Source: Candidatus Krumholzibacteriota bacterium
GTDB lineage: Bacteria > Krumholzibacteriota > Krumholzibacteriia > JAJRXK01
Assembly: GCA_963806035.1 (NCBI GenBank)
Contig: CAWDWO010000007.1
Span: 32,001 to 96,000, forward strand
Reading direction: 5' to 3'
Length of the DNA stretch: 64,000 nucleotides
Shown here: positions 1 through 64,000 of the stretch, piece by piece
Layout of the letters: the number at the start of each line of letters is the position of its first letter
How positions within the stretch are numbered: the first letter of the stretch is position 1
The notes under the pieces: model-generated
Database searches by the model: none
Told to the model about the DNA's origin: nothing
Seen by the model: only the letters and a program-made list of their open reading frames with translations
Position numbers and translations under genes: made by a program

Positions 1-983
1 TCGACTTCCCGTTCGGGGAAACCGGTGAGCAGGTAGATCTTTTTGCTCTCGACGAGATCCTGCAGCCGCATGAGGTAGCGGGGGGCTCGCAGCACGTCCA
101 GAGGAACCGCGGTTTCCGGCCACACGACCAGGCGCGCCCCGTCATCTGCCGCCTCTTCGCTGAGTTTGGTGAAGGGAATGAATGTCGAATCACGGCGCGC
201 CGGATCGAACTTGTCCATGAGCGAGACGTTGCCCTGGATCACGCCGACGCGCAGTCCATCTCCGGGACCCACCGGTGTTTCCAGAGCGTGCATCGTGTGC
301 GTACCGTAGACCAGGGTGACACCGTACAGCAGAAGCAACGCGACCAGAGCCCACCAGCGATAGAGCACAGCGCGGCCGAGTCGTGGAAACTCTCCCCGCA
401 GCGAGAGCCAAGTCAAGGCCAGCAGAACGTTGGTCACCGCGACCAGCCAGCTGATGCCCAGCTCGCCGAAGATCCCGGCCAGCTGCAAAATTGGGACGTA
501 ATGCAGCTGCGTCATGGCCAGGCGCATCCAGGGGAAACCCAACTCGCCCGTGCCCTCGAGCCACTCCACCACGACCCAGATGATGGGAAACCACCAGATG
601 GCCTGCTCGTGATAGCGCCGGCGCAACTTCGCGCTCACCCAGAATACGATCCCGTCGAAGATGGTCATGTAGAGCGCGAGCAGAACGAGCCCCATCGGCA
701 GAAACAGCCAACGGTATTTCATCGTTGCCGCGGGATCGAGCTGCAGAAGCCAGTAGAGTTCGCTCAGATGATGGGTCAGGCCAAAGGAGAGAATGAGCAG
801 CTTGAGACGGAGCGGCCGCGCTTCCCTCAGGTTGCGTGGATGAAAGAGGACGAGCAGAACCGGAACCAGCGCCACGTAGGCCAGAAAGCCCACGGGCGAA
901 GGCGCGCCAGCGACGCTCAGAAGGAGACCGCTGGTGATGCCGGCGAGAAATTCCGGAGTGGACCAGAACCTAGAACCTTGCAT
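1..983 (-). CDS. lnt: Apolipoprotein N-acyltransferase (partial; 3' end runs off the window)
   Basis: My own translation from ATG 983 (MQGSRFWSTPEF...) gives multiple TM segments, GFPW, 'VGVIQGN' and 'VVWPETA', all Lnt motifs. Absent from the ORF track because no stop codon lies in the window. Confidence 0.92.
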   Translation of the reverse strand, partial: MQGSRFWSTPEFLAGITSGLLLSVAGAPSPVGFLAYVALVPVLLVLFHPRNLREARPLRLKLLILSFGLTHHLSELYWLLQLDPAATMKYRWLFLPMGLVLLALYMTIFDGIVFWVSAKLRRRYHEQAIWWFPIIWVVVEWLEGTGELGFPWMRLAMTQLHYVPILQLAGIFGELGISWLVAVTNVLLALTWLSLRGEFPRLGRAVLYRWWALVALLLLYGVTLVYGTHTMHALETPVGPGDGLRVGVIQGNVSLMDKFDPARRDSTFIPFTKLSEEAADDGARLVVWPETAVPLDVLRAPRYLMRLQDLVESKKIYLLTGFPEREV

Positions 984-1093
984 AGAGGCCTCTGCGTGAG
1001 AAAAGAAGCAACGGTCCTCATCCCCAGGCTTCTTCTTCGGGATCCCGTCGCGCAGGCACTATAGGCGTCGGCAAGGTTCGTGTCGAGCCTCCC

Positions 1094-1780
1094 TCATTCC
1101 TCGCTGAGGATCCCGTGAATCTTGAGCTTCTGGTAGAAGACCTGCCGGCTGAGGTGGAGGGAACGCGCGGCGCGGCTCTTGTCTCCTCTGGCCCGCCGCA
1201 GGGCACGACGGAGAAGAGCCGCTTCGCGGCTCACGAGCTCAGCTCGGCTGAGTTCTCCGGCTCGCTTCTCGAGCTTCTGCTCTTCTACGCTCACGGTGGA
1301 GCGCAGGAGCCAGGCCGGTGGACCCAGCGATCGCGCGAGCGCCTCCATTCCTTGGCGCGCCACCCGCAGCCTGAGCTTCCCCGGGCGCCAGTCCGCGTCC
1401 ACTGCCGCCAAAAATGCCACACAGGGAATGCGGTCTCCGGGAAAGGGCCAACCGACGAGCCCGTGCGCAGCCCGCTCGCGTAACCACTCCGCCAATGGAT
1501 CTGCGGACTCGCGCTGGACACTGAGGGGGCGCGCCCGCGCAAAGAGCTGCCGATACCCCGCCAAAGGGAGAGCCGTCTCGGGAAACTCGGCCGGACCCGC
1601 CTGATCCACGACCTGAAGAAGCTCGAAAACCAGCGCCGGATCGTGGGGAGCCTGCGCATGCAGGCAGCGCGCGATCCCCAGGATCTCGGCTCCCAAGGCG
1701 GCTCGCAGCGCGCTGAGTCGATCGCATAGTTCCTCCTCGGGCATGGAGGGAAGGAACCCCTTAAGAGCAGCTGAATTCAT
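1094..1780 (-). CDS. Fis-type (HTH_8) DNA-binding protein without an AAA+ domain
   Basis: C-terminus 'REAALLRRALRRARGDKSRAARSLHLSRQVFYQKLKIHGI' is the NtrC/Fis HTH. No GAFTGA or Walker motifs. Start uncertain (1780 or 1744, downstream of the sigma54-like site). Confidence 0.75.
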   Translation of the reverse strand: MNSAALKGFLPSMPEEELCDRLSALRAALGAEILGIARCLHAQAPHDPALVFELLQVVDQAGPAEFPETALPLAGYRQLFARARPLSVQRESADPLAEWLRERAAHGLVGWPFPGDRIPCVAFLAAVDADWRPGKLRLRVARQGMEALARSLGPPAWLLRSTVSVEEQKLEKRAGELSRAELVSREAALLRRALRRARGDKSRAARSLHLSRQVFYQKLKIHGILSEE

Positions 1781-1828
1781 CTTGAATGCACGGAGGGGGG
1801 CGCGTGGAGCTGGTGGCAGCATCGGTGC

Positions 1829-1844
1829 TGCAAGGCCCGTGCCC
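1829..1844 (-). promoter_or_regulatory. Sigma54 (-24/-12) promoter candidate
   Basis: Minus strand GGGCACGGGCCTTGCA: GG-N10-GC, close to the TGGCACG-N4-TTGCW consensus, immediately after the purM stop. Confidence 0.6.
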
Positions 1845-1845
1845 T

Positions 1846-2946
1846 TCATCCCGGCCGACACGAGGTGGAAATTTGCTCTTCTTGGAAGCGCAGGCTGTCC
1901 TCTGCTCGGGGCGCCGGACAGCGCGCGCGCGTTCTAGCCGGCGTGAAAGCGCACGGGGCGTCTTCTCCGCGCGCCAGGACGCGTCCGATGGCCAGGGGGG
2001 GCTCGCTCAACTTTGAAGCGCACTGAGGTGAAATCTCTTCACAGATCACGACCATCCCCAAGCCCAGATTGAAGACCCGCCGCATCTCTTCTTGCTCGAT
2101 GCGACCCCGCTCTTGCAGCAGCCGGAAGATCGGGGGCACTTGCCAGGAGCCCTCGTCGATTTCCACGGCAAGTTCCTTCGGGAGAACCCGCGGGATGTTG
2201 TCGACGAGACCGCCTCCGGTGATGTGGGCCAGCGCGGCGATCGGATGACGAGCGCGCAGTTCCCTCACTTGTGAGAGGTAGCTGCGATGCACCGCGAGAA
2301 GCGCATCGGCGAGCGAACTTCCCAGTCCACCCGGATCCTTTTCGAGGGGAAGCTTCGAATCGCCCTCGAGCAGGACTTTGCGCGCCAGACTAAAACCATT
2401 GGTGTGCAGACCACTGGAAGGCCAGGCGTAGACCCTCATTCCCTCTCGCACCATGGCACCGGTGATGAGGTCCTCCTCCTCCACTCTGCCCACGATGCAG
2501 CCGGCCAGGTCGAAGTCCTCTCCGTGATAGAGGCCGGGCATCTCCGCCGTCTCTCCCCCGATCAATGCACAGCCGTTCTCGCGGCAGGCCTTGGCGAGCC
2601 CCTCCACCACCGCGACGAAGGTCCCCTCGCTCAAGCTCCCCGTCCCGTAGTAGTCCAGGAAGAAGAGCGGGGTGGCTCCCTGAACCAGGATGTCGTTGAC
2701 GCAGTGGTTCACGAGGTCCTCCCCGACCCCGCGCAACTGCCTCGCCGCCAAGGCGATTTTCAGCTTGGTTCCCACGCCGTCGATGGAGGAAACGAGCAGG
2801 GATCCATCGGCTTGGCGGTAGAGACCTCCGAAGGAGCCCACCTCCGACGCGACGGCAGGGCCCCAGGTGGAGCGGATTGCAGCACGGGAGGAGGCGAGCG
2901 CTTGGCTGGCGGCGTCGATGTCGACCCCGGATTCGCGGTATTTCAT
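1846..2946 (-). CDS. purM: Phosphoribosylformylglycinamidine cyclo-ligase
   Basis: MKYRESGVDID, DGVGTK, GGETAEMPG, SSGLHTNGFSLAR, HITGGG, FNLGLG motifs. Confidence 0.97.
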   Translation of the reverse strand: MKYRESGVDIDAASQALASSRAAIRSTWGPAVASEVGSFGGLYRQADGSLLVSSIDGVGTKLKIALAARQLRGVGEDLVNHCVNDILVQGATPLFFLDYYGTGSLSEGTFVAVVEGLAKACRENGCALIGGETAEMPGLYHGEDFDLAGCIVGRVEEEDLITGAMVREGMRVYAWPSSGLHTNGFSLARKVLLEGDSKLPLEKDPGGLGSSLADALLAVHRSYLSQVRELRARHPIAALAHITGGGLVDNIPRVLPKELAVEIDEGSWQVPPIFRLLQERGRIEQEEMRRVFNLGLGMVVICEEISPQCASKLSEPPLAIGRVLARGEDAPCAFTPARTRARCPAPRAEDSLRFQEEQISTSCRPG

Positions 2947-2952
2947 GGCGGC

Positions 2953-2981
2953 ATGCTAGGGCCAGGCGGCTGTCCTGTCAA
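2953..2981 (-). promoter_or_regulatory. Sigma70 promoter for purM (likely leaderless transcript)
   Basis: TTGACA (2981-2976), 17 bp, TAGCAT (2958-2953). The ATG follows after 6 nt and has no SD. Confidence 0.7.
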
Positions 2982-3033
2982 AGATAGGCATCGGGGCGGG
3001 CTCGTACGGCTCGAATGCGCCGTGTGCCGGGCT

Positions 3034-4386
3034 CTAGCCGACGGGCAGGCCGACGGGGACTTCGGCCTCGCGGGTGGCGGCGTCGTGCAGAATTCTCTGG
3101 ATCTCCAGGGCTGTACCGTCGGCCTGGGCGATGACCTTGAAGCTGCCGTCGGCGTACATCGACTCGATGGCGTCGACCACGTCCACTGCGAACTGGCTGC
3201 CTTTGAAGCGGCGCAGCTCGTCCATGCACTGCTCGAGCGAGAGCGCGGCCCGGTAGGGACGATTGGAGGTCATGGCGTCGATCGCGTCGCAGCAGTTCAG
3301 GATGCGACTGCCCAGCTTGACCTCGTCATCACGCAGACCGTCGGGATAGCCCAGACCATCCGGACGCTCGTGGTGGTGATGCACCAGGTCGGCCGCCCCC
3401 TTGAGGAACTTCATTTGCGATACGATTTCGCCCCCGATCGCCGGATGGGAAGCGAGGATGTCGAACTCGTCCTTGGTCAGGCGCGCCGGTTTGCAGACGA
3501 TGTCGTTGGTGATGGCGATCTTGCCGATGTCGTGCAGCAGACCCGCGTATTCGAGTTCCTCCAGCTCCTCGGGCCCCATCCCCATCCGCTGTCCAATCTG
3601 CACCGCATACTTCGCCACGCGATAGCTGTGACCGTGAGTGTAGGGTTCATCGGCTTCCAGGGCGGTGGTGAGCGCGGCCACGGTGTTGATGTGAGCTTCC
3701 TTCATGTCTTCGAAGAGCTTGTGACTCTGCCAGATGATGAACAGCGGCAGACCGAAGAGGAGAAGCGACCACAGTCCGGCGTATTCGTAGGAAAAGATGA
3801 GGAAGGCACTCAGCGGTGCTGCCAGCAATCCGCTCAAGAAATGCCAGGCGTAATCGCCACGCCAAACCTGATTCCAGGTTCGCCCCTCGTTCAACACGAG
3901 TACCGTGCTGGTGAGCGTCATGTTGACGCCCGAAAAAACCATGTGAGCAACGAGTGCGGGAATGAGGAAAAGCGGTGAGGAAAGACTGTCGACACTGCTC
4001 CAAGGCAAACTATGGAACACAACGCCAGCCACCCCGACGGAGAAGGTCATCATCGCGATGTTGAAGACGACCTTCAGCGGAGAGCGGCGCTTGATCAAGC
4101 CATCGCCCACTAGCAAGCTGGCGCCTTCCATCAACATGGCGGCGGCCGGGCCGAGGGTTGCGATCACTGCGATGTCCACGGTAGAGGACGCCAGCCAATC
4201 TCCACCCGCTGAGGTCTTGACTTCGAAGAAGTCGACTCCGATCAAGAACGCGCTGAAGCAGAGAACGGGAAACCAATGCGCCGATGAGATTGGATAGCGC
4301 TGAAATACCCAGGAACCCAAGGCATACGCCGCCAGGATTAGAATCAGCACGTACAGAATTGCGATTGATTTGCGGCGGATATGCAT
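3034..4386 (-). CDS. Membrane HD-GYP cyclic-dinucleotide phosphodiesterase with N-terminal multi-TM (MASE-type) sensor
   Basis: About 7-8 hydrophobic segments, then YTHGHSYRV, LLHDIGK, HHERPDGLGYP, DAIDAMTSNRPYR. Confidence 0.93.
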   Translation of the reverse strand: MHIRRKSIAILYVLILILAAYALGSWVFQRYPISSAHWFPVLCFSAFLIGVDFFEVKTSAGGDWLASSTVDIAVIATLGPAAAMLMEGASLLVGDGLIKRRSPLKVVFNIAMMTFSVGVAGVVFHSLPWSSVDSLSSPLFLIPALVAHMVFSGVNMTLTSTVLVLNEGRTWNQVWRGDYAWHFLSGLLAAPLSAFLIFSYEYAGLWSLLLFGLPLFIIWQSHKLFEDMKEAHINTVAALTTALEADEPYTHGHSYRVAKYAVQIGQRMGMGPEELEELEYAGLLHDIGKIAITNDIVCKPARLTKDEFDILASHPAIGGEIVSQMKFLKGAADLVHHHHERPDGLGYPDGLRDDEVKLGSRILNCCDAIDAMTSNRPYRAALSLEQCMDELRRFKGSQFAVDVVDAIESMYADGSFKVIAQADGTALEIQRILHDAATREAEVPVGLPVG

Positions 4387-4394
4387 GTGACCAA

Positions 4395-4580
4395 GGCCGG
4401 TTGAGAGGAGCTAGACTACCACTTCACCTTGCTACCGAGGACCCAGAACATTTTCCCACCTCACATCGGATTGGATTTGCCGCCATGCTCCGCTAGGGGG
4501 CGGCAGTGAGGCTTCGCTATGCGCTCGGGAATGTTTGCTCCGCTCGGGGTTTCTCTGCAGACAACTCCCCTCAACCGGCC
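4395..4580 (-). ncRNA. Putative ~186-nt rod-like structured RNA/leader upstream of the HD-GYP gene
   Basis: Nested complementarity: 4580-4562 with 4413-4395 (19 bp, the non-Watson-Crick pairs are G-U on the minus strand), 4547-4543/4439-4435, 4535-4530/4452-4447, 4512-4506/4464-4458, 4505-4499/4484-4478. Confidence 0.65.
4416..4451 (-). CDS. Small ORF, 11-aa peptide MFWVLGSKVKW
   Basis: ATG TTC TGG GTC CTC GGT AGC AAG GTG AAG TGG TAG, with GAGGTG SD (4462-4457) 5 nt upstream and an in-frame TGA just before it. Confidence 0.6.
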   Translation of the reverse strand: MFWVLGSKVKW

Positions 4581-4608
4581 AAAAAGAGACCACGACCGAA
4601 GTCGCGAC
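4581..4608 (-). terminator. Intrinsic terminator candidate
   Basis: Minus strand CGCGAC-UUCG-GUCGUG hairpin followed by GUCUCUUUUU, just after the stop of the 249-aa gene. Confidence 0.6.
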
Positions 4609-4614
4609 TTGCCA

Positions 4615-5364
4615 TCAGGCCGAGGCGGCCCGCCACGAGATCTGCTCGAGGGTGGCGTCCTCGTCCTGCACCATCAAGTCCTGAAACTCCGCTTTGCCCA
4701 GGGGACGATTCAGAGCGTCAAGACAGGCGTAAACCGTTGACTCATAAAGAGATCCATTGTCCCAGCAGGTGCCGGCCAGACGCTGGATCTGGCGGTTTGC
4801 GCCAAAATCCAGCACCACGATGACCAGGGACCCGCCGGCCAGGGAAGCCACTCGGGTGGTCCTCAATTGGATCTCATACTGGGGTTTGAGCAAGTTGCGC
4901 ACCGCTTGCACCGCCGCCTGGGCCACCAGTGCCACGCAGGCATCCGCGCCCAGGGCCGGGCCCTCCGAGCGGCCCGGAAGCCCCTCGAAGGCGCCGAGGC
5001 TCAGCTCGACCTCCGCGACGAAATTGCCGCCGCTGGTGGTGGAGTGAACGGCACTGAGACGGATCCGTGGCTCAGAGCGCTCCGGAGTCCGGCTCACGGT
5101 CGATTGGTTTGAGGGAAGGGGGGAAGCGTGAGGGGAATTGAGCTGAACCACGCCGATCTTGCGATGATCGACCTGAATACCGTGGCGACGGAGCACCGCT
5201 TCGACATCGCGCACGATGGGACGAGGAGGGCGCTGGGTATCGCTCAGCACGTCGATCTGTTCGATCTCGCCCTGAGCGTCGAGAATCAGCGACGCATAGC
5301 TCACGTTGCGAATCCTGGAGAGCTCGCGCTCCACCTCCATCACTTTCTTCGAATCGAGTCTCAT
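4615..5364 (-). CDS. Hypothetical protein: small N-terminal domain, P/S-rich linker, C-terminal LeuA-allosteric-domain-like region
   Basis: Clean 249-aa ORF with AGGTGG SD. N-terminal 'RPIVRDVEAVL...VDHRKIGVVQL'. C-terminal 'LAGTC...ESTVYACLDALNR' resembles the end of the LeuA dimerisation domain (resemblance by eye). Confidence 0.75.
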   Translation of the reverse strand: MRLDSKKVMEVERELSRIRNVSYASLILDAQGEIEQIDVLSDTQRPPRPIVRDVEAVLRRHGIQVDHRKIGVVQLNSPHASPLPSNQSTVSRTPERSEPRIRLSAVHSTTSGGNFVAEVELSLGAFEGLPGRSEGPALGADACVALVAQAAVQAVRNLLKPQYEIQLRTTRVASLAGGSLVIVVLDFGANRQIQRLAGTCWDNGSLYESTVYACLDALNRPLGKAEFQDLMVQDEDATLEQISWRAASA

Positions 5365-5496
5365 GGAGCCACCTGAGTTCTTCCTGCCCGTGCCACTGCC
5401 CTGCGAGATTCGTCGTGCTACGACTCTAGCACACGAGCCGAGCCGTCACCAAGTAGGAAACATACTAAGCCATGAATTGACAAAAGATTGAAGGGT

Positions 5497-6402
5497 TTAC
5501 TTCGGCCAGGCTACGAGCTGGCGCAGCTGCGCGCGTCTCTGCTGCACGGCGGCCGGGCTGAGATCCTTCAGGCCGCGGACACTGAAGTCCTCCGCCGCGA
5601 AGCTCGCGAGTACCGTACCCTCGATCATGGCCTCCCGCAGGAGATCGTGATCCAGCTTCTCACGACCGGCCAGATGCCCCAGGAAGCCCCCGGCGAAGGT
5701 GTCACCGGCGCCGGTCGGATCCTTGACCCGGTCCAGGATCACCGCCGGCAAGGCGAAGCGCTGCGCCCCGTCGAAGAGCAGAGCACCGTGTTCGCCCTTC
5801 TTGACGACCACGCGCTCGGGCCCCATCCCCTGGATCACCTGCACCGACTCGACCAGGGAGTGCTTCCCGCTCAGCAGGCGCACCTCCTCGTCGTTGAGAA
5901 AGACGAGATCACAGCGCTGCAGCACCTTGACCAACTCGGCGCGCGAGGATTCGATCCACAAGTTCATGGTGTCCACCGCCACCAGGCGCGGATCCTTGAC
6001 CTGCTCGAGAACTTCCAACTGCAGAGAGGGATGGATGTTGGCGAGAAAGAGAAGCTCCGGGTCCTGAAAACTCTGCGGGAGAACCGGATGAAAGTGCTCG
6101 AAGACGTTCAAGTGAGTGAACAGGGTGTCGCGCCGATTCATGTTCTCGTGATAGCGACCACCCCAGCGGAAGCACTCCCCTTTCTCCACCTGGAGTCCGC
6201 TGGTGTCGATCCCCTTGCTCGAGAGCAGTTCCCGCGCACTCTGGGGAAGATCTTCTCCCACCACGGCCACCAGCCCCACCTGCGCATCGCGTGCAGCAGC
6301 GAGCGAGAAGAAAGTGGCGCTCCCTCCCAGCGCGTTTTCGGCCTTTCCCCAGCAAGTCTCCACCGAATCCAGAGCCACCGAACCTACTACCACGATCTGC
6401 AT
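5497..6402 (-). CDS. PfkB family carbohydrate/nucleoside kinase
   Basis: VVGSVALD, GGSA, NDEE, KKGEHG, DPTGAGDTFAGG. Confidence 0.93.
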   Translation of the reverse strand: MQIVVVGSVALDSVETCWGKAENALGGSATFFSLAAARDAQVGLVAVVGEDLPQSARELLSSKGIDTSGLQVEKGECFRWGGRYHENMNRRDTLFTHLNVFEHFHPVLPQSFQDPELLFLANIHPSLQLEVLEQVKDPRLVAVDTMNLWIESSRAELVKVLQRCDLVFLNDEEVRLLSGKHSLVESVQVIQGMGPERVVVKKGEHGALLFDGAQRFALPAVILDRVKDPTGAGDTFAGGFLGHLAGREKLDHDLLREAMIEGTVLASFAAEDFSVRGLKDLSPAAVQQRRAQLRQLVAWPK

Positions 6403-6430
6403 GAACATTCCCCCATCGAAATTCTTGCGT

Positions 6431-8161
6431 TCACATTTGCTCGGGGGTGTCCATCCCCAGCAGAGTCAGAGTATTGGCCAAGACGACGCGAGTCGCCGAA
6501 CTCAGAGCCAGTCGGGCGCGTGAGAGATTGGTGTCGTCCGTGAGGATCCTACAGTGTTGGTAGAAGTGGTGGAAAGCCGAGGCCAGATCGACCGCGTATC
6601 TCGTCAAGCGCGAAACGTCGCGGGTCTCGGCACTTCGCGCGATGATGTGCGGTAGATCGGGTAGAAGGCGGCAGAGCGCGAGTTCCGCGTCTTCGGAAAG
6701 AAGCCGCAGTTCCTTCTCCGTGGCCGGGTGTTTGTCCGCTCCCTGCGCCTGCGCATTGCGTAACACGCTGCAGATCCGCGCGTGTGCGTACTTCACATAC
6801 CAGCCGGGATTGTCGTTGCTCTGTTTGCGCGCCAGGTCCAGATCGAAGTCCAGGTGCGACGAGTTCTTCCGCGACAGGAAAAAGAAGCGCGCCACGTCAG
6901 CGCCCACCTCGTCGATCAGTTGATCCATCGTGACCAGTCGTCCCGCGCGTTTGGACATCTCCAGGGGACGACCGTCCTGAATGAGGTTCACCTGCTGCAG
7001 AAGAATGATCTCGAGCCAATCGTGGGGAAAACCCAAACACTCGCTGGCTGCGGCCATGCGGGCGATGTAGCCGTGATGGTCGGGTCCCAAAAGATCGATG
7101 GCAACCTCCGCCCCACGCTCCTTCTTGCTCAGGTGGTAAGCGATGTCAGGTAGAAAGTAGGTGGGCACGCCGTCGCTCTTCACCAGCACCCTGTCCTTCT
7201 CGTCCTCGAACTCGCTCGTGGCCAGCCAGGTTGCTCCGTCCTTCTCGAAGACGTGTCCGGCTTCTTTCAAAACCTCCAGGGTCTTCTCCAGCTTTCCGCT
7301 GCGGTGGAGTTCGGTCTCGAGATACCAGGAGTCGAAGCGAACCCCATAGCGGCGGCAAGTTGCTCTTTGGGAGAGGAGCATGGCGGCGATCCCGAAGGAT
7401 CCGAAGGCCTGCGCCGAACTCTCGTCGCTTTGAAGTTCGAGCCAGTCCTTGGGCTCGCCCTTGGGCAGTGAGAGATCGCCGATGATGCGACCCGCCTCTT
7501 CGTCACTTTCCTGAGTGAGAAGAGAGGTGCCACGTTCCAGCAGATCGCGCGCGAGTTCTTGCAGGTACTCTCCCTGGTATCCCTCCTCGGGAAGCTCGGC
7601 GGCCTCTCCCCTCGCCTGGAGGTATCGTGCCCGGAGACTGCGTCCGAAGAGCAGGACCTGGCGGCCGGCATTGTTTACGTAAAACTCGCTGCTGGGCCGA
7701 TAGCCCGCGCGGTCCATGACGCGATGCAGGGTCGATCCGACAGCGGCGGCGCGCGCACTCACGATGTTCAGAGGCCCCGTGGGATTCGCGCTGATGTACT
7801 CCAGGCTGATGCGCTGTCCCTCCCCGGCCTGGCTGCGTCCGTATTCCTCCGCCTCATCCAGGATGCGCAAAATCGGCTCGGTAAGCGCTTCTTGCGAGTA
7901 ACGGAAATTGATGAATCCCGGGCCCGCGATCTCCAGCGATTCCACCTGGGATTTGTCCAGCTCCAGGCTGGCTGCGATCTCTCCCGCGAGCTCCCGAGGT
8001 TTTCGCTCCAGTCGCTTCGCCAGAAGGAGAGCGACGTTGGAGCTGAGATCGCCGTGACTGGGATCCTTGGGCTGCTCCAGTTCCAGACGCACGTCTTCCT
8101 CGAAGACTCCGTAACCCTCCAGGGCTTTCATGAGAGCGTCGCGAATGAGCTTCTCGATCAT
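6431..8161 (-). CDS. argS: Arginyl-tRNA synthetase
   Basis: HGDLSSN, AGPGFINF, EYISANPTGPL, MSKRAG, YVKYAHARICS, C-terminal PEQM. Confidence 0.97.
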   Translation of the reverse strand: MIEKLIRDALMKALEGYGVFEEDVRLELEQPKDPSHGDLSSNVALLLAKRLERKPRELAGEIAASLELDKSQVESLEIAGPGFINFRYSQEALTEPILRILDEAEEYGRSQAGEGQRISLEYISANPTGPLNIVSARAAAVGSTLHRVMDRAGYRPSSEFYVNNAGRQVLLFGRSLRARYLQARGEAAELPEEGYQGEYLQELARDLLERGTSLLTQESDEEAGRIIGDLSLPKGEPKDWLELQSDESSAQAFGSFGIAAMLLSQRATCRRYGVRFDSWYLETELHRSGKLEKTLEVLKEAGHVFEKDGATWLATSEFEDEKDRVLVKSDGVPTYFLPDIAYHLSKKERGAEVAIDLLGPDHHGYIARMAAASECLGFPHDWLEIILLQQVNLIQDGRPLEMSKRAGRLVTMDQLIDEVGADVARFFFLSRKNSSHLDFDLDLARKQSNDNPGWYVKYAHARICSVLRNAQAQGADKHPATEKELRLLSEDAELALCRLLPDLPHIIARSAETRDVSRLTRYAVDLASAFHHFYQHCRILTDDTNLSRARLALSSATRVVLANTLTLLGMDTPEQM

Positions 8162-8526
8162 TGGGAAGCTCCACTTTCGTCGAAGCGCGTGAGGGGTGCA
8201 TCACCCCAGAGCCTCTCCAGAGCGTAGTAGCTGCGGGCCCGGGGCTGCATCACGTGCGCAACCACGTCGAAGAAATCGATGAGTACCCAGCTTCCCACGT
8301 CTTTCCCTTCCACGTGGAGAGGTTTCTCGCCGCGAGTCTGCGCTCCGTCCAGGATCGCGTTGGCGATCGTCTGTACCTGGAGTTGGCTACCGCCGCTGAG
8401 AAGCACGAAATAATCGGTGACGTCGCTCAGCTCGCTGACGTCGAGGAGAACCACGTCCTCCGCCTTCTTCGAAAGACCCCACTCCACGATGGCGCGAGCC
8501 AGCTCATGGCTTTGCTCTTTGCTCAT
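8158..8526 (-). CDS. rsfS: Ribosome silencing factor
   Basis: KKAEDV, DYFV, WVLIDFFDVVAH, YYALERLWGD. Confidence 0.95.
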   Translation of the reverse strand: MSKEQSHELARAIVEWGLSKKAEDVVLLDVSELSDVTDYFVLLSGGSQLQVQTIANAILDGAQTRGEKPLHVEGKDVGSWVLIDFFDVVAHVMQPRARSYYALERLWGDAPLTRFDESGASQ

Positions 8527-8562
8527 AGTCTCGTCCGCAAAAGATTCCAAGGAAAATGACGC

Positions 8563-9561
8563 TCAGTTGAGGCGGCGAAGCACATAGTCCACCGCGTCGT
8601 TGAGGATCGCGGTCTGGGGATGTGGGCCGAGCGCATGGAGGCTCTCCTTCGCGCGTTCTCCGTAGTGTGCAGCCATCTTGGAGGCATATTCCAATCCGCC
8701 ATTCTGATGCACCATCTCACGGACCTCGGCCCACAGACGAGGCTCGTCCGGACCGGCCACCATCGCCTTGCGCAACCGCGCTTTCAGTGGTGCTGACGCA
8801 TTGCGCCAGGCCGCGATGAACGGAAGTGTGATGCGTCCCTCGCGCCAATCCCCGCCTACCGGTTTCCCGAGCCGCTTGGGGTCGCCGCGATAGTCAAAAA
8901 TGTCATCGGTGATCTGAAAGGCCATTCCCAGGTTTTGCCCGAATGCAGAAAGGGCGGGCCGATGGTGTTGCAACCCGGGATGGAACAACGAGCCGATTTC
9001 GCAGGAGGCCGCGATCAAACAGGCGGTCTTCTCGGAAATGATGGTGAAGTAGTCCTCTTCCGGCAGGTCGAGGCAGCTGCGGCTCTCCAGCTGCATCATC
9101 TCTGCCACGCTCATGCGATGCGTGGTGGCCGCGATGATGCGCATCGCGTCCTCCATGCCGCGCGCAGTGAGCAGGGAGAAGACCTTGGTATAGAGGAAGT
9201 CTCCCATGATGAGCGCGGCCGCGGGACCCCATTTCACGTTGACGGTGGGAAGTCGGCGCCGCGTGGCCGCGTCGTCGATGAAATCGTCGTGAACCAGGGT
9301 AGCGGTGTGAACCAACTCGACGCAGGCCGCCGCGAATGCGGCGTCCGGATGCATTTCGCTGCCGTTCTTGGAGGCAATGAGCACCAGCGTCGGGCGAAAG
9401 CGCTTGGACTTTCCCTGCTTCAGGTGCTCGCAGATCTGCCCCAAAAGCTCCAGTTCGCCGTTGAGCAGGGTCTCATACTCGTGCTCGAAGGAAATCAACT
9501 CCTCGGCCACAAAGGACTGAAGCGACTGGAGTTTGACGCGGTCCTCGCCGGCCAGAGGCAC
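8563..9561 (-). CDS. ispB: Long-chain polyprenyl diphosphate synthase
   Basis: KRFRP, HTATLVHDDFID, RR, KTA, FQITDDIFD, GGD..EG.ITLP. Confidence 0.9.
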   Translation of the reverse strand: MPLAGEDRVKLQSLQSFVAEELISFEHEYETLLNGELELLGQICEHLKQGKSKRFRPTLVLIASKNGSEMHPDAAFAAACVELVHTATLVHDDFIDDAATRRRLPTVNVKWGPAAALIMGDFLYTKVFSLLTARGMEDAMRIIAATTHRMSVAEMMQLESRSCLDLPEEDYFTIISEKTACLIAASCEIGSLFHPGLQHHRPALSAFGQNLGMAFQITDDIFDYRGDPKRLGKPVGGDWREGRITLPFIAAWRNASAPLKARLRKAMVAGPDEPRLWAEVREMVHQNGGLEYASKMAAHYGERAKESLHALGPHPQTAILNDAVDYVLRRLN

Positions 9562-9630
9562 TGTGATCCTGCCTTCAATGGAGATGCGACCTTCGAGCGA
9601 GCCCCGAAGGGATCACGCAAGAGCCTTACA

Positions 9631-9659
9631 GGTATACAATTGTCGCTGCTAGCTGTCAA
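9631..9659 (-). promoter_or_regulatory. Sigma70 promoter candidate for ispB-rsfS-argS-pfkB
   Basis: TTGACA (9659-9654), 17 bp, TATACC (9636-9631); overlaps the tatC end. Confidence 0.5.
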
Positions 9660-10407
9660 TGTCGTCCGGTTTGCGGTCTTTTCGCCTCCGCATGATCAGG
9701 GCGATGACGACACTGGTCATGTACAGCACCATGACCGGTCCAGCCAGCATGATCTGACTGATGATGTCCGGCGGGGTCAAAATGGCTGAAACGGTCAGAA
9801 TGGCGATGAGGGCGTAGCGCCAGCCCCTGAGCAGCATCTGGGGGTGCACCACTCCGGCCCAGGAGAGAGCCAGAACCACCATGGGCAGCTCGAAGAGCAG
9901 GCCGAAGGCCAGACAGAGCCTCACCGCCAGCTCGAAGTATTCCCGCGCGGTGAGGAGAGGTCGGAGCTGTTCGGTTGCGAATCCGATCGCGAAACGGATC
10001 ACCAGGGGCAAGAGAATGAAAAAGCAAAAGGCGACCCCCACGTAGAATAATCCGGTGGCCGCCACCAGCAGTGGCGTCACCACTCTCTTCTCGCGGGGAC
10101 GCAGGCCTGGCGTGACGAAGCTGTAGAGCTTGAGGAGGATCAGGGGCAGCACCAAGAAGAGACCAACCGCGGTCGAGGCCTTCAACTTGAGCAGGAAAGC
10201 CTCCATCGGTGCGGTGAAGTAGAGACTCTCCTGCCCCGCCTTGCGAGCCGGACCAAGCAATCCGTCGACGATCTGATCGCTGAAGAACCAGGCCACCACC
10301 GTGGCAAGTACCGCGAGCGCCAACGCCCAGAGGATGGTTTTCCTCAGTTCCGCGATATGCTCGATCATCGTCATTTCGCCGCGTGACTTGCCGGCTCCAT
10401 GACTCAT
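9649..10407 (-). CDS. tatC: Twin-arginine translocase subunit TatC
   Basis: EHIAELR, PMEAF, FVTPGLRPREK, FELP, AILTPPD. Confidence 0.95.
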   Translation of the reverse strand: MSHGAGKSRGEMTMIEHIAELRKTILWALALAVLATVVAWFFSDQIVDGLLGPARKAGQESLYFTAPMEAFLLKLKASTAVGLFLVLPLILLKLYSFVTPGLRPREKRVVTPLLVAATGLFYVGVAFCFFILLPLVIRFAIGFATEQLRPLLTAREYFELAVRLCLAFGLLFELPMVVLALSWAGVVHPQMLLRGWRYALIAILTVSAILTPPDIISQIMLAGPVMVLYMTSVVIALIMRRRKDRKPDDIDS

Positions 10408-10411
10408 GGCA

Positions 10412-10891
10412 TCACGTACCTTTCGCGGTGCGTCCCGCATCGCGTTTCAGGAGGGATCGAAGCTCGTCCATGAATTGGCTGGCGTTCTGAAAACTGCGAT
10501 ACACCGATGCGAAGCGCAGATAGGCCACCTCGTCGAGCTGCTCGAGCTCCTCCATCACCGCCCTTCCAATCTCTTCGCTGGGAATTTCCTCGCGCGCGGG
10601 AGCAAAAACGGTGGCTTCGACCCGATCGGCCAGGGCATCCATCTCTTCGCGCGTGACCGGTCGCTTGTGACAGGCCTGGATGACGCCCGCCAGCAAGCGG
10701 TCGCGATCATAGTTCTGGTGCCGGCCGTCTTTCTTCACGACCAGTGCCGAGGTGCGTTCCACGTATTCATAGGTGGTATAGCGATGCGAACAACTCACGC
10801 ATTCGCGGCGCCGGCGGATCGCCGCGCCTTCTTTCGTGGAACGTGAGTCGACAACCCGATCTTCGAGATTACCGCAGTTGGGGCAACGCAT
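10412..10891 (-). CDS. nrdR: Transcriptional repressor NrdR
   Basis: MRCPNC, VVDSR, IRRRREC, ATP-cone, DEVAYLRFASVYR. Confidence 0.97.
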   Translation of the reverse strand: MRCPNCGNLEDRVVDSRSTKEGAAIRRRRECVSCSHRYTTYEYVERTSALVVKKDGRHQNYDRDRLLAGVIQACHKRPVTREEMDALADRVEATVFAPAREEIPSEEIGRAVMEELEQLDEVAYLRFASVYRSFQNASQFMDELRSLLKRDAGRTAKGT

Positions 10892-10908
10892 GCGGCGGAA
10901 CCTCCCTC

Positions 10909-12156
10909 TCAGGCCAATTCCGGATACAGGGGATGCGCGTCAGCGAGACTTCGGCTGCGCTGGCGAAGCTCGGGTAGCTCTGGACTCTCGAGCCCAACGC
11001 TCAGCGCGCGGCCGATGATCTGCGCGATTTCATCCATTTCGGCTTCCTTCATTCCACGCGTCGTCAGAGCGGGAGTCCCGATGCGGATCCCACTCGTGAC
11101 GAATGGAGATTCAGGATCGAAGGGAATCGTGTTCTTGTTCACCGTGATGCCGACCTTCTCGAGTATTTCCTCGGCCGCCTTGCCGGTGAGCTTCTTCCCC
11201 CTTACGTCCACCAGCAGCAGATGCGTATCCGTTCCACCGCTCACCAAGCGCAAACCGTGCTCGGTGAGGCGCTCTCCCAGCCGCTTGGCGTTGGCGAGGG
11301 TCTGCTTCTGATCGACGTGGAATGGCTCCCGCATCGCCTCCAGGAAGCAGACCGCCTTGGCCGCGATGATGTGCATGAAGGGCCCGCCCTGGGTCCCGGG
11401 GAAGTTGATCTTGTTCACCGCTTTGGAACTCTCGGGATCCATGGTGAGAATCAAGCCTCCACGAGGACCGCGCAGAGTCTTGTGCGTGGTGGAAGTCACC
11501 ACGGTCGCATGCGGCATGGGATCGGGATGCAGCTTTGCCGCGACCAGACCGGCGAAGTGCGCCATGTCCACCAGGAGCGGAATCTCGAGCTCGCGCGAAA
11601 TCTGGCCCAACTTCTTGAAATCCCATGCGCGCGGATAAGCGCTGCTGCCGGTAACCAGCAGGGCGGGGCGCAGTTCCTTGCACTGCTTCTTCAGAGCATC
11701 GTAGTCGATCCTCTCGCTCTCGCGATCCACCTCGTAGTGGTGAGCCTCGAAGAGCATGCCGCTGAAGTTGACGTTGTGGCCGTGGGTGAGGTGACCCCCG
11801 TGGCTCAAACTGAGTCCCAACACTCTCGAGCCTGGCTTCACGAAGGCGAGATACGCCGTGAGATTCGCGGAGGAACCGGAGTGGGGTTGCACGTTGGCGT
11901 AGGCCGCTCCGAAGAGTTCTTTCGCCCGATCGCGCGCGAGCCGCTCGGCCTCGTCGACGAATTCGCAGCCTCCGTAGTAACGGCGCCCGGGATAACCCTC
12001 CGCGTACTTGTTCGTGAGGACACTGCCCATTGCCTCCATCACCGCCAAACTGGTGAAGTTCTCGCTCGCGATCATCTCCAACTGCCCGCGTTGGCGGTTC
12101 AGTTCGTTGGTCACTACCTCGGCAATGGCGGGATCAACCGACTTCAGGATGTTCAT
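10909..12156 (-). CDS. glyA: Serine hydroxymethyltransferase
   Basis: [40 protein letters not shown]. Confidence 0.98.
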
Positions 12157-12628
12157 GATCTTCCCTCTCGCTCAAGTCGTCCAAGAGTCGCGGAAGCGCG
12201 GCTTGCAAATGCTCCTCGATGGCAGCCCAGGTCTCGCGGTAGCGCGCCGGATCACCACCGTAGGGATCGATGAGATCCCCTCTCTCCGTGAGACCGGAAA
12301 ATTCGGAGAGAGAGTATACCTTTCCTCGGGCCGAAGGATAGGCACGGAGGATGGCGTCCCGGTGGCTTTTGGTCATGGTCAAAATCAGATCGCTTTGCCC
12401 TACGAGTTCGAGATTCAAGGGACGCGTGCGGTGGCCGCTCAGGTCCGCCCCATGCTCGCGCGCCACCAGCACCGCATTGGCCGATGCGGGCTGGCCCGGC
12501 GGGGCCTGCAGACCGGCAGAGGAAACCGTGGGTGGGTTTTGGACCTGGGCAAAGAGACTTCGCGCCAGGGCTGCGGCCATGGGGCTGCGGCAGCTATTGC
12601 CGGTACACACGAAGAGAATAGAACTCAT
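12134..12628 (-). CDS. Low-molecular-weight protein (Arg/Tyr) phosphatase, YwlE-like
   Basis: [14 protein letters not shown]-loop, DLILTM, DPYGG; lies between tsaC and glyA. Confidence 0.88.
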
Positions 12629-12661
12629 AGTAAAATCGTAAGTTGTGAGAATTTCCGCTGA

Positions 12662-12690
12662 AGGCTATTCGTCCCCTGTGGCAAAGTCAA
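12662..12690 (-). promoter_or_regulatory. Sigma70 promoter candidate
   Basis: TTGACT, 17 bp, TAGCCT upstream of the LMW phosphatase gene. Confidence 0.4.
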
Positions 12691-13250
12691 GCCGGTGGAG
12701 GCCAGGCCAGGTAACCGCTTCTGAGGAGCTCGGGGTGCTCCCCGCGCAAGTCCACCAGGGTCGAAGCCACGCCGGGGGAGACCTCCCCCAAGGCGAAAGA
12801 GGCGAGCTGCGGGAAGCGCCTCTGAGCCTCCTCGAGGCTCTCGGCGGGGGCTTCTCCCGCCCGATTGGCGCTGGTGGAGAAGAGCGGCGCATCGAGCTCT
12901 TCCAAGAGAGCGCGCAGGGGGGCGCAGGCGGGAACCCGCGCCGCGATGCTCCCCCCCTCGGCGATCCACTGCGGCGGAGCGCTTTCCTTCGGTGAGAGCA
13001 GCACGGTCAGAGCTCCGGGCCAGGTGCGGCGGAGCAGATCGAGGAATTCTTCCTTCGGCCGCGCCGCATGACGAAGCACCGCTTCGAGCGAGGGAAAGAG
13101 CAGCAGGAAGGGCCGGCGGTCCACCGAGCCCTTCAGCTCGCGGAGCGACTGCGCCGCGCCGGGCAGAGTGGCCAGGGCGTGCAGACCAGGGAGAGTGTCG
13201 GTGTCCAGAAGAACGACCTTGCCCGCGCGGAGTGTCTCCGCCGCGTTCAA
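12687..13250 (-). CDS. tsaC: Threonylcarbamoyl-AMP synthase (YrdC/TsaC family, divergent)
   Basis: WPGALT, RVP, STSAN, ASTLVDL. TTG start overlaps the purE stop (TTGA); the longer ORF-track start lies inside purE. Confidence 0.85.
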   Translation of the reverse strand: MNAAETLRAGKVVLLDTDTLPGLHALATLPGAAQSLRELKGSVDRRPFLLLFPSLEAVLRHAARPKEEFLDLLRRTWPGALTVLLSPKESAPPQWIAEGGSIAARVPACAPLRALLEELDAPLFSTSANRAGEAPAESLEEAQRRFPQLASFALGEVSPGVASTLVDLRGEHPELLRSGYLAWPPPA

Positions 13251-13726
13251 CGTTTGCCCTCGGCCATTTCTCGGCGCAGTTCTTCGACCTTGCCCGAAAT
13301 CTCGGGGCTGGACATGGCCAGAATCCGCGCGGCGAGATGGGCGGCGTTCTTGGCGCCGGCCTTCCCCACCGCCAGACTCGCCACGGGCACTCCGGCCGGC
13401 ATCTGCGCGATCGAGAGCAGCGCATCCACTCCGTCCAACACTCCACCGGGCAAAGGAACGCCGAGCACCGGCTTCGCGCTGAGCGATGCGACCACGCCGG
13501 GCAGATGAGCCGCCATGCCTGCCATCGCGATGAAGAGAGCGCATCCCTTGCCCTCCATCTCGTTCACCCACACGCGCAAGCTCTCGGCTTGCCGGTGGGC
13601 GCTGATGACGCGGTCTTCGTAGCGAATTTGGTAGCGGTCGAGGACGGCGATACAGGCCTTCACCATCTCGGCGTCACTGGGACTCCCCGAGACGATCCCG
13701 ACCAGCGGTGGCGTATTGGAAGTCAT
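13247..13726 (-). CDS. purE: N5-carboxyaminoimidazole ribonucleotide mutase
   Basis: GSPSD, SAHR, AGMAAHLPG, QMPAGVPVA, NAA. Confidence 0.96.
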   Translation of the reverse strand: MTSNTPPLVGIVSGSPSDAEMVKACIAVLDRYQIRYEDRVISAHRQAESLRVWVNEMEGKGCALFIAMAGMAAHLPGVVASLSAKPVLGVPLPGGVLDGVDALLSIAQMPAGVPVASLAVGKAGAKNAAHLAARILAMSSPEISGKVEELRREMAEGKR

Positions 13727-14988
13727 TCTGCTGCCTCCCCGGCTGCGATATCCGTGCGCATTTGAACTCCTTCGAACTGAAGACTCTCAGCCAGCTTCAA
13801 TGCCCTCGTCTTGGCGGCCGGCACGCTTTGGGAGCGAGCCACCGCACAGAGCACGCGCCCTCCCTTGGTCAGCCAACGGCCCTCATCGCGCCGGGTTCCG
13901 GCGTGGAAGACCAGCGAATCGTCCGCCAGAGTGTCCAGGCCCGGAATGACTCGCCCGAGGCGCGGCTTTTCAGGGTAGCCCTCCGAGGCCAGGACCACAC
14001 CCACCGCTGCTCCCTGCAGCGGCAGAGGGCCCTCCGCCGGGAGTTTTCCCACGGCGGCGCCATGCAGGAGGGGATAGAGATCCCCCGGGAACGCGGGGAG
14101 CACGACCTGGGTTTCCGGATCTCCAAAGCGGCAATTGTACTCGAGTAACTTCGGTCCGTCTCGGGTGAGAATCAGTCCCAAGTAGAGCAGGCCGCGGTAG
14201 TCGAGTTCCCGGCGCCGCAATTCTCGCAGAGTGGGTGTCAAAATCTCGTCGACGACGCGCCGCATCAGCCCCTCGTCGGCATCCGCCACCGGGGTGTAAG
14301 CCCCCATGCCGCCGGTGTTGGGGCCCCGGTCGCCTTCACGCAGGCGCTTGTGGTCGCGACTGGGAGCGAACCACGCCGCGCGTGTCCCGTCCAAGAGCGC
14401 GAAGACGGAGAGTTCGGGCCCGAAGAGTCTCTCCTCGAGCAGCACGACCTGCCCCGCTGCACCGAACGCGCCCTCGAGGAGGATGGCGCGCAGGGCCGCT
14501 TCGGCCTGAGTGGCATCGTCGCAGACGATGACCCCCTTGCCCGCGGCGAGGCCGCTCGCTTTCACCACGCAGGGCCCTGGATTGCGCCGAAGCCATTGAA
14601 GAGCGGAGGGCAGTTCCGTGAAGCTCGTCGAATTTGCGCAGGGAATTCCCGCCGCGCGCATGAATTCCTTGGCGTAGGACTTGTCGCCTTCCAGACGGGC
14701 GGCTCGAGCCGAGGGACCGAAGACCGCCACTCCGCTCTCTCGTAGACGATCCGCGAGGCCATCGACCAGAGGTTGCTCCGGCCCGATGACCACCAGATCG
14801 ACCTCATGCCGCAGCGCGGCGCGCAGCCAGCCTTCCGTCTCGCTGCCTTCCACCAAACGCGCGCAGGCGCCCATGGCATCGCTGCCGGGCGCCGCGAGGA
14901 TCTCCTGGACTTTCTCCGATTGTGCCAGCTTCCACGCGAGCGCATGCTCGCGCCCACCGCTGCCGATGATCAGGACCCTGCCCGCCAT
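13723..14988 (-). CDS. purD: Phosphoribosylamine-glycine ligase
   Basis: GSGGREHA, GLAAGKGV, DHKR, GPNTGGMG, EYNCRFGDPETQ, GGRV. Confidence 0.97.
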   Translation of the reverse strand: MAGRVLIIGSGGREHALAWKLAQSEKVQEILAAPGSDAMGACARLVEGSETEGWLRAALRHEVDLVVIGPEQPLVDGLADRLRESGVAVFGPSARAARLEGDKSYAKEFMRAAGIPCANSTSFTELPSALQWLRRNPGPCVVKASGLAAGKGVIVCDDATQAEAALRAILLEGAFGAAGQVVLLEERLFGPELSVFALLDGTRAAWFAPSRDHKRLREGDRGPNTGGMGAYTPVADADEGLMRRVVDEILTPTLRELRRRELDYRGLLYLGLILTRDGPKLLEYNCRFGDPETQVVLPAFPGDLYPLLHGAAVGKLPAEGPLPLQGAAVGVVLASEGYPEKPRLGRVIPGLDTLADDSLVFHAGTRRDEGRWLTKGGRVLCAVARSQSVPAAKTRALKLAESLQFEGVQMRTDIAAGEAAE

Positions 14989-15032
14989 GGTTCCTTTCGC
15001 CCCGAAAGAATCCAGCTCTGCCTCGCGAACCC

Positions 15033-16205
15033 TCAGGCCAGGGTTTCCGCGTAGGCTTTCAATCGGGAGACTCCCTCGGCCAGATTCTCGCGCGAGTTGG
15101 CGTAGCTGAATCTGAGATACCCATCGCCGAAGGAACCGAAGGAGGTTCCCGCCAATGCAGCTACACCATACTCATCGAGCAGGGTCGACGCGAACTCGCG
15201 GCACGGCACGCCCAGCTTCTTGATGTTGGGAAAGACGTAGAACGCGCCGCCCGGGGTGAGACAGCTCACGCCGGGGACCTCGTTCAGGAGGCCGACGACC
15301 AGGTCGCGGCGTTCCTTGAATTCCTTCACCATGGCCTGCGCCCCGGACTGGTCCCCGAGAAGAGCCTCCACACCAGCGAGCTGCGTGAAGGTCGAGGTGC
15401 ACGAGGTGGAGTTGGTTTGCAGACGCGCGATGCTGGGAGCCAGGCTATGGGGCATCACACCGAAGCCGAGACGCCATCCGGTCATGGCGTAGGTCTTCGA
15501 ATGCCCATCGAGCACGATGGTGCGATCCTGCATGCCCTCGATCTCGAGCATGCTGTGGTGTTTTCTGTCGTAGATGATCTTCGAGTAGATCTCGTCGCTC
15601 AGCACCCAGCAGTCGTGCTCCTTGGCGACATCGGCCACGGCCTGAAGATCTTCTGGTGACAAAACTCCTCCGCAGGGATTGCCCGGGGTGTTGATGATGA
15701 TCAGCTTGGTCTTGTCATTCGCAAGACGGCGCAGTTCCTGGGGATCGATGCTGAAACCGTTCTCTTCCCGCAGGGGCAGAGGGACCGCTTTGGCGCCGGT
15801 GAAGTGAATCATCGATTCGTAGATGGGGAAGCCGGGATTCGGATAGATGACTTCGTCACCCTCTTGGACGAGCGCGGTGAGCACGAAATAGATGATGGGC
15901 TTGGCGCCGGGTGTGATCACGATCTGATCACTGTCGACCTCGACACCACGGTCCTTGCTAAACCACTTCGCGAAGCCCTCTCTCGCCTCGGGCAAACCCG
16001 CGGAGGGGCCGTAATGGGTGGCGCCGTTCTTCAACGCCTTGACCGCGGCCTCCACGATGTTCGCGGGTGTATCGAAGTCGGGCTCCCCGATCTCCAGGTG
16101 CACGACACTCTTGCCGGCAGCTTCGAGTTTCTTGGCCCGGGCCAGGACCTCGAACGCAGTCTCGGTGCCCAGCCTCTCCATCCTAGACGCCAGTTCTTTC
16201 GCCAC
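15033..16205 (-). CDS. PLP-dependent class I aminotransferase (aspartate aminotransferase-like)
   Basis: GEPDFDTP, NPCG, SDEIY, SKTYAMTGWRLG, GAFYVFP. Confidence 0.93.
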   Translation of the reverse strand: MAKELASRMERLGTETAFEVLARAKKLEAAGKSVVHLEIGEPDFDTPANIVEAAVKALKNGATHYGPSAGLPEAREGFAKWFSKDRGVEVDSDQIVITPGAKPIIYFVLTALVQEGDEVIYPNPGFPIYESMIHFTGAKAVPLPLREENGFSIDPQELRRLANDKTKLIIINTPGNPCGGVLSPEDLQAVADVAKEHDCWVLSDEIYSKIIYDRKHHSMLEIEGMQDRTIVLDGHSKTYAMTGWRLGFGVMPHSLAPSIARLQTNSTSCTSTFTQLAGVEALLGDQSGAQAMVKEFKERRDLVVGLLNEVPGVSCLTPGGAFYVFPNIKKLGVPCREFASTLLDEYGVAALAGTSFGSFGDGYLRFSYANSRENLAEGVSRLKAYAETLA

Positions 16206-16381
16206 GACGGCTACCTCCCCACCAGGGTACGTTACTTGAGATGAGACTCAGCGAATGTAGTCCCTTGGGGGCAAAAATTCCAAGCGCCCCTGTGAAAGAA
16301 AATAAGGAAGGAGAGCAGATGCGAGCCCGGCGGAACGATTGACTCCCTTGGAGCGAGATCGCGGCCGGAACTCGGCTGCGT

Positions 16382-17971
16382 TCAGGCCAGACTGCTCAGG
16401 TAGTCCTGGATTTCGTCGTAGATCTCGCGTCGCAATCCGGACTTGTCCCTGGCCAGGCGGCGCAGTTCGACACCGCGGATGTATTTGACGTGAATGAAGC
16501 GCCGGACCAGCTTCACCGGCAGACGCACTGGCGAGCGGACGATCGCTAGGGGGACGTCCTTGTTCGCGAAGCCCGAGTGGAGTTTCTTGGTGGTGGCGAT
16601 GTACTCCAGCACCGCGGGGAGCCGGCAAGAACTCGCGATGAAGGTCACGATCCCCGGTTTGTTCACGACCTTGGGGTTCCGCAACAGGCCGAGAAGAATG
16701 CTCGTATTGTTGATGTTCGCCATGATGAGGTCCTTCACGTTCTCCCTCTCCTCCCCTTCTTCCTCTTCGGAAGTGGGAGGGAAAGGCAAGCCCAGAGGCG
16801 CGCGCACGCGTCGGGCAGCGTGAAGGTCGAAGCGTACGATCAACTCCCCGTCTGCGAATTCCAGGCCGGGGAGCTGCGCGGCCTGAAGTGTCTTCTCGAC
16901 GGTGGGCCCCACCGGTAATCTCAACCCATCCTCCTCGGCATAGCGGTAACTCAGGAGAACCGACTCCAAGGAATCGATCGGAACCGGCCGGAGGTGGTGA
17001 GTAAACAGCGCTCTCCCGATCTCCATCAGCAGCCGGGAGTAATAGATCAGCTTCTTGTTCTCCAGGGGACGTTCGTGCAGACCCTGCAGCAAGCTCAGCG
17101 TGGGCTGCAGCAGCTCCTCCGTCTCACAGAGCTCCCGGACGCGAGCGAGCTCCTCTGGCGCCAGAGTTTCCAGAAACACCGAATGCTGCTCGTTGAAGAG
17201 GCGGCAGTCCCTGCTCTCGTCCAGTGCGTCCAGAAAGTTGGAGACGTCGCGGATGGATACGTCGAGTTCGGCCAATCGCGGCATCATGGCGCCCACCGCC
17301 TTGACCGCGTAGGGATCGATTTCGCCCGCGATGGCCGCCGCTCGCTGCTGAGCTGCATGCTGCTCGAGGCGGGCCAGACGCACGAAGGCCTTCAGCTTCT
17401 GCTGTGACAGTTCCCCCTTCTCGCGGATTTCCTCGTGGAGAACGCCAAAGACCTTGCGCGGCACGCGGGCCGCGCCCAGGTCGAGAGGCGAGGGAAGCGC
17501 GAAGGGATTTTGCTCGCGCGGAACGAGATCGGCCAACTCGCGTTCGACCGCTTCGATTTCGTCCAGGAGCGCGGCCTGCTGGGGTTCGAGGGTTTGGCCC
17601 CGATCCCGGCGATGACGGTAGCGGGTACCGACGCGGTGAAGGTGACGAAATTCGAAGATGCCTTCGATGACCGAGGAGCCCTGCGCCCTCACCGCCATGA
17701 AAGCGGCCAGTCCGGCAATTCCAGAGTTCTCGTCATCGGCCGCCACTGCGAAAAGTCCCTTGAGCATCTCCTTGAGCGAGTCGCTTCCGATGCGCTTGCG
17801 CAGCGATTCGGTGAGAGCCAGAGAGCGCTTGATGAGCTCCCCCTCCCCCTCGAGCTGATGCAACCAGCGCCGCACCACTGGCCGCGGGCGGCAGCGTGCC
17901 AGCGCTTTCGTCGAGATTTCGAGCAGAGGTTCAGACGTCAGAAGGGGGCTGGCTGTCCGGGATTGACTCAT
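16382..17971 (-). CDS. Hypothetical alpha-helical protein (529 aa)
   Basis: Long ORF with GAGGA SD. Acidic linker (EEEEGEERE), then a basic helical C-terminal domain. No recognised catalytic motif. Confidence 0.8.
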   Translation of the reverse strand: MSQSRTASPLLTSEPLLEISTKALARCRPRPVVRRWLHQLEGEGELIKRSLALTESLRKRIGSDSLKEMLKGLFAVAADDENSGIAGLAAFMAVRAQGSSVIEGIFEFRHLHRVGTRYRHRRDRGQTLEPQQAALLDEIEAVERELADLVPREQNPFALPSPLDLGAARVPRKVFGVLHEEIREKGELSQQKLKAFVRLARLEQHAAQQRAAAIAGEIDPYAVKAVGAMMPRLAELDVSIRDVSNFLDALDESRDCRLFNEQHSVFLETLAPEELARVRELCETEELLQPTLSLLQGLHERPLENKKLIYYSRLLMEIGRALFTHHLRPVPIDSLESVLLSYRYAEEDGLRLPVGPTVEKTLQAAQLPGLEFADGELIVRFDLHAARRVRAPLGLPFPPTSEEEEGEERENVKDLIMANINNTSILLGLLRNPKVVNKPGIVTFIASSCRLPAVLEYIATTKKLHSGFANKDVPLAIVRSPVRLPVKLVRRFIHVKYIRGVELRRLARDKSGLRREIYDEIQDYLSSLA

Positions 17972-18023
17972 GATTCCTCATGAAGGCTAGGAGTTCCGCG
18001 TTGAAGTGCCTCTCTGGAAAGCA

Positions 18024-18039
18024 TGCAATCCTCACACCA
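18024..18039 (-). promoter_or_regulatory. Sigma54 promoter candidate
   Basis: Minus strand TGGTGTGAGGATTGCA: GG-N10-GC with TTGCA, in the 74-nt gap before the 529-aa gene. Confidence 0.45.
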
Positions 18040-18045
18040 CCCCAC

Positions 18046-19641
18046 TCAGTCCGCCCCTCCCAGGCGCAACGAGAAACCGAGTCCCGCGGACCATTCGAGA
18101 AGCTCGCTGCGGTCCCTCACGAGTCGCAGCCAAGCCCCGGCCCTGCATCTGCCATCCCGACGGGCCAGCGCACAGAGCAGTCCCGAGGCGCCGGGCTGAA
18201 GCCAAGTGCTGGCCAGACCCGCCGTCGCCACCCCGACCGCCCAGGGAGAGGAGCGGTCCCCCCGCGCCAGCGCCAATACCCCGCGCCAGAACCACGCTCT
18301 GCCCTTTTCCAGGCTCAGGGCCAGGAGAGTGGCCACCCCGGCATCGTCCCTTTGCTGGCGAAAGCGCAGTCCGCGTCGCAGTGCGCCGCCGCGTGCCCTC
18401 TCCTGCCAATCCAGTTTGAGGAGGAAGGCTGACGGCCCAGCTTGCTCTTCGTCGACCTGCAGGACGACGGCCAGGCGTGTCGTGGCCAAGGGCCCCGAGG
18501 CCCTCAACTGCCAGCGCTCATCGACGCGCACTGCACCCGGCTTGCCGCGACGGCGCCTCCGCGCCAGAGCCGCAAAAGTCCAGGCTCCTCCACTCAAACG
18601 ACCGCTGGTCTGAATCACGCGATGTTCACGGTCCGTGGACTGGCCGGTGATGGGATCCTGACCGGAGGCATCGCCGGGCCCGGCCTGCGTCAACGCCACC
18701 CCCCAGCGCGCCGGGCCTTCCCGAAACTGCAGGGCCGCGCACACTCGATCCGAAGCCGAGGAACCCGGAGAAAAATCACGCACCCATTCCAGACGGGCTC
18801 GTAAGTCCTCGCGCTGCAAGGCGAAAAACAGTCCCGCTTCATCCTGATCTCGAAGTGCCAGCCCCAGCTCCGTTCCCTTCGAGGGGGCGAAGCGATACCC
18901 CACGAAAGCGAGGAAGGGAGCGGCATGGGTGTCCTCTGCTGCGCCGCGGGCCAGAAGGAGATGCCAGCTCTCGAGTTCGAGTTCGATGCCCCCGCCGCGC
19001 CAACTCTCGCCATAGAAACTGAGCCGGGGACGCAGGCGAGTTGCTCCGTTCAGCGAGGGACCGGCGGTTCGCGAGCGAAGCGAGGGATTTTCCAGCAGGA
19101 GGGGCCAGGGAAGCTTGGGGCGAAAGTCACCCACGATCAGTCTGCCCCAGCTCGCACGGTAGCTGGCCGCCGCGCTGCTCACCGTGCCTGGTCCGGGTTC
19201 AGCTTGTGCGAGGATCCTCAATTCATCCCGCTGCACCAGCAATCGAGGACGATGCCGCGCCGCGGCGTCCGGCTTCCAGGCGCTGCGATCTTCGAACTGG
19301 AGTTGGGCCTGATGAACCCGCGGGTGCAAGGAAACGAAAGGAGTCAGGGCCGCGATCCTGGCTTCGTCCATGCCCGGAATGCTCAGCAGATCCTCTAAAG
19401 TGGAGAGACCACCGTGTTCTCGCAGCCCCACGATCGCGCCGGCCAAACCCGCGTCCAGCCAGGGCAACAGGGCCAACTCTTCTTCGGTGGCCGTATCGAG
19501 ATCCAAGGGTTCGTCGAGCCACTCCTTCAGTTGATCGATCATTTCGTCGCTTTCCGCAGCGTGGGCCGGATTCGCGCCTGGCAACAGAGCGAGTGAGAGA
19601 AACAGCCACAGGTGGATGCCCGCGCGCCTCATCCGCTTCAT
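18046..19641 (-). CDS. Exported helix-hairpin-helix (ComEA-like) protein with probable beta-rich outer-membrane C-terminal part
   Basis: Signal peptide, then 'PLDLDTATEEELALLPWL...LEDLLSIPGM...LTPFV' HhH motifs, then alternating beta-like segments. Confidence 0.8.
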   Translation of the reverse strand: MKRMRRAGIHLWLFLSLALLPGANPAHAAESDEMIDQLKEWLDEPLDLDTATEEELALLPWLDAGLAGAIVGLREHGGLSTLEDLLSIPGMDEARIAALTPFVSLHPRVHQAQLQFEDRSAWKPDAAARHRPRLLVQRDELRILAQAEPGPGTVSSAAASYRASWGRLIVGDFRPKLPWPLLLENPSLRSRTAGPSLNGATRLRPRLSFYGESWRGGGIELELESWHLLLARGAAEDTHAAPFLAFVGYRFAPSKGTELGLALRDQDEAGLFFALQREDLRARLEWVRDFSPGSSASDRVCAALQFREGPARWGVALTQAGPGDASGQDPITGQSTDREHRVIQTSGRLSGGAWTFAALARRRRRGKPGAVRVDERWQLRASGPLATTRLAVVLQVDEEQAGPSAFLLKLDWQERARGGALRRGLRFRQQRDDAGVATLLALSLEKGRAWFWRGVLALARGDRSSPWAVGVATAGLASTWLQPGASGLLCALARRDGRCRAGAWLRLVRDRSELLEWSAGLGFSLRLGGAD

Positions 19642-20396
19642 CGCGCTTCCCTCCCCTCTGGCCGGGCAAGTTCCAGCGCGAGATAGGGTCCCGCATCGAT
19701 ACTCGACACCAGAGGGAACGCGAGCGCGAGATTGAGTGAGGAAAATCGCAGTCCCAGATGCAGGCTGCCCCCCCTTGCGTCACCCCGGTACGCGAGCGAA
19801 AGCGGAGCGAGCAGCAGCTCGAGACCCGCGCTCCAAATGCCTCGCTCCTCGAAAGGGGAGTCCTCTCGCATGAGCGCCGCCGCCCAAGCGCTTCCTTCCA
19901 GCTCGAATACGTATGCGGCGCTCGAGGGAAGTCGAACACCTTCATGCTCCAGAGGAAATTCCTGCTCGATACCGAAAGCGAAGCCGCGCGCCGTGAGCAC
20001 TAGAGCCAGTTCACCCCGCGAACTCAGCTCGCTGGCGATCGTCTCCACCTCTCTCTTCTGGCGCTGCACTCGGGCGTGCACGCGGAACCCGGTCCCGGTG
20101 AATCGAAACCCCAGTCCCAGCTCCTGCTCGGAATAGGCTGCCGCGCGCAGCTGGCCGGCAAGAGTCCAGACGAGAACGGAGGAACTCAGGCCGAAGGCTC
20201 CCTCCAACCAGCTCTGACTGGAGGGCGCGAAGCTGACCGGGTTTCCCGCACCCAAGCGCAAACGGGCAGAGGGTGCGCGCATCCAGCAATCGCCGGGCAG
20301 AGCTTCCATGCGCCTCGGACCCGAAAAGGTTTCGGCGTGTGCGCTGAGCTGAAGGATGAAGAGGAGGGCGATGACGAGCAGCCCCGGCCACCTCAT
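19638..20396 (-). CDS. Hypothetical exported protein, probable small beta-barrel (PorQ/PorV-like?)
   Basis: Signal peptide MRWPGLLVIALLFILQLSAHA, amphipathic beta pattern ('YSEQELGLGF'), ATGA-coupled to both neighbours. Confidence 0.6.
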   Translation of the reverse strand: MRWPGLLVIALLFILQLSAHAETFSGPRRMEALPGDCWMRAPSARLRLGAGNPVSFAPSSQSWLEGAFGLSSSVLVWTLAGQLRAAAYSEQELGLGFRFTGTGFRVHARVQRQKREVETIASELSSRGELALVLTARGFAFGIEQEFPLEHEGVRLPSSAAYVFELEGSAWAAALMREDSPFEERGIWSAGLELLLAPLSLAYRGDARGGSLHLGLRFSSLNLALAFPLVSSIDAGPYLALELARPEGREAR

Positions 20397-22021
20397 GGTC
20401 GCCGTCCCAGTGCGACCAGCGCCGTCCAGCGACGCGGCGCCAACTCTCCGCCTTCGCTCTGTACCACCACCACATAGGCCCCCATGGGAACCCGTTGGCC
20501 GCGGCTGGAGCGTCCGTCCCAGATCCACTGCCGCAAATTGCCCCCCGAGGTATCGTTGCCCAGCTCGGCGACGGTCGTCCCCAGGAGATCCCTGATCTCG
20601 GCCTGGACTCTGAGCCCGCTCAGCTCGGCGTGCAGCAGCACGTGGAGGATGTCTCCTTCGCCGTCGCCATCGGGACTGAAGGGATTGGGAGAGAGCGCCA
20701 GGCCACTCTCTGGGCTGCTGAGGGCGGCGGCGGAATTCTCCTCTCCCGGACTGGGAGAGCCCGGAGAGAGAAACCAGGCACTGGGAGCCTCGGGACTGAC
20801 GAAACCACGTTCCATGCTCCTGCCGGCTTCGCCCACCAAATCGTCGCCGTAGCGAAGTTCGTCCACGACGGTTCCGCTGTCGTCACGCAAGAGAATCCGG
20901 TCCGCGAACTCGCTTCCGCCACTGGAGCTGTTGTTGAGCGAGGGCCATCCACCATCGGGGAGAACGACGGGTAGCTGCGATGAGAGCGCAAAGACGGATC
21001 GAAGTGCCTGCGGATCGGAGGAGAGGAGCGCGAAGCCCTCAGCGGAAAAGCCGAGTCCATCGAGTCCTCGCCAGTCCTCGGTGGCATCGGTGATCGCCCA
21101 GCCGTCGAGCACCTGTGGTGCGTCCGGTTCCCCCTTCAACTCGATCCACTCGGGGTGATCCGCGAGCGGCTTGGCCATGACCTCGTTCAAGAGAACCGGC
21201 CCGGGTCCCACTTGATATCCCAAGCTGGCGACCGCGGTGCTGTCGCTTCCCCAAGAGAGCTGGAAACGATGGCGGCCGCGGCTCAGCCACGCTTCCACCC
21301 GGCTTTGCAGTGTGTCACCGGGAGCGGCCTGAAGGACCTGTTGTTCCAGAGGAGTCGCGTCCAGGCTCCAACGCAGCGAGAATTCCTGCTGGGGAGCGAA
21401 ACCATCGACTTGGGCGGAGAACTCGAGTGCGACCTCTCCGGGCATTGCCAGGAAGGACGGCGAGGCACTCAGCCGCAGAAGATGCAGACTCTCGGCCCGC
21501 GCATTGGGACGGCCCGGAGTGGGAGGACTCAGGGCGGAGAAGTCCGCTCGATTGTCGTCGCTGTCGGCGCCGTCGGGGATGCGACCCAAACTCTCACCTG
21601 AGACATCCGGCGCCGCTTCGCCCTCTCCCAGCCCTTCGATTTCGCCCCAAGCCACTCGGTCGAGGATCGTCTCGTCGCGAGCCAACCACAGAGCATCCGG
21701 ACCGTTCTGCAGATTCAGTGCTGCCTCGTCGTCCCTTCCTGCGACCTCGGCCCCACCCACGAGATAGAACTCACCCGGTGCCAGACTGAGTCCCGCCTTC
21801 GCCGTCCACACCACACTTGGCTGTTCGGGCGCCGCACCATTGACGAAGAGCAAACGGACGCCATCCAGAGAAATCGCGGTGTCGCCGTCGGCGTAGAGTT
21901 CCACGAACTCCCGGCCCCCGTCACTCCCCTTTGGATCGTAGAGAATCTCGTTGAGAACGAGTTGAGCGTGCGCGCGGGCGGGAAGCGTGAGACAGAGCAG
22001 AAGACCGAGGATGCGAAGCAT
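20393..22021 (-). CDS. Lamin-tail-domain protein with T9SS/FlgD-type C-terminal domain
   Basis: Two LTD motifs ('LNEILYDP...EFVELY', 'LNEVMAKP...EWIEL'). C-terminal 'PNPFSPDGDG...WDGRS...GAYVV'. GGAGG SD before ATG 22021. Confidence 0.85.
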   Translation of the reverse strand: MLRILGLLLCLTLPARAHAQLVLNEILYDPKGSDGGREFVELYADGDTAISLDGVRLLFVNGAAPEQPSVVWTAKAGLSLAPGEFYLVGGAEVAGRDDEAALNLQNGPDALWLARDETILDRVAWGEIEGLGEGEAAPDVSGESLGRIPDGADSDDNRADFSALSPPTPGRPNARAESLHLLRLSASPSFLAMPGEVALEFSAQVDGFAPQQEFSLRWSLDATPLEQQVLQAAPGDTLQSRVEAWLSRGRHRFQLSWGSDSTAVASLGYQVGPGPVLLNEVMAKPLADHPEWIELKGEPDAPQVLDGWAITDATEDWRGLDGLGFSAEGFALLSSDPQALRSVFALSSQLPVVLPDGGWPSLNNSSSGGSEFADRILLRDDSGTVVDELRYGDDLVGEAGRSMERGFVSPEAPSAWFLSPGSPSPGEENSAAALSSPESGLALSPNPFSPDGDGEGDILHVLLHAELSGLRVQAEIRDLLGTTVAELGNDTSGGNLRQWIWDGRSSRGQRVPMGAYVVVVQSEGGELAPRRWTALVALGRRP

Positions 22022-22106
22022 GTGACGCACCTCCCGGGAGACTCGAGCGAAGGAGGCGCGAAATTTCTCAGTGCAAAAGCGAGAAAGAAGCCGGCGGCGA
22101 AAGAGC

Positions 22107-24341
22107 TCAGACGAGCCCCCAGCGCCGTCGGAGCATCCACTCCAGACTGAGCAACAGTAGAAGAGGAGCGAAGAGCTTGAAGCTCGCCCACAGAGGCGTG
22201 CGAGATCGAGTCACTTTGAGCTTGGACTTCAAAGGCAAATTGCGCGCCCACTCGCTCAGCTCAGCCCTCGTGACCACGCTTCCACCGGTGGAGCGTGCAA
22301 TGGACGCGAGCTGCGCGAAGTCTACGCCGGGATGCTGATACTCCACCGAGTAGGGATCCACGGCGAGCGAACTCCAGGGAGAAAAAATACGGCCCGAACT
22401 CTCCTCCAAGGCGAGTCGAAACTGGTAGTGGCCCGCGGGCAGAGGGGGAATCGCGAGCTGTCTGCCTCCGGGCGGTCCATTTTGTGCCCGCTGCATGAGG
22501 GCGCGACCCAATACCGTGGTGTTCGAATCCGCGCCAGCAGAGGGTTCCTTTCTCCACTCGATCCACAGATCACTGCTCTCGTCCGGCTGACGACGAGCAT
22601 CCAAGACCACCGCCCGCAAGAGTGCGTCCTCGCCACGCGCGACCACGGGTCGCGGAAGGATGAGTTGCAGACGCTTTCGGCTGGCGCCCTCGGCCAGGTA
22701 GTAGATGAGATTGCCCACCAGGGCCCGGTAAACGTCCTCCCCCTCTCGCTCGCCCAGCCGCCAGAAAGACCAGCTCCACATGGGAGCCGCCGACCAGCAT
22801 GCCACCGTTCCCTTGGCGCTGCTCTTCAAGCTGAGCAACGGAGTCGTGCCTTCAGAGTCTTCCGCCTGCAGGAGAACGTCGGCGTCAGGCTTGGCAACGA
22901 TGCCGTGAACTGCATCCCACAGGGGAGGCATTTGCTCCAGTCGCTCCAGCGGATCCCCCACCGAAGCGGGAAAGGCGAAGATCGGGCTCGAGATTCCCGC
23001 GGGAAGAAGTCGTACGCGATGCCGCGCGCGCTTCCATCGAGAGGCCGAGCTGAGCTGAACCGGCAAGAGTTCGCTGGCCTCGCGAGACAGCGAGCTGGGC
23101 GGCTGCCCGCGAGCCTCACCGAAGAGCACCCAGAGTCCGGCCCCTTCCCGCACCGAGGCGATCATGCCCGGAGCCCGCTCGCTCAGTTGCGCAAAATCTT
23201 CCAGAGAGAGGATGACCCAGGCGTCGACTCCGGCCGCCGCCGTGGCATCCACGGGCGGGGTCCATGTACTGTCGCTTCCGGCTTTCTGCCATCGATCCAC
23301 CGCACGGTAGACGCCTTCGACATCGAAGCGTGGATCCTCGGCGAGACGACGCCGCAGAAAATGAAAATCCCAACCGGGTCGCGACTGGACGATCATGATG
23401 TGCAGACGGTCCTTGAGAACTTCCGCGCCAATCTCGATCGCGTTGTTGTCCTGGAGCGCTTCGGAAGGAAGTGGGGTCAATCGCAGCACGCGGCGCAGCA
23501 TACCCAGGCTGTCAGCCCGTACCACGAAACTCAAAGGGATGCGCCCGCCTCCTCTCGGCCAAGAAAAACTGAGCGTGTCCGGGCTGGCACCACCCTGCAA
23601 GATGGCGCGCGCATGTCCCGCGTTGGCGGATTCCACCACCGCCTCGGCCGTTATTTCGATCTGATCGCCGCGGTAAGCCACCGTGGGATAGTGGACGCGA
23701 TCGAGACGTAGATCGCCTGGACCATTGCTGTCACCCACGGCGAGCGTGAACACGGGCAGACTGAGGCCGCGCAGTGAGGGCAACTCCGGATCCGTGCTCC
23801 TGCCGTCACTCAAGAGCAGAATCGCCTGCAGATTGTCCTCCAGGTGGGATTGCGCGGCCGACAAGAGGAGCGCGGGCAGATTGGTCCCCTCCTGCGAGCC
23901 TGCCTGCAGCTCGCGATGCAAACGGCGCGATCCTTCCGCGCTGAAAAGCTGTGGCTTTTCCGGCCGCCCGGACAGTTGCCTCTGGGCAAGCTCGGCCAGA
24001 TCGCGCGCGTCCTGCAGGCGTGTCGAACCGTCGTGGGATTTCAAAGTCATGCTGCCGCTGTCATCCACCAGCGTGAGCACGCTGGGCGAAAGCCGCTTGC
24101 TGTGACGCGAGAAGAGAACCGGCTCGAGAATCAAGAACAGCAGGAGCAGGAGTGCGCTGGCACGCAGAAGGCGCAGGATCCAGCGGCGGCTCGTGTTGAG
24201 CGAGGGCTGGGTGCGATGGTACGCGAGATACGATACGGCGAGTCCGACGATCAAAAGCAGGATGACCAGTGACCAGTCGAGGGCGCCCTTGGGCCAGACG
24301 CTCAGTTTTGCCAAGGGGAGAGAAAGGGATGAGAGGGTCAC
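22107..24341 (-). CDS. Membrane-anchored VWA/glutamine-amidotransferase-like domain protein
   Basis: N-terminal TMs, 'VDDSGSM', 'LLSDG', 'PGWDFHFLRR', 'WSW', C-terminal 'LEWMLRRRWGL'. Confidence 0.8.
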   Translation of the reverse strand: MTLSSLSLPLAKLSVWPKGALDWSLVILLLIVGLAVSYLAYHRTQPSLNTSRRWILRLLRASALLLLLFLILEPVLFSRHSKRLSPSVLTLVDDSGSMTLKSHDGSTRLQDARDLAELAQRQLSGRPEKPQLFSAEGSRRLHRELQAGSQEGTNLPALLLSAAQSHLEDNLQAILLLSDGRSTDPELPSLRGLSLPVFTLAVGDSNGPGDLRLDRVHYPTVAYRGDQIEITAEAVVESANAGHARAILQGGASPDTLSFSWPRGGGRIPLSFVVRADSLGMLRRVLRLTPLPSEALQDNNAIEIGAEVLKDRLHIMIVQSRPGWDFHFLRRRLAEDPRFDVEGVYRAVDRWQKAGSDSTWTPPVDATAAAGVDAWVILSLEDFAQLSERAPGMIASVREGAGLWVLFGEARGQPPSSLSREASELLPVQLSSASRWKRARHRVRLLPAGISSPIFAFPASVGDPLERLEQMPPLWDAVHGIVAKPDADVLLQAEDSEGTTPLLSLKSSAKGTVACWSAAPMWSWSFWRLGEREGEDVYRALVGNLIYYLAEGASRKRLQLILPRPVVARGEDALLRAVVLDARRQPDESSDLWIEWRKEPSAGADSNTTVLGRALMQRAQNGPPGGRQLAIPPLPAGHYQFRLALEESSGRIFSPWSSLAVDPYSVEYQHPGVDFAQLASIARSTGGSVVTRAELSEWARNLPLKSKLKVTRSRTPLWASFKLFAPLLLLLSLEWMLRRRWGLV

Positions 24342-24490
24342 CGCGATTCCACTGCTCCGGGAAGGCTCTTGAAAGAGTCGGGGTGCGGGGCCGACCCGAG
24401 GTCCACGCGTTCCTTCGCGGCGAGGACGAAGTTAGGCGTGGAGGACTTGCTGAATACTCTACATACGATGGGACCCGATTCGCCACCCGG

Positions 24491-24522
24491 AAACAAAAGC
24501 GCCGGCGGAGTCCGCCGGCGCT
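24491..24522 (-). terminator. Intrinsic terminator closing the giant-protein operon
   Basis: Inverted repeat AGCGCCGGCGGA-N-TCCGCCGGCGCT followed by TTTGTTT on the minus strand. Confidence 0.8.
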
Positions 24523-24547
24523 CAGGAGTTCAGGAAAGCGGATTTTC

Positions 24548-24907
24548 TCAGGTCGTCGCCGATGCGCTCACGGCCTCTTCGACCGTGGCGAAGGCCTCGA
24601 GGATGTTCTGGAATTCCAACAGTTCGAACACTTCGTAGACGTCGGGAACCATGCCAACCAAGCGTAAGTCGCCGCCGTTTTCGCGGATCTCGCGAATGAC
24701 GCTGATGAAGATGCCCCAGCCGGCCGAGGAGATGTAGGAGACCCGTGAGAGGTCCACGATGATCTTGTAACGCTTCGACTGAATCAGGGACTTGATCTCC
24801 CTCTCGAATTCCGCCGAGGTGGTCGTGTCGATGTAGCCTGCCACTTCCAGGACCTGCTGATCCGGGCAGGATTCGTGCGCCTTCGAAATGACCATGATCC
24901 CATCCAT
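24548..24907 (-). CDS. STAS anti-anti-sigma factor (RsbV/SpoIIAA-like)
   Basis: G.IDTTT, 'DLSRVSYISSAGWG' phospho-Ser motif, 'VFELLEF'. Confidence 0.93.
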   Translation of the reverse strand: MDGIMVISKAHESCPDQQVLEVAGYIDTTTSAEFEREIKSLIQSKRYKIIVDLSRVSYISSAGWGIFISVIREIRENGGDLRLVGMVPDVYEVFELLEFQNILEAFATVEEAVSASATT

Positions 24908-24963
24908 CGAAAGCCCATCTCTTTCTATGCTTGAGCTACCTTAGCTAAGCTATTGCAGCAGAA

Positions 24964-27486
24964 TTAGTTAGGTATTTTTCCCGTTCCGGTGTCCACGGGC
25001 TCCATTCCCGGCTCCTGCGACACTGGCGGCTGCTCTTCATCCGTGTGCAAGCTTTGGTCCAAGCCATCGCCGTGATCGGTCTGATTCTCCAAAGGGGCCC
25101 CCTTCTGGGGATTCAGCCCGCGGCGCCGCAGATAGAGGCGCCGTTTGGACTCGTTGCTGAGGTCCAGGCGCACCAGCTCGTCGTAGACGATCTTGGCATT
25201 GGCCTCGTGACCCAGCTCGCAGAGGTGATCGGCCAGGCGTTTGGCACCCAGGCCTGGATCCTTTCGCACCAGCTCCAGAATCGCCTCGCGCCCTTCGACG
25301 GTGAGGCGCCGCATTCCGGACTGCGAGGCCCGGCCCGCGAGGGCCTCCTCTCCCCCGCGTTCTCTCATCCGTCGCCAGCGGTAGAAGGTGGAAACGGAGG
25401 TGCCGTAGCTCTGGCAGGCCTCCTCGATGCTCATCCCCTCGAGTTCCACCATGTCCAGCAAGCGCTGCCGGCGCTCGATCTCCAGCGAGGCCGGCCGCAA
25501 CTTCTCCTTCACCGCCACCACCGTGATGTCGTCGTTTTGCGCGTTGCCTCCGGTGAAGGCCGCGATGTCCTCGTTGAACGCGGCGATGAATTCCTCCGCC
25601 GTCCGTCCCGCATTCTTGCGCACACACTCGATGAGGCGCTGCTCGCCGTACTGCTCACGTGCCGCATTCATCGCTTCGGTCACGCCATCGGTGTAGATGA
25701 GAAGCAGATCGTCCTGTTGCAGCTGGACCTTCTCCACTTCGATCGTCTTGGAGAACAGCTCCGGATCAGGCAGCGAAATCCCCACCGGGAACCCGGCTGG
25801 ATTCAAGAAGAAGACCTCATCGGTTTCGATGCGATACAAGAGCATCGGATTGTGACCGGCCGAGGAGTAGCTGATCACGCGATTGCGCGAATCGAGGATG
25901 ATGTAGAACAGGGTGATGAACATCCCGCGGCGCATGTCCTCGGTAATGAAAGTGTTGACGCGGCTCATCACGTCGCTGGCCGAGTGATTTCCCCTCGCCT
26001 CCATGCGCATGGCGGTGCGGATCATCGTCATCACCAGACTGCCCGGGATTCCCTTGCCCGAGACGTCCGCGACCACGATTCCCACCGTGTCCTCGTCCAC
26101 CGCGAAGAAGTCGTAATAGTCGCCGCCGACCTCCGCTGCCGCGCGGTACATCGCTGCGATCTCGTAACCGGAGAGATCCGGCATCGCGGTCGGCAACAGG
26201 GTGTGTTGAATCTCCCGCGCGAGCTGCATTTCCTTCTGGAGTCGTTCCTGCTCGACCAAATGCGATTGTGCGTGACGGAACTTGGATGCAATTTCGTTGA
26301 ACGCGGCCGCGATCGTGGAAATCTCCTCGGGACCGTGCACCTCGATGTCCTCCTCGAGCACGCCGTCCCCGATGGCCAGCACGCCCTCGGTGAGCTGCTG
26401 GATGGGGCGTACGAAGAGATTTACCATCACGAGTATGAGCAGAATTCCCACCACCAGGATGATCAGCCCGATTCCCATGGCGTGCAAAAGCGCCGCGCGA
26501 TAGTGCTGCTCCAGGTCCGAGGTCTTCAGTCCCAGCACCACTCGACCCAATTCGACCCTCTTCCCGGATGGCCCTTCGATGTCCACCGGATAATTCAGCT
26601 GCAACACTCGTCCCGAGTCGAATTGGATGCGCGTCCATTCTCCCGCGTTCTTTCCATGATCGATGAGCCGGCCTGGCTCGGGATGCCAAGAATTGAAGAG
26701 ATTGTCCAGGACGCTGTCGGCCCAAATGCTGCCGTCTTTCCCGTGCACTACTCGAGCGAAGGCGATGGTGGAATCGTGACGCGCAAGTTCGCTGACGCCC
26801 TGTTGCAGAAGCGTCCGTTCCACCGAATAGGGATCGCTGCTCGCGAGCACGCTCCTGGACTGCACCGCCAGATCACGCGCGAGCGCCTCAATCCGACTGA
26901 GGTCTTGATCGAAGATGGCCTGCCGCTGTCGAAAGTGCACGACCGAGAGGGCGAGGATCACCAGGAGTGCCAGCCCGAAGGAGGCGCGCAGGGTGAAGCG
27001 CATTCTCAAACTGCGGTGCAGAGCGGAGAACTGAATACCTGGAATCCAGCGATCGATGGACGGACGCCGATCCATGCACATCCGGAGTTCGTTGCTTCCG
27101 TCGACGGTCGTGTAGTCCACCTCGTCCATGATCCGATTGATGAGGTAGATTCCGAGCCCGCCGCGCTTCCCGATCGCCACGTAGTGGTCCAGGTCCGGGA
27201 CTGCAACCGAGCCAAAGTCGAAGGACTCACCGGTATCCTTCAGGATGATCTCCACCTGACCGGCGAAGTACCTTACCCGGATGGTGATCTCGCCACCCTG
27301 ATTGTGATAGGAATGCTGGATGATGTTCGTACAGGCTTCGTCCACCGCGAGCTTGAAATTGGCGGTGTCCGCCGGATCGAATCCGGCCTGCATGCAGATG
27401 CGTGCCACGAAATCGCGTACCTGAGCCAGGTGGCTCTCGCGGGCCTCGATGACGAGCTCCGCCCTCTTGATCCGGCCGCCGATCAC
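24964..27486 (-). CDS. Fusion: RsbW-type HATPase kinase, 2 TM with periplasmic domain, HAMP, SpoIIE/PP2C phosphatase, C-terminal HTH
   Basis: 'LAVDEACTNIIQHSY', 'DTGESF', 'GGLGIYL'; two TM helices; 'VGGDYYD', 'ADVSGKG', 'AGHNP', 'YTDGVTEA', 'DDIT'; 'SIEEACQSYGTSVSTFYRW'. GTG start overlaps the upstream TGA. Confidence 0.9.
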   Translation of the reverse strand: MIGGRIKRAELVIEARESHLAQVRDFVARICMQAGFDPADTANFKLAVDEACTNIIQHSYHNQGGEITIRVRYFAGQVEIILKDTGESFDFGSVAVPDLDHYVAIGKRGGLGIYLINRIMDEVDYTTVDGSNELRMCMDRRPSIDRWIPGIQFSALHRSLRMRFTLRASFGLALLVILALSVVHFRQRQAIFDQDLSRIEALARDLAVQSRSVLASSDPYSVERTLLQQGVSELARHDSTIAFARVVHGKDGSIWADSVLDNLFNSWHPEPGRLIDHGKNAGEWTRIQFDSGRVLQLNYPVDIEGPSGKRVELGRVVLGLKTSDLEQHYRAALLHAMGIGLIILVVGILLILVMVNLFVRPIQQLTEGVLAIGDGVLEEDIEVHGPEEISTIAAAFNEIASKFRHAQSHLVEQERLQKEMQLAREIQHTLLPTAMPDLSGYEIAAMYRAAAEVGGDYYDFFAVDEDTVGIVVADVSGKGIPGSLVMTMIRTAMRMEARGNHSASDVMSRVNTFITEDMRRGMFITLFYIILDSRNRVISYSSAGHNPMLLYRIETDEVFFLNPAGFPVGISLPDPELFSKTIEVEKVQLQQDDLLLIYTDGVTEAMNAAREQYGEQRLIECVRKNAGRTAEEFIAAFNEDIAAFTGGNAQNDDITVVAVKEKLRPASLEIERRQRLLDMVELEGMSIEEACQSYGTSVSTFYRWRRMRERGGEEALAGRASQSGMRRLTVEGREAILELVRKDPGLGAKRLADHLCELGHEANAKIVYDELVRLDLSNESKRRLYLRRRGLNPQKGAPLENQTDHGDGLDQSLHTDEEQPPVSQEPGMEPVDTGTGKIPN

Positions 27487-29498
27487 TTGGGTCCGTCCTT
27501 CTCGCCGGCGCCCTGCTCGAGGCGGTCGATCCGTGCCTTGGCCTCTGCAATGTTGTTCTGAGCGCCCTGGTTTCCGGGATCGATCTTCAAAATCTGCTCC
27601 CACTGTCGAATCGCTTCTTCGTAGTTGCCATCGGTGAAGGAACGGAGGCCCGCCAGGTAGTACTGGCGCACCTGCTTCTCCTCGCTCGGGCTGAGGCTGG
27701 CCGGTCCCGACCTGCGGTGGGCGATCTGGTCGAGAAGCGCCAAGGCTTGCGCATGCTTGGGCTCCCGCTTCAAAACCTCGCGGCAAAGCGCTTCAGCCTG
27801 GTCCAGCTCGCCTTTCGAGAACGCCTCGAGCGCTTCGGTGAAGCGGCGCTCCTGTGCCAGCTCCCCGCGGGCGCGTTCGGCGTCGGCCTGCGCTTGCTCG
27901 CTCTCATGGCGAGCGGCATCCAACTCCGCCTTCCAGCGCTTCAGGGCCGCGGCGGGAGCAGGATTATCCGGGTCGAGAGAGGCTACGACGCTCCAGGCAT
28001 TCAATGCGGATTCCCAGTCGCCTGCCTCCTCCGCCGCGGTGGCTCGTGAGGATGCGCTTGCCATCGCGCTGGCCTCGAGGTCCTCCACCTGCTGACGGAG
28101 ACGCGGCAGCATGGGATAGTCCGCAGCGAGATCGCCCAGAGCGTTCAATTCCGCTCGCGCTTTCAGCGCATCGTGTTGGTCCAGCGCGGCCCGGAGTTGA
28201 TTTTCGGTGTCTTCGATCCGGAGCGTGCGCCGCTGCTCGTCGGCCTTTTGCTGCGTGACGCGCTTTTCCAGCTGCTGCAGGCTTGCCAGCTGGGTCCTCA
28301 GAGAATCATCGGCCACACCAAGACTGCGGGCCCGCGCCAGGCTCTTCTGCGCGTCCTGGAGCGAATCCCGGCTGAGCGCATCCTGGAAATCCTGCACCGC
28401 ACTCGTGATTTGGGCCTTGCGCCAGTTCTCCACGGCTTCCATGCGCGCCTGCATCAACTCTTTGGCCCGCAGTTCGTCGCGGTGACGGCGCCGATCCTTC
28501 ATGTCCTGGCCGAAGTACCAGGAGAGGCTCAAGAACTGGGATGATCCCAATTCTCCGCCCGAACGAAACGCATAGTCCACGGAGTAGTCCCGCCAGCGTC
28601 CACCCAGACCGGCGTTGAAATGGCCATCGTCGTAGCTGAGACGCAGGGTGTAGAGTCCTTGGTACTCGGCTTCCGCGCCCAGTCCGAGACGCTTGGCGGC
28701 GTACTGTGGTTTGTCGTAGACCGCGGCCAACTGGAGAGCCGTGTTCTCGCTGAATTCATGCCGTTTGCTCAGGGCAAAGCGCTGCGCATAGGGCAGCGTG
28801 TCTTCGCGCTCGATGAGCCTGAAGCTCGGTGCGATCAGATTCTGGTATACAAAGGAGAGCCGGACTCCCCCGAGACGCGGAGGGACCCAGGCCAGGCCCA
28901 AGTCCATGCCACCGCTGGTGCTCTTCTCTTCCAGATCCAGGCTGTGGATCTTGGCGCTCGTGCCCAAATCGAGCCTGCCGCCGAGGTACGGCAGCCTTCC
29001 CCCATATCCGTAACTCAAGAAAAGCTGTGTCTCTCCGTAGCTGATGCTTCCGGTGGGTCGGCTGGTACTGTCGTAGGTTTCGATGTCCCCCAGTTTGAGC
29101 CGCAGGAAGCCGATGCCGAAGCCTCCGGCGTTCAGAGTAGGATAGGCGAGTCCCAAGTAGCCGTAGGAGGCTCCGCCATCGAGACCGTAAAGACGGTTGT
29201 AGCTGAAGGTGAGCTGTGATCCTCGAGCATGGGGCAAGAGTGCCGGGTTCCAGAAGCAGGCGCTGGCATCATCGGCCAGGCCCACCATCGTCGATCCCAA
29301 ACCCACTCCGCGCGCGGTAGGACCGAGCTTGAAAATAGACTCGGTGCCTCCACCGTCGTCCGCGGCTCGGGCCAATCCCGCAGGGAAGAAGCACATGAGC
29401 AGAAGCAGCAGAAGGGCAGAAGCCGCGGCTCCGCGCGCGTTCTCACAGCGCGAAGTGTGCCTCGAGGTGGGCACGAAGTTCGGATAGCCGCGCCTCAT
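27483..29498 (-). CDS. PorV/UPF0164-like beta-barrel fused to coiled-coil and TPR repeats
   Basis: 'LGPTARGVGLG...ADDASACFWNPALL' PorV-family N-terminus; barrel ends 'FLSLSWYFG'; TPRs such as 'GNYEEAIRQWEQILKIDPGN'. ATG overlaps the giant gene's stop. Confidence 0.85.
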   Translation of the reverse strand: MRRGYPNFVPTSRHTSRCENARGAAASALLLLLLMCFFPAGLARAADDGGGTESIFKLGPTARGVGLGSTMVGLADDASACFWNPALLPHARGSQLTFSYNRLYGLDGGASYGYLGLAYPTLNAGGFGIGFLRLKLGDIETYDSTSRPTGSISYGETQLFLSYGYGGRLPYLGGRLDLGTSAKIHSLDLEEKSTSGGMDLGLAWVPPRLGGVRLSFVYQNLIAPSFRLIEREDTLPYAQRFALSKRHEFSENTALQLAAVYDKPQYAAKRLGLGAEAEYQGLYTLRLSYDDGHFNAGLGGRWRDYSVDYAFRSGGELGSSQFLSLSWYFGQDMKDRRRHRDELRAKELMQARMEAVENWRKAQITSAVQDFQDALSRDSLQDAQKSLARARSLGVADDSLRTQLASLQQLEKRVTQQKADEQRRTLRIEDTENQLRAALDQHDALKARAELNALGDLAADYPMLPRLRQQVEDLEASAMASASSRATAAEEAGDWESALNAWSVVASLDPDNPAPAAALKRWKAELDAARHESEQAQADAERARGELAQERRFTEALEAFSKGELDQAEALCREVLKREPKHAQALALLDQIAHRRSGPASLSPSEEKQVRQYYLAGLRSFTDGNYEEAIRQWEQILKIDPGNQGAQNNIAEAKARIDRLEQGAGEKDGPK

Positions 29499-32400
29499 CG
29501 TGTCACCGCGATTCTGAAGTAGATCTCCCCGCCGGCCGCACGCACACGACAGATGTAGACCCCGTTCCGCACCTCTTGACCGAGACCGTTGCGCCCGTCC
29601 CACAGCACATCACCGTCATGAATTCCAGGCTCCGCTTGCGAACTCCCGGCGGCAAAGCTCCACTGGCGAACTCGCTTTCCCAAAAGATCGAAAATCTCGA
29701 TCTCGACCGGACCGCTCTGAGGGAGTGAATACGAGAGAGTGGCGGGCTCTCGACTCGGAACGAAGGGATTGGGATAGCTGTGAGCATCGAACTCGGAAGA
29801 CGCCTTCGCCGTGACACTCGGACCGGCCAGGATGAGCGAGTGGCCGCCCCCCTCTTCGTCGAGTAAGGCATAGCTGAGCGCAAATCCCCCGGAGTCCAGG
29901 ATGGAAGCGCTGCCGCCGTCCAACGCAAAACGGAAGGAGACATAGTCCGCATCGGCCTTGGCCTGCACCCCGACGCGGAACGCGGCCGAGCTGTCCGAAT
30001 CGATGACGAGGTCCACGGGAACGATCACGGGATTACCATTGACCGCCGCGCTCCAGTTCTGAGTGCCGTCGGTACGCCGCACCTGAATCGTCTGCAAGAA
30101 GCTCGACGGATTGGCGAAGGGCTGTCCCGCGTCGTCGACCAGGTTCAGCGCGAGCTGGGTGAAGTGCACCGCTTCGGGGTGACCGTTGCTGATGTGAACG
30201 GCAAAGCGCTCGTAGATGCGGTCGCTACCGATCAGCGGGCCGGTGTCGCTCAAGTCGCTGATTTCAAGCCGCAGTGGATCGGCCAGAATCGATAGCGCGA
30301 CCGAACTCTCGGCCGTCGCTTCGCCGGCCGGCAATCCGCTGTTCTCGTCTAGGGGGATCTGCTCGGCGGTCAGAGTGATCTTCTGTACGCCCAGGTCCAA
30401 GCTGGTCGGACCCTGTAATCTCCACACGACCTCGTCGCTCGGATCGACGAGATCGACGCTGGCCGTCTTGCCATCGAGAATGCTGAAGCCGGAGGGAACC
30501 GAAAGGTGCAGCCGTGCTGGCGGTAGGGTTTGCGCACTGCCACTGAGTACAAAATTTCCATGAAGTTCGACGACCGCTCCCGGCGGCAGTTCTCCCCGAT
30601 CGCGGGCACTGTTGGGCTCCAGAATCGTCAGTCGAGGAACGGCATGGGCGGCTTCCACGACCTGAAGATTCACGCTCGCGCAGGTATCCGCCAACACGCT
30701 GCTGCTCTGCACGTCAGTGGCGTGTGCCACCGTGCGCAGCAGCAGGCCTGCCGCCGGGGTATTCGGGCAGAGAACCTGCCAGTTCACCGTGGTCTGTCCA
30801 TCCGTCAGCATCTGACGGGCATTCCCTCCCACCAGCGCCAACTGCGGCGGCAAGAGCAGCTCGAGAGATCGCTGTTGCAAATTCGCTGGCCCGTCCACTT
30901 CTCCCTGCAGGGTGAAGGTCTGTCCCGTACTCAGAACGGTATCCTGAGCGCCCTGGGGCGAAATGATGCTCAAGCTGCAAGTATCGAAGGCGGTCCCGCC
31001 GAAAACCTCGAGCTGCAAAGTGCGGCTGGAGGCGCTGGTGAGCGGCCGCGCATCGGGATCGTTGGCGTCCAGGTCCACGCGCGAGAGCGCCGCCACCAGG
31101 TCGACGGTCTGTACCGTCGAAGGGGCCACGAGTCGAATCGTCGCTTCGGGATTGGAAGGATCGAGCTGAACCGGAAGAGTGCTTTGGGAGTCCAGAGTGA
31201 AACCCTGCAGACTGTTGAAATCGACCTCCACCGGCAACCAGGACCCGGATTGCTGTACGGAAGCATCCTGATCCACCGCGAAACGCACGGAAAAAATCTG
31301 GCCTGGCGATACGGACATGGCGAGCGGATCGACGCTGTCCACGAGTTCTGCGCGGAAGCTGAGGGAGACTGGCCGCTGAACCTGAAGATTCGCCAGATCG
31401 TCCAGCGGACTCTGGGGCACGATTTCCTGCTGAGTAGTGGAGGACAATGCGCGCACGATCAAAGCCCGCAAGGACTCCGGTCCTGGAGTGGTCGTGATGC
31501 TCGTGTCGAAGTACAGGGTATCGATCTCGCTCGACTCCAGGCGCGGAACCGAAATGTCCGCCGCGCTCGAAGCGGGCGTCGCGCTTCCAGCCAAACGCAC
31601 GGTGAGCGAATCGATGGCCTCGCCGGCGTTGTTGCCCACGACGACCCTCACCCCGATGTGCTGGCGGGTGTTGACTTGACTGAGAGGGGCACTCGGGTTC
31701 AGGGCAGTGGTCGAAAGAATGCGCAATCCGGCCGGATCGAAGAGGGTGAGCGTACCGTTCGGCAGAGGCAGATCCGAGTCGAAGGGCAAACCGTTCTGTG
31801 TGCCTCGCACCCGCAGGTAACCCTGCGGGGTGCCCAAAATTAGATCCGAGGGCAAGGCCAGAGGGGAGAAGGCGAGCTGGGTGGTGCCCGTGGGCACGCT
31901 CGCCGGCGAAAGCGGATCGAGCACCGCCCCGATGCGCGCGCCCTGAGGCTCGCCGAAGTCAAGACGTGTCGTGAGGGGATCGAGTACGAGCTGTGCCTCT
32001 CCCTGGTTCGTCAGCGAGAGTTTGAACCCGACCGTCGATCCACGCAGGGCCGCGGCTGGATCGAGAGGCGTGGCAGCGAGGACCAGATCAGCCGGCGTTT
32101 CGGTGCTGATCGCGTCGACCTGAATGAGATCCGCGGAGAAGGGGAAGCTGTTCTCCGTGCCTGCCAGGTGCAGCTGTAGGTCCTGGCTCTGGCTCCCCAG
32201 GGCCGCATCCACCGTGGTGGGACCGAAGCTCAGCTCGGCTTCCTGGCCGGGTGCGAGAGCCAGAGAGCTGCTCAAGGCGCCGCTCCAGAGCCCGCCTCCA
32301 AAGCTCGCGAAGGAACTGGCCGCGTTCAGGGAAACCGTGGCGCCACCGTTGTTCTTGACCCGTGCCTTCAAGAGTAGATTGGCCCCGTGGTGGATTCGAG

Positions 32401-35400
32401 ACGGGGTCACGCTTTTGTCGACCAGCTCGAGCTGTGATGCGCTGCTCACGCTGAGCGGCGTGGCCGAGGAGTCCGCAGGTGCCGTGAACTCGGCCCCTGC
32501 TACCGTCCCCGTGACGCGCGCCACGAAGCGGTAGTTCCCCGGCGGGGTGGCACTCCCCACTCTGACTCGCGAAGAGAGATCACGCTGACCACCGGCCGCG
32601 ACTGCTCCCAAGGGGTCCTGATCGACCAGGGTGAAATCCGCCGCCGGTGAGGACTGCAATGCCAGCTGCGAGATTCCGACGGAACCCGCGCCGAGGTTTT
32701 CCACCGTGACGCGAACGTTGAGAGTATCCCCCGGTACCGCCTGCGTCTCGTGACTCACCGAGCGAATGGCAAGGCCGCTGACCAGAAACGAGCCCTGCGG
32801 AAGCACGATGAAGCTCGAAACTGCTTGCCCGTGCGTGTCCTGCCCCGCCAGTTGCAGCGTGGGCCGGAACGAGCCCAGAGCGAAACTCGCGGGGAGGGTC
32901 GCCGTGCTGAAATTGAGGACTTGGCTCGACGAGGCCGGCACCACGGTATCGCTGGGGAGCGAGGCGGCGAGGACCCCTCCCTGTCCATCCTCGATCTTCA
33001 GTTGCGAGAGTCCAGCGTCCAGGATTGCGTCGACGCCCCCGGTATTCTGTAGCGTGATGCTGAAGTTTAGATTCTGCCCCGGCACCGCGGCCGCGGGAGT
33101 GAGCGCGCCATCGAGCGCCAGTGAGGCAGGCGACACGAAGATCGCGTCCGCGCTGCCCATGGCGGCCGCGCTCGCGAAGGAGACGGTGACCGTTCCGGCA
33201 GTGAGAGGAGACGCCAGCCGCAGGCCCACCATTCCCGATCCGTCGCTCAGCCTTTGAATCCCGCTGCGCTGGGGATCGAGATCGTCGGAGATGATCGCTC
33301 CTCCGTTTGCGCTCACGTCCACTGAGCTTCCCGCCGCCACCACGTTTCCGAATGCGTCGCGAATCGGTCCCGCGCTCAGCCGCGTCACCGAGACCCCATT
33401 GGCCGTGTTCTCGCTCGGATCCACGATGGGCACCGGAATCGTTCCCGAGGGCGAAGCGGGAACCACCAAGAGATTGTTCAGACTGCCCCCAACCGCGGGC
33501 AGGGCGGCCAGGCTCACGTCCAGGGTCAAGGGACCGGCCTGCTGGGCGCTGAGATCCACCGTGGCTTTCCCCGCCACCAGCGAAGCCGGAGAAGGTGTCA
33601 CGCTCAGCACGGATGGACTCGAGTTGAACGCCAGCTCGCCCGCCAGGTCGACCTCGTTGCCCGCGGAGTCCCTGGCGACGATCGTGAGAGAGTTGGGAGT
33701 TCCCGCGGTGAGAAGCGTGTCGCTGATCGAAAGCTCGAGATGGTCCGCGGAGCCTGGCAGAGCCTCTACCGTCCAGCGAACGGTCTCCAGCGAGCCGGGC
33801 GTGCCGTCCAGGATGGAGGCGCCGACCCGGTGCTCTCCGCTGCTCGTGGAAAGATGGAGTACAAAGGACAGCTCTCCGTTGGCATCGGTCGAAGCGAGAC
33901 CATCATCCGTGGGTACGCTGGGGTCTTCCAGACTCGCTCCCGAAGGAGCGCTCAAGAGACTCAGACGCACGGGAACCCCACTGACCGCATTGCCATAGCT
34001 GTCGGCGACTCGCGCGAGCAGCGTGACCGTCGTTCCGGCCGGCGCGCTCTGCAGCGTGTCACCCACGGCGCTGAGCCGGAAGGCGGCGCCCGCCGACACT
34101 TCGATCAAAGGGCTCTGGGCGTTGATTGAAGGCTGCGATTTCAGGCTTGCCGTGACGGAAAACTGCTCCACCAGGGTGTCCCGCGCACTGGCCGAGAGAA
34201 GGCCCGCGTTCAGCGCGCCTTCAGAGGGAGTCAGGACGATTCCGGTTCCGGTGGAACTCAGCTCGACGGAGTCCGCTGCCGCCAGCACCCGGTTGCCCGC
34301 TGCATCGAGGGCGGTGATCGTCAGGGGAAGAGCCTGACCCGCTATCACGCTGGTCTGCGAGGGAAGCACGGCGAGCGAGGCAATGGGTCCGGCCACGGTA
34401 TTCACCACGAAAAGGACCGTCTCCCGCGCGACGGGACTGCCATCCAGAATTCCCACTCGCAGGCGCAGGGTCTGCACCGTCGAGTCGGTGAGTACAGTGA
34501 AAGTCGCATGGCCGTTGGCGTCGCTGCTTGCGGGGCCGGCCTGGAGTGTGCCTCCCTCCAGCTGCAGGACATTCAGCGTCTGGTTGCCAACTGAGTTGCC
34601 CAAGGCATCCAGCACCTGCACCCCGAGGTCCACGCTCGAACCCGCGGTCACGCCGGACAGGGTATCCGCGCCCGTGCTCACCAGTTCGTAGGCACTGCCC
34701 GAGCCCACACTCAGAAGCGGACCCAGATAGCCCTTGCCCTTGGCGCTGAGACGAATGTGATAGCTTCCCGCGGTGTCGATGCGCTGCAGGGAAGTCGAAA
34801 AGCTTCCCCCGATGAGCTGACCCTCAGAGACGTTGAGCGGAAGCGGGACCACCACGGTGCTGTCCGCACCGTCGACCAGGTCGAAGGAAAAGCTGTCTGA
34901 TGCGGCGCTGGCCAAATTTCCAAAGGCGTCGTACGCCGTTGCACTCAAGGAGAAGGGGGCTCCCGCGGTCGCGGTCGCGGGATAGGCGAGCTGATACTCA
35001 GCCACCATCGTGCCGGCCAAGATTTGCAGGCTCCCGCTATCTCCGTCCAAGAGCGCCGCCGAATCGTCCGCGCTGAAGGCGTGCGTACCGGCCAAACTTC
35101 CCTGGTAGTAGACCGTGGCCTGTCCGCTGACCGCGAGGTTCAGCGTATCGAGATACGGTCCGCCGCTCTGCGCCGAGAAAACCAGACCGGTCGCGGGATC
35201 TGCGTGCACGATGACGGTGGCCGAAGAGCTCGAACTCAGATTGGCGAAGCTATCCACCAGCGACAGCCCGAAGCTGCCTTCGACTCCAGCCTCGACCGCG
35301 CCCGCGGGCGGGGAGAGCCGAATCGCGCTCGCGTTCCCCACTACCGAGCTATAGACGAGATCGTTGACCGCGCCCGAGGAGACTTGACTCGAGCTAGCAT

Positions 35401-38047
35401 CCAGAACGTCCTGAAGTCCGGCCGTGGAGGGCGCGCGGTACATCACGTGGATCAGCCCGTTCCCATCGGTCAAGCCGCGCTGCGTGGCCAGACCGAGAGA
35501 ATCCGTCTCTCCCACTCCGGAGAGAATCCCGTCCAGCAAATCGCTGGAAAACAAGGTCACCTCGGCGCCCGCTACTGGATTTCCATAGGAGTCGCTCGCC
35601 AAAGCCGCGACGAGTTCCGTGCCACCCACCACGAGGTTCCTCGGCCCGTTGGGTTGAAGGACGAGACTGCTCATCGGACCCGCAGTGGCGATGGCGTTGA
35701 AGTTCACCGAAGGCGCGAAGGAAGATTCCGCTGACAGACTCTGGAGACCCGCCACCGTGCCCAACTCCCAGAGAGCACAGCTCGCGTATCCGAGCGAATC
35801 GCTCAGGGCCGTGTTCTGGTCGCCGGGAGTGAGAGGGTCCGTGTCCACACGTCCACCGTCGGCCAAAATGAACTGCACGGTGGCTCCGCTCACTGGATTG
35901 CCAAAGGCATCCAGCGCGCGCGTCCGCAGAGCTTGCGCGACGGCAGTCCCCACGGTGGCGCTCTGTCCGTCTCCCGCGGTCAGCTGCAGATCGCTTGCGG
36001 GCGCTGCGAGGAAGCTCAGATCCGCGCTGCCGGATGCCGATCCGTCGCTGAGGATGACTGTCAGATCCTCCGCCAGCGTGTTGGTGAGTTGCAGCTCGAC
36101 TCTTCCCGAATCGGCCGCTGCGAAGCTGTAGTCCGCCTCGCCGCCGGGCAGAGGAGTCAGGCTTCCCGCGCCGCTGCTGGCCCAGTTCAGATTGCTCCCG
36201 TCGCCCGAACTCGAACTCGAAAGGTGCACCGTGCCGCCGTAGTTACCCACGCGATTTCCCGTGGCATCCAACGCGTCCGCGCGAATTGCGAGGGCCGTTC
36301 CCGCGCTTCCGATGGCGCCTGCCGGCAGGCTCAACGCAAAATGGTCCAGTGGCCCGGCTACGAATTCCAGATTCAGTGGGGGACCTACCGGCAAGCCGTC
36401 GAGGCTCGCCTGTGCTGTTCCCGCGCCGGGGGTGGTGGAGCGCAAGCTCGCATGAAACTGTCCCGAGGCATCGGTGCTCGCGTCCAGTTTTTCGAGCTGC
36501 CACGCGGCCGGGAGCGTGAAACCGATGCGACTCGAGTCGATGTTCGCTACGGCATTGCCGAAAGCATCCTCCATACGCAGAAGCAAGCCGATGGTGTCGA
36601 CTCCGTCGGCGACCGCGGAGGCATCGCCGGAGAGCGTGGTCGAGGAAGAATCGACGGAAGAGGCCGTGAACTCGACGAGGGGTTGGGAGCTGAGCGTCAC
36701 GCCCGCGGCCGTTACGCTCACGGGCCTGACGCCAGCGCTCGTCGAACGAAGCCTTGCCGCGAATTTGCCGTCAGCCGCGCTCGATCCACTCAGCTTTTCC
36801 ACTGCCACCGCACTGGAGCTGATCACGATCTGCGCGCTGTCGACGCCAGCCACTGCATTGTCGAAGGCATCGCGCAGGGTTGTCTGCAGGGTCGTGAAAT
36901 CAGAGCCGTCGGCGAGCGCCGGCCCGGCAAGGACAGCCGTGGAATGATCGGGGTCCACCGGTCCCGCGCTGAAGTCGAGATCGAGAGTGTCGCTCAGCGC
37001 CACTCCGCCCACTGAAACCGCGAGACGGCGGGCCGATGCGACAGTGGTGCGCAGAAGCGTCGCGAAGGACCCATCCAGGGCCGAGTTCGCCGCCTGCTTT
37101 TCGACGCTGAGCCCATCCCCCAATACCGTGAAAACGATGGAGGAGGAATCGACTTGCGAAACCGCGGTTCCGCCGCTGTCGCGAAGAACGAGATCCACTT
37201 GGATAGCGTCGACACCGTCGGCCACGGCAGACGTGCCGCCACTCAGACTGGATTGTACCGGGTCGACTGCTCGTGGTGTGAAGATCACGGTGGGGTGAGT
37301 GTCGAGCGTCGAGCCGTCCACGACCGCATCCAGGCTCCAAGAGCCCGCCAGAAGCGTTCTGACTCGCAGGGGAAAGCTGCCGTCGGCCGCGCTGGCCGCT
37401 GTCGGCTTCTCGACCGAATAAGCGGGAGCTGACAGTGCAACCGAAATGCGCGCGCTGTCCACCCCGGCAATCGTGTTCCCGAACGCGTCGCGCAGAATCA
37501 GAGTGACCGAGCTGAAGGCGCTCCCGTCGGCCACTACCGGAGAAGTCGCACTCACGGAGCTCTGCTGAGAATCGACTGCGGCGGGAATCAGGGTGATGGT
37601 GGTTTGATCGAAACCCAAGTCCGGAGCCGCGGAAGATCCGTCGACCACGGTGAGCCCGACCGGCAGCGAGTTGAGGTGGGTGGCGCGAAACAGGAGGTCC
37701 ACTCCGGAGGAATCGGCGGCAATGCTCGCTGAACTCACCGCGGGACCCCCCACGAAGCGGTGATAGCTTCCGGAGGAGTTGTCGCTGAAGAGGTCGATCA
37801 CCTGTGAGGCGGACACCGGCGAGGGATCACCGGTACTGTCCACGCTGAGGACCCGAATGGGCAGGTACTCCCCCGCGGTCGCCGTGTCCGAGGAGGTCTG
37901 GATCATCAGCGCGGATGGGGGTTGCGCGGCAAGGGAGGCGCGGGGCAGAAGCACACAGAAGCACACCGTGCTGAGGAGCAGGGAAACTCGTCTCAACGGT
38001 GCGAGACGATCGTGAATGCGCGTGAGTGGTCCCGGCATGGTGTTCAT
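29495..38047 (-). CDS. Giant (2850 aa) Ig-like/invasin-repeat surface protein with T9SS/FlgD-type C-terminal domain
   Basis: Signal peptide, many 'D.FGN.V' Big_1-like units, S/A/L/G-rich composition, C-terminal 'YPNPF...IFDLLG...WDGRN...NGVYICR'. Confidence 0.88.
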   Translation of the reverse strand: MNTMPGPLTRIHDRLAPLRRVSLLLSTVCFCVLLPRASLAAQPPSALMIQTSSDTATAGEYLPIRVLSVDSTGDPSPVSASQVIDLFSDNSSGSYHRFVGGPAVSSASIAADSSGVDLLFRATHLNSLPVGLTVVDGSSAAPDLGFDQTTITLIPAAVDSQQSSVSATSPVVADGSAFSSVTLILRDAFGNTIAGVDSARISVALSAPAYSVEKPTAASAADGSFPLRVRTLLAGSWSLDAVVDGSTLDTHPTVIFTPRAVDPVQSSLSGGTSAVADGVDAIQVDLVLRDSGGTAVSQVDSSSIVFTVLGDGLSVEKQAANSALDGSFATLLRTTVASARRLAVSVGGVALSDTLDLDFSAGPVDPDHSTAVLAGPALADGSDFTTLQTTLRDAFDNAVAGVDSAQIVISSSAVAVEKLSGSSAADGKFAARLRSTSAGVRPVSVTAAGVTLSSQPLVEFTASSVDSSSTTLSGDASAVADGVDTIGLLLRMEDAFGNAVANIDSSRIGFTLPAAWQLEKLDASTDASGQFHASLRSTTPGAGTAQASLDGLPVGPPLNLEFVAGPLDHFALSLPAGAIGSAGTALAIRADALDATGNRVGNYGGTVHLSSSSSGDGSNLNWASSGAGSLTPLPGGEADYSFAAADSGRVELQLTNTLAEDLTVILSDGSASGSADLSFLAAPASDLQLTAGDGQSATVGTAVAQALRTRALDAFGNPVSGATVQFILADGGRVDTDPLTPGDQNTALSDSLGYASCALWELGTVAGLQSLSAESSFAPSVNFNAIATAGPMSSLVLQPNGPRNLVVGGTELVAALASDSYGNPVAGAEVTLFSSDLLDGILSGVGETDSLGLATQRGLTDGNGLIHVMYRAPSTAGLQDVLDASSSQVSSGAVNDLVYSSVVGNASAIRLSPPAGAVEAGVEGSFGLSLVDSFANLSSSSSATVIVHADPATGLVFSAQSGGPYLDTLNLAVSGQATVYYQGSLAGTHAFSADDSAALLDGDSGSLQILAGTMVAEYQLAYPATATAGAPFSLSATAYDAFGNLASAASDSFSFDLVDGADSTVVVPLPLNVSEGQLIGGSFSTSLQRIDTAGSYHIRLSAKGKGYLGPLLSVGSGSAYELVSTGADTLSGVTAGSSVDLGVQVLDALGNSVGNQTLNVLQLEGGTLQAGPASSDANGHATFTVLTDSTVQTLRLRVGILDGSPVARETVLFVVNTVAGPIASLAVLPSQTSVIAGQALPLTITALDAAGNRVLAAADSVELSSTGTGIVLTPSEGALNAGLLSASARDTLVEQFSVTASLKSQPSINAQSPLIEVSAGAAFRLSAVGDTLQSAPAGTTVTLLARVADSYGNAVSGVPVRLSLLSAPSGASLEDPSVPTDDGLASTDANGELSFVLHLSTSSGEHRVGASILDGTPGSLETVRWTVEALPGSADHLELSISDTLLTAGTPNSLTIVARDSAGNEVDLAGELAFNSSPSVLSVTPSPASLVAGKATVDLSAQQAGPLTLDVSLAALPAVGGSLNNLLVVPASPSGTIPVPIVDPSENTANGVSVTRLSAGPIRDAFGNVVAAGSSVDVSANGGAIISDDLDPQRSGIQRLSDGSGMVGLRLASPLTAGTVTVSFASAAAMGSADAIFVSPASLALDGALTPAAAVPGQNLNFSITLQNTGGVDAILDAGLSQLKIEDGQGGVLAASLPSDTVVPASSSQVLNFSTATLPASFALGSFRPTLQLAGQDTHGQAVSSFIVLPQGSFLVSGLAIRSVSHETQAVPGDTLNVRVTVENLGAGSVGISQLALQSSPAADFTLVDQDPLGAVAAGGQRDLSSRVRVGSATPPGNYRFVARVTGTVAGAEFTAPADSSATPLSVSSASQLELVDKSVTPSRIHHGANLLLKARVKNNGGATVSLNAASSFASFGGGLWSGALSSSLALAPGQEAELSFGPTTVDAALGSQSQDLQLHLAGTENSFPFSADLIQVDAISTETPADLVLAATPLDPAAALRGSTVGFKLSLTNQGEAQLVLDPLTTRLDFGEPQGARIGAVLDPLSPASVPTGTTQLAFSPLALPSDLILGTPQGYLRVRGTQNGLPFDSDLPLPNGTLTLFDPAGLRILSTTALNPSAPLSQVNTRQHIGVRVVVGNNAGEAIDSLTVRLAGSATPASSAADISVPRLESSEIDTLYFDTSITTTPGPESLRALIVRALSSTTQQEIVPQSPLDDLANLQVQRPVSLSFRAELVDSVDPLAMSVSPGQIFSVRFAVDQDASVQQSGSWLPVEVDFNSLQGFTLDSQSTLPVQLDPSNPEATIRLVAPSTVQTVDLVAALSRVDLDANDPDARPLTSASSRTLQLEVFGGTAFDTCSLSIISPQGAQDTVLSTGQTFTLQGEVDGPANLQQRSLELLLPPQLALVGGNARQMLTDGQTTVNWQVLCPNTPAAGLLLRTVAHATDVQSSSVLADTCASVNLQVVEAAHAVPRLTILEPNSARDRGELPPGAVVELHGNFVLSGSAQTLPPARLHLSVPSGFSILDGKTASVDLVDPSDEVVWRLQGPTSLDLGVQKITLTAEQIPLDENSGLPAGEATAESSVALSILADPLRLEISDLSDTGPLIGSDRIYERFAVHISNGHPEAVHFTQLALNLVDDAGQPFANPSSFLQTIQVRRTDGTQNWSAAVNGNPVIVPVDLVIDSDSSAAFRVGVQAKADADYVSFRFALDGGSASILDSGGFALSYALLDEEGGGHSLILAGPSVTAKASSEFDAHSYPNPFVPSREPATLSYSLPQSGPVEIEIFDLLGKRVRQWSFAAGSSQAEPGIHDGDVLWDGRNGLGQEVRNGVYICRVRAAGGEIYFRIAVTR
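36350..37590 (-). repeat. Four tandem ~103-aa Big_1-like repeats inside the giant gene
   Basis: Repeating 'D..S...ADG[S/V]...L[R/E]D.FGN..A.[V/I]DS..I...[V/L]EK.....DG.F...LR[S/T]T' units. Confidence 0.8.
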
Positions 38048-38082
38048 CGCAACCCAAGTGTCTGTGGATCAAGAACTTGGAA

Positions 38083-38098
38083 AGCAATGACCGTGCCC
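38083..38098 (-). promoter_or_regulatory. Sigma54 (-24/-12) promoter candidate for the giant-protein operon
   Basis: Minus strand GGGCACGGTCATTGCT: GG-N10-GC, near consensus, about 35 nt upstream of the ATG. Confidence 0.7.
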
Positions 38099-38206
38099 GG
38101 AGCGCGGGAATCCAAAACAGTATTTCAGGAAGGTTTCACGGGGGTCTCGGGCAAGAGAATCGCACGATCCCCGGCCGGCGGCGTACAGGAACCGGCCACA
38201 GCGCCC

Positions 38207-38704
38207 TCAGGATGCGTCCTGGTTGCCCAGCTCGTCCAGTTTGCGCATCCCCTCGAGCATCAGATAGTCGAGGCTGACGTCGAGCAGAATGTCCTCGTTT
38301 TCCGGGTAAATCTGCGAGTAGAAGGCGAAGTTGCCCTCCTCGATCGTCACCAGCTGAAAGACGATTTCCTCGATCTGACTGCGCACCGCTTCCTTGAGTT
38401 GCTGGTCGGTGATCGAGCCCACCTCGACCAGGATCGTGCCTATCCTCTTCCCGCCGGCCAGACCCGCCTTCATCTTCGCGCCCTCGAGTTGGGAGCGCTC
38501 CAGGAGCCCGCTGCGCACCAGGTAATCTCCCAGGCGCTCGGTCCGGGCGTCGGTGCGCGCGTAGATCAGTCGCCCCTGGTGAAAATAGACCCGAGCCCGT
38601 TGCTCACAGCCGTGAAGCACCAGTTTACCCGTGGCCTGCGCCAGGTGCAGGAGCTGAAAGATGTTCGCCACTCCGAAGAGTTCGATTCGGCCCCGCAAAT
38701 CCAA
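38207..38704 (-). CDS. DUF4388 (PATAN-like) domain protein
   Basis: 'LRGRIELFGVANIFQLL...TGKL...YFHQG', 'RLGDYLV', 'GNFAF', 'LMLEGMRKLDE'. TTG start after GGGGAG. Confidence 0.85.
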   Translation of the reverse strand: MDLRGRIELFGVANIFQLLHLAQATGKLVLHGCEQRARVYFHQGRLIYARTDARTERLGDYLVRSGLLERSQLEGAKMKAGLAGGKRIGTILVEVGSITDQQLKEAVRSQIEEIVFQLVTIEEGNFAFYSQIYPENEDILLDVSLDYLMLEGMRKLDELGNQDAS

Positions 38705-38785
38705 GTTTCTCTCCCCCGTGAACACGGCTCAAATCCGCCCAGGACGGCGGACTTTGGACCACCCCGCTTCAGCAACGCCCCTGTT

Positions 38786-41428
<2,643 letters not shown>

Positions 41429-41516
41429 TGCTCATCCTCCCGGATTGATCCTCAATTGCGGGCAAAGCCGAGAGGAAGGCTCCTGCTCTCGGCGCCCATC
41501 GCTAAAAGTGCCAGCG

Positions 41517-41545
41517 ATGATAGGTTGCTGGTCGCGGAGTGTCAA
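41517..41545 (-). promoter_or_regulatory. Sigma70 promoter for ppdK
   Basis: TTGACA (41545-41540), 17 bp, TATCAT (41522-41517). Confidence 0.7.
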
Positions 41546-41596
41546 AGTCCTCGACAGAGGCGAAAACGAAGGAGTGGAGGCCCCGGGCGCTGAGGA

Positions 41597-44017
41597 TCAG
41601 CGGATGATCGTCAGCTTTCCTACCCGCTCCCCTCCCTTTGCGTTGGTGATTCTCCAGATATACACGCCACTGACGACCTCTCGGCCCTTGGAATTCTTGG
41701 TGTCCCAGACGATGGTCCCACGCTGTTCACCGCTCACGACCTCGTTGCTCAACTCCGTCACGAGGTCCCCGGCCAAGGTGAAGATTTCCGCCTTGGAGTT
41801 CAGCGACACGTTGACGAAGTGGATCGAGGAGCCACCCGTTTCGTCCCAACCCGCGTTCCGTCGGAGTGGATTGGGGACGACCCAGATCTTCGAGAGATCG
41901 GGAGAGACCTTCTTGCTGACGGTGAATACCGTGTTGTTGTAGTTGCCCGGGAGAATGTGGTTCTGTGCCTGCGGCGATGACTCGTATTCCGAACGGGGCG
42001 AGAACTCCATGTCCCGATCCAGACCGCGCGGGCTGACGTCGCCGGTGAATCCATAGTCGAAGGTGCTCACCGCGTAGTGGTAGGTGAAACCATCGTAAAT
42101 GTCTCGATCGAAGAAGCTCACACGGCCGCCCGGATCATCGAAATTGAAGCAGTTCGCGCGCTTGTCCGCGAAACAACCGGGGATGATCCGCGGATTCACC
42201 GCGTCGCAGGGAGTCGAGTAACAAAACTCTGGATTATTGAGGTCATAGAGACCGATCAGCTCCCAGAGGGGCTCCTTGCTGTTGGATACGAACTTCACCG
42301 AGCGCCACACTGCGTAGCCCTGGAAGGTCTGCGCCCGTATCGTGAAGGTGTCGCCCGGGCGCAACAATCCGTTGCTGTCCGCGGTATCGGCGATCATGAA
42401 CCTCACGGTGAGGCCGATGTCGGCATTGCGCAGATCTTGATCCGATGCGGTCACGTCGACGGTGTCGGTGAGGGGAATCGGCGCCCCCTCCTCGTAGATC
42501 CCTCCACCTCGGCTGGCCAAGAGCAGTTCCCCGGCCCGCGCCGGATTGTAGATCAAGTCTCCCACCTGTAAAGTAACCGGCGCCACGGTGAGTTCATCAT
42601 AAAGACGTGTCCAGAGCTGGCCGCCATCGACCGAGTGCAGGATGCCGCTCTCCGGAGTGGTCATGAAGAACTCACTGGCATTCGACGGGTTCTGGATGAT
42701 TTTTCGCAGGGAAGGAACGAGACCGTTGGTTCCCTGCGGCAAGAACGCGGTGGAATCCGACCAGCTCAGGCCGCCATCATTGCTGACGAACAGTCCTCTG
42801 GTGGACGAGGCTGCGAGGAGCCGCTGCGGATTGTTGCTGTCGAGAATCAGACTGCGAACGCTCACCTTGCGTCCCGAGGGATATTGGGCATTGGCACCGA
42901 TGACCATGCCTTGATCCCTGCGCTCCCAGCTGTCGCCGCCGTCGGTCGTCGCGTAGACGCCCCAGTTCTGCAGAGCTACGTAGATGAGATTGGGGTCATT
43001 TGGAGAACTCACCACGTCATAGACTTGGGGTAGCGCTACTTGGGCGGAATCGGGGCTCGTCGCCGTGGGGCGAGGCACGAGGAGGGACGAAATGAGAGTC
43101 CAGTTGTCGCCGTTGTCCGTGCTCTCGAAGAAGCCCAGCCCGTTGATGGAAAGGAAGAGGCGTCCGGTCTTCTTGTCGTACCTGATCAAGCTGATCTCTT
43201 GCTTACCGCTCGAAATGTTCCGGGCGATACGCACGAAGTTCGCCCCGGCGTCCGTGGACCGATAGAGGCCGTCCGTCGATCCCACGAAGATGCGATCGGG
43301 ATTGTCCGGATCCACCGCGATCGAGGAACCCGTAGCGCTCGGATTCTTCAGTTGATCGAGAATGGGATCGTTCGGCGAACTCAGAGTCACACTCCAGCTC
43401 GAGCCACCGTCATCACTGCGCAGCACGGGAATTCCCGGAATGACGACGTAGAGGCGGGTGCTGCCCTGACCATCGGACCAAGTGCCGATCGCCTCGACGT
43501 TAGTCCGGCTCAGTGACTTGGGAATCCCCTGATTCGCCTGGCTGGCGACTCCCGAGTTGAGATCGATCTGGAAGACGCCGCCGGAGTTGGAGAGATTCAA
43601 GGAGCCCTGGAGAAAGCCTTCGGTTACCGAGGTGCTCTTCCAGATCACCGAGAGCAAGTCCACGGTGGGGTCGCCCACCGTCCCTCGATTCACGACCGTG
43701 AAGACGATATCCCGGTCCGAGTCCAGTTTGTAGGTCCCTTCCACCGTGGGCTCGAATTCCGTCAGATTATCGGCGCCCGTCAGGGTATAACAGGCGGTGC
43801 TGTCAGCGGACTCCGGTTGCCAACTGATTCGATTGCCTTCGACCGGCGCAGCCTGGAAATCGATGGTGAGATCCAGTGGCGACCGCAACAGCAAGAAGTC
43901 CTGACAGTCACCCTGTGCGCTGGCTACGCTCGGAGCCATTAAAAGGCAGAGTGCGCCGATGAACGTCAGGGCCGAATGTCGGGCTCGGGGAAACGTGAGG
44001 TGCTTGCTTCTCTTCAC
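41597..44017 (-). CDS. Secreted BNR/Asp-box beta-propeller protein with T9SS-type C-terminal domain
   Basis: Signal peptide; repeated S.D.G..W boxes (RSDDGGSSW, STDNGDNW, TTDGGDSW, SNDGGLSW, SVDGGQLW); C-terminal 'VPNP...IFTLAGDLV...WD.KN...VSGVY'. Confidence 0.85.
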   Translation of the reverse strand: MKRSKHLTFPRARHSALTFIGALCLLMAPSVASAQGDCQDFLLLRSPLDLTIDFQAAPVEGNRISWQPESADSTACYTLTGADNLTEFEPTVEGTYKLDSDRDIVFTVVNRGTVGDPTVDLLSVIWKSTSVTEGFLQGSLNLSNSGGVFQIDLNSGVASQANQGIPKSLSRTNVEAIGTWSDGQGSTRLYVVIPGIPVLRSDDGGSSWSVTLSSPNDPILDQLKNPSATGSSIAVDPDNPDRIFVGSTDGLYRSTDAGANFVRIARNISSGKQEISLIRYDKKTGRLFLSINGLGFFESTDNGDNWTLISSLLVPRPTATSPDSAQVALPQVYDVVSSPNDPNLIYVALQNWGVYATTDGGDSWERRDQGMVIGANAQYPSGRKVSVRSLILDSNNPQRLLAASSTRGLFVSNDGGLSWSDSTAFLPQGTNGLVPSLRKIIQNPSNASEFFMTTPESGILHSVDGGQLWTRLYDELTVAPVTLQVGDLIYNPARAGELLLASRGGGIYEEGAPIPLTDTVDVTASDQDLRNADIGLTVRFMIADTADSNGLLRPGDTFTIRAQTFQGYAVWRSVKFVSNSKEPLWELIGLYDLNNPEFCYSTPCDAVNPRIIPGCFADKRANCFNFDDPGGRVSFFDRDIYDGFTYHYAVSTFDYGFTGDVSPRGLDRDMEFSPRSEYESSPQAQNHILPGNYNNTVFTVSKKVSPDLSKIWVVPNPLRRNAGWDETGGSSIHFVNVSLNSKAEIFTLAGDLVTELSNEVVSGEQRGTIVWDTKNSKGREVVSGVYIWRITNAKGGERVGKLTIIR

Positions 44018-44036
44018 CGATCCATCTTCCTCGGGT

Positions 44037-46376
44037 TTAATTCGTAACGTTGATGTTCCAGTTCTGCCCGATGATCCAGAGCAGAGCGGTTTCCACATTG
44101 TCCAGGTCGAAAGCCAGGGGATTGAATCCCCAGAGGAAGTCCTGCGAGCCCGGCAACTGCTTGTACGGCGAGTACACGTTGCTGACGATACCGACCGCCG
44201 CCCCGTCGATAGGGGAATCCTCTCGGCCGTAGGGCTGGCATGAAGTCTTGGCGTTTGGAATGATCGGATCCCCCGCCAGGGCCGTGCCGGCAGGCCAGAC
44301 CTCGTCCCTCGCCGCGCGATGTAGGTACATGGCCATCTGGCAGTCCCGCGGGATGAGAGTGACTTCCCTCTTGGGAGCGATGTTACGGTTGTAGAACTCT
44401 TCCCACTGGTAGCGATAGAAGGCCAGATCCTTGGGATAGTTGTTCGACTGGGGAAGCCTCGGTGAATCGGCCTTCGTCACGAGATCCTGCACGACACCTT
44501 GCGCGCTGGGATACTGCTCCAAGAAGTCCGGATCAACTTCAGCCCTGAACAGATAATCGCAACGCAGGGTGCTGGTGAGCTCAGCGCCACCGCCTTCACC
44601 GGTCCGGCCGTCGCTGACGGGCCGCACCCAGTCGCTCGCATCCAGGCACCAGCCGGTATAGGGCCAGCGCTCAGTCCCGGCCGGGGTACACGCCCCCTCG
44701 TTGGAGAAAGCGGAACAGCCCAGTCCGAGCGGTAACCTCTCCTCGGTATTGTAGACCACGGGGAATTCCACCGCGAGGTTCTCGATCATGCCCAGACTGG
44801 CATAGGGTCCCACGAAGAGAACGTTGCCGATCTTGGACTGATAGACCTCGAGCCAGTTGTATCTCGGTCCGGCCGTCGTGGGACGCAGTTTAGTGGCGAA
44901 GCCCGTGTTGGCACTTTTCCCCTGCACAAACCAGATCACCGACTTATAGCGGTTGATCAGACGGAAATCGACGTCCTGTCCCCTGACGTAGTCCACTGAG
45001 GGATCGAAGCTCGAAACCTTCCCTGCCAGCATGCTCTCCCATTGTGAACGCCAGGTGATGGCAGGCTCTTGATCCTGAGGAAGGTCGTAGTCAGTGACGA
45101 AGAGCAGATCCAGCTGCTGCGAGCGCGGAGTGATCTGAACCACTTCGAACTGAAAGGTCCCTCGCGTGATCGCGCCAGAATTGTCCCGGCACTGCACGAC
45201 GAAGTTCGGACTACCCTGCTGGAAGGTCCGGGTCGAAGCACGTAGATAGCTGGTCCCACTGCCCCAGGGTACCGCCCAACCGGGGTCATCCGGGTCGTTT
45301 ACGTCCTGGATCTCCCAGCCGAAACGGTAGGCATCGATGATGCCGGCGTAGTCGGAGGCGTCCGCGGTCCAGCTGAAGTTGAGCGGTTGTCCCGCTGCGA
45401 TCTCGTAGGTTTTCAGCAGATTGGGACCATTGAACGCCGAGTTCCCCAGGAACTTCTCGGTCACCGACAATGTCGGCGCCTTCCCCGGTGAAATTCGTAC
45501 ATGACGAACGTTGGTGTTCCATTCCAGGGTGGGAGTGACCGCCCCCGCCACGTCCTTGGCCTGTACCGCGAAGAAGAACGACTCCCCGACATCCTTGACG
45601 GGGAAGGTGACAACCCTCCCGCTGTCCTCGGGCGCGTCATACGCGATCCAATCGCTCCAGTGTCCATTGAAGATCTTGGCCGGATCGATGGTCTGGTAGA
45701 TGAACCGGGTCAGGCAGGTATCCGGACCCAACGCGGGTTCCATCACGTCGCGCGTGTTGACCAGCGCATAGCGAACCGCCGCCGGATCGCTGGCAACGTT
45801 ATCCGGGTCGTCGCCTTCCCAGCCGAAGGTCAATGCGCGCGCGGAGGACACACAGTCGATCGTACCCTTGGACTTGGGAAGGGTGATGGTGATGGTCGGC
45901 GAAAGGGTCGTGGCAGTGAAGGAAACCATCGCCGGCGTTTCGTCCGCCACGCCCAAGTTATCCACCGCACGCACGAAAAAGGTATGCGTTTGCCAGTAAC
46001 GGAAATCCTTGGGATCGGTGATCTGGGGGTTGTCGACATCGGTCTGGAACAATGCGATATCCGCGCTCACCGAGAAGGTGGAATCGGTCACGACGGTGGA
46101 GTGCCACGGCAGACCGAGAGTGTCCGCCTGGTCCACGATGCCGTCCTGGCCGTTGTCGCTGATGCGCCACTCGAAGTGGTCGACCCAGCCGTCATTGTCC
46201 AGCCCGGTCCAGTAGAACTGCACCGTGAAAGAGGTCTGTTCGAGAGCGGGCGGTGTTGCCGTCACTCGGGTGTCGGGCGGTTGGTTTGCCGTTACTTCGC
46301 CCGTGATACCGCTTTGGCAGGCGGTGATCCCCACCGCCAACGCGAGCGATAGAGCGATCCAGATCAGATTCTTCAT
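44037..46376 (-). CDS. Large lipoprotein with Ig/FN3-like repeats (paralog of 46463-48697)
   Basis: Lipobox ITAC; 'NQPPDT', 'YWTGLDNDG', 'HTFFVRAVDNLG..DETPA'. GGAGG SD. Confidence 0.8.
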   Translation of the reverse strand: MKNLIWIALSLALAVGITACQSGITGEVTANQPPDTRVTATPPALEQTSFTVQFYWTGLDNDGWVDHFEWRISDNGQDGIVDQADTLGLPWHSTVVTDSTFSVSADIALFQTDVDNPQITDPKDFRYWQTHTFFVRAVDNLGVADETPAMVSFTATTLSPTITITLPKSKGTIDCVSSARALTFGWEGDDPDNVASDPAAVRYALVNTRDVMEPALGPDTCLTRFIYQTIDPAKIFNGHWSDWIAYDAPEDSGRVVTFPVKDVGESFFFAVQAKDVAGAVTPTLEWNTNVRHVRISPGKAPTLSVTEKFLGNSAFNGPNLLKTYEIAAGQPLNFSWTADASDYAGIIDAYRFGWEIQDVNDPDDPGWAVPWGSGTSYLRASTRTFQQGSPNFVVQCRDNSGAITRGTFQFEVVQITPRSQQLDLLFVTDYDLPQDQEPAITWRSQWESMLAGKVSSFDPSVDYVRGQDVDFRLINRYKSVIWFVQGKSANTGFATKLRPTTAGPRYNWLEVYQSKIGNVLFVGPYASLGMIENLAVEFPVVYNTEERLPLGLGCSAFSNEGACTPAGTERWPYTGWCLDASDWVRPVSDGRTGEGGGAELTSTLRCDYLFRAEVDPDFLEQYPSAQGVVQDLVTKADSPRLPQSNNYPKDLAFYRYQWEEFYNRNIAPKREVTLIPRDCQMAMYLHRAARDEVWPAGTALAGDPIIPNAKTSCQPYGREDSPIDGAAVGIVSNVYSPYKQLPGSQDFLWGFNPLAFDLDNVETALLWIIGQNWNINVTN

Positions 46377-46462
46377 TGCACCCCTCCCGCACTGGGCAGG
46401 CAAGATCGTTTCTCGGGGGTCGGGATTCGTTTTCGCGAGATGGCGAGGCCTCCGCTCGACGC

Positions 46463-48697
46463 TCATTCGTCCGGCATATAGTTGTCCGGCGGCCAGAGCT
46501 GGGTGATCACGCCGGTGGCTCCCGGATCCAATCCGAGATATGCCGAATAGGTTCTCGAGACGATGCTCGTACGCCGTCCCTTGTCGGACATCGGCACCTT
46601 GGTCGTGTTGTCACCACAGCTCTCTCTCACGGTGAGAAAGCAATACGGAAAGACCTGACCGGCTTTGGCCGTTTTTCCCTGAACCCTCAGGTGAATTCTT
46701 CCGAGCTGCCTTGCCAGCACGACTCCCAACTCGTAATACGGTCCCTCGGTTCCGGTGTCCGGGTTGATCTTCGCGAAGAGATTCGGGAAACGCCAGAGGA
46801 GGTCGGGTACGAAGATCTCGACTCCCTTGCCAGGCACCCCGGCGCTCATTTCCCAGTAATTGCTCGTTCCCGGAGAGTCCCAGCGACCGAACACGTCGCG
46901 TCCCGCCCCCTCTTTCTCCTGATTCAAGGGGTCGTATTCGCTCGCGAGTTGATAGGTCCAGGACTCCACCGAACCCTCCGGCTCGCGCGCATCCGCCCGC
47001 CCCTCGAATCGCACCGTGTAGCGAATGATCTTCCCCTGCACCACGAACGCACTGTCATTCGGCTTGGTGGCGGAGAAGACGTACTTCGAGCCGTCCCAAT
47101 AACGCAAGGTACCCGAGGGCGTGTTGTCGGAATTGGCCGTGTAGTCCACGGTGTTCGAGGGCCAACGTTGCGACAGGAAAGTCGGATCCTTGATCACCAG
47201 ACTGTCGGTGTTCGCCGGCGAGACCGAGGTGAGAACCGGAATGAAACCCGCCACGAAGTTGAAAGTGGGGGGCGTCGGGTCCTTGCGCAGGAGCTCGTCC
47301 TCGGCGCGGAAGGACATGGAGTAGTCGAAGGGTCCCACGTGAAAGCCCAGCGTGTCCGCACGTTCGGCGGGACTGTAGGAGGACTTCCAGAAGTAATTCG
47401 CTCCGCGGTCGTTCGTCGCGCGGGCGTCCTCGATCCTGGTCTGGTAGCTGACCTCGCTATCGGGATTGGAGCTCAAGTTCGGGTAGTCGCAGCAAGGCAG
47501 GCCCGCGAGCAGGGGATCGTTCCGATTGCGCTCGAAGCGATCGACTCCTCGCTGTTTGAACTGCACGTACGCCTTGTCCGGTACCGTGTCCCCTTCGCTG
47601 AAATTGATCCAGTTGACGCCGTCGGTCGTGTACCGCGGCCACTGCGAATCCTTGATCAGCTCGGTCTCGGGCGGATAATTGACGTTGTACCTCAACTCTC
47701 CCGAGAGAGCCGTGCTCTGCACCAGAGCTTCATCCAGCGCCGCCACCTTCAACAGATGGAAGCCGGAGGCCCACATGCGCAGTTCGGGACAGTCGCCCCA
47801 ACCCGAATTGCAGCCCGCCGGGAGGTTGTTCGGATCGATTTCTTCGTCGTTCTGGTAGTCGAAGCAGGTGGTGTCCAACGACCAGCTCTCGACTTCACGG
47901 CCCAGATCGGGATCGTAAGTCGTCGGATAGAACAGGGCGTCCTGCAGGTCCGACGCTTTATAACGATATCCGGTGATGGCGCCGTTGGGCGATGAGGCTT
48001 CCCAGCAGATGCGGAAGTGATTGGCGAAACCGATGAAGGGTTCCTCAGTCGTCTCCGGCGAGATCAGGTTTGGATCGGGGGCCCAGGGCCATATCACGTT
48101 TCCTGCGAGCTTCGGACCGTCCGGGGTTCCCACCCAACGTTCCGTCTCCTGCCCGGATTCATCGATGGTAGTTACGCGGAAGCGAATGACCGGATTCCCC
48201 AGGCTGTTGTTGAAGAAGTGCAAGCGCGCGGGAGTGGGATCGATCGCTCCCCTGTCGTCCACCGCGACGATGTGGAAAGTGATGTCCTTGGAAGTGTTGG
48301 ATTCTCGGTCGATGGTGAAGACGAAGACCGAATCGGTCTTGGAGGTATAACCGACCACCCTCCCGTCGGTCTGCCTCAGGGTGAGCGCGTCGTCGGCGGG
48401 ATCGAAGCGCTGATCTTCCTCATCCACGTCCGGCCTCGTCAAGTCGCGCACCGTCGAATCGGTGATGGCGAAGATGAACTTCACCACCTCCCCGTCCACG
48501 TCGTTACCGTACCAATACATGTGGCGGTTGAAGACCGTACCGGTAGTCTCCGCCGGCGCTCCCGTCACGAAGGTGTCCGGTGGAATGTTGACGATGATCG
48601 GTTCGGGGTCGAAGGCCCGGCACCCGTAGAAGACCACGAGAAAAAGCAGCAGCAACAGCGCCGCGGAGGCAAATCTCGATTCGATTCGGCGTACCAT
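46463..48697 (-). CDS. Large lipoprotein with Ig/FN3-like repeats
   Basis: Lipobox-like FYGC; 'NIPPDT', 'YWYGNDVDG', 'FHIVAVDDRGAIDPTPA', 'NYPPET', 'KDPTP'. Confidence 0.8.
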   Translation of the reverse strand: MVRRIESRFASAALLLLLFLVVFYGCRAFDPEPIIVNIPPDTFVTGAPAETTGTVFNRHMYWYGNDVDGEVVKFIFAITDSTVRDLTRPDVDEEDQRFDPADDALTLRQTDGRVVGYTSKTDSVFVFTIDRESNTSKDITFHIVAVDDRGAIDPTPARLHFFNNSLGNPVIRFRVTTIDESGQETERWVGTPDGPKLAGNVIWPWAPDPNLISPETTEEPFIGFANHFRICWEASSPNGAITGYRYKASDLQDALFYPTTYDPDLGREVESWSLDTTCFDYQNDEEIDPNNLPAGCNSGWGDCPELRMWASGFHLLKVAALDEALVQSTALSGELRYNVNYPPETELIKDSQWPRYTTDGVNWINFSEGDTVPDKAYVQFKQRGVDRFERNRNDPLLAGLPCCDYPNLSSNPDSEVSYQTRIEDARATNDRGANYFWKSSYSPAERADTLGFHVGPFDYSMSFRAEDELLRKDPTPPTFNFVAGFIPVLTSVSPANTDSLVIKDPTFLSQRWPSNTVDYTANSDNTPSGTLRYWDGSKYVFSATKPNDSAFVVQGKIIRYTVRFEGRADAREPEGSVESWTYQLASEYDPLNQEKEGAGRDVFGRWDSPGTSNYWEMSAGVPGKGVEIFVPDLLWRFPNLFAKINPDTGTEGPYYELGVVLARQLGRIHLRVQGKTAKAGQVFPYCFLTVRESCGDNTTKVPMSDKGRRTSIVSRTYSAYLGLDPGATGVITQLWPPDNYMPDE

Positions 48698-48826
48698 AGA
48701 CTTCCCCGAGCCCCTTGGCTATGACCCCAGCAAAGGGAGCAATTCTAGACTCTTCGACTCACCAATCCGCCACCCGGTGGGGCCTGGGTGCGTACAATTC
48801 GCGGACTTCCGACTTAAGCCGCTGGA

Positions 48827-48856
48827 AATATAGGGCTTCGCCAGCGTCACTGTCAA
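48827..48856 (-). promoter_or_regulatory. Sigma70 promoter for the lipoprotein cassette
   Basis: TTGACA (48856-48851), 18 bp, TATATT (48832-48827). Confidence 0.6.
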
Positions 48857-48966
48857 CACCTCCATCCCGAGGGAGAAAGGCAATAAACACCTTTGTTGAC
48901 AGGGAGTTATGCCGCCGGAGGGATGATCTGCGCCGCCCCCCTCCCCATGGGGGGTACTGGCCCCAT

Positions 48967-51141
48967 TCAATTGGCCGGAAGCCGGCTGAGATCGGCGAAG
49001 CGCGCAAAAAGGTAGTGCAGGGACTCGAGCCAATCCAGGCGCCGCGCCCGCAGAGCGGGATCGGGCGCATTGACCAGGACTTCGACGAAGTAGCGATCGA
49101 TGGGCTGCCCGAGGGTCGCCAAGGACTCATAGGCCAGAGTGTAGTCGCTCGCAGCGAGCGCTTTCTCGAGCTGCGGCAGAATCTGCTGAGCCGCTTCGAC
49201 CAGCTTCTGCTCGGCCTCGTCCTCCTGCTCTTTGGCGCGGTAGCTCTTCAGCTCACCCTTCTCCCAGCGCGACCGTGACTCGCGCTGCAGCGCCTGCGCC
49301 CGCTCCTGGGGCTCGAGAGATTCCTCCGCAAGCCGGTCCGCCTTCACCAGGATGTTGCGGCACCGTCGCGCCCCTTCGATGAGCATCTGAAAGGTCTCGC
49401 TCCCCTGGAGTTTGGCCAGGTCCTCGCTGGCGCGGGCGTTCTCGACCGGATCCAGCGGGAAGACCGAGAGCACCGCCTGTACGATCTCGGCTGGAAGTTC
49501 CTGAAGGAGGGTTTCCAGCCGACCCCAGAAGAGGCCGGTGATCACCGAGGCAGCCTTCTGCACCGTCTCCCGTGGTTGCGAATAGTTCCGCAGGCTCTTG
49601 TCGATCCAGCCCGTGAGATCACACCGCAATTCGTTCTGGCTCAAAATGCGCAGGATCGCCAGGGCCTGACGCCGAAGCGCATAGGGATCCTGACTTCCGG
49701 TGGGAATGAAGCCGGCGAGCACACAACCTGCGAGGGTGTCGAGGCGATCGGCCAGGGCCACCACCTGGCCCAGCTCACCCTCGGGAAGCCTGTCGTCCGC
49801 AAAACGGGGATAGAGGTGTTCGGCGATCGCGTCCGCGACATCCTCGTCCTCCCCTGCGGCCAGGGCGTAATAGCGCCCCATGACCCCCTGCAGCTTGGTG
49901 AACTCCTTACCGTCCTTGATCATCTCGGTGGCCAGATCGCTCTTGGACAAGAGCCCGGCGCGATGGACCTTCTCCCGGGGCAGATTCGGCATGAGAGCTT
50001 CTGCGAGTTCACAGGCGAGTCCCGCCACGCGATGGCACTTGTCACCCACCGAACCAAAGCCCTCGATCCAGACGACGGAGCCCAATCGACGCAGTTTTTC
50101 TTCGCTGCTCTGCGCCTTGTCCTCGTTCCAGTAGAAGACCGCATCTTCCAGACGGGCGCGCAACACGCGTTCATTCCCTTCCTTCACGTTCTTTCGGCCT
50201 TCGTCCGCGCCGTCTCGAAAGGTGAGGAAGTGCGGGAGAAGCGCGCCCTCGCTCGACTCCACGCTGAAGTAGCGCTGATGGGCGCGCATGGCGGTGATGA
50301 TGACTTCCCGCGGCAGAACTTGGGTCATGGCCGGGTCGAAATCACCGCGCACCCCGCGGGGGTGCTCAGCCAGGTACACCAGCTCTTGCAGAAGTTCGCC
50401 GTCCTCGTGAACGCGACCTCCGATTTCTTCGGCCAGCTGTCCAGCCTCGCTTTCGATGAGCTTCCGCCGCCGAGATGGGCGGACGATGACCGAAGCTTCG
50501 GCCAGGCAGGCCTCGTAGGACTTGGCATCGGGCAACTCTACCCGCCCCCCATGCAGAGTGCGATGTCCGCGGGTCTCGCGGCCGGCCCGAAGCGGAGTCA
50601 GCTGCAAGGGCACGAGCTCCTCGCCCAAAAGACAGACCAGCCAACGAATGGGCCGCGCGTAACTCAGGTCGTTGCCGGGAATCCAGCGCATGGTCTTGGG
50701 GAAACCCAGATTCACGAGGCGGCGCAGGAGCCCTCCCTCTTGCAAGAGATCCAGGGTTCGTTCGCCGCCGAGTTCGAGTTCGATGCCCAAGCGCTCGCCC
50801 TTTTCCTGCGGGATGCGCCGCAGGTCCTCGACTTTCACTCCCACACTGCGCGCGAATCCTTCGGCTGCCTTGGTCGGCTTTCCTTGCGCATCGAAGGCCG
50901 CGTTCACCGCGGGGCCCAGCTTCAGACTCTTGGTGCGCGGTGTCGCCAGTGCAACTTCATGAACCAATACGGCGATCCTGCGCGGAGTTGCGAAGGATTC
51001 CACCTTGTCTGCGGGAAAATCGATCCCCTTTTCCTTCAGAAAGGCGCTCACCCTCTCGACCAGAACTTTGCGAGCGCGATCGAGATAGCCGGCCGGGATT
51101 TCCTCACTGCCGATTTCCAGCAGAAACTCGCTTCTATCCAC
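48967..51141 (-). CDS. glyS: Glycyl-tRNA synthetase beta subunit
   Basis: [38 protein letters not shown], [12 protein letters not shown]. Confidence 0.96.
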
Positions 51142-52018
51142 GGCCCACCTTCTTGAGCAGGGGGAAACCCATCTCTTCCCGCTTGGCGACATAGGCTTTC
51201 GCGGCCAGGCGGGCGAGTCTGCGCACCCGTGCGATATAACCCGTGCGCTCGGTGACGCTTATGGCGCCGCAAGCTTCCAAGAGGTTGAAATAGTGACTGC
51301 ACTTGGTCACCGCATCGTAGCCGGGGAAGACCAGACCCTTTTCCAGAAGAATTTCCGCTTCCTTCTCCCGCTCCTCGAACCAACGAAAATAGAGTTTGGT
51401 GTCGACCCATTTGAAATTGAACTCGCTGAATTCACGCTCCGACTGGCCGTTCACCTCGCCCCAGGTAACGCCCCCTCCCCAATTCAGGTCCATGACGTGA
51501 TTGCAGTCCTGGATGTACATGGCCAGGCGCAAAAGGCCGTAGGTGAGTTCGCAGCTCACCGGCTCCAGTTCCAATCCACCACACTGCTGGAAATAGGTGA
51601 ACTGCGTGACTTCCATGCCGTCCAACCAGACTTCCCAGCCGAGCCCGGCCGCGCCCAGAGTCGGACTCTCCCAGTCGTCTTCCACGAAACGGACGTCGTG
51701 CGCTTTGGGATCGATTCCGATCGCGCTGAGACTGCTGAGATAGAGTTCTTGCACATCTTCCGGCGCCGGTTTGAGCAGCACCTGGTACTGCAGAAACTGC
51801 TGCACGCGATTCGGGTTTTCGCCGTAGCGGCCATCCTTGGGCCGCTTGGAGGGCTCGACGTAGGCAACGCGCCAGGGCTCGGGCCCCAGACACCGCAAGA
51901 AAGTGTTGGGATTGAATGTCCCCGCCCCCACCTCGGAGTTGTGGGGTTGCACGATGACGCAGCCCTGTGCCATCCAGAACCGCTGCAGTTCGTGGATCAT
52001 CTCCTGATAGCTTTTCAC
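51134..52018 (-). CDS. glyQ: Glycyl-tRNA synthetase alpha subunit
   Basis: [41 protein letters not shown]. Confidence 0.98.
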
Positions 52019-52797
52019 TGCTTGGCTCCTCGTTCATCTTTGGGAACGCTGAGCCAGTACAGGGCCTTGGGAATACGATACTGGGGCAGGTGGTAGCTCA
52101 TGTGCAGATGAAGGCACTTGCCGATTTGCCTTCGTTGCTGCTCGCTCAACTCCATTGCGTTCTCTCCGTCCAGCGTCTGATCCAAGGCTCGCCAGGTGTA
52201 CAGCTCCTCGGCGTTTACCCTCTGCCCCTTGCCCAGGCTGCAGCGAGTGCAGCTCAAATCTCCCTCGTTGGGCCTGAAGAAGGCTGCGTCGCACTCCATC
52301 AGGGAAGCGCCACAAACTCCGCAAGCGTCTAACTTGATCCCCAACCCCAGATTCCACAAGAGCCGCGATTCCAGGGCGAAGAACAGGGCGGCCACGCCAG
52401 GGGAGCCCTCCTCGTGCCAGCGCTGCAAGTAGCCGCGGAAGACTGCCACGACTTCCGGGTCGGGTTCCCTTTCGGGTAGCAGACGATCCGCCAGTTCCAG
52501 GGCGGCGAGAAGGTAGGAGAGCTTATCCAGGCTGCTGGCTCCGGTCAAGACGGCCCGGATCAGGCTCGCCTCGCTGAGAGTCCAGAGTTCACGATCCTTG
52601 CGGGGATAGAACAGAAGCTCGACTTCGTTGCCGGGCTCGAGCACCCCCGTGAGCGGTGAGTTGGGCCTGCGTACGCCCTTCGCCACCACTTTGATCTTCC
52701 CGTGCTCTTTGCTGAGAGCGCTCACGATGCGAGAGCTCTCCCCCAACTTCAAGCTGCGGAGAACGACCGCCTCGTCCCGGCATACCCTGCCGCGCAT
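52015..52797 (-). CDS. recO: DNA repair protein RecO
   Basis: AVVLR...GE, GK...VAKG.R, zinc motif CGVCG...CTRC; located before glyQ. Confidence 0.92.
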
Positions 52798-52823
52798 GAA
52801 CCCATCTCCTGAAGTCCGGAGGC

Positions 52824-54182
52824 TCAGAGGCCGAGAAATTTGTGAGCGAGACTCAAGTAGACCAGAAGTCCCAACACGTCGTTGCTCGTCGTGATAAAAG
52901 GACCAGTGGCCAGCGCCGGGTCGACTCCCATCCAATTCAGTATCAAGGGCACGATCGTCCCGATCGAAGTCGCGACCACGACGACGCACATCAGGGCCAT
53001 GCCGATCACGAAACCGACGGCAGGATCCTGCCGAAACAGGATCAGAGTCAGCACGAGGATGCCCCCGAGAAGAAAGCCGTTGAGCAATCCGACGAACACC
53101 TCACGCAGAACGTGCCGGCGCGCGCGGAAACGATCAAAATTGCCCGTGGCCAGCGCGCGAATGAGGTTGGACGAAGTCTGTACGCCGGAATTTCCCCCCG
53201 TCGCCATCACCAGCGGAATGAAGAACGCCAGGATCACCTTCACCTGAAGCCCCGCCTGAAAACGGGAGATCACCAGAGCCGAGAGCAACTCGCCCAGAAG
53301 GCCCATCATGAGCCAGGGCAGACGCGCCCTGGAGATGGCCTTCACCGAAGTCTGTCCAAACTCTTCCTCGCTGGAGCCGGCGAAGCGCGCCATGTCCTCG
53401 GTCGCTTCCTCCGTCATGACGTCGATCACGTCGTCGACGGTGATGCGACCCACCAAGCGGCGGTTGGTATCGACGACAGCCATCGAGAGCAAGTCTCGCC
53501 GAGCGAAGAGCTGAGCCACTTTCTCCTGATCCTCCATCACCTCGATGGAGACGGGATCGGGATTCATGACCGCGGCTGCCTTGGCGTTCGGATCGAGAAT
53601 GAACACCCTGACGACGGGAATCTGTCCCAGGAGCCGGCCGGCGGAATCGACTACGAACACGAATTGATGGCTGAGAAGCTCTTCCTCTCCGAGCTTTCTC
53701 AGGCCTTCGGCGATCTTACCAACCGTGTACTCCTGATTGACCGACAAGAACTCCTTGGCCATGACTCCGCCGGCGGAGTCCTCGGGATACCGCAACAGCT
53801 CGGAGAGTTCGACCGCGTCTTGATGGTCGACCTGGTCCAGGAGGTCGACCACGCGAAGCGCCTGGTCGTCCTCCATCTGGGCCACGACGTCGGCAGCGTC
53901 ATCGCTGTCGAGCGCATCGAGCATCCCCACGATTTCCTGGTCTTTGAGCAGATCCAATAGATCCGGCAGGCTGCGCTCGTCCAATTCGGTGAGGATCGCG
54001 GCCGCGACTTCCGCGGGAAGCAGTCTGAGCACCGCGACTTTGCGCTCGTGATCGAAGCCGCGCAGGATGTCGGCGACGTCGGCCGGAGTCCGATCCAGAA
54101 GGAGACGCGCCGCTCCGTCGACGTCCTCCGCATCGAAGCGCTCGAGGATCTGCTGGAAAAGAGGCTGAAGATCTTCGAGCAT
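52824..54182 (-). CDS. mgtE: Magnesium transporter MgtE
   Basis: DDAAD, YPEDSAGG.M, CBS pair, RLPWL, GGNSG.Q, DPALATGPFITT.ND. Confidence 0.96.
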   Translation of the reverse strand: MLEDLQPLFQQILERFDAEDVDGAARLLLDRTPADVADILRGFDHERKVAVLRLLPAEVAAAILTELDERSLPDLLDLLKDQEIVGMLDALDSDDAADVVAQMEDDQALRVVDLLDQVDHQDAVELSELLRYPEDSAGGVMAKEFLSVNQEYTVGKIAEGLRKLGEEELLSHQFVFVVDSAGRLLGQIPVVRVFILDPNAKAAAVMNPDPVSIEVMEDQEKVAQLFARRDLLSMAVVDTNRRLVGRITVDDVIDVMTEEATEDMARFAGSSEEEFGQTSVKAISRARLPWLMMGLLGELLSALVISRFQAGLQVKVILAFFIPLVMATGGNSGVQTSSNLIRALATGNFDRFRARRHVLREVFVGLLNGFLLGGILVLTLILFRQDPAVGFVIGMALMCVVVVATSIGTIVPLILNWMGVDPALATGPFITTSNDVLGLLVYLSLAHKFLGL

Positions 54183-54203
54183 CTCGCGCGTCCGGGCTAG
54201 GGT

Positions 54204-54875
54204 CTAGACATCGCTCAAGTCGGTAAGGCGCTCGGGATGATCGCCGATTCTCGCAAGAACCATCTCCCGGGCCCGCGGGGAGACCACCGCGCCGCCCGAA
54301 ATCACCATCTTGAGGCCCTCTTCGATGGAGATGTCTAGCTGAATAGCATCTTCGACGGGAATCAGCAAGAAATAGCCGCTGGTGGGGTTGGGCGTCGTGG
54401 GCAGGAAGATGTGATAGAGAGCTCTACCACCCGGGTTGTTCAACTCGTTGGTAACGAAGCCCAGGCTCCACGATCCACGGCGGGGATATTCGAAGAGGAC
54501 GACTTTCCGGAAGGCCCGGCTCTGGTCGGCGAAGAGCACCGTGGTGAGTTCCTTGGTGGCGGTGTAGATGCCCTTGAGAAAGGGAATGCGCGTCACCAGA
54601 CGATCGAAGGCACTCAGCACTGCCTTTCCGAAAAGGCTGTTGGCCGCCGCTCCCACCGCACTGATGACCAGGACGGCAGCCACCAGTCCGATGGCCGTAC
54701 CTGCGATTTGCGGCAGGTGACCGTGGAGCCATGGCGTGCGCGAGATCCCCGGTCCCAGCCATCCGTCGACCGTGCGCACGATGAACCACAGCACCCAGAA
54801 GGTCACCACGACGGGAATGACGACGACGAGCCCGGTGAGGAAGGCTCGACGAATGCTGCGCAACGGGCGCCTCAC
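54204..54875 (-). CDS. DUF502 family membrane protein
   Basis: FLTGL, RIP...IY, EYPR.G, PTTPNPTSG, ISGG. Confidence 0.92.
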   Translation of the reverse strand: MRRPLRSIRRAFLTGLVVVIPVVVTFWVLWFIVRTVDGWLGPGISRTPWLHGHLPQIAGTAIGLVAAVLVISAVGAAANSLFGKAVLSAFDRLVTRIPFLKGIYTATKELTTVLFADQSRAFRKVVLFEYPRRGSWSLGFVTNELNNPGGRALYHIFLPTTPNPTSGYFLLIPVEDAIQLDISIEEGLKMVISGGAVVSPRAREMVLARIGDHPERLTDLSDV

Positions 54876-56182
54876 GACTCCTGCTCCGGGGAACTCCCGT
54901 TGCCCTCTTCGCGAGGCGAGAGCACACGCTCGCTGACGAGCGTGACCTGGAGCATGCGCTGCCTTTCCACGCGATCGATGGTGAAGCGGAGGCCCTGGTA
55001 TTCCACGCCGTCTCCTCGACTCGGAACTTTCCCCAATTCCGCGTAGAGGAAACCACCGAGGGTGTCGCTATCCTCGGTGGGAAGAGCCAGCCCCAATTCC
55101 TCGTTCAAGTCATCGAGATCGATGCGAGGATCGAGGATCGCGTGGTGATCGTCGAGTACACGGATGCGCTCGCCTTCCTGGTCGAACTCATCGCGAATCT
55201 CGCCGACGATCTCCTCGAGAATGTCTTCCATGGTGACGATGCCCGCCGTCCCCCCGTACTCGTCGACCACGACCGCGAGATGAACCCTCTGTTCGCGAAA
55301 CTCGCGCAGGGCTTCGTCCACGCTTTTGCTCTCGGGCAAAAAGTGCACCGGACGCAAGAGTTGACGCAGCGTGGGCATCTCGCTCCTGGCGCGAGCGACC
55401 AGCAGATCCTTCGTGTGCAGGATGCCCAAGATCGTGTCCTGGTTCTGTTCCCACACCGGCAGACGCGTGTAGGGCTGGTTCACCGCGAAGCTCTCCGCAT
55501 CGGCGAAGCTCGTGTTCACGTCGAGACCCTGCACGTCCACCCTGGGCACCATGATCTCGCGGATTTCGGTGTCTCTCAAATCGAAGATGGAACGCACCAG
55601 GTCGCGCTCCTCCTCCTCCATTTCCACTTCGGCGTCCTCATCGGCAAGGATCGCGCGCAGCTCGCCTCCGCTCAGGGGTGGAGAGATGTCCATCGCACCC
55701 AGTTCCGGAGCTACTTTTGCCACAGAGAACCAGAGCAGACGAGTGAAGGGCGCGAACACGGCGAGAACGAGCGAAGCCAGCGGCAAGGTGGCGCGAGCGA
55801 AGGCCGCGGGACGGGAGAGAGCCAGCGACTTGAACAACAGGCTACCCAAAACCAGGAGCGCGAAGAACACGATCCAGGCCAGAATCCACAGGAGGGCGCG
55901 CCATTGCAGTGCTGCCAGAATTTTCGCAAGGAGCGCCGCGCTGAGACAGGCCACGACGAGATGCGAACTCGAAAGCGAAAGGAGCAGATCCTTGGACCGT
56001 GAGATGAGGCCCCTTATTGGCCGGGGCAGATCCTCGTCGCTCAGCAGTCCCTCGCGCCGCATTCGTAAGAGGGTCACGTAGGAGCTGATCATTCCGGCCA
56101 CTAGGAAGCAGAGCAAGAGCCCGCTGAAAAAGAGCAAGAGATCCGATCCGATGAGCCCGTGATCCAGATCGCCTTCGTTCAC
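54872..56182 (-). CDS. CNNM/CorC (HlyC-like) CBS-domain membrane protein
   Basis: TM region, EIMVPRVD, TRLPV, VVDEYGGTAGIVTMEDILEEIVGEI.DE, TLGG. Confidence 0.93.
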   Translation of the reverse strand: MNEGDLDHGLIGSDLLLFFSGLLLCFLVAGMISSYVTLLRMRREGLLSDEDLPRPIRGLISRSKDLLLSLSSSHLVVACLSAALLAKILAALQWRALLWILAWIVFFALLVLGSLLFKSLALSRPAAFARATLPLASLVLAVFAPFTRLLWFSVAKVAPELGAMDISPPLSGGELRAILADEDAEVEMEEEERDLVRSIFDLRDTEIREIMVPRVDVQGLDVNTSFADAESFAVNQPYTRLPVWEQNQDTILGILHTKDLLVARARSEMPTLRQLLRPVHFLPESKSVDEALREFREQRVHLAVVVDEYGGTAGIVTMEDILEEIVGEIRDEFDQEGERIRVLDDHHAILDPRIDLDDLNEELGLALPTEDSDTLGGFLYAELGKVPSRGDGVEYQGLRFTIDRVERQRMLQVTLVSERVLSPREEGNGSSPEQES

Positions 56183-56709
56183 CTACTCGCTCCTCCTTCT
56201 GATCCTCCGAGAGGCTCTTCTCGAGGGGCCCTGAGAATTGTTTCCTGTGCGTCTTCCATCTCCTGAGCATCCTCATCGTTCATGTGGTCGTACCCGAGAG
56301 TATGAAGCATGCCGTGGATCGCGAGAAACTGGAATTCTTCGCCGTCACCGTGATCGCGCCGGATGTCTCTATTTTGCATGGTCTCCACGCTGATGAGAAC
56401 CTGGCCGACCACGATCTCCTCTTCCTGCGATTCGGGACTGAAATCGCGCGCCTGTCGTTTCCCCTGCAGCAGATCCCGCCGAAAGCTCTCGTGCCCCTCC
56501 AGATAGGAGAAGGAAAGTACGTCAGTCGCTCGATCCTTGTTGCGATAGTCGCGATTGAGCCGGCGGATCACCCGGTCGTCGGTGAGCACGACTTCTAGAA
56601 TCCCGTCGGAGGGGCCGAAACCGGCGATCAAGCGACGCAGTTGGTTCTCTGCTTCAACGTCTGGTAGCCACGGAGTCCTGTCCCCGTCGACCGCGAGCTC
56701 GAGTCTCAA
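56179..56709 (-). CDS. ybeY: rRNA maturation RNase YbeY
   Basis: LNRDYRNKDRATDVLSF, HGMLHTLGYDH. TTG start with AAGGAG SD, overlapping the upstream gene by 56 nt. Confidence 0.92.
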   Translation of the reverse strand: MRLELAVDGDRTPWLPDVEAENQLRRLIAGFGPSDGILEVVLTDDRVIRRLNRDYRNKDRATDVLSFSYLEGHESFRRDLLQGKRQARDFSPESQEEEIVVGQVLISVETMQNRDIRRDHGDGEEFQFLAIHGMLHTLGYDHMNDEDAQEMEDAQETILRAPREEPLGGSEGGASR

Positions 56710-58945
56710 TGCTCTCCTTCTCCTTCTTGTCCTCATGCTCCTTCTGGCCGGGATAGGCAACACGTTGGTGATGAATCCCCACCAGGATCGGCACGAAGGC
56801 CTCTCGAACTCGCGCCAGGTCGCGCATGGTCAGATTGCAGTCGTCGAGCTCGCCTTCTTCCATTCTCCGCTCGAGGATTCCCTTGACCATTTCCCTGATT
56901 CGGCTGGGAGTGGGCCGGCGCAGCGAGCGCGTGCTCGCCTCGACCCCGTCAGCCAGCATGACGATGGCCGTTTCCTTGGACTGAGGTTTGGGGCCGGGAT
57001 AGCGGAAGTCCTCGACTTTCACCGCGCCGCCGTCATCGCGTTCGAGCGCCTTGTGATAGAAATAGCGCATCACGCTCGTTCCGTGGTGCTCGGGAATGAA
57101 GTCGGTCACGTCCTTGGGCAGCCCCCACTGGCGCCCCAGCTCGACACCGTCCTTCACGTGAGCTGCGATGACCAAAGCGCTCATGCGCGGAGACAGATCG
57201 TCGTGAGCGTTGGGCCCGCCCTTTTGATTCTCCACGTAGTAGCGGGGTTTGAGGAGCTTGCCGATGTCGTGGTAGTTCGCCCCGACTCGGGTTCGCAGAG
57301 AGTTGGCGCCGATCGCGCGACTGGCTGCCTCCGCGAGAGTCCCCACCACTTGGCTGTGGTGGAAAGTGCCGGGAGATTCCAGGGCCATTCTGCGCAAAAG
57401 CGGGTGATTGAGATCGCTCAGCTCGAGCAGGGTGAGATCGGTCGTGATCTCGAAGATGCTCTCGAACACCGGCAAGAGGAAGAGGGCCAGGGCCGTGCTG
57501 ACGATCCCACTGCCGATACCCCAGAGAACGGGACGCACCCACTCTCTGAGACTGTTGGCCTGTCCCAGCTGCAGCGCCCCGACCGATATCAGATAACCGA
57601 TCGAGACCACTCCGATCGCTTTGTAGAATTGATTGCGATTTCTCACTCGCCTCACCATGCGCATCGCGATGGCGCCGGCGACGATCCAGACCAGAAGGGT
57701 CGAGGCCGGAATGCTGGGCAAAAGCGCGATGAGAAGAACCGAGCTCATGAGCATTCTCGCGGCGGGACCCTCCCCGTGCAGAATCGTGGCCAGCATGACC
57801 AACATGACGATGGGAACCGCAATCGGTCCGAAGGTCCCGCGGCTCAACGCGAGCCAGGTGAACAGGAGATAGAGCGCGAGGAGCACGCAGAGCGCGAGAA
57901 AACGCCGGTAGTCGCTGAGCTGTTTCTTGTGTCGTCCACTCAAGCTCAAGCAGAGTCCGAGCAGGAGGGAGAGCACCAGAATTGCGCGCCCGGTGCGCAG
58001 CCGCAGCGCAATGCCCTTGTTCGAGGCAAATGCGCGCTCGCGGCGCGCCTCCTCGAGTGCGGTCAATACCGCAAGGTCTTCGCGATTCACGCGCACGCCG
58101 CTGTCCAGAATCCGCTCGTTGCGCGCGAACTCCCGGTTGGTGGGCACTTCCGCCACCGCGACACTTCTCTGCTCCTCGGTGCGCGCGTCGTCGTAGGACA
58201 GATTGGGGGTGAGCAGGTAGGCCAGGATCGCGGCGGCGGCGGCCTTCTCGTCCGCGCGGCGGAAAAAAGCGCCGGCTTCCTTGCGCGCTGCCTCGCCCTG
58301 GCGATACCCCAAGACGAGGTCATCGACCTCTTCCACCCTGTCTTCCAGACTGTCCGGATCGATGACGTGGACGAGGCTGTAGTTGCCTCGCGGAGTGGTA
58401 TCCACGATGCCGCGTTCCAGCAGCTTGTCGGCCAGGCTCGCGATCGCATTCGACTTGCTCTCGGTGCCGCCGTTCACCAGCCAGCGCAAGTACTGGGCGC
58501 CAATCCCGCGAAACTCGGATTGAAGGAGCGATACTTTCTTCGCCAGAGTGAGACTGTCCGAGGCGGCCAGGAACTTGGCGCGAGTCAAGAATCGCGCGAC
58601 TTCCTCCTTCGAGTGCTTTTCCGCTTCGGTCTCTCTCATGTAGACCGGCTCGACTCGCCGTGAAGCTTCGAGCCGCGCGGCCTCCAACTCCCGGCGCGGC
58701 CGGGGCGCGCTGAAAGCGAAGGGGGCACGGATCTCATGCTCGGTGATGTCTCCCACTTCCAGCTTGAGGCTGGGTGCGCTCCGGATCGGCGGAAAGAGCA
58801 AGAGGTGCAGGGCGGTGATCGCCAAAAGAGGGAGACCGTACGCGAGCACGAGACGGAAGCTCAATCGCTCCCGCCACCAATTGGTACCCGGGTCGCGCGC
58901 TTCGACCTGTGCGGTTCTTCGCAGTGCCTGACGCCACGATCTCAT
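56654..58945 (-). CDS. 7TM-HD phosphohydrolase (PgpH/YqfF-like, putative c-di-AMP phosphodiesterase)
   Basis: Extracellular domain, 7 TM, LLELSD...PGTFHHS, YHDIGK, EHHGT, FRYPGPKPQ.KE..IVMLAD. Confidence 0.92.
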   Translation of the reverse strand: MRSWRQALRRTAQVEARDPGTNWWRERLSFRLVLAYGLPLLAITALHLLLFPPIRSAPSLKLEVGDITEHEIRAPFAFSAPRPRRELEAARLEASRRVEPVYMRETEAEKHSKEEVARFLTRAKFLAASDSLTLAKKVSLLQSEFRGIGAQYLRWLVNGGTESKSNAIASLADKLLERGIVDTTPRGNYSLVHVIDPDSLEDRVEEVDDLVLGYRQGEAARKEAGAFFRRADEKAAAAAILAYLLTPNLSYDDARTEEQRSVAVAEVPTNREFARNERILDSGVRVNREDLAVLTALEEARRERAFASNKGIALRLRTGRAILVLSLLLGLCLSLSGRHKKQLSDYRRFLALCVLLALYLLFTWLALSRGTFGPIAVPIVMLVMLATILHGEGPAARMLMSSVLLIALLPSIPASTLLVWIVAGAIAMRMVRRVRNRNQFYKAIGVVSIGYLISVGALQLGQANSLREWVRPVLWGIGSGIVSTALALFLLPVFESIFEITTDLTLLELSDLNHPLLRRMALESPGTFHHSQVVGTLAEAASRAIGANSLRTRVGANYHDIGKLLKPRYYVENQKGGPNAHDDLSPRMSALVIAAHVKDGVELGRQWGLPKDVTDFIPEHHGTSVMRYFYHKALERDDGGAVKVEDFRYPGPKPQSKETAIVMLADGVEASTRSLRRPTPSRIREMVKGILERRMEEGELDDCNLTMRDLARVREAFVPILVGIHHQRVAYPGQKEHEDKKEKESIETRARGRRGQDSVATRR

Positions 58946-59931
58946 TGCGAAGCCTCCGGAGTGCCCGCGCCGTTCCTCTGTCCGTTCGAGGCGGCGTTTT
59001 CCTCGAAAGCCGCTACGATTCGACGTACCAGAGGATGGCGAACCACGTCTCGCTCGTCGAGATCGATGAAGCTCACTCCCGGCACGTCCTGGATGATGGA
59101 GCGAACCCGCACGAGCCCACTGGTCTCGGGCTGAGTGATGTCGATCTGGGTGATGTCACCGGTGACGATGGCCCGGGTCCCTTCGCCAATGCGGGTGAGA
59201 AACATCTTCATCTGGCCCAGGGTCGTGTTTTGTCCTTCGTCCAAGATGACGAAGGCGTGATTCAGGGTCCGGCCTCTCATGTAGGCCAGTGGAGCCACTT
59301 CGATGGTCCCGTTTGCCAAGAGGCGCGTCAGACGAGAAGTCCCCAGGCACTCGCTCAGGGCATCGTGCAGAGGACGCAGATAGGGATCCACTTTTTCCTG
59401 TAGGTCCCCCGGCAAAAAGCCGAGTTGCTCGCCCGCCTCCACCGCGGGACGTACGAGGAAGATCCTCTCCACTTCCCGGTTCTGCAGGGCCATGAGCGCC
59501 AGGACCACGGCAAGATAGGTCTTTCCCGTCCCCGCCGGACCCACGGCGAAGACCACGTCGTGATCTCGAATCGCCTCGAGATAGCGCGCCTGGCCTCGAG
59601 TGCGCGCATGAATGGTGACGCGCTGTTTCCCATTCAGATGGATGCCTTCGGCCACCGCACCGCGCAGCTTGGGGGCCTCGCCCGCCAAGATCCGATCGAT
59701 GCTCTCCGGATCGATACGCCGGCCCTCTTGCGCCCAACGCAGAACCTCGCCCATGGCCTTCTCCATGGCGTCGACGCGCCCCGGTTCACCTTGGAGGATG
59801 AGGGTATCACCGCGCACCACGAGCGTGCCTTCGAAACGCTCTTCCAGACGCCGTAGGTTGGCGTCCTGGTGGCCCAGAAAATCGAGGAGGTCCAGGCCCT
59901 TCAGGGAAATGGTGGTTCGCTTCTCGTTCAT
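58942..59931 (-). CDS. phoH: PhoH family ATPase
   Basis: GPAGTGKTYLA, RPAVEAGE.LGFLPG, AYMRGRTL, DEGQN, GD.TQID, DVVRHPLV. Confidence 0.95.
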   Translation of the reverse strand: MNEKRTTISLKGLDLLDFLGHQDANLRRLEERFEGTLVVRGDTLILQGEPGRVDAMEKAMGEVLRWAQEGRRIDPESIDRILAGEAPKLRGAVAEGIHLNGKQRVTIHARTRGQARYLEAIRDHDVVFAVGPAGTGKTYLAVVLALMALQNREVERIFLVRPAVEAGEQLGFLPGDLQEKVDPYLRPLHDALSECLGTSRLTRLLANGTIEVAPLAYMRGRTLNHAFVILDEGQNTTLGQMKMFLTRIGEGTRAIVTGDITQIDITQPETSGLVRVRSIIQDVPGVSFIDLDERDVVRHPLVRRIVAAFEENAASNGQRNGAGTPEASQ

Positions 59932-60013
59932 CGAGGGCGGCGCCGCGGCAAATGGGGAACTCCAAAAGGCCCGGTTACGGGCGCTGGCGATCGTCCGAGG
60001 AGTCCCTGGCTGA

Positions 60014-60042
60014 AAGTTATCCCAGTTCCCAGGGCCCTGCAA
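60014..60042 (-). promoter_or_regulatory. Sigma70 promoter candidate for the phoH operon
   Basis: TTGCAG, 17 bp, TAACTT. Confidence 0.4.
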
Positions 60043-60101
60043 GCCACGAGGCAGCAGGGTACGTGCCGAGAAGACCCCTTTTGCGGCGCGAAGACGACGA
60101 A

Positions 60102-60127
60102 GCGCCCCCGGCTCTTGCCGGGGGCGC
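60102..60127 (-). terminator. Hairpin terminator candidate after the LysM gene
   Basis: Perfect 11-bp GC stem with 4-nt loop, followed by TTCGTCGTCTT on the minus strand (weak U-tract). Confidence 0.55.
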
Positions 60128-60158
60128 CAAGGACGCATGGAGCGAGCGCGCTCAGAGG

Positions 60159-60866
60159 CTAGTCGCGCGGAATCCGCAGCTTCCAGCCGGGCCAGATGAT
60201 GTCAGGATCGCTGATTTGATCCTTGTTGGCCTCGTAGAGCTTGGTCCACTGCGCGGGATCGTTGTAGACCTCCCAGTACCAGGCGATCTTGCCCAAATAC
60301 TCGTCCGGCTGCACCGTCCAGGTGGTCGGCCAGTCGCGCGGGATGGTCAATTCCCAACCAGGGTAGATCAAATTGGGATCCTCGATCTTGTCCTTGTTCG
60401 CACGGTAGATCCGTGGCCACTTCAGAGGATCCGCGTAGATCTGGTCCATGGCCGAGATGCCATAGAGGAACTCGCCATCTTTCACGGTCCAGACCTTCGG
60501 CAGGTTCTCGTAGTAGTCGATCTCTTTTTGAACCGCGTCGATATCGGACTTCTTCTGACCGTACTGATCCTCGAGCTTCTTGATGTCGGAATCCAGCGAA
60601 GCGGTCTGCGCCTTGAGCTTCTGCGTTTCGCCGTTCACTTCCTGTGACTTCTGCCCGAGATTCGCGAGCTCCTGATCCAAAGAAGCGCAGTAGTCGGAGT
60701 ACTGATCCTTGCTCAGCTTCTGCACCTCTTCGGGGGTGTAATAATCGCCTGCCGTGACATCGACCTGACGGTCAACACCCGAGGAACAAGCGGTGAGTGC
60801 CATGAGTCCGACAGCAACCAGGGAGAGCCCAGCGCGGCGGATGATCTGCTGCTTCATGTTGATCAT
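60159..60866 (-). CDS. Lipoprotein with coiled coil and two LysM domains
   Basis: Lipobox LTAC; 'WTVKDGEFLYGIS...WPRIYRANKDKIEDPNLIYPG' and a second similar unit. Confidence 0.9.
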   Translation of the reverse strand: MINMKQQIIRRAGLSLVAVGLMALTACSSGVDRQVDVTAGDYYTPEEVQKLSKDQYSDYCASLDQELANLGQKSQEVNGETQKLKAQTASLDSDIKKLEDQYGQKKSDIDAVQKEIDYYENLPKVWTVKDGEFLYGISAMDQIYADPLKWPRIYRANKDKIEDPNLIYPGWELTIPRDWPTTWTVQPDEYLGKIAWYWEVYNDPAQWTKLYEANKDQISDPDIIWPGWKLRIPRD

Positions 60867-60884
60867 TCCTTTCCGGCTTGGGGC

Positions 60885-61163
60885 CTAGCGGCCGCTGCCC
60901 TTCTTGAGTGTTTCCAGCTGCGAGTCCAACTCGCTCTTGTCGGGCAAGTTCTCGAGCTTCTTCTGAAGATCCGCTTGCTTGGACTTCTCCGTCTCCAGCT
61001 GGGCCTTCGCGGAGTCCAACTGTCCTTGTGCCGTCTGCAGCTCCGAGCGAGCGCTTTCGATTTGTGACGGATCCGTCGCACAGGGTTGGTTCTTGGAGCA
61101 ACCAGTGACGAAAAGCGCCAAACCGATCGTGCAAACGGTGACGAGCCTGATGATGTTCTTCAA
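60885..61163 (-). CDS. Small coiled-coil lipoprotein (92 aa)
   Basis: GGAGG SD, lipobox VTGC, heptad-patterned mature region. Confidence 0.8.
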   Translation of the reverse strand: MKNIIRLVTVCTIGLALFVTGCSKNQPCATDPSQIESARSELQTAQGQLDSAKAQLETEKSKQADLQKKLENLPDKSELDSQLETLKKGSGR

Positions 61164-61274
61164 GCCCGTTGCACCTCCTCTCGCGCCACTTCATTCTGAG
61201 GGCGCAAACGTTGGATCCCGACAAAACGCCCTAATTGCGTCCTGACGGTGATCGTTCTTCACGATTTCCTCGCC

Positions 61275-61302
61275 AACATAACCTCAGCCGGAATACTGTC
61301 AA
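61275..61302 (-). promoter_or_regulatory. Sigma70 promoter candidate for the lipoprotein pair
   Basis: TTGACA, 16 bp, TATGTT at the aspS 3' end. Confidence 0.5.
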
Positions 61303-63101
61303 GCACTATTGGTGCCGTTTTCCGACTCATTTTGCGCAGGAACCGTCAGTTTCAAGCTCAGTTCGGCCAATTGACGCGCTGAGATATTGGAGGGCGCGCC
61401 GTCGAGAGGATTGGCCGCGATGGTGGTCTTGGGAAATGCAATGACCTCTCGGATACTCTTCCCGCCGACCAGCATGGTCACGATCCGATCCAGTCCCAGG
61501 GCGATTCCTCCGTGCGGAGGGGCCCCGTACTCGAGCGCCCGCAGAAACCAGCCGAATTTGCGCTGCGCCTCATCCTTGGAAATGCCGCACACCGACAGAA
61601 CGCGTTCCTGCAGCTCGCGCTGGTGGATTCGAATGCTTCCGCTGCCCAGTTCCATGCCGTTGCAGACCAGATCGTAGAGCCGGGCGTAGACGCTTCCCGG
61701 ATCAGATTCCAGCGCCGCGAGGTCCTGCTCGCGCGGCATGGTGAACATGTGATGCATGGCGGTCCAGCCGCCACTCTCTTCATCCTGTTCGAAGAGTGGG
61801 AAGTCGTGGACCCAGCAGAACTCGAAGTCCTCAGCTTTGCGCAGCCCCAGGCGCTCCGCGATTTCCAGACGCAACTGACCCAATACCCGATTCGCGCGCG
61901 AACGCGTGTCCGCCACGAAGAGAACGAGGTCGCCCGGCCGCGCACCGGCATCCTCGGCCAGTTCCTGCAGAGCCGCGCTCTCGAAGAACTTGGCAAAGGA
62001 ACCGCTCAATCCCTCTTCAGTCCACTTCAGGTAGGCCAGACCCTTCGCGCCGTACTTGCGCGCGATCTCCTCCAACTCCGCGATATCCTTGCGCGAGCTC
62101 GTGGCCAGCGAGGGCGCGACCACGACTTTCACTCGTCCCCCCTCCTCCACCACTCTCGAGAACACCTTGAATCCGCCGGCGGCGGCTCGCTCGCTCAGAT
62201 CGACCAAGGGCAGCTCGAAGCGCAAGTCGGGTTTGTCCGAGCCGTATACATCCATCGCTTCATCGAAACTCAGCCGCGGAAAGGGAGTCTGAATCTCCCT
62301 TCCCAGCGCGCGCCCCACGATGTTGGACATCAGTCCCTCCACCAGGGCGTAGATCATCTCCTCGTCGACGAAGCTCATTTCGATGTCGATCTGGGTGTGC
62401 TCAGGCTGCCGGTCCGCGCGCAGGTCCTCGTCGCGGAGGCAGCGCGCGAGTTGGAAATAGCGGTCCACTCCGCTGATCATCAGCGTCTGTTTGTAGAGTT
62501 GGGGACTTTGGGGCAGCGCATAGAACTTGCCCGGATGAACGCGGCTGGGAACCACGTAGTCCCGCGCGCCCTCCGGGGTGGTCTGAATCAAGAGTGGGGT
62601 TTCCACTTCCAGAAAACCCTCATCGGACAAGAACTCGCGCGTCGCGCGCGCCACCTCGTGGCGAATCCGCAGGTTGTGCTGCATCTCGGGCATGCGCAGA
62701 TGGAGATAGCGGTACTTGAGAATGAGCTCCTCGCCGGCCCCCTCGATGTGCTCGGGTTGGAAGGGCAAGACCGCGCAGCGGTTCAAGAGTTCCAGCTGTT
62801 CTGCCACGACCTCGATTCCCCCGGTCTGCATCTGGGGATTGACCATGTCGTCGGGCCGTGCGCGCACGCTCCCCTTCACCGCGACCACGTCTTCCTGTCG
62901 CAGCGATTGCGCCTTCACGTGCATCGCTTCGTCTTGCGGACCGAAGACCACCTGGGTCACCCCATAGCGATCCCGCAAATCGACGAACACCAGTCCTCCG
63001 TGGTCGCGCCGGGAAGCCACCCAACCGTTGAGGGTGACCTCGTGTCCGGCCTGAGCCGGAGTCAGTTCCCCGCAGGTGTGACTGCGCCTGAGCCCTTTCA
63101 T
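61299..63101 (-). CDS. aspS: Aspartyl-tRNA synthetase
   Basis: RSHTCGEL, RDHGG, TPEGARDY, ALPQSPQ, RDEDLRADRQPE, GAPPHGGIALGLDR, IAFPKT. Confidence 0.98.
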   Translation of the reverse strand: MKGLRRSHTCGELTPAQAGHEVTLNGWVASRRDHGGLVFVDLRDRYGVTQVVFGPQDEAMHVKAQSLRQEDVVAVKGSVRARPDDMVNPQMQTGGIEVVAEQLELLNRCAVLPFQPEHIEGAGEELILKYRYLHLRMPEMQHNLRIRHEVARATREFLSDEGFLEVETPLLIQTTPEGARDYVVPSRVHPGKFYALPQSPQLYKQTLMISGVDRYFQLARCLRDEDLRADRQPEHTQIDIEMSFVDEEMIYALVEGLMSNIVGRALGREIQTPFPRLSFDEAMDVYGSDKPDLRFELPLVDLSERAAAGGFKVFSRVVEEGGRVKVVVAPSLATSSRKDIAELEEIARKYGAKGLAYLKWTEEGLSGSFAKFFESAALQELAEDAGARPGDLVLFVADTRSRANRVLGQLRLEIAERLGLRKAEDFEFCWVHDFPLFEQDEESGGWTAMHHMFTMPREQDLAALESDPGSVYARLYDLVCNGMELGSGSIRIHQRELQERVLSVCGISKDEAQRKFGWFLRALEYGAPPHGGIALGLDRIVTMLVGGKSIREVIAFPKTTIAANPLDGAPSNISARQLAELSLKLTVPAQNESENGTNSA

Positions 63102-63532
63102 GAATCCACTCCTCGATCCGTTTCGACGCCCGCGCCCGCGCTCACGCGCAAACGTTGTGTCAGAGCATAGTACACGATGGCGATCAAACCTCCCGCTGAA
63201 CTTCCCGCGAGGTCGGCCGCGTAGTCCGAAAGGGAAGCTGTGCGCCCCGGAATCAGCCGCTGGTAAGTCTCATCCACTGCACCCATGAAGAACGCGAGCA
63301 AGATCACCAGGAGCCAAGCCGCCAGGGCCGTCTTACCCTGCGCTCGGAAGAGGCGAAAAGAGAGAAAGCCCAGGATCGAGTACTCGATGCCATGGGCCAG
63401 ATAGTCCTTCACGGAAAAGCCGACCTTCTGCAGGGTCGGCTCGGGAATCGAAGAAACGGCCAGAATCACCGCCATCCAGATGATGAGCGGGATTCGATAG
63501 TGGAGGGTAGAAGTCGCGTTTCCTGCTGTCAA
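63098..63532 (-). CDS. VanZ family membrane protein (start uncertain)
   Basis: 'D..AH..EY..LG', 'DETYQ..IPGR..S..D..AD..G'. Confidence 0.85.
   Translation of the reverse strand: MTAGNATSTLHYRIPLIIWMAVILAVSSIPEPTLQKVGFSVKDYLAHGIEYSILGFLSFRLFRAQGKTALAAWLLVILLAFFMGAVDETYQRLIPGRTASLSDYAADLAGSSAGGLIAIVYYALTQRLRVSAGAGVETDRGVDS
63504..63532 (-). promoter_or_regulatory. Sigma70 promoter candidate (vanZ/aspS)
   Basis: TTGACA (63532-63527), 17 bp, TACCCT (63509-63504). Confidence 0.45.
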
Positions 63533-63550
63533 GACGGCCCGCCGATGTGC

Positions 63551-64000
63551 TCAAGGACGCAGGTTGGGAAAGGGGCGATCCGGCGCGAAGCCGTCGATCC
63601 CCAAGAGCGCCAGCCCGCTCAACGCGAGCGCAGCGGGCATGTGCTTGTTGTCGAAGCGGAAGGCGTCCAGATTCAGAGCCGCCGAACGCAGGCTCCTGCG
63701 CGCGGCTGGGGAAAGACTCGGCGCCGCCGCCAGAACGATTCCGCCCCCCGGGGGGCCGGCCGGACCGAAACTGAAACGCTTGGGATCGATGATGCCGTCT
63801 TCGATGGCGCGGCGCAGATCGCTCTCGCGCACGATGGCGAGGTCATAGCTTCCGTGGGCCAGAGCGCAAAGCGCCTCCTCGTGATCGTAGACGTCGTGGC
63901 CGCTCGCCACCTCGGAGAATCCGGAGTCCAGGGGGTGGCCGTGCTCCGCCAGGTATTTGCTGGCGCCTTTGCCACCCATCCAAGACCAGGAGTCCCCCAG
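63551..64000 (-). CDS. C-terminal part of a probable PhnD-like periplasmic substrate-binding protein (partial)
   Basis: Frame open to the window end. 'HEEALCALAHGSYDLAIVRES' resembles phosphonate-binding PBP2 domains. Confidence 0.55.
   Translation of the reverse strand: MGDSWSWMGGKGASKYLAEHGHPLDSGFSEVASGHDVYDHEEALCALAHGSYDLAIVRESDLRRAIEDGIIDPKRFSFGPAGPPGGGIVLAAAPSLSPAARRSLRSAALNLDAFRFDNKHMPAALALSGLALLGIDGFAPDRPFPNLRP

Follow-up and report, generated by a model that had tools for sequence, protein, structure and literature searches.

What does the DNA between two metabolic genes do when it separates a hypothetical protein from a membrane-bound signalling enzyme? This question is raised by a 64,000-nt stretch of a Candidatus Krumholzibacteriota genome (contig CAWDWO010000007.1, positions 32,001 to 96,000; hereafter the window), in which a 249-aa protein (A249), a structured RNA containing a small open reading frame (sORF) and a MASE9-HD-GYP gene lie between pfkB and purM. 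The reading preferred here, held at about even odds (probability roughly 0.5), is that the stretch between the A249 and HD-GYP genes serves as a conserved cis-regulatory leader, which combines a structured RNA with a translated micropeptide gene and gates the expression of the HD-GYP gene. In addition, a role of the conserved peptide at the membrane is probable.

Gene order and predicted proteins

All genes of the cassette (the pfkB-family kinase, the 249-aa ORF, the 450-aa protein and purM) are carried on the minus strand (Table 1). The original prediction had named pfkB and a purM with its own promoter as the flanks; the ORF list, Pfam and a consensus scan confirm them, the promoter being TTGACA-17-TAGCAT at 2981-2953 (consensus scan). 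Every feature that had been listed was found where it had been placed and is also conserved. The prediction further depended on the A249 and HD-GYP genes being syntenic elsewhere, and the order A249, RNA with sORF, MASE9-HD-GYP indeed holds in both Krumholzibacteriia and Bacillota-like contigs. The order pfkB-A249-HD-GYP-purM recurs in 18 of 21 sources, with contig ends cutting it short in two of these. Among 80 genome loci, the HD-GYP gene comes next after A249 in 61, and the spacer exceeds 60 nt in 43. The pfkB gene lies upstream of A249 in most of the Krumholzibacteriia loci compared and is not a neighbour in the Bacillota-like loci. There, the gene after the A249 homologue encodes an HD_5 protein in 22 of 24 loci (13 of the 22 with MASE9 at E <= 1e-5), and DUF5317 comes immediately after it in 16 of these 22.

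Table 1. Coordinates of the cassette and its RNA elements in the window
Feature	Position	Strand	Basis or remark
pfkB-family sugar/nucleoside kinase	5497-6408	(-)	Pfam PfkB 87.8 bits; upstream neighbour conserved in Krumholzibacteriia
A249, 249 aa	4615-5364	(-)	AF2 model, structure comparison
Terminator-like hairpin and U-run	4579-4608 (hairpin 4608-4589)	(-)	8 pairs, UUCG loop, tail CTCTTTTTGG; directly before P1
Structured RNA (P1 5' arm to P1 3' arm)	4395-4580, 186 nt	(-)	Model R1, covariation
P1 5' arm GGCCGGUUGAGGGGAG	4565-4580	(-)	Pairs with 4395-4410
AGCGGAGC motif copy 1	4537-4544	(-)	Sequence
AGCGAAGC motif copy 2	4511-4518	(-)	Abuts anti-SD
P3 5' strand, anti-SD CCUCAC	4506-4511	(-)	Pairs with GUGAGG in MFE fold
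P2 hairpin (UGCCGCC/GGCGGCA)	4478-4505	(-)	Loop holds AGCGGAGC copy 3 (4487-4494)
P3 3' strand and Shine-Dalgarno site GUGAGGUGG	4456-4464	(-)	Sequence, MFE fold
sORF including stop	4416-4451 (ATG 4451, TAG 4416)	(-)	Encodes MFWVLGSKVKW, 11 codons
P1 3' arm CUCCUCUCAACCGGCC	4395-4410	(-)	Begins 5 nt past sORF stop, ends 8 nt before HD-GYP ATG
MASE9-HD-GYP predicted membrane phosphodiesterase, 450 aa	3034-4386	(-)	Pfam HD_5, MASE9
purM	ORF 1846-2946; with promoter 1846-2981	(-)	Downstream boundary of the cassette

By family criteria, the 450-aa protein is a predicted HD-GYP c-di-GMP phosphodiesterase: it scores 109.7 bits against HD_5 (cut-off 27.2), and its translation contains HDIGK and HHERPDGLGYP. 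Residues 70-208 match MASE9 (PF20972) with 38 bits (cut-off 24.3). To our knowledge, no ligand is known for MASE9, a domain of wide distribution that serves c-di-GMP enzymes as a membrane sensor.

A249 had been called LeuA-allosteric-like, a description that holds for its fold and fails as Pfam membership of the window's protein. The AF2 model (pLDDT 82.5) has an N-terminal alpha-beta-beta-alpha-beta domain (residues 1-76), a disordered linker and a C-terminal domain (residues 99-223) whose modelled secondary structure forms two beta-beta-beta-alpha units with the LeuA/CMS regulatory fold. A Foldseek comparison, suggested earlier as a check, matches the model to a LeuA-type fold (1sr9_B; E 2e-4, probability 1.0), and VIA gives Z 9.2 (rmsd 2.9, 108 aa) for 3f6g_B and Z 8.4 for 3fig_A. 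In LeuA and citramalate synthase, the regulatory domain binds leucine or isoleucine at a dimer interface. The A249 family comprises 3773 cluster representatives at E <= 1e-3. Pfam returns nothing at E <= 0.1 for the window's A249, NCBIfam is likewise without a match, and in the family 3 of 16 members reach 17-18 bits against PF08502 (LeuA_dimer/LeuA allosteric), below its cut-off of 24.9. A single homologue has a precomputed PF08502 assignment. No known RNA-binding domain was detected in A249, the Foldseek matches to dsRBD and S5 having probabilities of 0.35-0.6 and poor TM-scores; one homologue bears the automatic name 'predicted nucleic-acid-binding protein'.

The intergenic RNA and its small open reading frame

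The rod-like RNA of 186 nt that had been read from the sequence is exactly that long (4580-4395), folds stably and covaries. For the 241-nt stretch 4380-4620, the predicted folding energy is -102.5 kcal/mol (z = -4.11, 0 of 200 shuffles as stable), and the terminal helix P1 encloses the invariant AGCGRAGC motif, the hairpin P2, the helix P3, which pairs with the Shine-Dalgarno (SD) site, and the 11-codon sORF. Model R1, built for the Krumholz type, matches the window at 4392-4583 (106.7 bits, E 3.9e-17). Its copies occur once per genome, each at the A249/HD-GYP junction; the 33 strong matches all lie directly downstream of an A249 gene, and the element begins 10-50 nt past the A249 stop. Five Bacillota-type loci are also matched (E < 0.05), each directly after an A249 homologue.

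Covariation was assessed separately for the two types. In 27 Krumholz-type sequences, 93.5% of cells are paired and 12 of 17 pairs have changed on both sides, against 24-48.5% paired in slid controls and 0 of 500 shuffles reaching the observed value. P1 is 95.1% paired (both sides changed in 9 of 12 pairs) and P2 89.6% (3 of 5 pairs). In 40 Bacillota-type sequences, P1, P2 and P3 together are 85.7% paired, with 20 of 22 pairs changed on both sides (slid controls, 33-43%), and the P3-equivalent helix covaries. Because G-U pairs outnumber A-C pairs (35 to 10 in the Krumholz type and 78 to 30 in the Bacillota type), the RNA structure is assigned to the sense strand. In the window, the anti-SD duplex is only weakly better than shuffles, 58 of 200 shuffles of the same 14 nt doing as well.

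The AGCGRA-type motif of copies 1 and 2 is present in 33 of 35 elements. The 40 Bacillota-type sequences carry an unpaired AGCGRAGCG next to P3 with little or no variation, and AGCGRA occurs again in the P2 loop. CsrA/RsmA was considered as a binder of the leader and rejected: a PF02599 search of the five genomes of the window's genus (completeness 88-98%), each with a copy of the RNA, found no CsrA, so CsrA cannot be its binder. As for the GGA motifs expected of a CsrA target, the variant AGCGAAGC has no GGA. Rfam 15, including the c-di-GMP-I/II riboswitches, gives no relevant match at E <= 1 in the window region or at E <= 0.1 in six Krumholz-type and eight Bacillota-type loci; the RNA, the peptide and A249 have no entry in Rfam, Pfam or NCBIfam.

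Ahead of P1, the UUCG terminator predicted to follow the A249 gene is present in the consensus scan. The hairpin at 4608-4589 with its tail CTCTTTTTGG combines the G+C-rich hairpin and U-run of a Rho-independent terminator, as a consensus match only; the scan finds three terminator-like sites in the region, where shuffled sequence would give 1.6. The four relatives from the genus retain the hairpin and the U-rich tail, with differing loop sequences. Upstream of P1, no promoter-like site was found in 31 loci except for a lone match 133 nt upstream in L048, and the window has none between P1 and the HD-GYP start (consensus scan). A promoter-like site of the form TTGNNN-16/17-TANNNT lies between P1 and HD-GYP in 10 of 24 Krumholzibacteriia loci outside family f1, so the HD-GYP gene may be transcribed there independently of the leader. 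A run of at least four U residues stands at the 3' end of P1 in 20 of 47 Bacillota-type and 8 of 31 Krumholz-type elements.

The 11-aa ORF led by an SD that the original prediction saw inside the rod is present and conserved, with GAGG 7 nt ahead of the ATG in the window and 7-10 nt ahead in most Krumholz-type versions. Among 18 distinct 14-codon versions of this type, ATG, E13, W14 and the stop are invariant; 12 also have W at positions 4 and 12, where F is found instead in 5-6. Judged by its substitutions, the sORF is under coding constraint: reading frame and length are preserved, and variation is greatest at third codon positions (entropies of 0.66, 0.52 and 1.04 at positions 1, 2 and 3 of the Krumholz 14-codon sORFs, and of 0.73, 0.63 and 1.41 in the Bacillota 24-aa class). 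Since it is conserved at the amino-acid level, the peptide is more than a spacer. The C-terminal motif proposed earlier, G-x-x-x-K-W, came close; the real pattern is a hydrophobic stretch, [AG]-G, 2-3 residues, an aromatic or aliphatic residue, any one residue and W.

An sORF is present in 68 of about 72 Bacillota-type loci with enough sequence, and its product, of 24-31 aa, is signal-peptide-like. Of the 68 peptides, 65 have K or R within the first three residues; a hydrophobic core follows, then an AGGA-like motif in 58 and a tail of 4-8 aromatic or basic residues, where I, L or V often takes the place of the last aromatic residue and the peptide does not end in W. Against NCBIfam, these peptides show weak Phr_nterm similarity (E 0.0086-0.11), and no family reaches its cut-off. 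For the window's MFWVLGSKVKW, a Sec signal peptide or a Phr-like precursor was rejected for want of a basic n-region, a hydrophobic h-region and a small-residue c-region; with 11 residues and no basic N-terminus, it can neither span the membrane nor use Sec. A RiPP precursor (e.g. of the Lys-Trp cross-linked streptide type) was rejected as well, no modifying enzyme (radical SAM or other) adjoining the sORF, whose neighbours are pfkB, A249, HD-GYP, purM or DUF5317. The sole radical SAM gene seen is at locus L196, which has no HD-GYP gene.

As predicted, the HD-GYP gene starts 9 nt after the rod without an SD of its own: ATG 4386 is the ninth base past the rod, and the 20 nt preceding it contain no GGAG, GAGG or AGGA. 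The 3' arm of P1 starts within about 5 nt of the sORF stop, and the distance from the end of P1 to the HD-GYP start is 5-21 nt in six loci of the window's family and -21 to 72 nt in 17 Bacillota-type loci. HD-GYP genes of the Bacillota type are often preceded by a recognizable SD that lies downstream of P1, so their translation would not have to be blocked by P1.

Occurrence of the RNA and the sORF is confined to genomes with a MASE9-HD-GYP orthologue, and genomes without the orthologue are also without the RNA. At 12 loci A249 is followed directly by purM, all without the sORF. One clade of 16 HD-GYP orthologues has neither RNA nor sORF; in 11 of them the A249 gene runs right up to or into the HD-GYP start, and an R1 search of the genomes of this clade found no RNA copy elsewhere. 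On a quick tree, in which related genomes are not independent, only about one event is needed to account for loss of the sORF with the HD-GYP gene retained. Conservation of the sORF and of the structure in homologous intergenic regions, which the original prediction had set as a test, was found for both. Taken together, the features exceed chance: the RNA covaries, the sORF shows coding conservation and the same gene order is met repeatedly.

How the leader may work and what competes with it

Helices and covariation, coding signature, geometry and synteny were computed; from these we infer each functional step of the leader model. In the closed state, P3 would pair CCUCAC with GUGAGG and hide the SD site of the sORF, while P1 would clamp the element with its 3' arm 8 nt before the SD-less HD-GYP start, so that neither peptide nor HD-GYP protein would be made. 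Opening would require a trigger acting on a sensor, presumably the single-stranded AGCGRAGC beside P3 together with the AGCGRA of the P2 loop. With the SD freed, a ribosome could translate the sORF and, on reaching the stop 5 nt before the P1 3' arm, would unzip P1 and thereby make the HD-GYP start, which lies 29 nt further on, accessible to coupled initiation. Some lineages have a U-run after P1, and there the opening of P1 might instead let RNA polymerase read through. The peptide would most likely reside at the membrane and act on the MASE9 domain, in Bacillota perhaps after processing by the neighbouring DUF5317. Several observations stand against the leader model: the promoter-like sites after P1, the SDs of Bacillota-type HD-GYP genes, the weak anti-SD duplex and the RNA-less clade. 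A mechanism consisting purely of translation opening P1 also leaves the conservation of the peptide sequence unexplained.

The trigger would most likely be the co-encoded A249 as a dimer, or a small ligand. A249 as the trigger amounts to HutP-like attenuation, in which a ligand-sensing A249 dimer, bound to the two AGCGRA motifs, would govern the formation of P3 and P1, and thus whether peptide and HD-GYP protein are made; its ligand may be an amino acid bound by the LeuA-type domain. This reading specifies the trigger of the leader model and is compatible with it, and it is advanced tentatively, as a possibility well short of even odds. Control of read-through or translation of the RNA by A249 would fit the anatomy, with the RNA always directly 3' of the A249 gene (33 of 33 strong R1 matches and the Bacillota-type loci) and bearing AGCGRA repeats that are near-invariant and unpaired beside P3, with a second copy in the P2 loop. 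The LeuA/CMS regulatory fold of the C-terminal domain, the automatic naming of a homologue as nucleic-acid-binding and the elimination of CsrA point the same way. Against it, A249 has no recognizable RNA-binding domain and is kept without the RNA at 17 abutting loci, at the 12 loci with purM next and in family f3. It is also present in genomes with neither RNA nor HD-GYP gene, so A249 is not a dedicated regulator of the RNA.

The peptide may instead act in trans only, as a membrane or exported ligand or a subunit of MASE9 that tunes the phosphodiesterase in a quorum-sensing-like or autocrine way, with the RNA setting the amount of peptide and having no effect in cis. This was the reading of the original prediction, and we regard it as rather doubtful. 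It would account for amino-acid-level conservation across phyla, for the resemblance of the Bacillota versions to signal peptides or single-pass membrane proteins and for the restriction of RNA and sORF to genomes with the HD-GYP orthologue; the promoter-like sites ahead of HD-GYP in 10 of 24 loci and the membrane protein DUF5317 as next gene in 16 of 22 agree with it. In addition, MASE9 has been proposed to bind a ligand within the membrane, according to the available part of the source (10.1101/2021.11.05.467447). It is weakened by the 16 orthologous HD-GYPs of one clade that have no sORF, with no RNA copy elsewhere in such genomes, and by the missing basic N-terminus of the window's 11-residue peptide, and it does not explain why P1 sits so close to the HD-GYP start.

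A bolder synthesis would make the cassette a self-contained, undescribed peptide-to-c-di-GMP circuit. An A249 dimer or a new riboswitch would read a metabolic cue through AGCGRA and license translation of the peptide or pre-peptide; the peptide would be an intramembrane ligand of MASE9, in Bacillota trimmed first by DUF5317 as a new kind of peptidase; and the same translation event would switch on the phosphodiesterase that the peptide controls. We offer this as speculation and consider it unlikely as a whole.

The leader model could also be triggered without A249, if P2, P3 and the AGCGRA motifs formed a new aptamer with SD sequestration by P3 as its expression platform; the ligand may then belong to c-di-GMP metabolism (e.g. 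c-di-GMP or pGpG). Invariant unpaired nucleotides between covarying helices, and an SD-sequestering helix conserved across two phylum-level groups, are what such a riboswitch would have, and it would be a new class because no Rfam family matches. A riboswitch would not usually be tied so strictly to a single protein gene, here A249, and the core is small; this reading is improbable.

A Trp-sensing attenuator of the trp-leader type, in which a shortage of charged tRNA-Trp would stall the ribosome on the last Trp codon or codons of the sORF and so keep P1 open, is very unlikely. The invariant terminal W of the Krumholz-type sORFs, joined by W at positions 4 and 12 in 12 of 18, and the start of P1 right after the stop suggest it, and an ORF with adjoining helices is present, any alternative antiterminator helix being hypothetical. 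However, the regulatory codons are not conserved as codons (F replaces W at 4 and 12 in 5-6 of 18), Bacillota-type tails often have no terminal W and the gene downstream is unconnected with Trp metabolism; moreover, the final UGG lies within an extension of P1 (GUGG with CCAC), which could explain its conservation. Least credible is an RNA that serves only as a terminator or stability element, or as a 3'UTR-derived small RNA of the A249 transcript, with the ORF incidental: the U-runs after P1, the position 10-50 nt past the A249 stop and the lack of an upstream promoter would suit it, but the frame, length class, SD spacing and third-position variability of the sORF speak for selection on the peptide, as does its presence in 68 of about 72 Bacillota-type loci.

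Significance and relation to known systems

The four-part arrangement is undescribed and recurs in distantly related bacteria. MASE9 travels across distant phyla with three uncatalogued partners, namely the RNA, a micropeptide family and a 'hypothetical' protein family with a LeuA fold, and these offer testable candidates for the input of MASE9 and for control of HD-GYP enzyme expression. The A249 family occurs in cultured organisms (Thermoanaerobacter, Thermoanaerobacterium, Alkaliphilus and Geosporobacter), and the DUF5317 profile matches in the control genome of Thermotoga maritima; the module can thus be tested at the bench, beyond the uncultured Krumholzibacteriota.

Other MASE9-HD-GYP phosphodiesterases are TM1467 of T. 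maritima and HdgA of Streptomyces venezuelae, which share the domain architecture of the window's protein, HD and GYP motifs included; the available part of their description mentions no associated small ORF, RNA or partner protein (Galperin and Chou, 10.1101/2021.11.05.467447). A249 shares two beta-beta-beta-alpha units with the regulatory domains of LeuA (1sr9/3fig) and citramalate synthase (3f6g), from which it differs in standing alone, without a catalytic barrel and with another N-terminal domain, and in a sequence similarity below the Pfam threshold. In the hut operon of Bacillus subtilis, the gene for the regulator HutP lies directly upstream of a terminator-type RNA with short repeated motifs, followed by the regulated genes. 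The succession of A249 gene, motif-repeat RNA and HD-GYP gene is alike, whereas neither sequence nor fold relates A249 to HutP, RNA binding by A249 is putative and the RNA here encloses an sORF.

MgrB (acting on PhoQ), SafA and MgtS are small membrane proteins that modulate sensors, and the cassette resembles them in that a tiny hydrophobic protein is encoded beside, or co-regulated with, a signalling system. In Clostridioides difficile, small membrane proteins are encoded behind c-di-GMP riboswitches, so that there, too, c-di-GMP is linked with an RNA switch and a small membrane protein; as described in the available part of the source, those proteins are longer and have four helices, the riboswitches are of class I, and both peptide family and RNA differ from those found here (PMC13724677). 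Compared with all such small-membrane-protein systems, the peptide-sensor interaction proposed here is putative. The pro-peptides of the Rgg/SHP, ComRS and Phr systems of Gram-positive bacteria have 20-30 aa, with an MKK start, a hydrophobic stretch and a short C-terminal active part, and are encoded beside the receptor gene. Short precursors with an MKK start and weak Phr_nterm matches recall them, but the neighbour here is a membrane c-di-GMP phosphodiesterase rather than an RRNPP regulator, and the krumholzibacterial peptides, unlike Phr-type precursors, have no signal-like part.

Finally, in trpL, the ermC leader, tnaC and secM-secA, the position of the ribosome on a leader ORF alters downstream expression, and the window's RNA shares with them a short ORF in a structured leader. 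In contrast to these systems, the peptide is conserved over its full length and across phyla and looks membrane- or signal-like, and the ORF lies inside the loop of a clamp or terminator helix, where a separate SD-sequestering sensor would gate it. The leader ORF thus appears to be a regulatory device and a conserved product at once.

Gene order and the A249 family

In the window, the gene for a 249-aa protein (A249, a name used here also for its family) precedes the gene for a membrane phosphodiesterase with MASE9 and HD-GYP domains (HD-GYP). An RNA element, or rod, with a small open reading frame (sORF) lies between them. Every detail of this region in the original prediction is borne out by sequence, Pfam, fold or consensus scan, among them the proposed UUCG terminator, recovered as a hairpin with its U-run, and a promoter belonging to purM itself. 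In the stretch 2946-2981 (minus strand), the -10 hexamer TAGCAT of this promoter ends 6 nt 5' of the start codon of purM, with no SD in sight. As read from the sequence, the purM mRNA may be leaderless or nearly so; if it is, a start without an SD is nothing out of the ordinary for this organism.

Features of the A249/HD-GYP region in the window
Feature	Position	Strand	Remarks
pfkB-family kinase	5497-6408	minus	
A249, 249-aa ORF	4615-5364	minus	
Intergenic region A249/HD-GYP		minus	228 nt
UUCG hairpin and U-run	4608-4589	minus	consensus scan
RNA element (rod)	4580-4395	minus	186 nt
sORF	ATG 4451 to TAG 4416	minus	MFWVLGSKVKW; GAGG 7 nt upstream
HD-GYP, 450-aa protein	3034-4386	minus	Pfam HD_5 109.7 bits, MASE9 38 bits
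purM promoter	2981-2953	minus	TTGACA-17-TAGCAT; consensus scan
purM	1846-2946	minus	

A249 matches no family in Pfam or NCBIfam, and its profile finds nothing better than E > 1 among the sequences of solved structures. The AF2 model (pLDDT 82.5; 20 aligned sequences as input) contains an alpha-beta-beta-alpha-beta domain (residues 1-76), a disordered linker and two beta-beta-beta-alpha units (99-223). For the second domain, the matches are the regulatory domains of two enzymes: citramalate synthase (3f6g_B; Z 9.2, rmsd 2.9, 108 aa) and LeuA of M. tuberculosis (3fig_A, Z 8.4; Foldseek 1sr9_B, E 2e-4, probability 1.0). The first domain resembles the C-terminal domains of cation diffusion facilitators and ring-building motifs at Z 7-8.6, a range that unrelated folds often reach. 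Scores for Pfam LeuA_dimer do not attain the threshold: three of 16 family members come to 17-18 bits against a cut-off of 24.9. Given the structural matches and these sub-threshold scores, A249 is LeuA-like by fold alone: the proposed likeness to LeuA allosteric domains holds for the modelled fold, which is that of a LeuA regulatory domain, but does not extend to sequence, by which A249 falls outside LeuA_dimer. A predicted complex of A249 with HD-GYP scored 0.00, which counts neither for nor against binding.

All 41 sampled genomes of Krumholzibacteriia have an A249 match (41/41), and some of them keep A249 without the RNA and without HD-GYP. In a first gene-order set of 21 sources (the window and 20 loci), A249 is followed by an HD-GYP orthologue in 18, two of which are cut by contig ends and one of which (L029) has an A249 homologue known from the genome-wide search alone; purM follows A249 directly in two (L036 and L037), and one source ends after A249. 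In a second set of 80 further genome loci, 43 have A249, a spacer of >60 nt and then HD-GYP, in 17 A249 abuts the HD-GYP start or overlaps with it, 12 have purM directly after A249, and in seven the next gene is not shown. At L044 the junction is broken by a run of N, which interrupts the sORF and the 5' part of HD-GYP, and this genome (G004, L024/L044) was scored in part. In four loci from lineages that lack the RNA (L030, L032, L033 and L034), the stop of A249 overlaps the start of HD-GYP or is <=16 nt away from it, an arrangement that suggests translational coupling of both proteins. Where purM follows A249 in L036 and L037 (genomes G035 and G025), A249 carries a much longer Pro/Glu/Ala-rich interdomain linker and totals 290-320 aa.

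The RNA element and its micropeptide in Krumholzibacteriia

The rod-like RNA of the original prediction measures exactly 186 nt, the stretch around it folds well (-102.5 kcal/mol for 241 nt, z = -4.11), and it covaries in relatives. An alignment of 27 elements of the Krumholzibacteriia version (Krumholz-type) yields a long-range helix, P1, and a hairpin, P2, which together are 93.5% paired, with 12 of 17 pairs changing on both sides. None of 500 column shuffles reached the observed values, except for further pair types (3/500), and sliding the structure by 1-3 columns left 24-48.5% paired. G-U pairs outnumber A-C pairs 35 to 10, an excess that assigns the structure to RNA of the sense strand and speaks against a DNA palindrome. 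On this comparative evidence, the RNA element is real. Read 5' to 3', P1 encloses one or two single-stranded AGCGRAGC motifs, the 5' strand of a helix P3 (CCUCAC in the window) and P2; the 3' strand of P3, which is the SD itself (GUGAGG), follows P2 and leads into the sORF, and the 3' arm of P1 begins within about 5 nt of the stop codon. The P2 loop in the window holds a further AGCGGAGC. Compared with shuffles, the anti-SD duplex stands out weakly in single sequences, and in the window 58 of 200 shuffles equal it.

A covariance model built from the Krumholz-type elements (R1) has matches in 12 of 41 relatives, with a single copy in each: nine of nine in the window's own family (f1), two of seven in family f2 and none in other families. 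Every copy sits at the A249/HD-GYP junction, and 81 sources give 33 matches at E <= 2.8e-6. Genome G030 has two matches, at two contig ends with the same junction; they are read as one locus split by the assembly, not as two copies. CsrA was rejected as the protein that binds the GGA-like repeats: none was detected in the window's genus, and its occurrence does not track that of the RNA. Rfam 15 has no match for the Krumholz-type element.

The SD-led 11-aa ORF predicted inside the rod is present and is conserved in relatives. Among the 43 spaced loci, 31 combine a strong R1 match with an SD-led sORF ending in W, five in records labelled Eisenbacteria have a divergent sORF and no R1 match (e.g., MWELLLDLLSLVFEGKSGWM), one (L062) has a weak R1 match and an sORF that a later filter missed, and six have neither. 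The sORF is absent from all 17 abutting loci and from all 12 loci with purM next to A249; a peptide fused to the HD-GYP N-terminus was looked for in the abutting lineages and none was seen. On a quick HD-GYP tree, in which related genomes are not independent, a branch with support of 100 sets the 21 rows with R1-type sORFs apart from the rest, and the five rows with divergent sORFs are another such group. A clade of 16 orthologues has no sORF; with the sORF-bearing rows grouped in this way, as little as one loss would suffice.

The commonest sORF form is a 14-mer with the consensus MLDWLLGLFSKWEW (19 copies, 18 distinct nucleotide sequences), in which the ATG, E13, W14 and the stop are invariant and replacements are conservative (L/I/M, W/F/Y, K/R, S/T and D/E). 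Codon positions 1, 2 and 3 have a mean entropy of 0.66, 0.52 and 1.04, respectively. Pairwise codon differences are mostly non-synonymous (884 vs 277 synonymous); thus, the peptide evolves, but within a fixed length and pattern. By these substitution patterns, the sORF is real as a coding sequence. Shorter and longer variants occur in the window's family (MFWVLGSKVKW, IAWLLGSKIKW, MRWLMSVMLAGHIKW and MTFLEMMLDFFSLAGVIKW). In one Eisenbacteria-labelled record (L115:4901-5038), the sORF encodes 45 aa, in which three DGK(G/A)GW repeats follow a hydrophobic N-terminal part, as though the motif at the C-terminus could be multiplied as a unit.

The module in Bacillota-type loci

The A249 profile retrieves 3773 cluster representatives at E <= 1e-3, all of them "hypothetical" where they are named at all. 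Low-GC members are mostly from Bacillota (one stored homologue is annotated "hypothetical protein, Bacillota"), and Thermoanaerobacter, Thermoanaerobacterium, Geosporobacter, Alkaliphilus and Serpentinicella are among the carriers with a name. The module predates Krumholzibacteriia by far. Its Bacillota-type version was studied in 80 metagenome loci around A249 homologues, with gene order taken from the 24 that have full flanks. In 22 of these 24, the next gene 3' of the A249 homologue encodes an HD_5 protein of 411-470 aa, with MASE9 at E <= 1e-5 in 13 of the 22, and in 16 of the 22 the gene after it encodes DUF5317 (e.g., L127:6111-6719). None of the 41 Krumholzibacteriia genomes yielded DUF5317, and their peptides have no signal-like N-terminus; the domain is matched in the control genomes of Thermotoga maritima and Thermus thermophilus. 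Two loci have a tandem second HD_5 paralogue where DUF5317 would stand (L162:6234-7487 and L173:6281-7552). The 5' neighbors of the A249 homologue vary; in six of the 24 loci (L127, L150, L162, L173, L186 and L197), a ribosome hibernation factor (Ribosomal_S30AE with its C-terminal domain) lies directly 5'.

The Bacillota-type spacer between A249 and HD-GYP spans 150-340 nt and holds the same module: AGCGRAGCG, a helix of GAUAUAGCC with GGCUAUAUC (3' of the SD), a hairpin with a UAGCGRA loop, an SD-led sORF and a closing helix. In 47 distinct elements of very different sequence, the closing helix consists of 7-20 perfectly stacked bp. Because RNAalifold predicted no pairs on the gappy alignment, a hand-drawn P1/P2/P3 structure was counted instead. 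In 40 aligned sequences it is 85.7% paired, with 20 of 22 pairs changing on both sides, against 33-43% paired when slid, a comparison that tends to favor a structure drawn from the same sequences. G-U pairs again exceed A-C pairs (78 vs 30). R1, built without any Bacillota-type sequence, matches five of these loci at E < 0.05 (L190, 4.7e-5; L171, 1.5e-4; L165, 0.0046; L189, 0.0071; L184, 0.024), all on the same strand and directly 3' of the A249 homologue. Rfam has nothing for the Bacillota-type loci.

An sORF of the family is present in 69 of the 80 Bacillota-type loci, with that of L195 doubtful, and eight of the 11 misses have <210 nt of sequence 3' of the gene. The peptides are 20-31 aa long (consensus MKKILFALASLLSLVLAGGAGFSWR) and have K or R among the first three residues in 65 of 68 cases; 58 of the 68 carry an AGGA-like motif, followed by an aromatic/basic tail of 4-8 residues. 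For the 24-aa class, the entropies of the three codon positions are 0.73, 0.63 and 1.41. No Pfam or NCBIfam family matches these peptides at cut-off, and only weak signal-peptide-like matches appear, such as Phr_nterm (E 0.0086-0.11). Both types share a C-terminal pattern (LAGGAxFxW vs LAGHIKW, LAGVIKW, LGGKVYW, LGSKVKW and LFSKWEW), and in sequence the Krumholz-type peptides resemble truncated forms from which the basic N-terminus has disappeared.

Proposed control of HD-GYP and relation to known systems

The HD-GYP gene was predicted to start 9 nt after the rod without an SD of its own, and its ATG indeed follows after 8 nt with none in sight. The distance from the end of P1 to the HD-GYP start is 5-21 nt, without a visible SD, in six loci from four genera of the window's family, and -21 to 72 nt in 17 Bacillota-type loci; many Bacillota-type HD-GYP genes have a visible SD of their own. 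A U-run of at least 4 stands at the 3' end of P1 in 20 of 47 Bacillota-type and eight of 31 Krumholz-type elements. No promoter-like site lies just 5' of P1 in 31 loci; therefore, the RNA element is most likely transcribed together with A249. In 10 of 24 Krumholzibacteriia loci outside f1, TTGNNN-16/17-TANNNT occurs at a conserved position between P1 and HD-GYP, which may there have its own promoter. Five loci (L074, L099, L100, L102 and L112) carry a conserved stretch resembling GCTCAAGCACGYCGTCYCGCCCGCCGAYA 3' of a promoter-like TTGCNN-17-TANNNT and before the HD-GYP start; it looks like a second conserved 5'UTR element of HD-GYP in Krumholzibacteriia outside f1.

This geometry points to control of HD-GYP in cis. 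P3 would block the SD of the sORF, and a trigger acting on the AGCGRA motifs would free it. A ribosome translating the sORF would then unzip P1, which in the window would expose the HD-GYP start 29 nt downstream; in lineages with a U-run, opening of P1 would instead prevent termination. Several of the findings above count against this model or restrict it: the promoter-like sites between P1 and HD-GYP outside f1, the SDs of many Bacillota-type HD-GYP genes, the weak result for the anti-SD duplex, the 16 orthologues that lack the sORF, and the retention of A249 where RNA and HD-GYP are missing. The opening of P1 alone leaves the conservation of the peptide across phyla unexplained, which suggests that the product itself functions at the membrane. 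MASE9, for which ligand binding within the membrane has been proposed (Galperin and Chou, 10.1101/2021.11.05.467447), is the obvious candidate partner. The original interpretation of the region as a signalling cassette is thus partly supported overall, and what the window shows is a reduced, local instance of a widespread, undescribed module.

The RNA, the peptide family, the A249 family and their linkage have no entry in Rfam, Pfam or NCBIfam. At the level of listings and abstracts, the literature on MASE9, HD-GYP leader peptides and small proteins, Krumholzibacteria, DUF5317 and TM1467 does not describe the RNA, the peptide or the gene pair. The closest published parallel encountered comes from C. 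difficile (PMC13724677), where c-di-GMP riboswitches precede the genes of a different family of small membrane proteins. The MASE9-HD-GYP domain pair is already known, and a leader ORF with SD sequestration and a clamp or terminator helix follows a logic of known kind; what is new is the parts and their target, a membrane c-di-GMP phosphodiesterase with a co-conserved micropeptide.

Follow-up and report, generated by a model that had tools for sequence, protein, structure and literature searches.

A conserved rod-shaped RNA enclosing a mini-ORF as a candidate leader of a MASE9/HD-GYP gene in Krumholzibacteriota

The minus strand of the window (the whole stretch of 64,000 nucleotides analysed here, from an uncultured soil bacterium) carries a real, conserved structured RNA of 186 nt, a rod that is closed end to end by a 19-bp helix, that encloses a mini-ORF of 11 codons and that lies between a gene here called UP and a gene for an HD-GYP phosphodiesterase with a MASE9 membrane sensor. 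The rod recurs between UP and MASE9/HD-GYP in other Krumholzibacteriota and in related bacteria without cultured members, and 61 of the versions collected are distinct. The rod probably controls the adjacent c-di-GMP-degrading signalling gene. The reading that we prefer, to which we would give an even chance of being correct, is that the rod is a translationally locked leader mini-cistron, in which translation of the mini-ORF would melt the closing helix and switch HD-GYP on. The features on which the argument depends are the following, in positions of the window.

3034..4386, minus strand: downstream gene, 450 aa, MASE9 membrane sensor and HD-GYP (HD_5) phosphodiesterase (Pfam HD_5 E 1.7e-31, MASE9 E 2.1e-9)
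4395..4413, minus strand: 3' arm of the closing helix, beginning 2 nt past the mini-ORF stop and ending 8 nt short of the HD-GYP ATG
4395..4580, minus strand: the whole rod-shaped RNA, 186 nt (minimum free energy, MFE, -86.3 kcal/mol; z -5.1)
4416..4451, minus strand: mini-ORF, 11 codons plus UAG (MFWVLGSKVKW), called from the sequence, its relatives and a coding signature
4457..4464, minus strand: Shine-Dalgarno (SD) sequence of the mini-ORF, GUGAGGUG, 5 nt ahead of the AUG
4478..4505, minus strand: apical hairpin UGCCGCC / GGCGGCA, whose loop holds a third UAGCGGAGC (4487-4495)
4506..4512, minus strand: anti-SD segment GCCUCAC, pairing with 4458-4464 in the MFE and centroid structures and invariant in the window's family
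4511..4545, minus strand: (G/A/U)AGCG repeat segment of the 5' strand, with GAGCGGAGC at 4537-4545 and GAGCG...UAGCGAAGC at 4511-4526
4562..4580, minus strand: 5' arm of the closing helix, 19 bp, GGCCGGUUGAGGGGAGUUG, called from the fold and from covariation
4581..4608, minus strand: terminator-like hairpin and U tract that separate UP from the rod, also present in loci of the same genus
4615..5364, minus strand: upstream gene UP, 249 aa, whose C-terminal domain resembles the LeuA allosteric domain

Structure and conservation of the rod

Read from the minus strand, positions 4395-4580 fold at -86.3 kcal/mol against a mean of -64.8 (sd 4.2) for shuffled sequences, which corresponds to a z-score of -5.10, and none of 200 shuffles folded as low; the plus strand of the same segment folds weakly (z -2.45). 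In both the MFE and the centroid structure the apical domain is branched and the internal loops are all small, without a large central bubble, and several unpaired positions are invariant, for example GCAA(A/G)nUCC on the 3' side of the apical hairpin. An initial annotation of this DNA had described a 19-bp closing helix that deviates from Watson-Crick pairing by G-U wobbles on the minus strand, and the helix is present exactly so, its three G-U pairs becoming C-A mismatches if read from the other strand. The annotation had taken these wobbles as a sign of selection at the RNA level, a suggestion borne out by the wobble pairs together with the compensatory changes given below, and had proposed comparison with shuffled controls and an analysis of covariation, both of which favour the structure. 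No Rfam family reached its gathering score anywhere in the window or matched the rod at E<=10 in a search of 3800-5400, and six orthologous loci gave nothing at E<=1, riboswitch families included; the sub-threshold matches to mir-2765, COG3860, DUF3085 and GlsR5 were dismissed as chance, with positions inside coding regions. The possibility of a MITE or other repeated element was ruled out because the rod is single-copy, with one copy per genome: in the 2.67-Mb, 93.7%-complete assembly the 12 other DNA matches are fragments of 14-24 nt.

In a DNA search, 8 of the family's 9 other genomes had the rod, in every case flanked by UP and HD-GYP. A covariance model of the rod core (R1), run on 151 genomes of the class, detected it in 14: the genome under study, 8 of the 9 further members of its family, 5 of the 43 genomes of a second family and none of the 98 in the remaining families. 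All five rods of the second family are flanked by the same UP and HD-GYP genes. A DNA match from another family (L023) was discarded as a 26-nt chance match in a locus without UP or HD-GYP. Scanning genome contigs with the UP alignment yielded 80 loci, 50 of them also with HD-GYP downstream, and 37 of the 80 were taken as rod-bearing on account of an SD-preceded tiny ORF ending in Trp-stop. Left out of the 37 were L040, in which a run of N masks the ORF, L085, L086 and L097, where a 24-aa ORF has a terminal Trp and HD-GYP is missing from the locus, and L095 and L096, whose ORFs are unrelated and have no SD; L087 and L100, missed or mis-called by the script, also stand outside this set, L100 carrying the peptide and L087 a 20-aa version that starts at TTG. 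Four Eisenbacteria loci have a 20-aa version ending in G-K-S-G-W-M. A strict pattern scan of metagenome contigs added 29 loci, all with both the peptide and the closing helix, and the 61 distinct rods were obtained from 66 in the genome and metagenome loci together.

Orthologous rods measure 180-227 nt (median 188), and all 37 fold better than their shuffles (MFE z -2.4 to -8.9, median -4.75). Every one of the 37 loci has a closing helix, of 10-26 bp, whose 3' arm begins 2-18 nt past the mini-ORF stop. In a MAFFT alignment of 38 rods this helix is 95.0% paired, a figure that is inflated, since the rod ends were chosen by a script maximising the complementarity of the arms, and 11 of its 12 pairs show compensatory changes, a count that the choice of ends does not inflate; the observed covariation was attained by none of 500 shuffles, and slid registers were only 24-53% paired. 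In a permutation test the 5' strand of each locus found a better partner in the ORF end of that locus than in foreign ones (none of 5000 permutations as low), and the stop codon covaries with its pairing partner, UAG with CUA and UAA with UUA (e.g., L052, L053, L059). When whole rods, or the apical domain by itself, were aligned with MAFFT, the interior of the rod came out too inconsistently for RNAalifold, which recovered the closing helix only. In an alignment fitted to R1, which leans towards the model and of whose 32 rows one is spurious (an E 2.5 match at 9874-9975 of the window), the apical hairpin is 98.9% paired with compensatory changes in 7/7 pairs, and the helix that holds the SD is 86.4% paired with 2/7 pairs compensatory. 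An anchor-based permutation test of the SD helix was only marginal (97 of 2000 as low) because both strands are nearly invariant. Support for the SD helix is therefore a matter of conservation and energy, not of covariation.

As the initial annotation had proposed, GCCUCAC (4506-4512) is the pairing partner of GUGAGGU in the SD, both in the MFE and in the centroid structure. The SD core is predicted to be paired with P>0.8 in 30 of 37 orthologues (median 0.99), and its GAGGUG is invariant in 38/38 aligned rods. By the same measure the AUG is paired in just two of the 37 (median 0.59). The annotation had also paired AACAUU with the AAUGUU of the start codon, which is possible, but it is not the register of the MFE structure of the window, where the paired segments are UUCCC with GGGAA and, for the start codon, its UG with the CA of GAGCA, and pairing of the AUG is not conserved. 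On these predictions, sequestration of the start codon is lineage-specific and not a conserved feature. Because the rod buries the SD of the mini-ORF, to call translation off by default, and the RNA a type-I-toxin-like locked mRNA, as the annotation did, is a fair description of its architecture.

The mini-ORF and the repeats

The encoded peptide is shortened to 11 aa in the genus of the window and has 14 aa, ending in K-aromatic-E-W-stop, in most relatives; within the window's family it has 11-12 aa in three genera and 15 and 19 aa in others. The coding analysis covered 30 ORFs of 14 codons, representing 27 distinct nucleotide sequences, in which the entropies at codon positions 1, 2 and 3 were 0.70, 0.55 and 1.10, respectively. 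Glu13 and Trp14 are invariant in the 27, position 11 holds Lys or Arg, Trp, Phe and Tyr interchange at positions 4 and 12, and with the aromatic residue at 4, Leu8 and Phe or Leu at 9, amino acids are conserved from one end of the peptide to the other; 13 of the 27 stop with UAA and 14 with UAG. This pattern of substitution shows that the mini-ORF is selected at the level of its amino-acid sequence. Conservation of the whole peptide, and not of the C-terminus alone, would fit a functional micropeptide as well as an arrest peptide. The last Trp codon and the stop codon both lie within the rod.

On the 5' strand the rods carry (G/A/U)AGCG pentamers, often in the form of the octamer AGCGGAGC present twice, a feature on which the initial annotation was silent. 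All 61 rods have between two and six of these repeats, on average 3.67 against 0.76 in dinucleotide shuffles and 0.07 in the part comprising the ORF and its 3' side, and they are partly paired in the predictions (0.57-0.76 per position). Because they are kept in the Eisenbacteria versions despite a different ORF sequence, pairing with the ORF does not explain them. Binding of CsrA to GGA-containing repeats was considered and rejected, as the genome has no CsrA gene: in the 93.7%-complete assembly, CsrA (PF02599) gave only an 18.7-bit sub-threshold match inside a 701-aa frame. TRAP and HutP of Bacillus bind triplet-repeat leaders, and the rod resembles these in its (G/U/A)AG triplets with 2-nt spacers and in being a putative leader 5' of a presumably regulated start. 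However, its repeats are doublets and not long arrays, and a leader bound by TRAP or HutP was rejected because neither protein (PF02081, PF09021) found a match in the same assembly.

Expression and neighbouring genes

Sequences covering part of 4200-4800 occur in 24 sequencing runs. Six of these are of RNA, and their shares are small, as are those of the DNA runs, from which we read no habitat. From four metatranscriptomes, belonging to four studies, came six contigs, 159-227 nt in length and all confined, within the searched 3900-5400, to positions 4398-4569; three of them begin at 4398-4400, and one is flanked by what we take to be adapter remnants. In these four metatranscriptomes, no contig within 3900-5400 lay on UP or HD-GYP, which does not mean that the genes are silent. 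That contigs are restricted to the rod gives a weak hint of a discrete stable RNA, of which such contigs cannot show ends, strand or level, and they could equally reflect a stable RNA that stands alone.

The product of the downstream gene shows the HHExxDGxGYP motif. Its ATG has no SD and follows the rod by 9-31 nt in the family of the window; in the window itself it lies 8 nt from the closing helix and 29 nt past the UAG of the mini-ORF, and in other lineages the HD-GYP start is about 100 nt or more downstream. The presence of this gene 8 nt from the rod had gone unmentioned in the initial annotation. UP belongs to no family of Pfam or NCBIfam. Its AlphaFold model (pLDDT 79.6) has an N-domain of alpha-beta-beta-alpha-beta order and a C-domain for which Foldseek returns the leucine-binding regulatory domain of LeuA as a match (E 1.3e-4), the Atlas pointing the same way; its structural matches to dsRBD and S5 are poor (probability 0.25-0.77, rmsd 11-17 A).

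The 5' arm of the rod begins 1-86 nt (median 17) past the UP stop codon, so that most loci have no space for a promoter of its own, and no promoter-like site was found on either strand of 3900-5500. The terminator-like hairpin that separates UP from the rod in the genus of the window fits awkwardly with simple co-transcription. No U run stands 3' of the closing helix in the window, and one does so in some relatives only (e.g., L071, L054, L139). Among the 50 loci with both UP and HD-GYP, some are without the rod; in L060, L062, L065, L068, L073, L075 and L077 the gap between the two genes is short, about 0-14 nt where measured, and the rod is therefore dispensable for the gene pair.

A locked leader cistron and its alternatives

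According to the locked-leader reading, the rod would be the folded form of a leader mini-cistron in a minus-strand transcription unit composed of UP, the mini-ORF and HD-GYP. In the folded state neither the mini-ORF nor HD-GYP would be translated, the latter being presumably off with an SD-less ATG 8 nt from a 19-bp helix. A ribosome initiating on the mini-ORF would unzip the 3' strand of the rod and, on reaching the UAG, would cover the 3' arm of the closing helix, which begins 2 nt on; the HD-GYP start, 29 nt further, would thereby be freed for re-initiation or direct entry. It is the position of the closing helix, between the mini-ORF stop and an HD-GYP ATG that has no SD, that leads us to expect a terminating ribosome to melt the helix and free the start. 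In relatives with a distant HD-GYP start, some of which have the U run, the same event would act as anti-termination, but this transcriptional version of the model is not general, because the U run is absent from the window and present in some relatives only. By analogy with arrest peptides, the invariant C-terminus (Lys or Arg, an aromatic residue, Glu, Trp and stop) may hold the ribosome at the stop codon, and the E-W-stop ending is thus a candidate for a new termination-arrest motif. The SD could be opened when a factor attaches to the (G/A/U)AGCG repeats, in response to a ligand, or through co-transcriptional kinetics.

Several known systems share parts of this design. In the hok mRNA, fold-back inhibition keeps the toxin ORF untranslated, and type I toxin peptides have about 19-50 aa. 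For Helicobacter pylori, one report describes how folding of the full-length aapA1 message impedes translation until 3' processing (PMC5416894). Like both messages, the rod would be a small, highly structured mRNA, stable in its full-length form, in which end-to-end pairing and a buried SD silence a tiny hydrophobic ORF. Unlike them, it has no evident antisense partner, its peptide has only 11-14 aa, and it is single-copy, fixed in its operon position and abuts the start of a signalling gene. The trp leader peptide attenuator and the TnaC arrest peptide of E. coli are leaders that depend on the position of the ribosome, and here too a very short ORF with its own SD, conserved across species, precedes the putatively regulated gene, with Trp codons or a conserved C-terminal motif at or beside the stop codon; that a downstream RNA element acts or not according to where the ribosome stands on finishing the ORF is, in the rod, a likeness of geometry only. 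The rod differs from these leaders in that its pairing partner lies far upstream, the whole ORF being contained in one rod without a row of alternative hairpins, that the SD is itself sequestered, that the gene presumed to be regulated encodes an HD-GYP phosphodiesterase and does not belong to Trp metabolism, and that stalling is putative. Translational coupling, or unmasking of a structured start site that depends on a uORF, is a general bacterial mechanism, to which the SD-less ATG 8 nt from a stable helix corresponds, in that the helix would be melted by a ribosome that finishes translation 29 nt upstream of the ATG; by comparison, the upstream cistron of the rod has only 11-14 codons, is itself locked and encodes a conserved peptide sequence.

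What is new is the combination of a leader micro-ORF with a locked-mRNA fold, each of a known kind, so that an architecture known from toxin genes is united with a conserved micro-ORF of the leader type. A literature search on Krumholzibacteriota or Krumholzibacteria returned no paper on RNA regulation among the matches listed, and searches on MASE9 and on HD-GYP with a leader peptide or uORF returned nothing similar among the matches listed. To our knowledge, HD-GYP phosphodiesterases with MASE-type sensors are widespread, and next to nothing is known of what they respond to or of how they are themselves regulated. A single MASE9 protein has been studied, and it is reported to have been poorly expressed (bioRxiv 10.1101/2021.11.05.467447). 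The locus offers a clean, testable regulatory element for a MASE-type HD-GYP gene, with 61 natural variants, and supplies candidates for a family of RNAs and a family of micropeptides in phyla that are not known to have cultured members or a described RNA biology.

It is possible, though on balance unlikely, that the rod is instead a very stable small mRNA or dual-function RNA that stands alone and serves to store and meter a functional, hydrophobic, Trp-capped micropeptide. The closing helix and the buried SD would then be a storage lock as in the hok or aapA1 mRNAs, without toxicity, and the MASE9 sensor domain of the neighbouring protein might have the peptide as a partner or ligand embedded in the membrane. 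Amino-acid conservation along the entire peptide, metatranscriptome contigs restricted to the rod, the U run behind the closing helix of some relatives and the constant adjacency of the peptide gene to the MASE9/HD-GYP gene are all in keeping with such a role. With 11-14 residues, however, the peptide is too short to span a membrane, it is shortened and altered in the family of the window, where the architecture of the RNA and its tie to the HD-GYP start nevertheless persist, and most loci leave no space for a promoter. Bearing on the proposed ligand, the paper that defines MASE9 suggests that the domain binds a ligand within the membrane (bioRxiv 10.1101/2021.11.05.467447). Less probable, in our judgment, is that the rod is primarily a sensor platform, on which a trans-acting protein, perhaps UP, or a small ligand binds the repeats and the conserved apical junction and so decides whether the SD is exposed. 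The two to six repeats on the 5' strand of all 61 rods, their retention in Eisenbacteria versions with a different ORF, the several invariant unpaired positions and the match of the UP C-terminal domain to the leucine-binding regulatory domain of LeuA would agree with this idea, which is opposed by the lack of a match to any known riboswitch or protein-binding RNA family, by the failure to find CsrA, TRAP or HutP in the 93.7%-complete genome, by the partial pairing predicted for each repeat (0.57-0.76 per position), by the poor dsRBD and S5 matches of UP, and by the loci where UP adjoins HD-GYP without the RNA. A broader and rather doubtful conjecture has four elements, UP, the rod, its mini-peptide and the MASE9/HD-GYP enzyme, work together as a signalling module not described before: UP, through its amino-acid-binding domain of the LeuA type, would bind the repeats in response to a metabolite and expose or hide the SD, and the Trp-terminated peptide would act twice, its translation unlocking HD-GYP and the released peptide serving as an intramembrane ligand of MASE9. 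If true, this module would tie c-di-GMP breakdown to amino-acid status.

The remaining explanations had been raised by the initial annotation. A type I toxin-antitoxin locus, with a locked toxin mRNA activated by processing of its ends and held in check by an antisense RNA, would account for the hydrophobic peptide, the 5'-3' closing helix and the buried SD, and its architecture is the same as that reported for the full-length aapA1 message (PMC5416894). We nevertheless consider it very improbable: while the architectural comparison stands, a classical type I toxin is unlikely because the peptide has 11-14 aa, below the smallest type I toxins known to us, and because the locus is single-copy and fixed between two genes across phylum-level divergence, unlike the mobile multi-copy loci of toxin-antitoxin systems. 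The weak folding of the plus strand and the lack of a promoter-like site on either strand of 3900-5500 also speak against it. Scarcely credible, finally, is the notion of a second, divergent 6S-like RNA that binds RNA polymerase. The annotation had remarked on a resemblance to 6S in length and rod shape, and the size of about 186 nt, the overall shape and the apparent stability and abundance do recall that family, but the rod fails the family model, RF00013 giving no match to it even at E<=10, it is without a large central bubble, and it contains a conserved, SD-preceded ORF that encodes a peptide and is under coding selection, so that the resemblance did not hold up. The genome's bona fide 6S RNA (RF00013, 58.9 bits) lies on another contig, at C26:171300-171479.

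An upstream protein family paired with HD-GYP genes

The protein encoded upstream of the rod (the structured RNA of about 186 nt that encloses the mini-ORF), hereafter UP, belongs to an unnamed protein family with relatives at 80 loci (L037-L116), and its domains comprise an N-domain of alpha-beta-beta-alpha-beta arrangement and a LeuA-allosteric-like C-domain. A MASE9/HD-GYP gene lies directly downstream of UP in 50 of these 80 loci, which come from Krumholzibacteriota, Eisenbacteria, Latescibacterota and others. The family has the look of a partner of MASE9/HD-GYP phosphodiesterases that is conserved but as yet undescribed. The gene and the element that follows it in the window are:

4615-5364, minus strand: UP
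4581-4608, minus strand: terminator-like hairpin and U tract, lying right between the stop codon of UP and the rod's first base

This hairpin and its U tract are conserved in the same-genus loci. At one of the loci from this genus (L017/L040, genome G004), a run of N hides the rod's 3' half together with the beginning of the HD-GYP gene, so the locus was only partly usable.

Mini-ORF variants and local pairing

In four Eisenbacteria loci (L047, L056, L057 and L069), the gap 3' of UP holds a mini-ORF variant of 20 aa (MWELLLDLLS..F.GKSGWM), which is preceded by AAGCGAAGCGA repeats and whose final codons pair with the RNA found right after the UP stop codon. An identical 24-aa ORF with a Trp-stop end (MITIWTAVIGAILAGANWGGRNDW), located approximately 100 nt 3' of UP in L085, L086 and L097, may be a further variant of the mini-ORF; no HD-GYP gene was present within the locus DNA examined for these three. 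In a subgroup comprising L078, L098, L072 and L115, the 5' closing arm of the rod (..GCCGCUC) could also form local base pairs with the first of the GAGCGG repeats, possibly as an alternative fold in competition with the closing helix.

Other features of the window and genome

Opposite the HD-GYP and purM-like genes, the plus strand of the window holds an open frame of 563 aa (2287-3978), most likely a shadow ORF of GC-rich DNA. The canonical 6S RNA of this same genome was found at G000:C26:171300-171479 on the minus strand (locus L014), where it matches RF00013 with 58.9 bits, above the gathering score.

What the first reader, a model, noticed from the sequence alone, without database searches (positions are those of the whole stretch)
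24491..38098. Sigma54-type operon coupling a giant T9SS-type adhesin, a PorV-TPR fusion and a partner-switching module
Seen in the sequence: promoter, giant Ig protein, PorV-TPR (ATGA overlap), kinase/phosphatase membrane protein (GTGA overlap), STAS, terminator. Established: PorV binds T9SS C-terminal domains at the outer membrane, and RsbW/RsbU/RsbV form phospho-switches. Inference: a trans-envelope signalling chain in which a dedicated barrel holds the adhesin and its periplasmic TPR tail contacts the periplasmic domain of the inner-membrane switch. This would report surface contact or secretion status to the cytoplasm. I know of no description of such a system.
Basis: partly seen in the sequence, partly recalled or inferred. 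Interest (0 to 1): 0.85.

Follow-up and report, generated by a model that had tools for sequence, protein, structure and literature searches.

The report
Giant adhesin, PorV-barrel, phospho-switch cassette
An uncultured sediment-type bacterium encodes, side by side, a giant surface protein, its own outer-membrane barrel with a long inward-reaching arm, and an inner-membrane kinase/phosphatase switch; the same gene set recurs across several little-known phyla, which suggests an undescribed way of wiring the cell surface to signalling inside the cell.

Summary
On the minus strand lie a sigma54-like promoter, a 2850-aa Ig-repeat protein with a type IX secretion tail, a PorV-family barrel with a 330-aa helical/TPR tail (ATGA overlap), a membrane RsbW-kinase/sCache/HAMP/PP2C protein (GTGA overlap), a STAS protein and a hairpin terminator.

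The genes are co-conserved. A PorV-like gene lies directly upstream of 75 of 87 orthologue-grade kinase/phosphatase matches in 201 genomes of the phylum. The same holds in 11 of 11 full-length loci from other FCB-group lineages. A paralogous cassette keeps the same parts in a different domain order. Two more genes downstream, outside the given coordinates, are also conserved: a VWA-like membrane protein and an LTD protein with a secretion tail.

The genome has SprA, PorU, PorV and rpoN. GldK/L/M/N were not found.

A predicted complex of the tail with the sensor's periplasmic domain gave weak support only (0.47, best control 0.00). The barrel-to-cargo contact was not tested.

My literature searches found no description. 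Earlier notes of this scan report the same cassette in at least six other genomes.

Verdict: a real, conserved and apparently undescribed module. The trans-envelope signalling mechanism is plausible but inferred.

The parts
38083..38098 (-). sigma54-type -24/-12 promoter-like element GGGCACGGTCATTGCT
   Evidence: Read. It matches 10 of 12 consensus positions. The own genome holds 109 such hits in 5.34 million positions. A like motif stands upstream of the giant gene in L103, L104, L105, L106, L115 and L026. rpoN is present in the genome.
29495..38047 (-). giant secreted Ig-repeat protein, 2850 aa (Big_1/Invasin_D3 in the N-terminal half, CARDB-like in the C-terminal half), with a type A T9SS C-terminal domain
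   Evidence: N-terminal hydrophobic segment. Homologues of 2400-4170 aa stand at the same place in related loci.
29498..29776 (-). C-terminal secretion/sorting domain (CTD) of the giant, residues about 2758-2850
   Evidence: TIGR04183 24.8 bits, cut-off 23. A profile built from the CTDs of 25 cassette giants scores this one at 123.3 bits, and the next own-genome ORF at 67.9. In all, 55 own-genome ORFs match.
27483..29498 (-). PorV/PorQ-family outer-membrane barrel fused to a helical/TPR tail, 671 aa
   Evidence: NF033709 90.7 bits, cut-off 90. AlphaFold2 model with mean pLDDT 82.9. Best solved look-alikes are 8gl6_F and 6h3i_F of the T9SS translocon entries, then FadL/TodX.
28512..29219 (-). 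14-strand beta-barrel (residues 94-329), preceded by short plug helices (55-90)
   Evidence: Secondary structure of the model. The plug is the most conserved block (0.60 majority share) and the barrel scores 0.47.
27486..28502 (-). presumed periplasmic tail (residues 333-671): helices of 44, 44, 29 and 49 residues, then TPR-like hairpins
   Evidence: The last TPR block (604-663) is as conserved as the barrel (0.50), while the spacer helices score 0.32-0.41. Tail length is kept across phyla: the proteins are 612-700 aa.
24964..27486 (-). inner-membrane kinase/phosphatase: RsbW-like HATPase_c_2, TM, periplasmic domain, TM, HAMP, PP2C (SpoIIE), HTH
   Evidence: 1688 homologues were found, most about 1400 aa with fused STAS domains. 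Nearest solved chains are RsbW 6m36_A, RssB 3es2/3eq2, Rv1364c 3ke6 and 6k4e.
26485..26931 (-). periplasmic sensor domain (residues 186-334), single PDC/sCache fold
   Evidence: AlphaFold2 mean pLDDT 90.8. Foldseek finds the WalK/YycG extracellular domain (5is1, 4ywz; TM 0.66-0.72), DctB, CitA and DcuS. Many homologues carry PF17203 sCache_3_2.
24548..24907 (-). single-domain STAS protein (anti-sigma-factor antagonist type), 119 aa
   Evidence: STAS 75 bits and TIGR00377 68.1 bits. Ser61 aligns with the Ser of the DSSG/DSAG motif in SpoIIAA (1th8_B) and TM1442 (1sbo_A). That this Ser is the phosphorylated residue is recalled.
24497..24523 (-). terminator-like hairpin followed by a T-rich run
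   Evidence: 12 pairs, 10 of them G-C. The scan as a whole found no more such sites than in shuffles (11 against 10.9), but this stem is by far the longest.
22107..24341 (-). conserved neighbour outside the given coordinates: membrane protein of 744 aa (start uncertain) with two N-terminal and one C-terminal hydrophobic segments and a VWA-like DDSGS motif
   Evidence: No family passes threshold. Sub-threshold VWA_2 matches fall at the same place in 4 of 6 homologues scanned, and one homologue has VWA_CoxE at 27.6 bits against a cut-off of 26.4. Atlas look-alikes are GATase1_like/VWA membrane proteins, which is a lead only. Homologues follow the cassette in 10 of 10 orthologous downstream regions, and in L103-L106, L024, L025, L026, L028 and L030.
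20393..22030 (-). conserved neighbour outside the given coordinates: secreted protein with two lamin-tail domains and a FlgD_ig-type CTD, 545 aa
   Evidence: LTD 75.6 bits in 2 stretches; FlgD_ig 22.9 bits, below its cut-off. Homologues stand directly after the VWA-like gene in the same loci.

Best explanation
This is one copy of a conserved envelope-spanning module of uncultured FCB-group bacteria; here the organism is probably a Krumholzibacteriota. I propose the following chain of events.

1. The giant Ig-repeat protein is exported by Sec. It crosses the outer membrane through the SprA translocon by means of its type A C-terminal domain.
2. The translationally coupled PorV-family barrel acts as this cargo's own shuttle or anchor. 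It holds the C-terminal domain, as PorQ holds PorZ or PorP/SprF-like barrels hold type B cargo.
3. The barrel's C-terminal 330-residue helical arm lies in the periplasm. Its conserved terminal TPR block reaches the single-Cache periplasmic domain of the inner-membrane protein.
4. Through the HAMP domain, that contact sets the balance between the protein's own RsbW-like kinase and its PP2C phosphatase. Both act on Ser61 of the STAS protein.
5. The phosphorylation state of STAS, together with the HTH domain in this lineage, then changes gene expression or another cytoplasmic target.

Shown: the parts, their order, their co-conservation, the folds, and intact catalytic and acceptor motifs. Inferred: steps 2 to 5. 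Step 3 has weak computational support. The direction (outside-in) and the output are the least certain.
For: Anatomy. The 4-nt start/stop overlaps (ATGA, GTGA) argue for coupled expression.

Co-conservation within the phylum. P0003 matched at E<=1e-60 in 98 of 201 genomes. By family: f4 40/42, f6 22/23, f7 8/8, f8 11/12, f9 1/1, f1 4/8, f2 4/12, f3 3/7, f5 4/87. A PorV-like match lies directly upstream on the same strand for 75 of 87 matches with E<=1e-100, most with gaps of 0-70 nt.

Regions read in full. I fetched 20 regions from 18 genomes. A CTD-bearing giant is present in 19 of 20. A barrel-plus-tail ORF is present in all 20, though truncated in L110 and split in L111 and L120. STAS is fused or adjacent in 19 of 20.

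Other lineages. From the 79 loci I took the 11 with a full-length match: records labelled Eisenbacteria, Calditrichota, KSB1, Ignavibacteria, Latescibacterota, Omnitrophota, or unlabelled. The barrel-plus-tail ORF is directly upstream in 11 of 11. The CTD giant is present in 10 of 11; the eleventh is cut by its contig end. STAS was found in 9 of 11.

Permuted paralogues. The paralogous cassettes L121 and L122 keep giant, PorV-TPR, Cache/HAMP/PP2C, RsbW-like kinase and STAS, but with the kinase on a separate protein or at the C-terminus. A PorV-like match is also upstream of 24 of 46 weaker phosphatase matches.

Barrel subfamily. The 21 cassette barrels fall on one side of a branch from the 9 other PorV-family barrels of this genome, with SH-aLRT 85.

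Tail design. Conserved plug, variable spacer helices, conserved terminal TPR, constant length.

Predicted complex of tail 340-671 with sensor domain 186-334. The tool's verdict was weak support: median 0.47 of three runs, best control 0.00. The mark was reached by 116 of 157 solved complexes and 2 of 215 mismatched pairs. At 0.60 or under, only 18 of those 157 solved complexes passed, as did both passing mismatches. The runs agree in at least 63% of contacts and the partner's pLDDT is at least 73.

Catalytic motifs are invariant: GGDYYDF, DVSGKG, TDG and NDD in the PP2C domain, and the N and G boxes in the kinase domain. The STAS Ser is kept.

Precedents in print:
- The PorZ CTD is retained on PorQ, and cognate PorV-like barrels are hypothesised to protect CTDs (PMC10202324, passages read).
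- A T9SS CTD binds the sensor kinase PorY in the periplasm (PMC12152298, abstract).
- Cognate PorP/SprF shuttles exist for type B cargo (PMC12618676, abstract).
Against: - No experiment exists, and no RNA data could be obtained.
- The complex prediction is only a weak pass. By the tool's own calibration such a pass is more often wrong than right unless the guess was likely beforehand. No contacts were reported.
- The barrel-to-CTD contact was not tested.
- The sensor domain has a Cache fold, and Cache domains usually bind small molecules. A soluble ligand could therefore be the real input.
- The PorV-family score barely passes (90.7 against 90), and the tree branch that unites the cassette barrels is not strongly supported (85; quick method, with long-branch warnings).
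- No SigB/F/G-type sigma factor passes its cut-off in the genome (best 130.8 against 234.35), so the classical partner-switch output is missing.
- The C-terminal region of the kinase/phosphatase differs between lineages: HTH here, HTH plus 3 STAS in most of the phylum, TPR in the Calditrichota/KSB1 loci. No single output is conserved.
- The PorKLMN motor and ring were not found. How CTD cargo is secreted in this organism is therefore itself unsettled.
- The 12 of 87 orthologue-grade matches without a listed upstream barrel could be real exceptions, though most sit at contig ends and the barrel list was cut at 150 of 466 rows.
Confidence: 0.5

Rival explanations
1. Co-regulation without contact. 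The kinase/phosphatase senses a soluble periplasmic or environmental ligand through its Cache domain and controls expression or deployment of the giant protein. The barrel's tail has a structural role, such as spacing, peptidoglycan contact, or docking to the SprA machinery in a system that lacks PorK/N and PorW-like parts. It does not touch the sensor.
For: The periplasmic domain is a single PDC/sCache fold like the ligand-binding CitA, DcuS and DctB. Membrane PP2C phosphatases with periplasmic Cache-type domains exist elsewhere, for example the periplasmic domain of Chlamydia RsbU, 6mab. GldK/L/M/N were not found, so other periplasmic adaptors may be needed. The complex score is weak. Other large CTD proteins of this genome have their own tail-less PorV-like barrels without any signalling genes.
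Against: The tail and the phosphatase travel together even when everything else is rearranged (paralogous cassettes; other phyla). The most conserved part of the tail is the end farthest from the barrel. The best structural match of the sensor domain, WalK, is a Cache-like domain listed in an integrative model with a partner protein (9a5d WALK-YYCH). The controls for the predicted complex scored 0.00.
Confidence: 0.25
2. The cargo's own C-terminal domain is the ligand. As with PorA and PorY in Porphyromonas gingivalis, the giant's CTD binds the sensor's Cache domain while still in the periplasm. The switch then reports a backlog or flux of this cargo, and the barrel tail is not the signal carrier.
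For: PMC12152298 (abstract read) reports that the CTD of PorA binds PorY in the periplasm and activates PorXY-SigP. The cassette giants' CTDs form a recognisable subfamily that is conserved between phyla (phmmer E 1e-10 to 2e-22 for 110 residues; profile score 123 against 68 for the next ORF).
Against: It does not explain why the barrel always carries a tail of about 330 residues with a conserved end.
Confidence: 0.1
3. Inside-out control. The cytoplasmic state, read through the kinase/phosphatase and HAMP domains, changes the periplasmic domain. That domain then grips or releases the barrel's tail and so controls retention, release or positioning of the giant surface protein. The logic resembles LapD-LapG-LapA.
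For: The physical chain from inner membrane to surface protein is the same as in the best explanation. In most of the phylum the operon also holds a ParA-like ATPase and a TPR protein, which would suit positioning of an envelope structure. The LapD logic is recalled, not taken from a call.
Against: A periplasmic Cache domain, HAMP and then enzyme domains is the usual input-to-output order of outside-in sensors. There is no c-di-GMP or other cytoplasmic input domain on the protein, and no periplasmic protease gene in the cassette.
Confidence: 0.1

Closest known systems
PorQ-PorZ and PorV-PorU of the T9SS attachment complex, and PorP/SprF-like barrels with type B cargo (SprB-SprF)
   Same: An outer-membrane barrel of the PorV/FadL type is paired with a particular CTD protein and often encoded beside it. 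Retention of an uncleaved CTD on a cognate barrel is described or hypothesised (PMC10202324, passages; PMC12618676, abstract; PMC9143113, search listing only).
   Different: None of these barrels is described with a long periplasmic tail or with a signalling partner. This barrel fails the PorV, PorQ and PorV2 equivalog models. The cargo has a type A-like CTD, for which the general PorV is said to serve all cargo in Flavobacterium (PMC12618676, abstract). The organism lies outside Bacteroidota, and GldK/L/M/N were not found.
PorA-PorY-PorX-SigP signalling in Porphyromonas gingivalis
   Same: A T9SS component or cargo informs an inner-membrane sensor about the secretion system, through a contact in the periplasm (PMC12152298, abstract).
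   Different: There the sensor is a histidine kinase with a response regulator and an ECF sigma factor, and the ligand is a small cargo's CTD. Here the sensor is a fused Ser kinase/PP2C phosphatase acting on STAS, and the candidate ligand is the tail of the barrel.
Partner-switching modules with fused or membrane-bound parts: SypE-SypA (Vibrio fischeri), SiaABC (Pseudomonas aeruginosa), Rv1364c (Mycobacterium tuberculosis), membrane RsbU of Chlamydia
   Same: An RsbW-type kinase and a PP2C phosphatase act on one STAS protein, and these systems often control surface or biofilm traits rather than a sigma factor. SypE joins kinase and phosphatase in one chain (PMC3610818 and PMC10120452, abstracts in the listing). 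Sequence matches: SiaA model NF038263 69.3 bits, Rv1364c 3ke6, RsbW 6m36. The periplasmic domain of Chlamydia RsbU appears among the fold matches (6mab).
   Different: SypE has a central receiver domain and is cytoplasmic. SiaA lacks the kinase. None is reported next to, or coupled with, an outer-membrane barrel and a giant secreted protein. The domain order RsbW-TM-Cache-TM-HAMP-PP2C-HTH is not that of any of them.
Cell-surface signalling by TonB-dependent transducers (FecA-FecR-FecI type)
   Same: The logic is the same. An outer-membrane barrel carries a periplasmic extension that touches an inner-membrane regulator, so that an event at the surface changes transcription. This is recalled knowledge, not from a call.
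   Different: Those are 22-strand TonB-dependent barrels with an N-terminal extension, an anti-sigma factor and an ECF sigma factor. Here there is a 14-strand PorV/FadL-type barrel, a C-terminal helical tail and a phospho-switch. This is a likeness of function only, not membership.

Membership tests
T9SS type A CTD cargo | C-terminal sorting domain matching TIGR04183 (Por_Secre_tail) | tested here: met
   24.8 bits against a cut-off of 23, residues 2758-2847. This is a borderline pass. The PNPF...DGRN...GVY...KIAV pattern is shared with 24 other cassette giants.
T9SS type A CTD cargo | N-terminal Sec signal | tested here: inconclusive
   A hydrophobic segment at residues 15-41 follows a basic N-terminus. 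No signal-peptide predictor was available.
T9SS type A CTD cargo | Genome encodes the translocon and the CTD-processing proteins | tested here: met
   SprA scores 560.6 bits summed, cut-off 200, and is cut by the contig end. PorU scores 443.2 against 420 and lies next to a PorV-family gene of 175.5 bits.
Complete Bacteroidota-type T9SS | PorK/GldK, PorL/GldL, PorM/GldM, PorN/GldN | tested here: not met
   GldK: best 88.5 bits against a cut-off of 350, covering only the C-terminal half. GldM, GldL and GldN: no match. No control genome rang for these models and the genome is 93.7% complete, so absence is not proven.
PorV/PorQ family (NF033709) | Score over the family cut-off | tested here: met
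   90.7 bits against 90, and 92.8 on the genome search. Borderline.
PorV/PorQ family (NF033709) | 14-strand FadL-like barrel resembling solved PorV | tested here: met
   The model has pLDDT 82.9 and 14 long strands. The top Foldseek hits are 8gl6_F (E 3.2e-9, TMt 0.58) and 6h3i_F (E 3.2e-7, TMt 0.66), followed by FadL/TodX. That chain F is PorV is recalled; its length of 345-367 residues fits.
PorV, PorQ or PorV2 proper (equivalog models) | Score over NF033710, NF033711 or NF052325 cut-offs | tested here: not met
   18.8 against 250, 50.8 against 220, and 44.8 against 325. In a tree the cassette barrels separate from the PorV next to PorU.
PorV/PorQ family | Binds the CTD of its cargo | not tested
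An experiment is needed.
RsbW-RsbU-RsbV partner-switching module | RsbW-type Ser kinase domain with N and G boxes | tested here: met
   HATPase_c_2 99.3 bits; RsbW models 78.6 and 71.2 bits, both below their equivalog cut-offs. D49, E50, N54, D84, G86 and G109-G112 are invariant or nearly so.
RsbW-RsbU-RsbV partner-switching module | PP2C (SpoIIE-type) phosphatase with metal-binding aspartates | tested here: met
   SpoIIE 167.1 bits. D456, D459, D474, D600, D652 and D653 are invariant in 20 sequences.
RsbW-RsbU-RsbV partner-switching module | STAS substrate with the phosphorylatable Ser | tested here: met
   STAS 75 bits; TIGR00377 68.1 against 53.45. Ser61 aligns with the motif Ser of 1th8_B and 1sbo_A.
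RsbW-RsbU-RsbV partner-switching module | A target sigma factor held by the kinase | tested here: not met
   No SigB/F/G match passes its cut-off (best 130.8 against 234.35; five sigma70-type matches). There is no sigma gene in the cassette. A target elsewhere is not excluded.
SypE-like dual kinase/phosphatase | Central receiver domain between the kinase and the phosphatase | tested here: not met
   No Response_reg match. The middle of the protein is TM-Cache-TM-HAMP.
sigma54-dependent promoter | GG-N10-GC elements with correct spacing upstream of the gene, and rpoN in the genome | tested here: met
   10 of 12 consensus positions at 38098-38083. rpoN 450.5 bits.
sigma54-dependent promoter | A cognate AAA+ enhancer-binding activator and a mapped transcript start | not tested
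   No activator was sought, and no RNA run was listed.

The most novel reading that the evidence does not exclude
The cassette is a new class of trans-envelope sensor. A giant surface fibre is held by its C-terminal domain in a dedicated PorV-type barrel. Load on the fibre, or its loss or absence, moves the barrel's plug and its 330-residue periplasmic arm. The arm's TPR tip gates a Cache-HAMP module that flips a fused Ser-kinase/phosphatase acting on STAS. This would be the first signalling role for the PorV family. It would also be the first outer-membrane-barrel input to a partner switch, and it would serve as a surface-contact or surface-integrity sense shared by at least five candidate phyla of the FCB group.
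Probability: 0.3. Interest if true: 0.9.

Novelty: new variant of a known kind. Interest (0 to 1): 0.72.

Why it matters
Type IX secretion and partner switching are both well studied, but only apart and mostly in a few cultured model organisms. Here they are joined in one gene string that is nearly universal in several families of an uncultured phylum and recurs in other FCB-group phyla.

If the barrel's arm really talks to the switch, three things follow. It would show how bacteria with a PorV-type cargo handler can sense the state of a surface protein. It would give a function to the many unexplained PorV paralogues (13 family matches in this 2.67-Mb genome). It would also add a third design of outer-to-inner-membrane signalling, beside TonB-dependent transducers and the PorA-PorY link.

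The system offers a tractable test: two soluble domains of about 110 and 150 residues, plus a kinase/phosphatase assay on a 119-residue substrate.

It also bears on how CTD cargo is secreted in lineages where the PorKLMN motor and ring were not found.

Tried and rejected
- RNA evidence for co-transcription and the transcript start: no RNA holder was listed.
- A sigma-70 promoter scan of 23500-39500 found 1 site, inside the giant gene on the other strand, against 1.8 expected. It was not pursued.
- The periplasmic domain alone gave no Pfam match at E<=0.001. Its fold was settled by structure prediction instead.
- The 744-aa neighbour gave no NCBIfam match at E<=0.1, no Pfam match better than VWA_2 at E 0.031, and no solved relative. 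The Atlas gave only leads (after one unanswered try).
It returned mostly loci that share only the phosphatase domain, and I examined only the 11 of 79 with a near full-length match. Close relatives came from the genome search instead.
- I asked whether the upstream DUF4388 gene belongs to the cassette. It is conserved only within the window's own family (L103-L106), so I left it out.
- I asked whether the HTH is the conserved output. I rejected this as a general statement because the Calditrichota/KSB1 versions end in TPR repeats instead.
- A mirror-tree or co-variation test of tail against sensor was considered and not run. Twenty pairs are too few.
- The predicted complex of tail and sensor domain returned 'weak support'. 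It is reported with its counts under the best explanation.
Full report
**What is there**

The window is contig C7:32001-96000 of a 2.67-Mb assembly in 41 contigs, 93.7% complete. GC is about 62% throughout, with no compositional break at the locus. Housekeeping genes flank it: purD, an aminotransferase, pyruvate phosphate dikinase, glyQS, mgtE, aspS. This is therefore ordinary chromosome, not an island.

On the minus strand the following features lie in order:
- a sigma54-like element, GGGCACGGTCATTGCT, at 38098-38083
- a 2850-aa ORF at 38047-29495
- a 671-aa ORF at 29498-27483, whose ATG overlaps the preceding TGA
- an 840-aa ORF at 27486-24964, whose GTG overlaps the preceding TGA
- after 56 nt, a 119-aa ORF at 24907-24548
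- a hairpin with a 12-pair stem at 24523-24497, followed by a T-rich run

**Identity of the parts**

*The giant.* It has six Big_1 stretches, Invasin_D3 and CARDB-like domains. Its C-terminal domain passes the T9SS type A model narrowly, 24.8 bits against 23.

*The second protein.* It passes the PorV/PorQ family model narrowly, 90.7 against 90. It fails the specific PorV, PorQ and PorV2 models. An AlphaFold2 model built on 20 homologues has mean pLDDT 82.9. It shows short plug helices, a 14-strand barrel (residues 94-329) and a wholly helical tail (333-663) with helices of up to 49 residues and TPR-like hairpins at the end. Its best solved look-alikes are chain F of the two Flavobacterium T9SS translocon entries, 8gl6 and 6h3i, followed by FadL/TodX. 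I recall that chain F is PorV; the chain length fits.

*The third protein.* It is an RsbW-type kinase domain (13-137), then two hydrophobic segments that enclose about 150 residues, then HAMP, a PP2C phosphatase (464-660) and an HTH domain like the N-terminus of IS481 transposases (668-786). The enclosed domain folds with pLDDT 90.8 into a single PDC/sCache domain. It most resembles the extracellular domain of WalK/YycG, then DctB, CitA and DcuS.

*The fourth protein.* It is a STAS protein. Its Ser61 aligns with the motif serine of SpoIIAA and TM1442. Kinase and phosphatase motifs are invariant across 20 homologues.

**The genome around it**

SprA, PorU with an adjacent canonical PorV, and rpoN are present. 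GldK, GldL, GldM and GldN were not found. No control genome rang for the last three models, so this is 'not found', not 'absent'.

The genome has 13 matches to the PorV family and 55 ORFs that match a CTD profile. At least two other large CTD proteins, on contigs C35 and C8, are followed directly by a PorV-like barrel. Those barrels have no tail and no signalling genes follow them. A private barrel for a big cargo therefore seems to be a habit of this lineage. The tail and the switch are special to this cassette.

**Co-conservation**

*The kinase/phosphatase alone.* It has 1688 homologues in the protein collection. The nearest are 92% and 86% identical. Most are about 47% identical, about 1400 aa long, carry fused STAS domains, and are named, where named at all, from Krumholzibacteria or Latescibacteria MAGs. 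By contrast the barrel-tail protein gave only 13 hits in that word-based search, because it diverges fast.

*Across the phylum.* Whole-genome searches of 201 genomes found the kinase/phosphatase in 98. It is almost universal in five families and rare in family f5, at 4 of 87. I combined that list with the barrel-tail matches in the same genomes. Of the 87 matches at E<=1e-100, 75 have a barrel match directly upstream on the same strand. The 12 without are mostly at contig ends. The barrel list was also cut at 150 of 466 rows, so 75 is a lower bound.

*Regions read in full.* I read 20 regions from 18 genomes:
- Eighteen carry the orthologous string. In 17 of these a CTD giant of 2700 to over 4100 aa precedes the barrel. 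L110 has a truncated barrel and no giant.
- In the window's own family, STAS is a separate gene.
- Elsewhere in the phylum three STAS domains are fused to the kinase/phosphatase, and a ParA-like ATPase, a TPR protein and one or two more STAS genes follow.

*Outside the phylum.* I took the 11 of 79 loci from the species-genome scan that matched over nearly the full length. They are labelled Eisenbacteria, Calditrichota, KSB1, Ignavibacteria, Latescibacterota and Omnitrophota, or are unlabelled. The barrel-tail gene sits directly upstream in all 11. The giant is present in 10; the eleventh is cut. STAS was found in 9. I did not examine the remaining 68 loci, which share only part of the protein.

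**A paralogous cassette**

Weaker phosphatase matches (E 1e-60 to 1e-100) also tend to have a barrel-tail gene upstream, in 24 of 46 cases. Two such loci were read in full:
- L121: giant, PorV-TPR, a TM-HAMP-PP2C protein, then a separate kinase-STAS fusion, then a histidine kinase.
- L122: giant, PorV-TPR, a Cache-HAMP-PP2C-kinase protein with the kinase at the other end, then STAS, then a histidine kinase.

The same parts kept through different fusions and orders is good evidence of a functional unit.

In a quick maximum-likelihood tree, 21 cassette barrels (both paralogues, several phyla) lie on one side of a branch from the 9 other PorV-family barrels of this genome. SH-aLRT is only 85, and the run carried long-branch warnings.

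**Beyond the given coordinates**

Two genes lie after the hairpin:
- A 744-aa membrane protein at 24341-22107. It has a DDSGS motif, sub-threshold VWA matches in several homologues, and Atlas look-alikes of the GATase1_like/VWA type.
- A 545-aa protein at 22030-20393 with two lamin-tail domains and a CTD.

Both follow the cassette in 10 of 10 orthologous downstream regions that I fetched for this purpose. They also follow it in L103-L106, L024, L025, L026, L028 and L030. They were not found in the two paralogous loci, nor in the Calditrichota, KSB1 and Ignavibacteria loci. The conserved neighbourhood here is therefore about 20393-38098, probably as two transcription units.

**The promoter**

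The motif matches 10 of 12 positions of the consensus, which I recalled. About 0.003 such hits are expected by chance in that spacer. A like motif of 9 to 11 of 12 stands before the giant gene in four relatives of the same family, in one other family and in one Eisenbacteria locus. None was found in six other loci, in two of which the gene start is unresolved. Sigma54 dependence is thus likely here but is not a constant of the cassette. No activator was sought.

**How it may work**

The best-supported reading is a relay.
1. The barrel handles or holds the giant's CTD. By analogy, PorZ keeps its CTD and sits on PorQ, and a review hypothesises that cognate PorV-like barrels protect CTDs from cleavage (PMC10202324, passages read). 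Type B cargo likewise uses cognate PorP/SprF shuttles (PMC12618676, abstract).
2. Both ends of a 14-strand barrel face the periplasm, which is general knowledge of such barrels. The tail should therefore be periplasmic.
3. The tail's design fits a spacer with a docking tip. The plug and the last TPR block are the best conserved parts (0.60 and 0.50 majority share), and the long helices between are the least (0.32-0.41). The length is constant across phyla.
4. The one complex job tested the tail (340-671) against the Cache domain (186-334), each with a 20-row alignment in the same genome order. It scored 0.44, 0.47 and 0.48, against 0.00 for all three controls. The tool calls this weak support. 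The mark was reached by 116 of 157 solved complexes and 2 of 215 mismatched pairs. At 0.60 or under, only 18 of the 157 solved complexes passed, as did both passing mismatches. Runs agree in at least 63% of contacts, and the partner's pLDDT is at least 73. Because gene order made the contact likely beforehand, I take this as a modest gain, not proof.

**The output is open**

No SigB/F/G-type sigma factor passes its cut-off. The HTH is present in this phylum and in Eisenbacteria but is replaced by TPR repeats in Calditrichota and KSB1. STAS-only outputs without a sigma factor are known from SypA, SiaC and others (listing and abstracts; sequence matches).

**Rivals**

- The Cache fold usually binds small molecules, so a soluble ligand with a purely structural tail remains a serious rival.
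- The PorA-PorY precedent, in which a CTD binds the sensor in the periplasm (PMC12152298, abstract), makes the giant's own CTD a possible ligand.
- Inside-out control of the surface protein cannot be excluded.

**Novelty**

No paper in the held library joins these elements. The searches were:
- PorV with SpoIIE or STAS
- type IX secretion with partner-switching; 2 papers listed (3 held both terms), neither title concerns such a system, and I did not read them
- Krumholzibacteria or type IX secretion
- PorV, PorQ, paralogue and cargo-specific terms
- T9SS with the candidate phyla; none of the 15 papers listed held 'T9SS'
- 'PorV-like' and variants

The library lacks most subscription journals, and I read no supplements.

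Earlier notes of this scan describe the same cassette on other DNA in at least six genomes, from Krumholzibacteriota, KSB1 and Zixibacteria. They also call it undescribed.
- the phylum-wide adjacency count
- the permuted paralogue
- the two further conserved genes downstream
- the folds of the barrel-tail protein and of the sensor domain
- a controlled, weakly positive prediction of the tail-sensor contact

**Verdict**

The module is real, widespread and apparently undescribed, and it is built from known parts in a new arrangement. The mechanism is plausible but still inferred.

Noticed in passing
window 38207-38725 (-): The gene just upstream of the promoter encodes a 172-aa DUF4388 (PATAN-type) protein (102.2 bits). 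It also nearly passes an MshE-related c-di-GMP-binding motif model (37.7 bits, cut-off 38). It lies upstream of the giant gene only in the window's own family (L103-L106).
   Followed up: partly
own genome: C35:94338-99624 and C8:80583-86440 (loci L123, L124): Two other large CTD proteins are each followed directly by a PorV-like barrel of about 300-340 aa without a tail. One is a Big_5-rich protein of 1452 aa, the other a Glucodextran_C protein of 1654 aa. The genome has 13 PorV-family matches in 2.67 Mb. This suggests cargo-specific PorV paralogues as a general habit of the lineage.
   Followed up: partly
L121 (G157:C7:105000-124900) and L122 (G109:C8:352000-371900): A paralogous cassette exists in the same phylum, also in families that lack the main one. 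It has the kinase domain on a separate kinase-STAS protein or at the C-terminal end of the phosphatase, and a classical HisKA histidine kinase gene follows.
   Followed up: partly
L109:465-2408, L118:18258-18998, L115:18517-19254: In most families of the phylum the operon also holds a ParA/MinD-like ATPase (AAA_31, CbiA) and a 392-aa TPR protein between the kinase/phosphatase and the free STAS genes. Both are missing from the window's compact version.
   Followed up: no
L032:6088-10089, L036:9989-13519, L079:1886-5671: In Calditrichota/KSB1-labelled loci the kinase/phosphatase ends in a block of TPR repeats instead of the HTH and STAS domains. The cytoplasmic output end of the protein has therefore been exchanged between phyla while the input end stayed.
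   Followed up: no
window 18046-19641 (-) and L123:5773-8337: A 531-aa protein with a helix-hairpin-helix (HHH_3, ComEA-like) motif lies just beyond the LTD-CTD gene. A similar 855-aa HHH_3 protein follows the PorV-like barrel of the C35 locus. The link, if any, is unexplained.
   Followed up: no
own genome, whole: SprA, PorU, PorV and 55 CTD-type ORFs are present, but no GldK/L/M/N was detected. How CTD cargo is driven across the outer membrane in this lineage is an open question in its own right.
   Followed up: partly
L103:3169-12013, L108, L112, L120: In several relatives the giant gene, and in L111 and L120 the barrel gene, appears split over two or three frames. These could be assembly errors in repeat-rich DNA or real frameshifts. 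This was not examined.
   Followed up: no
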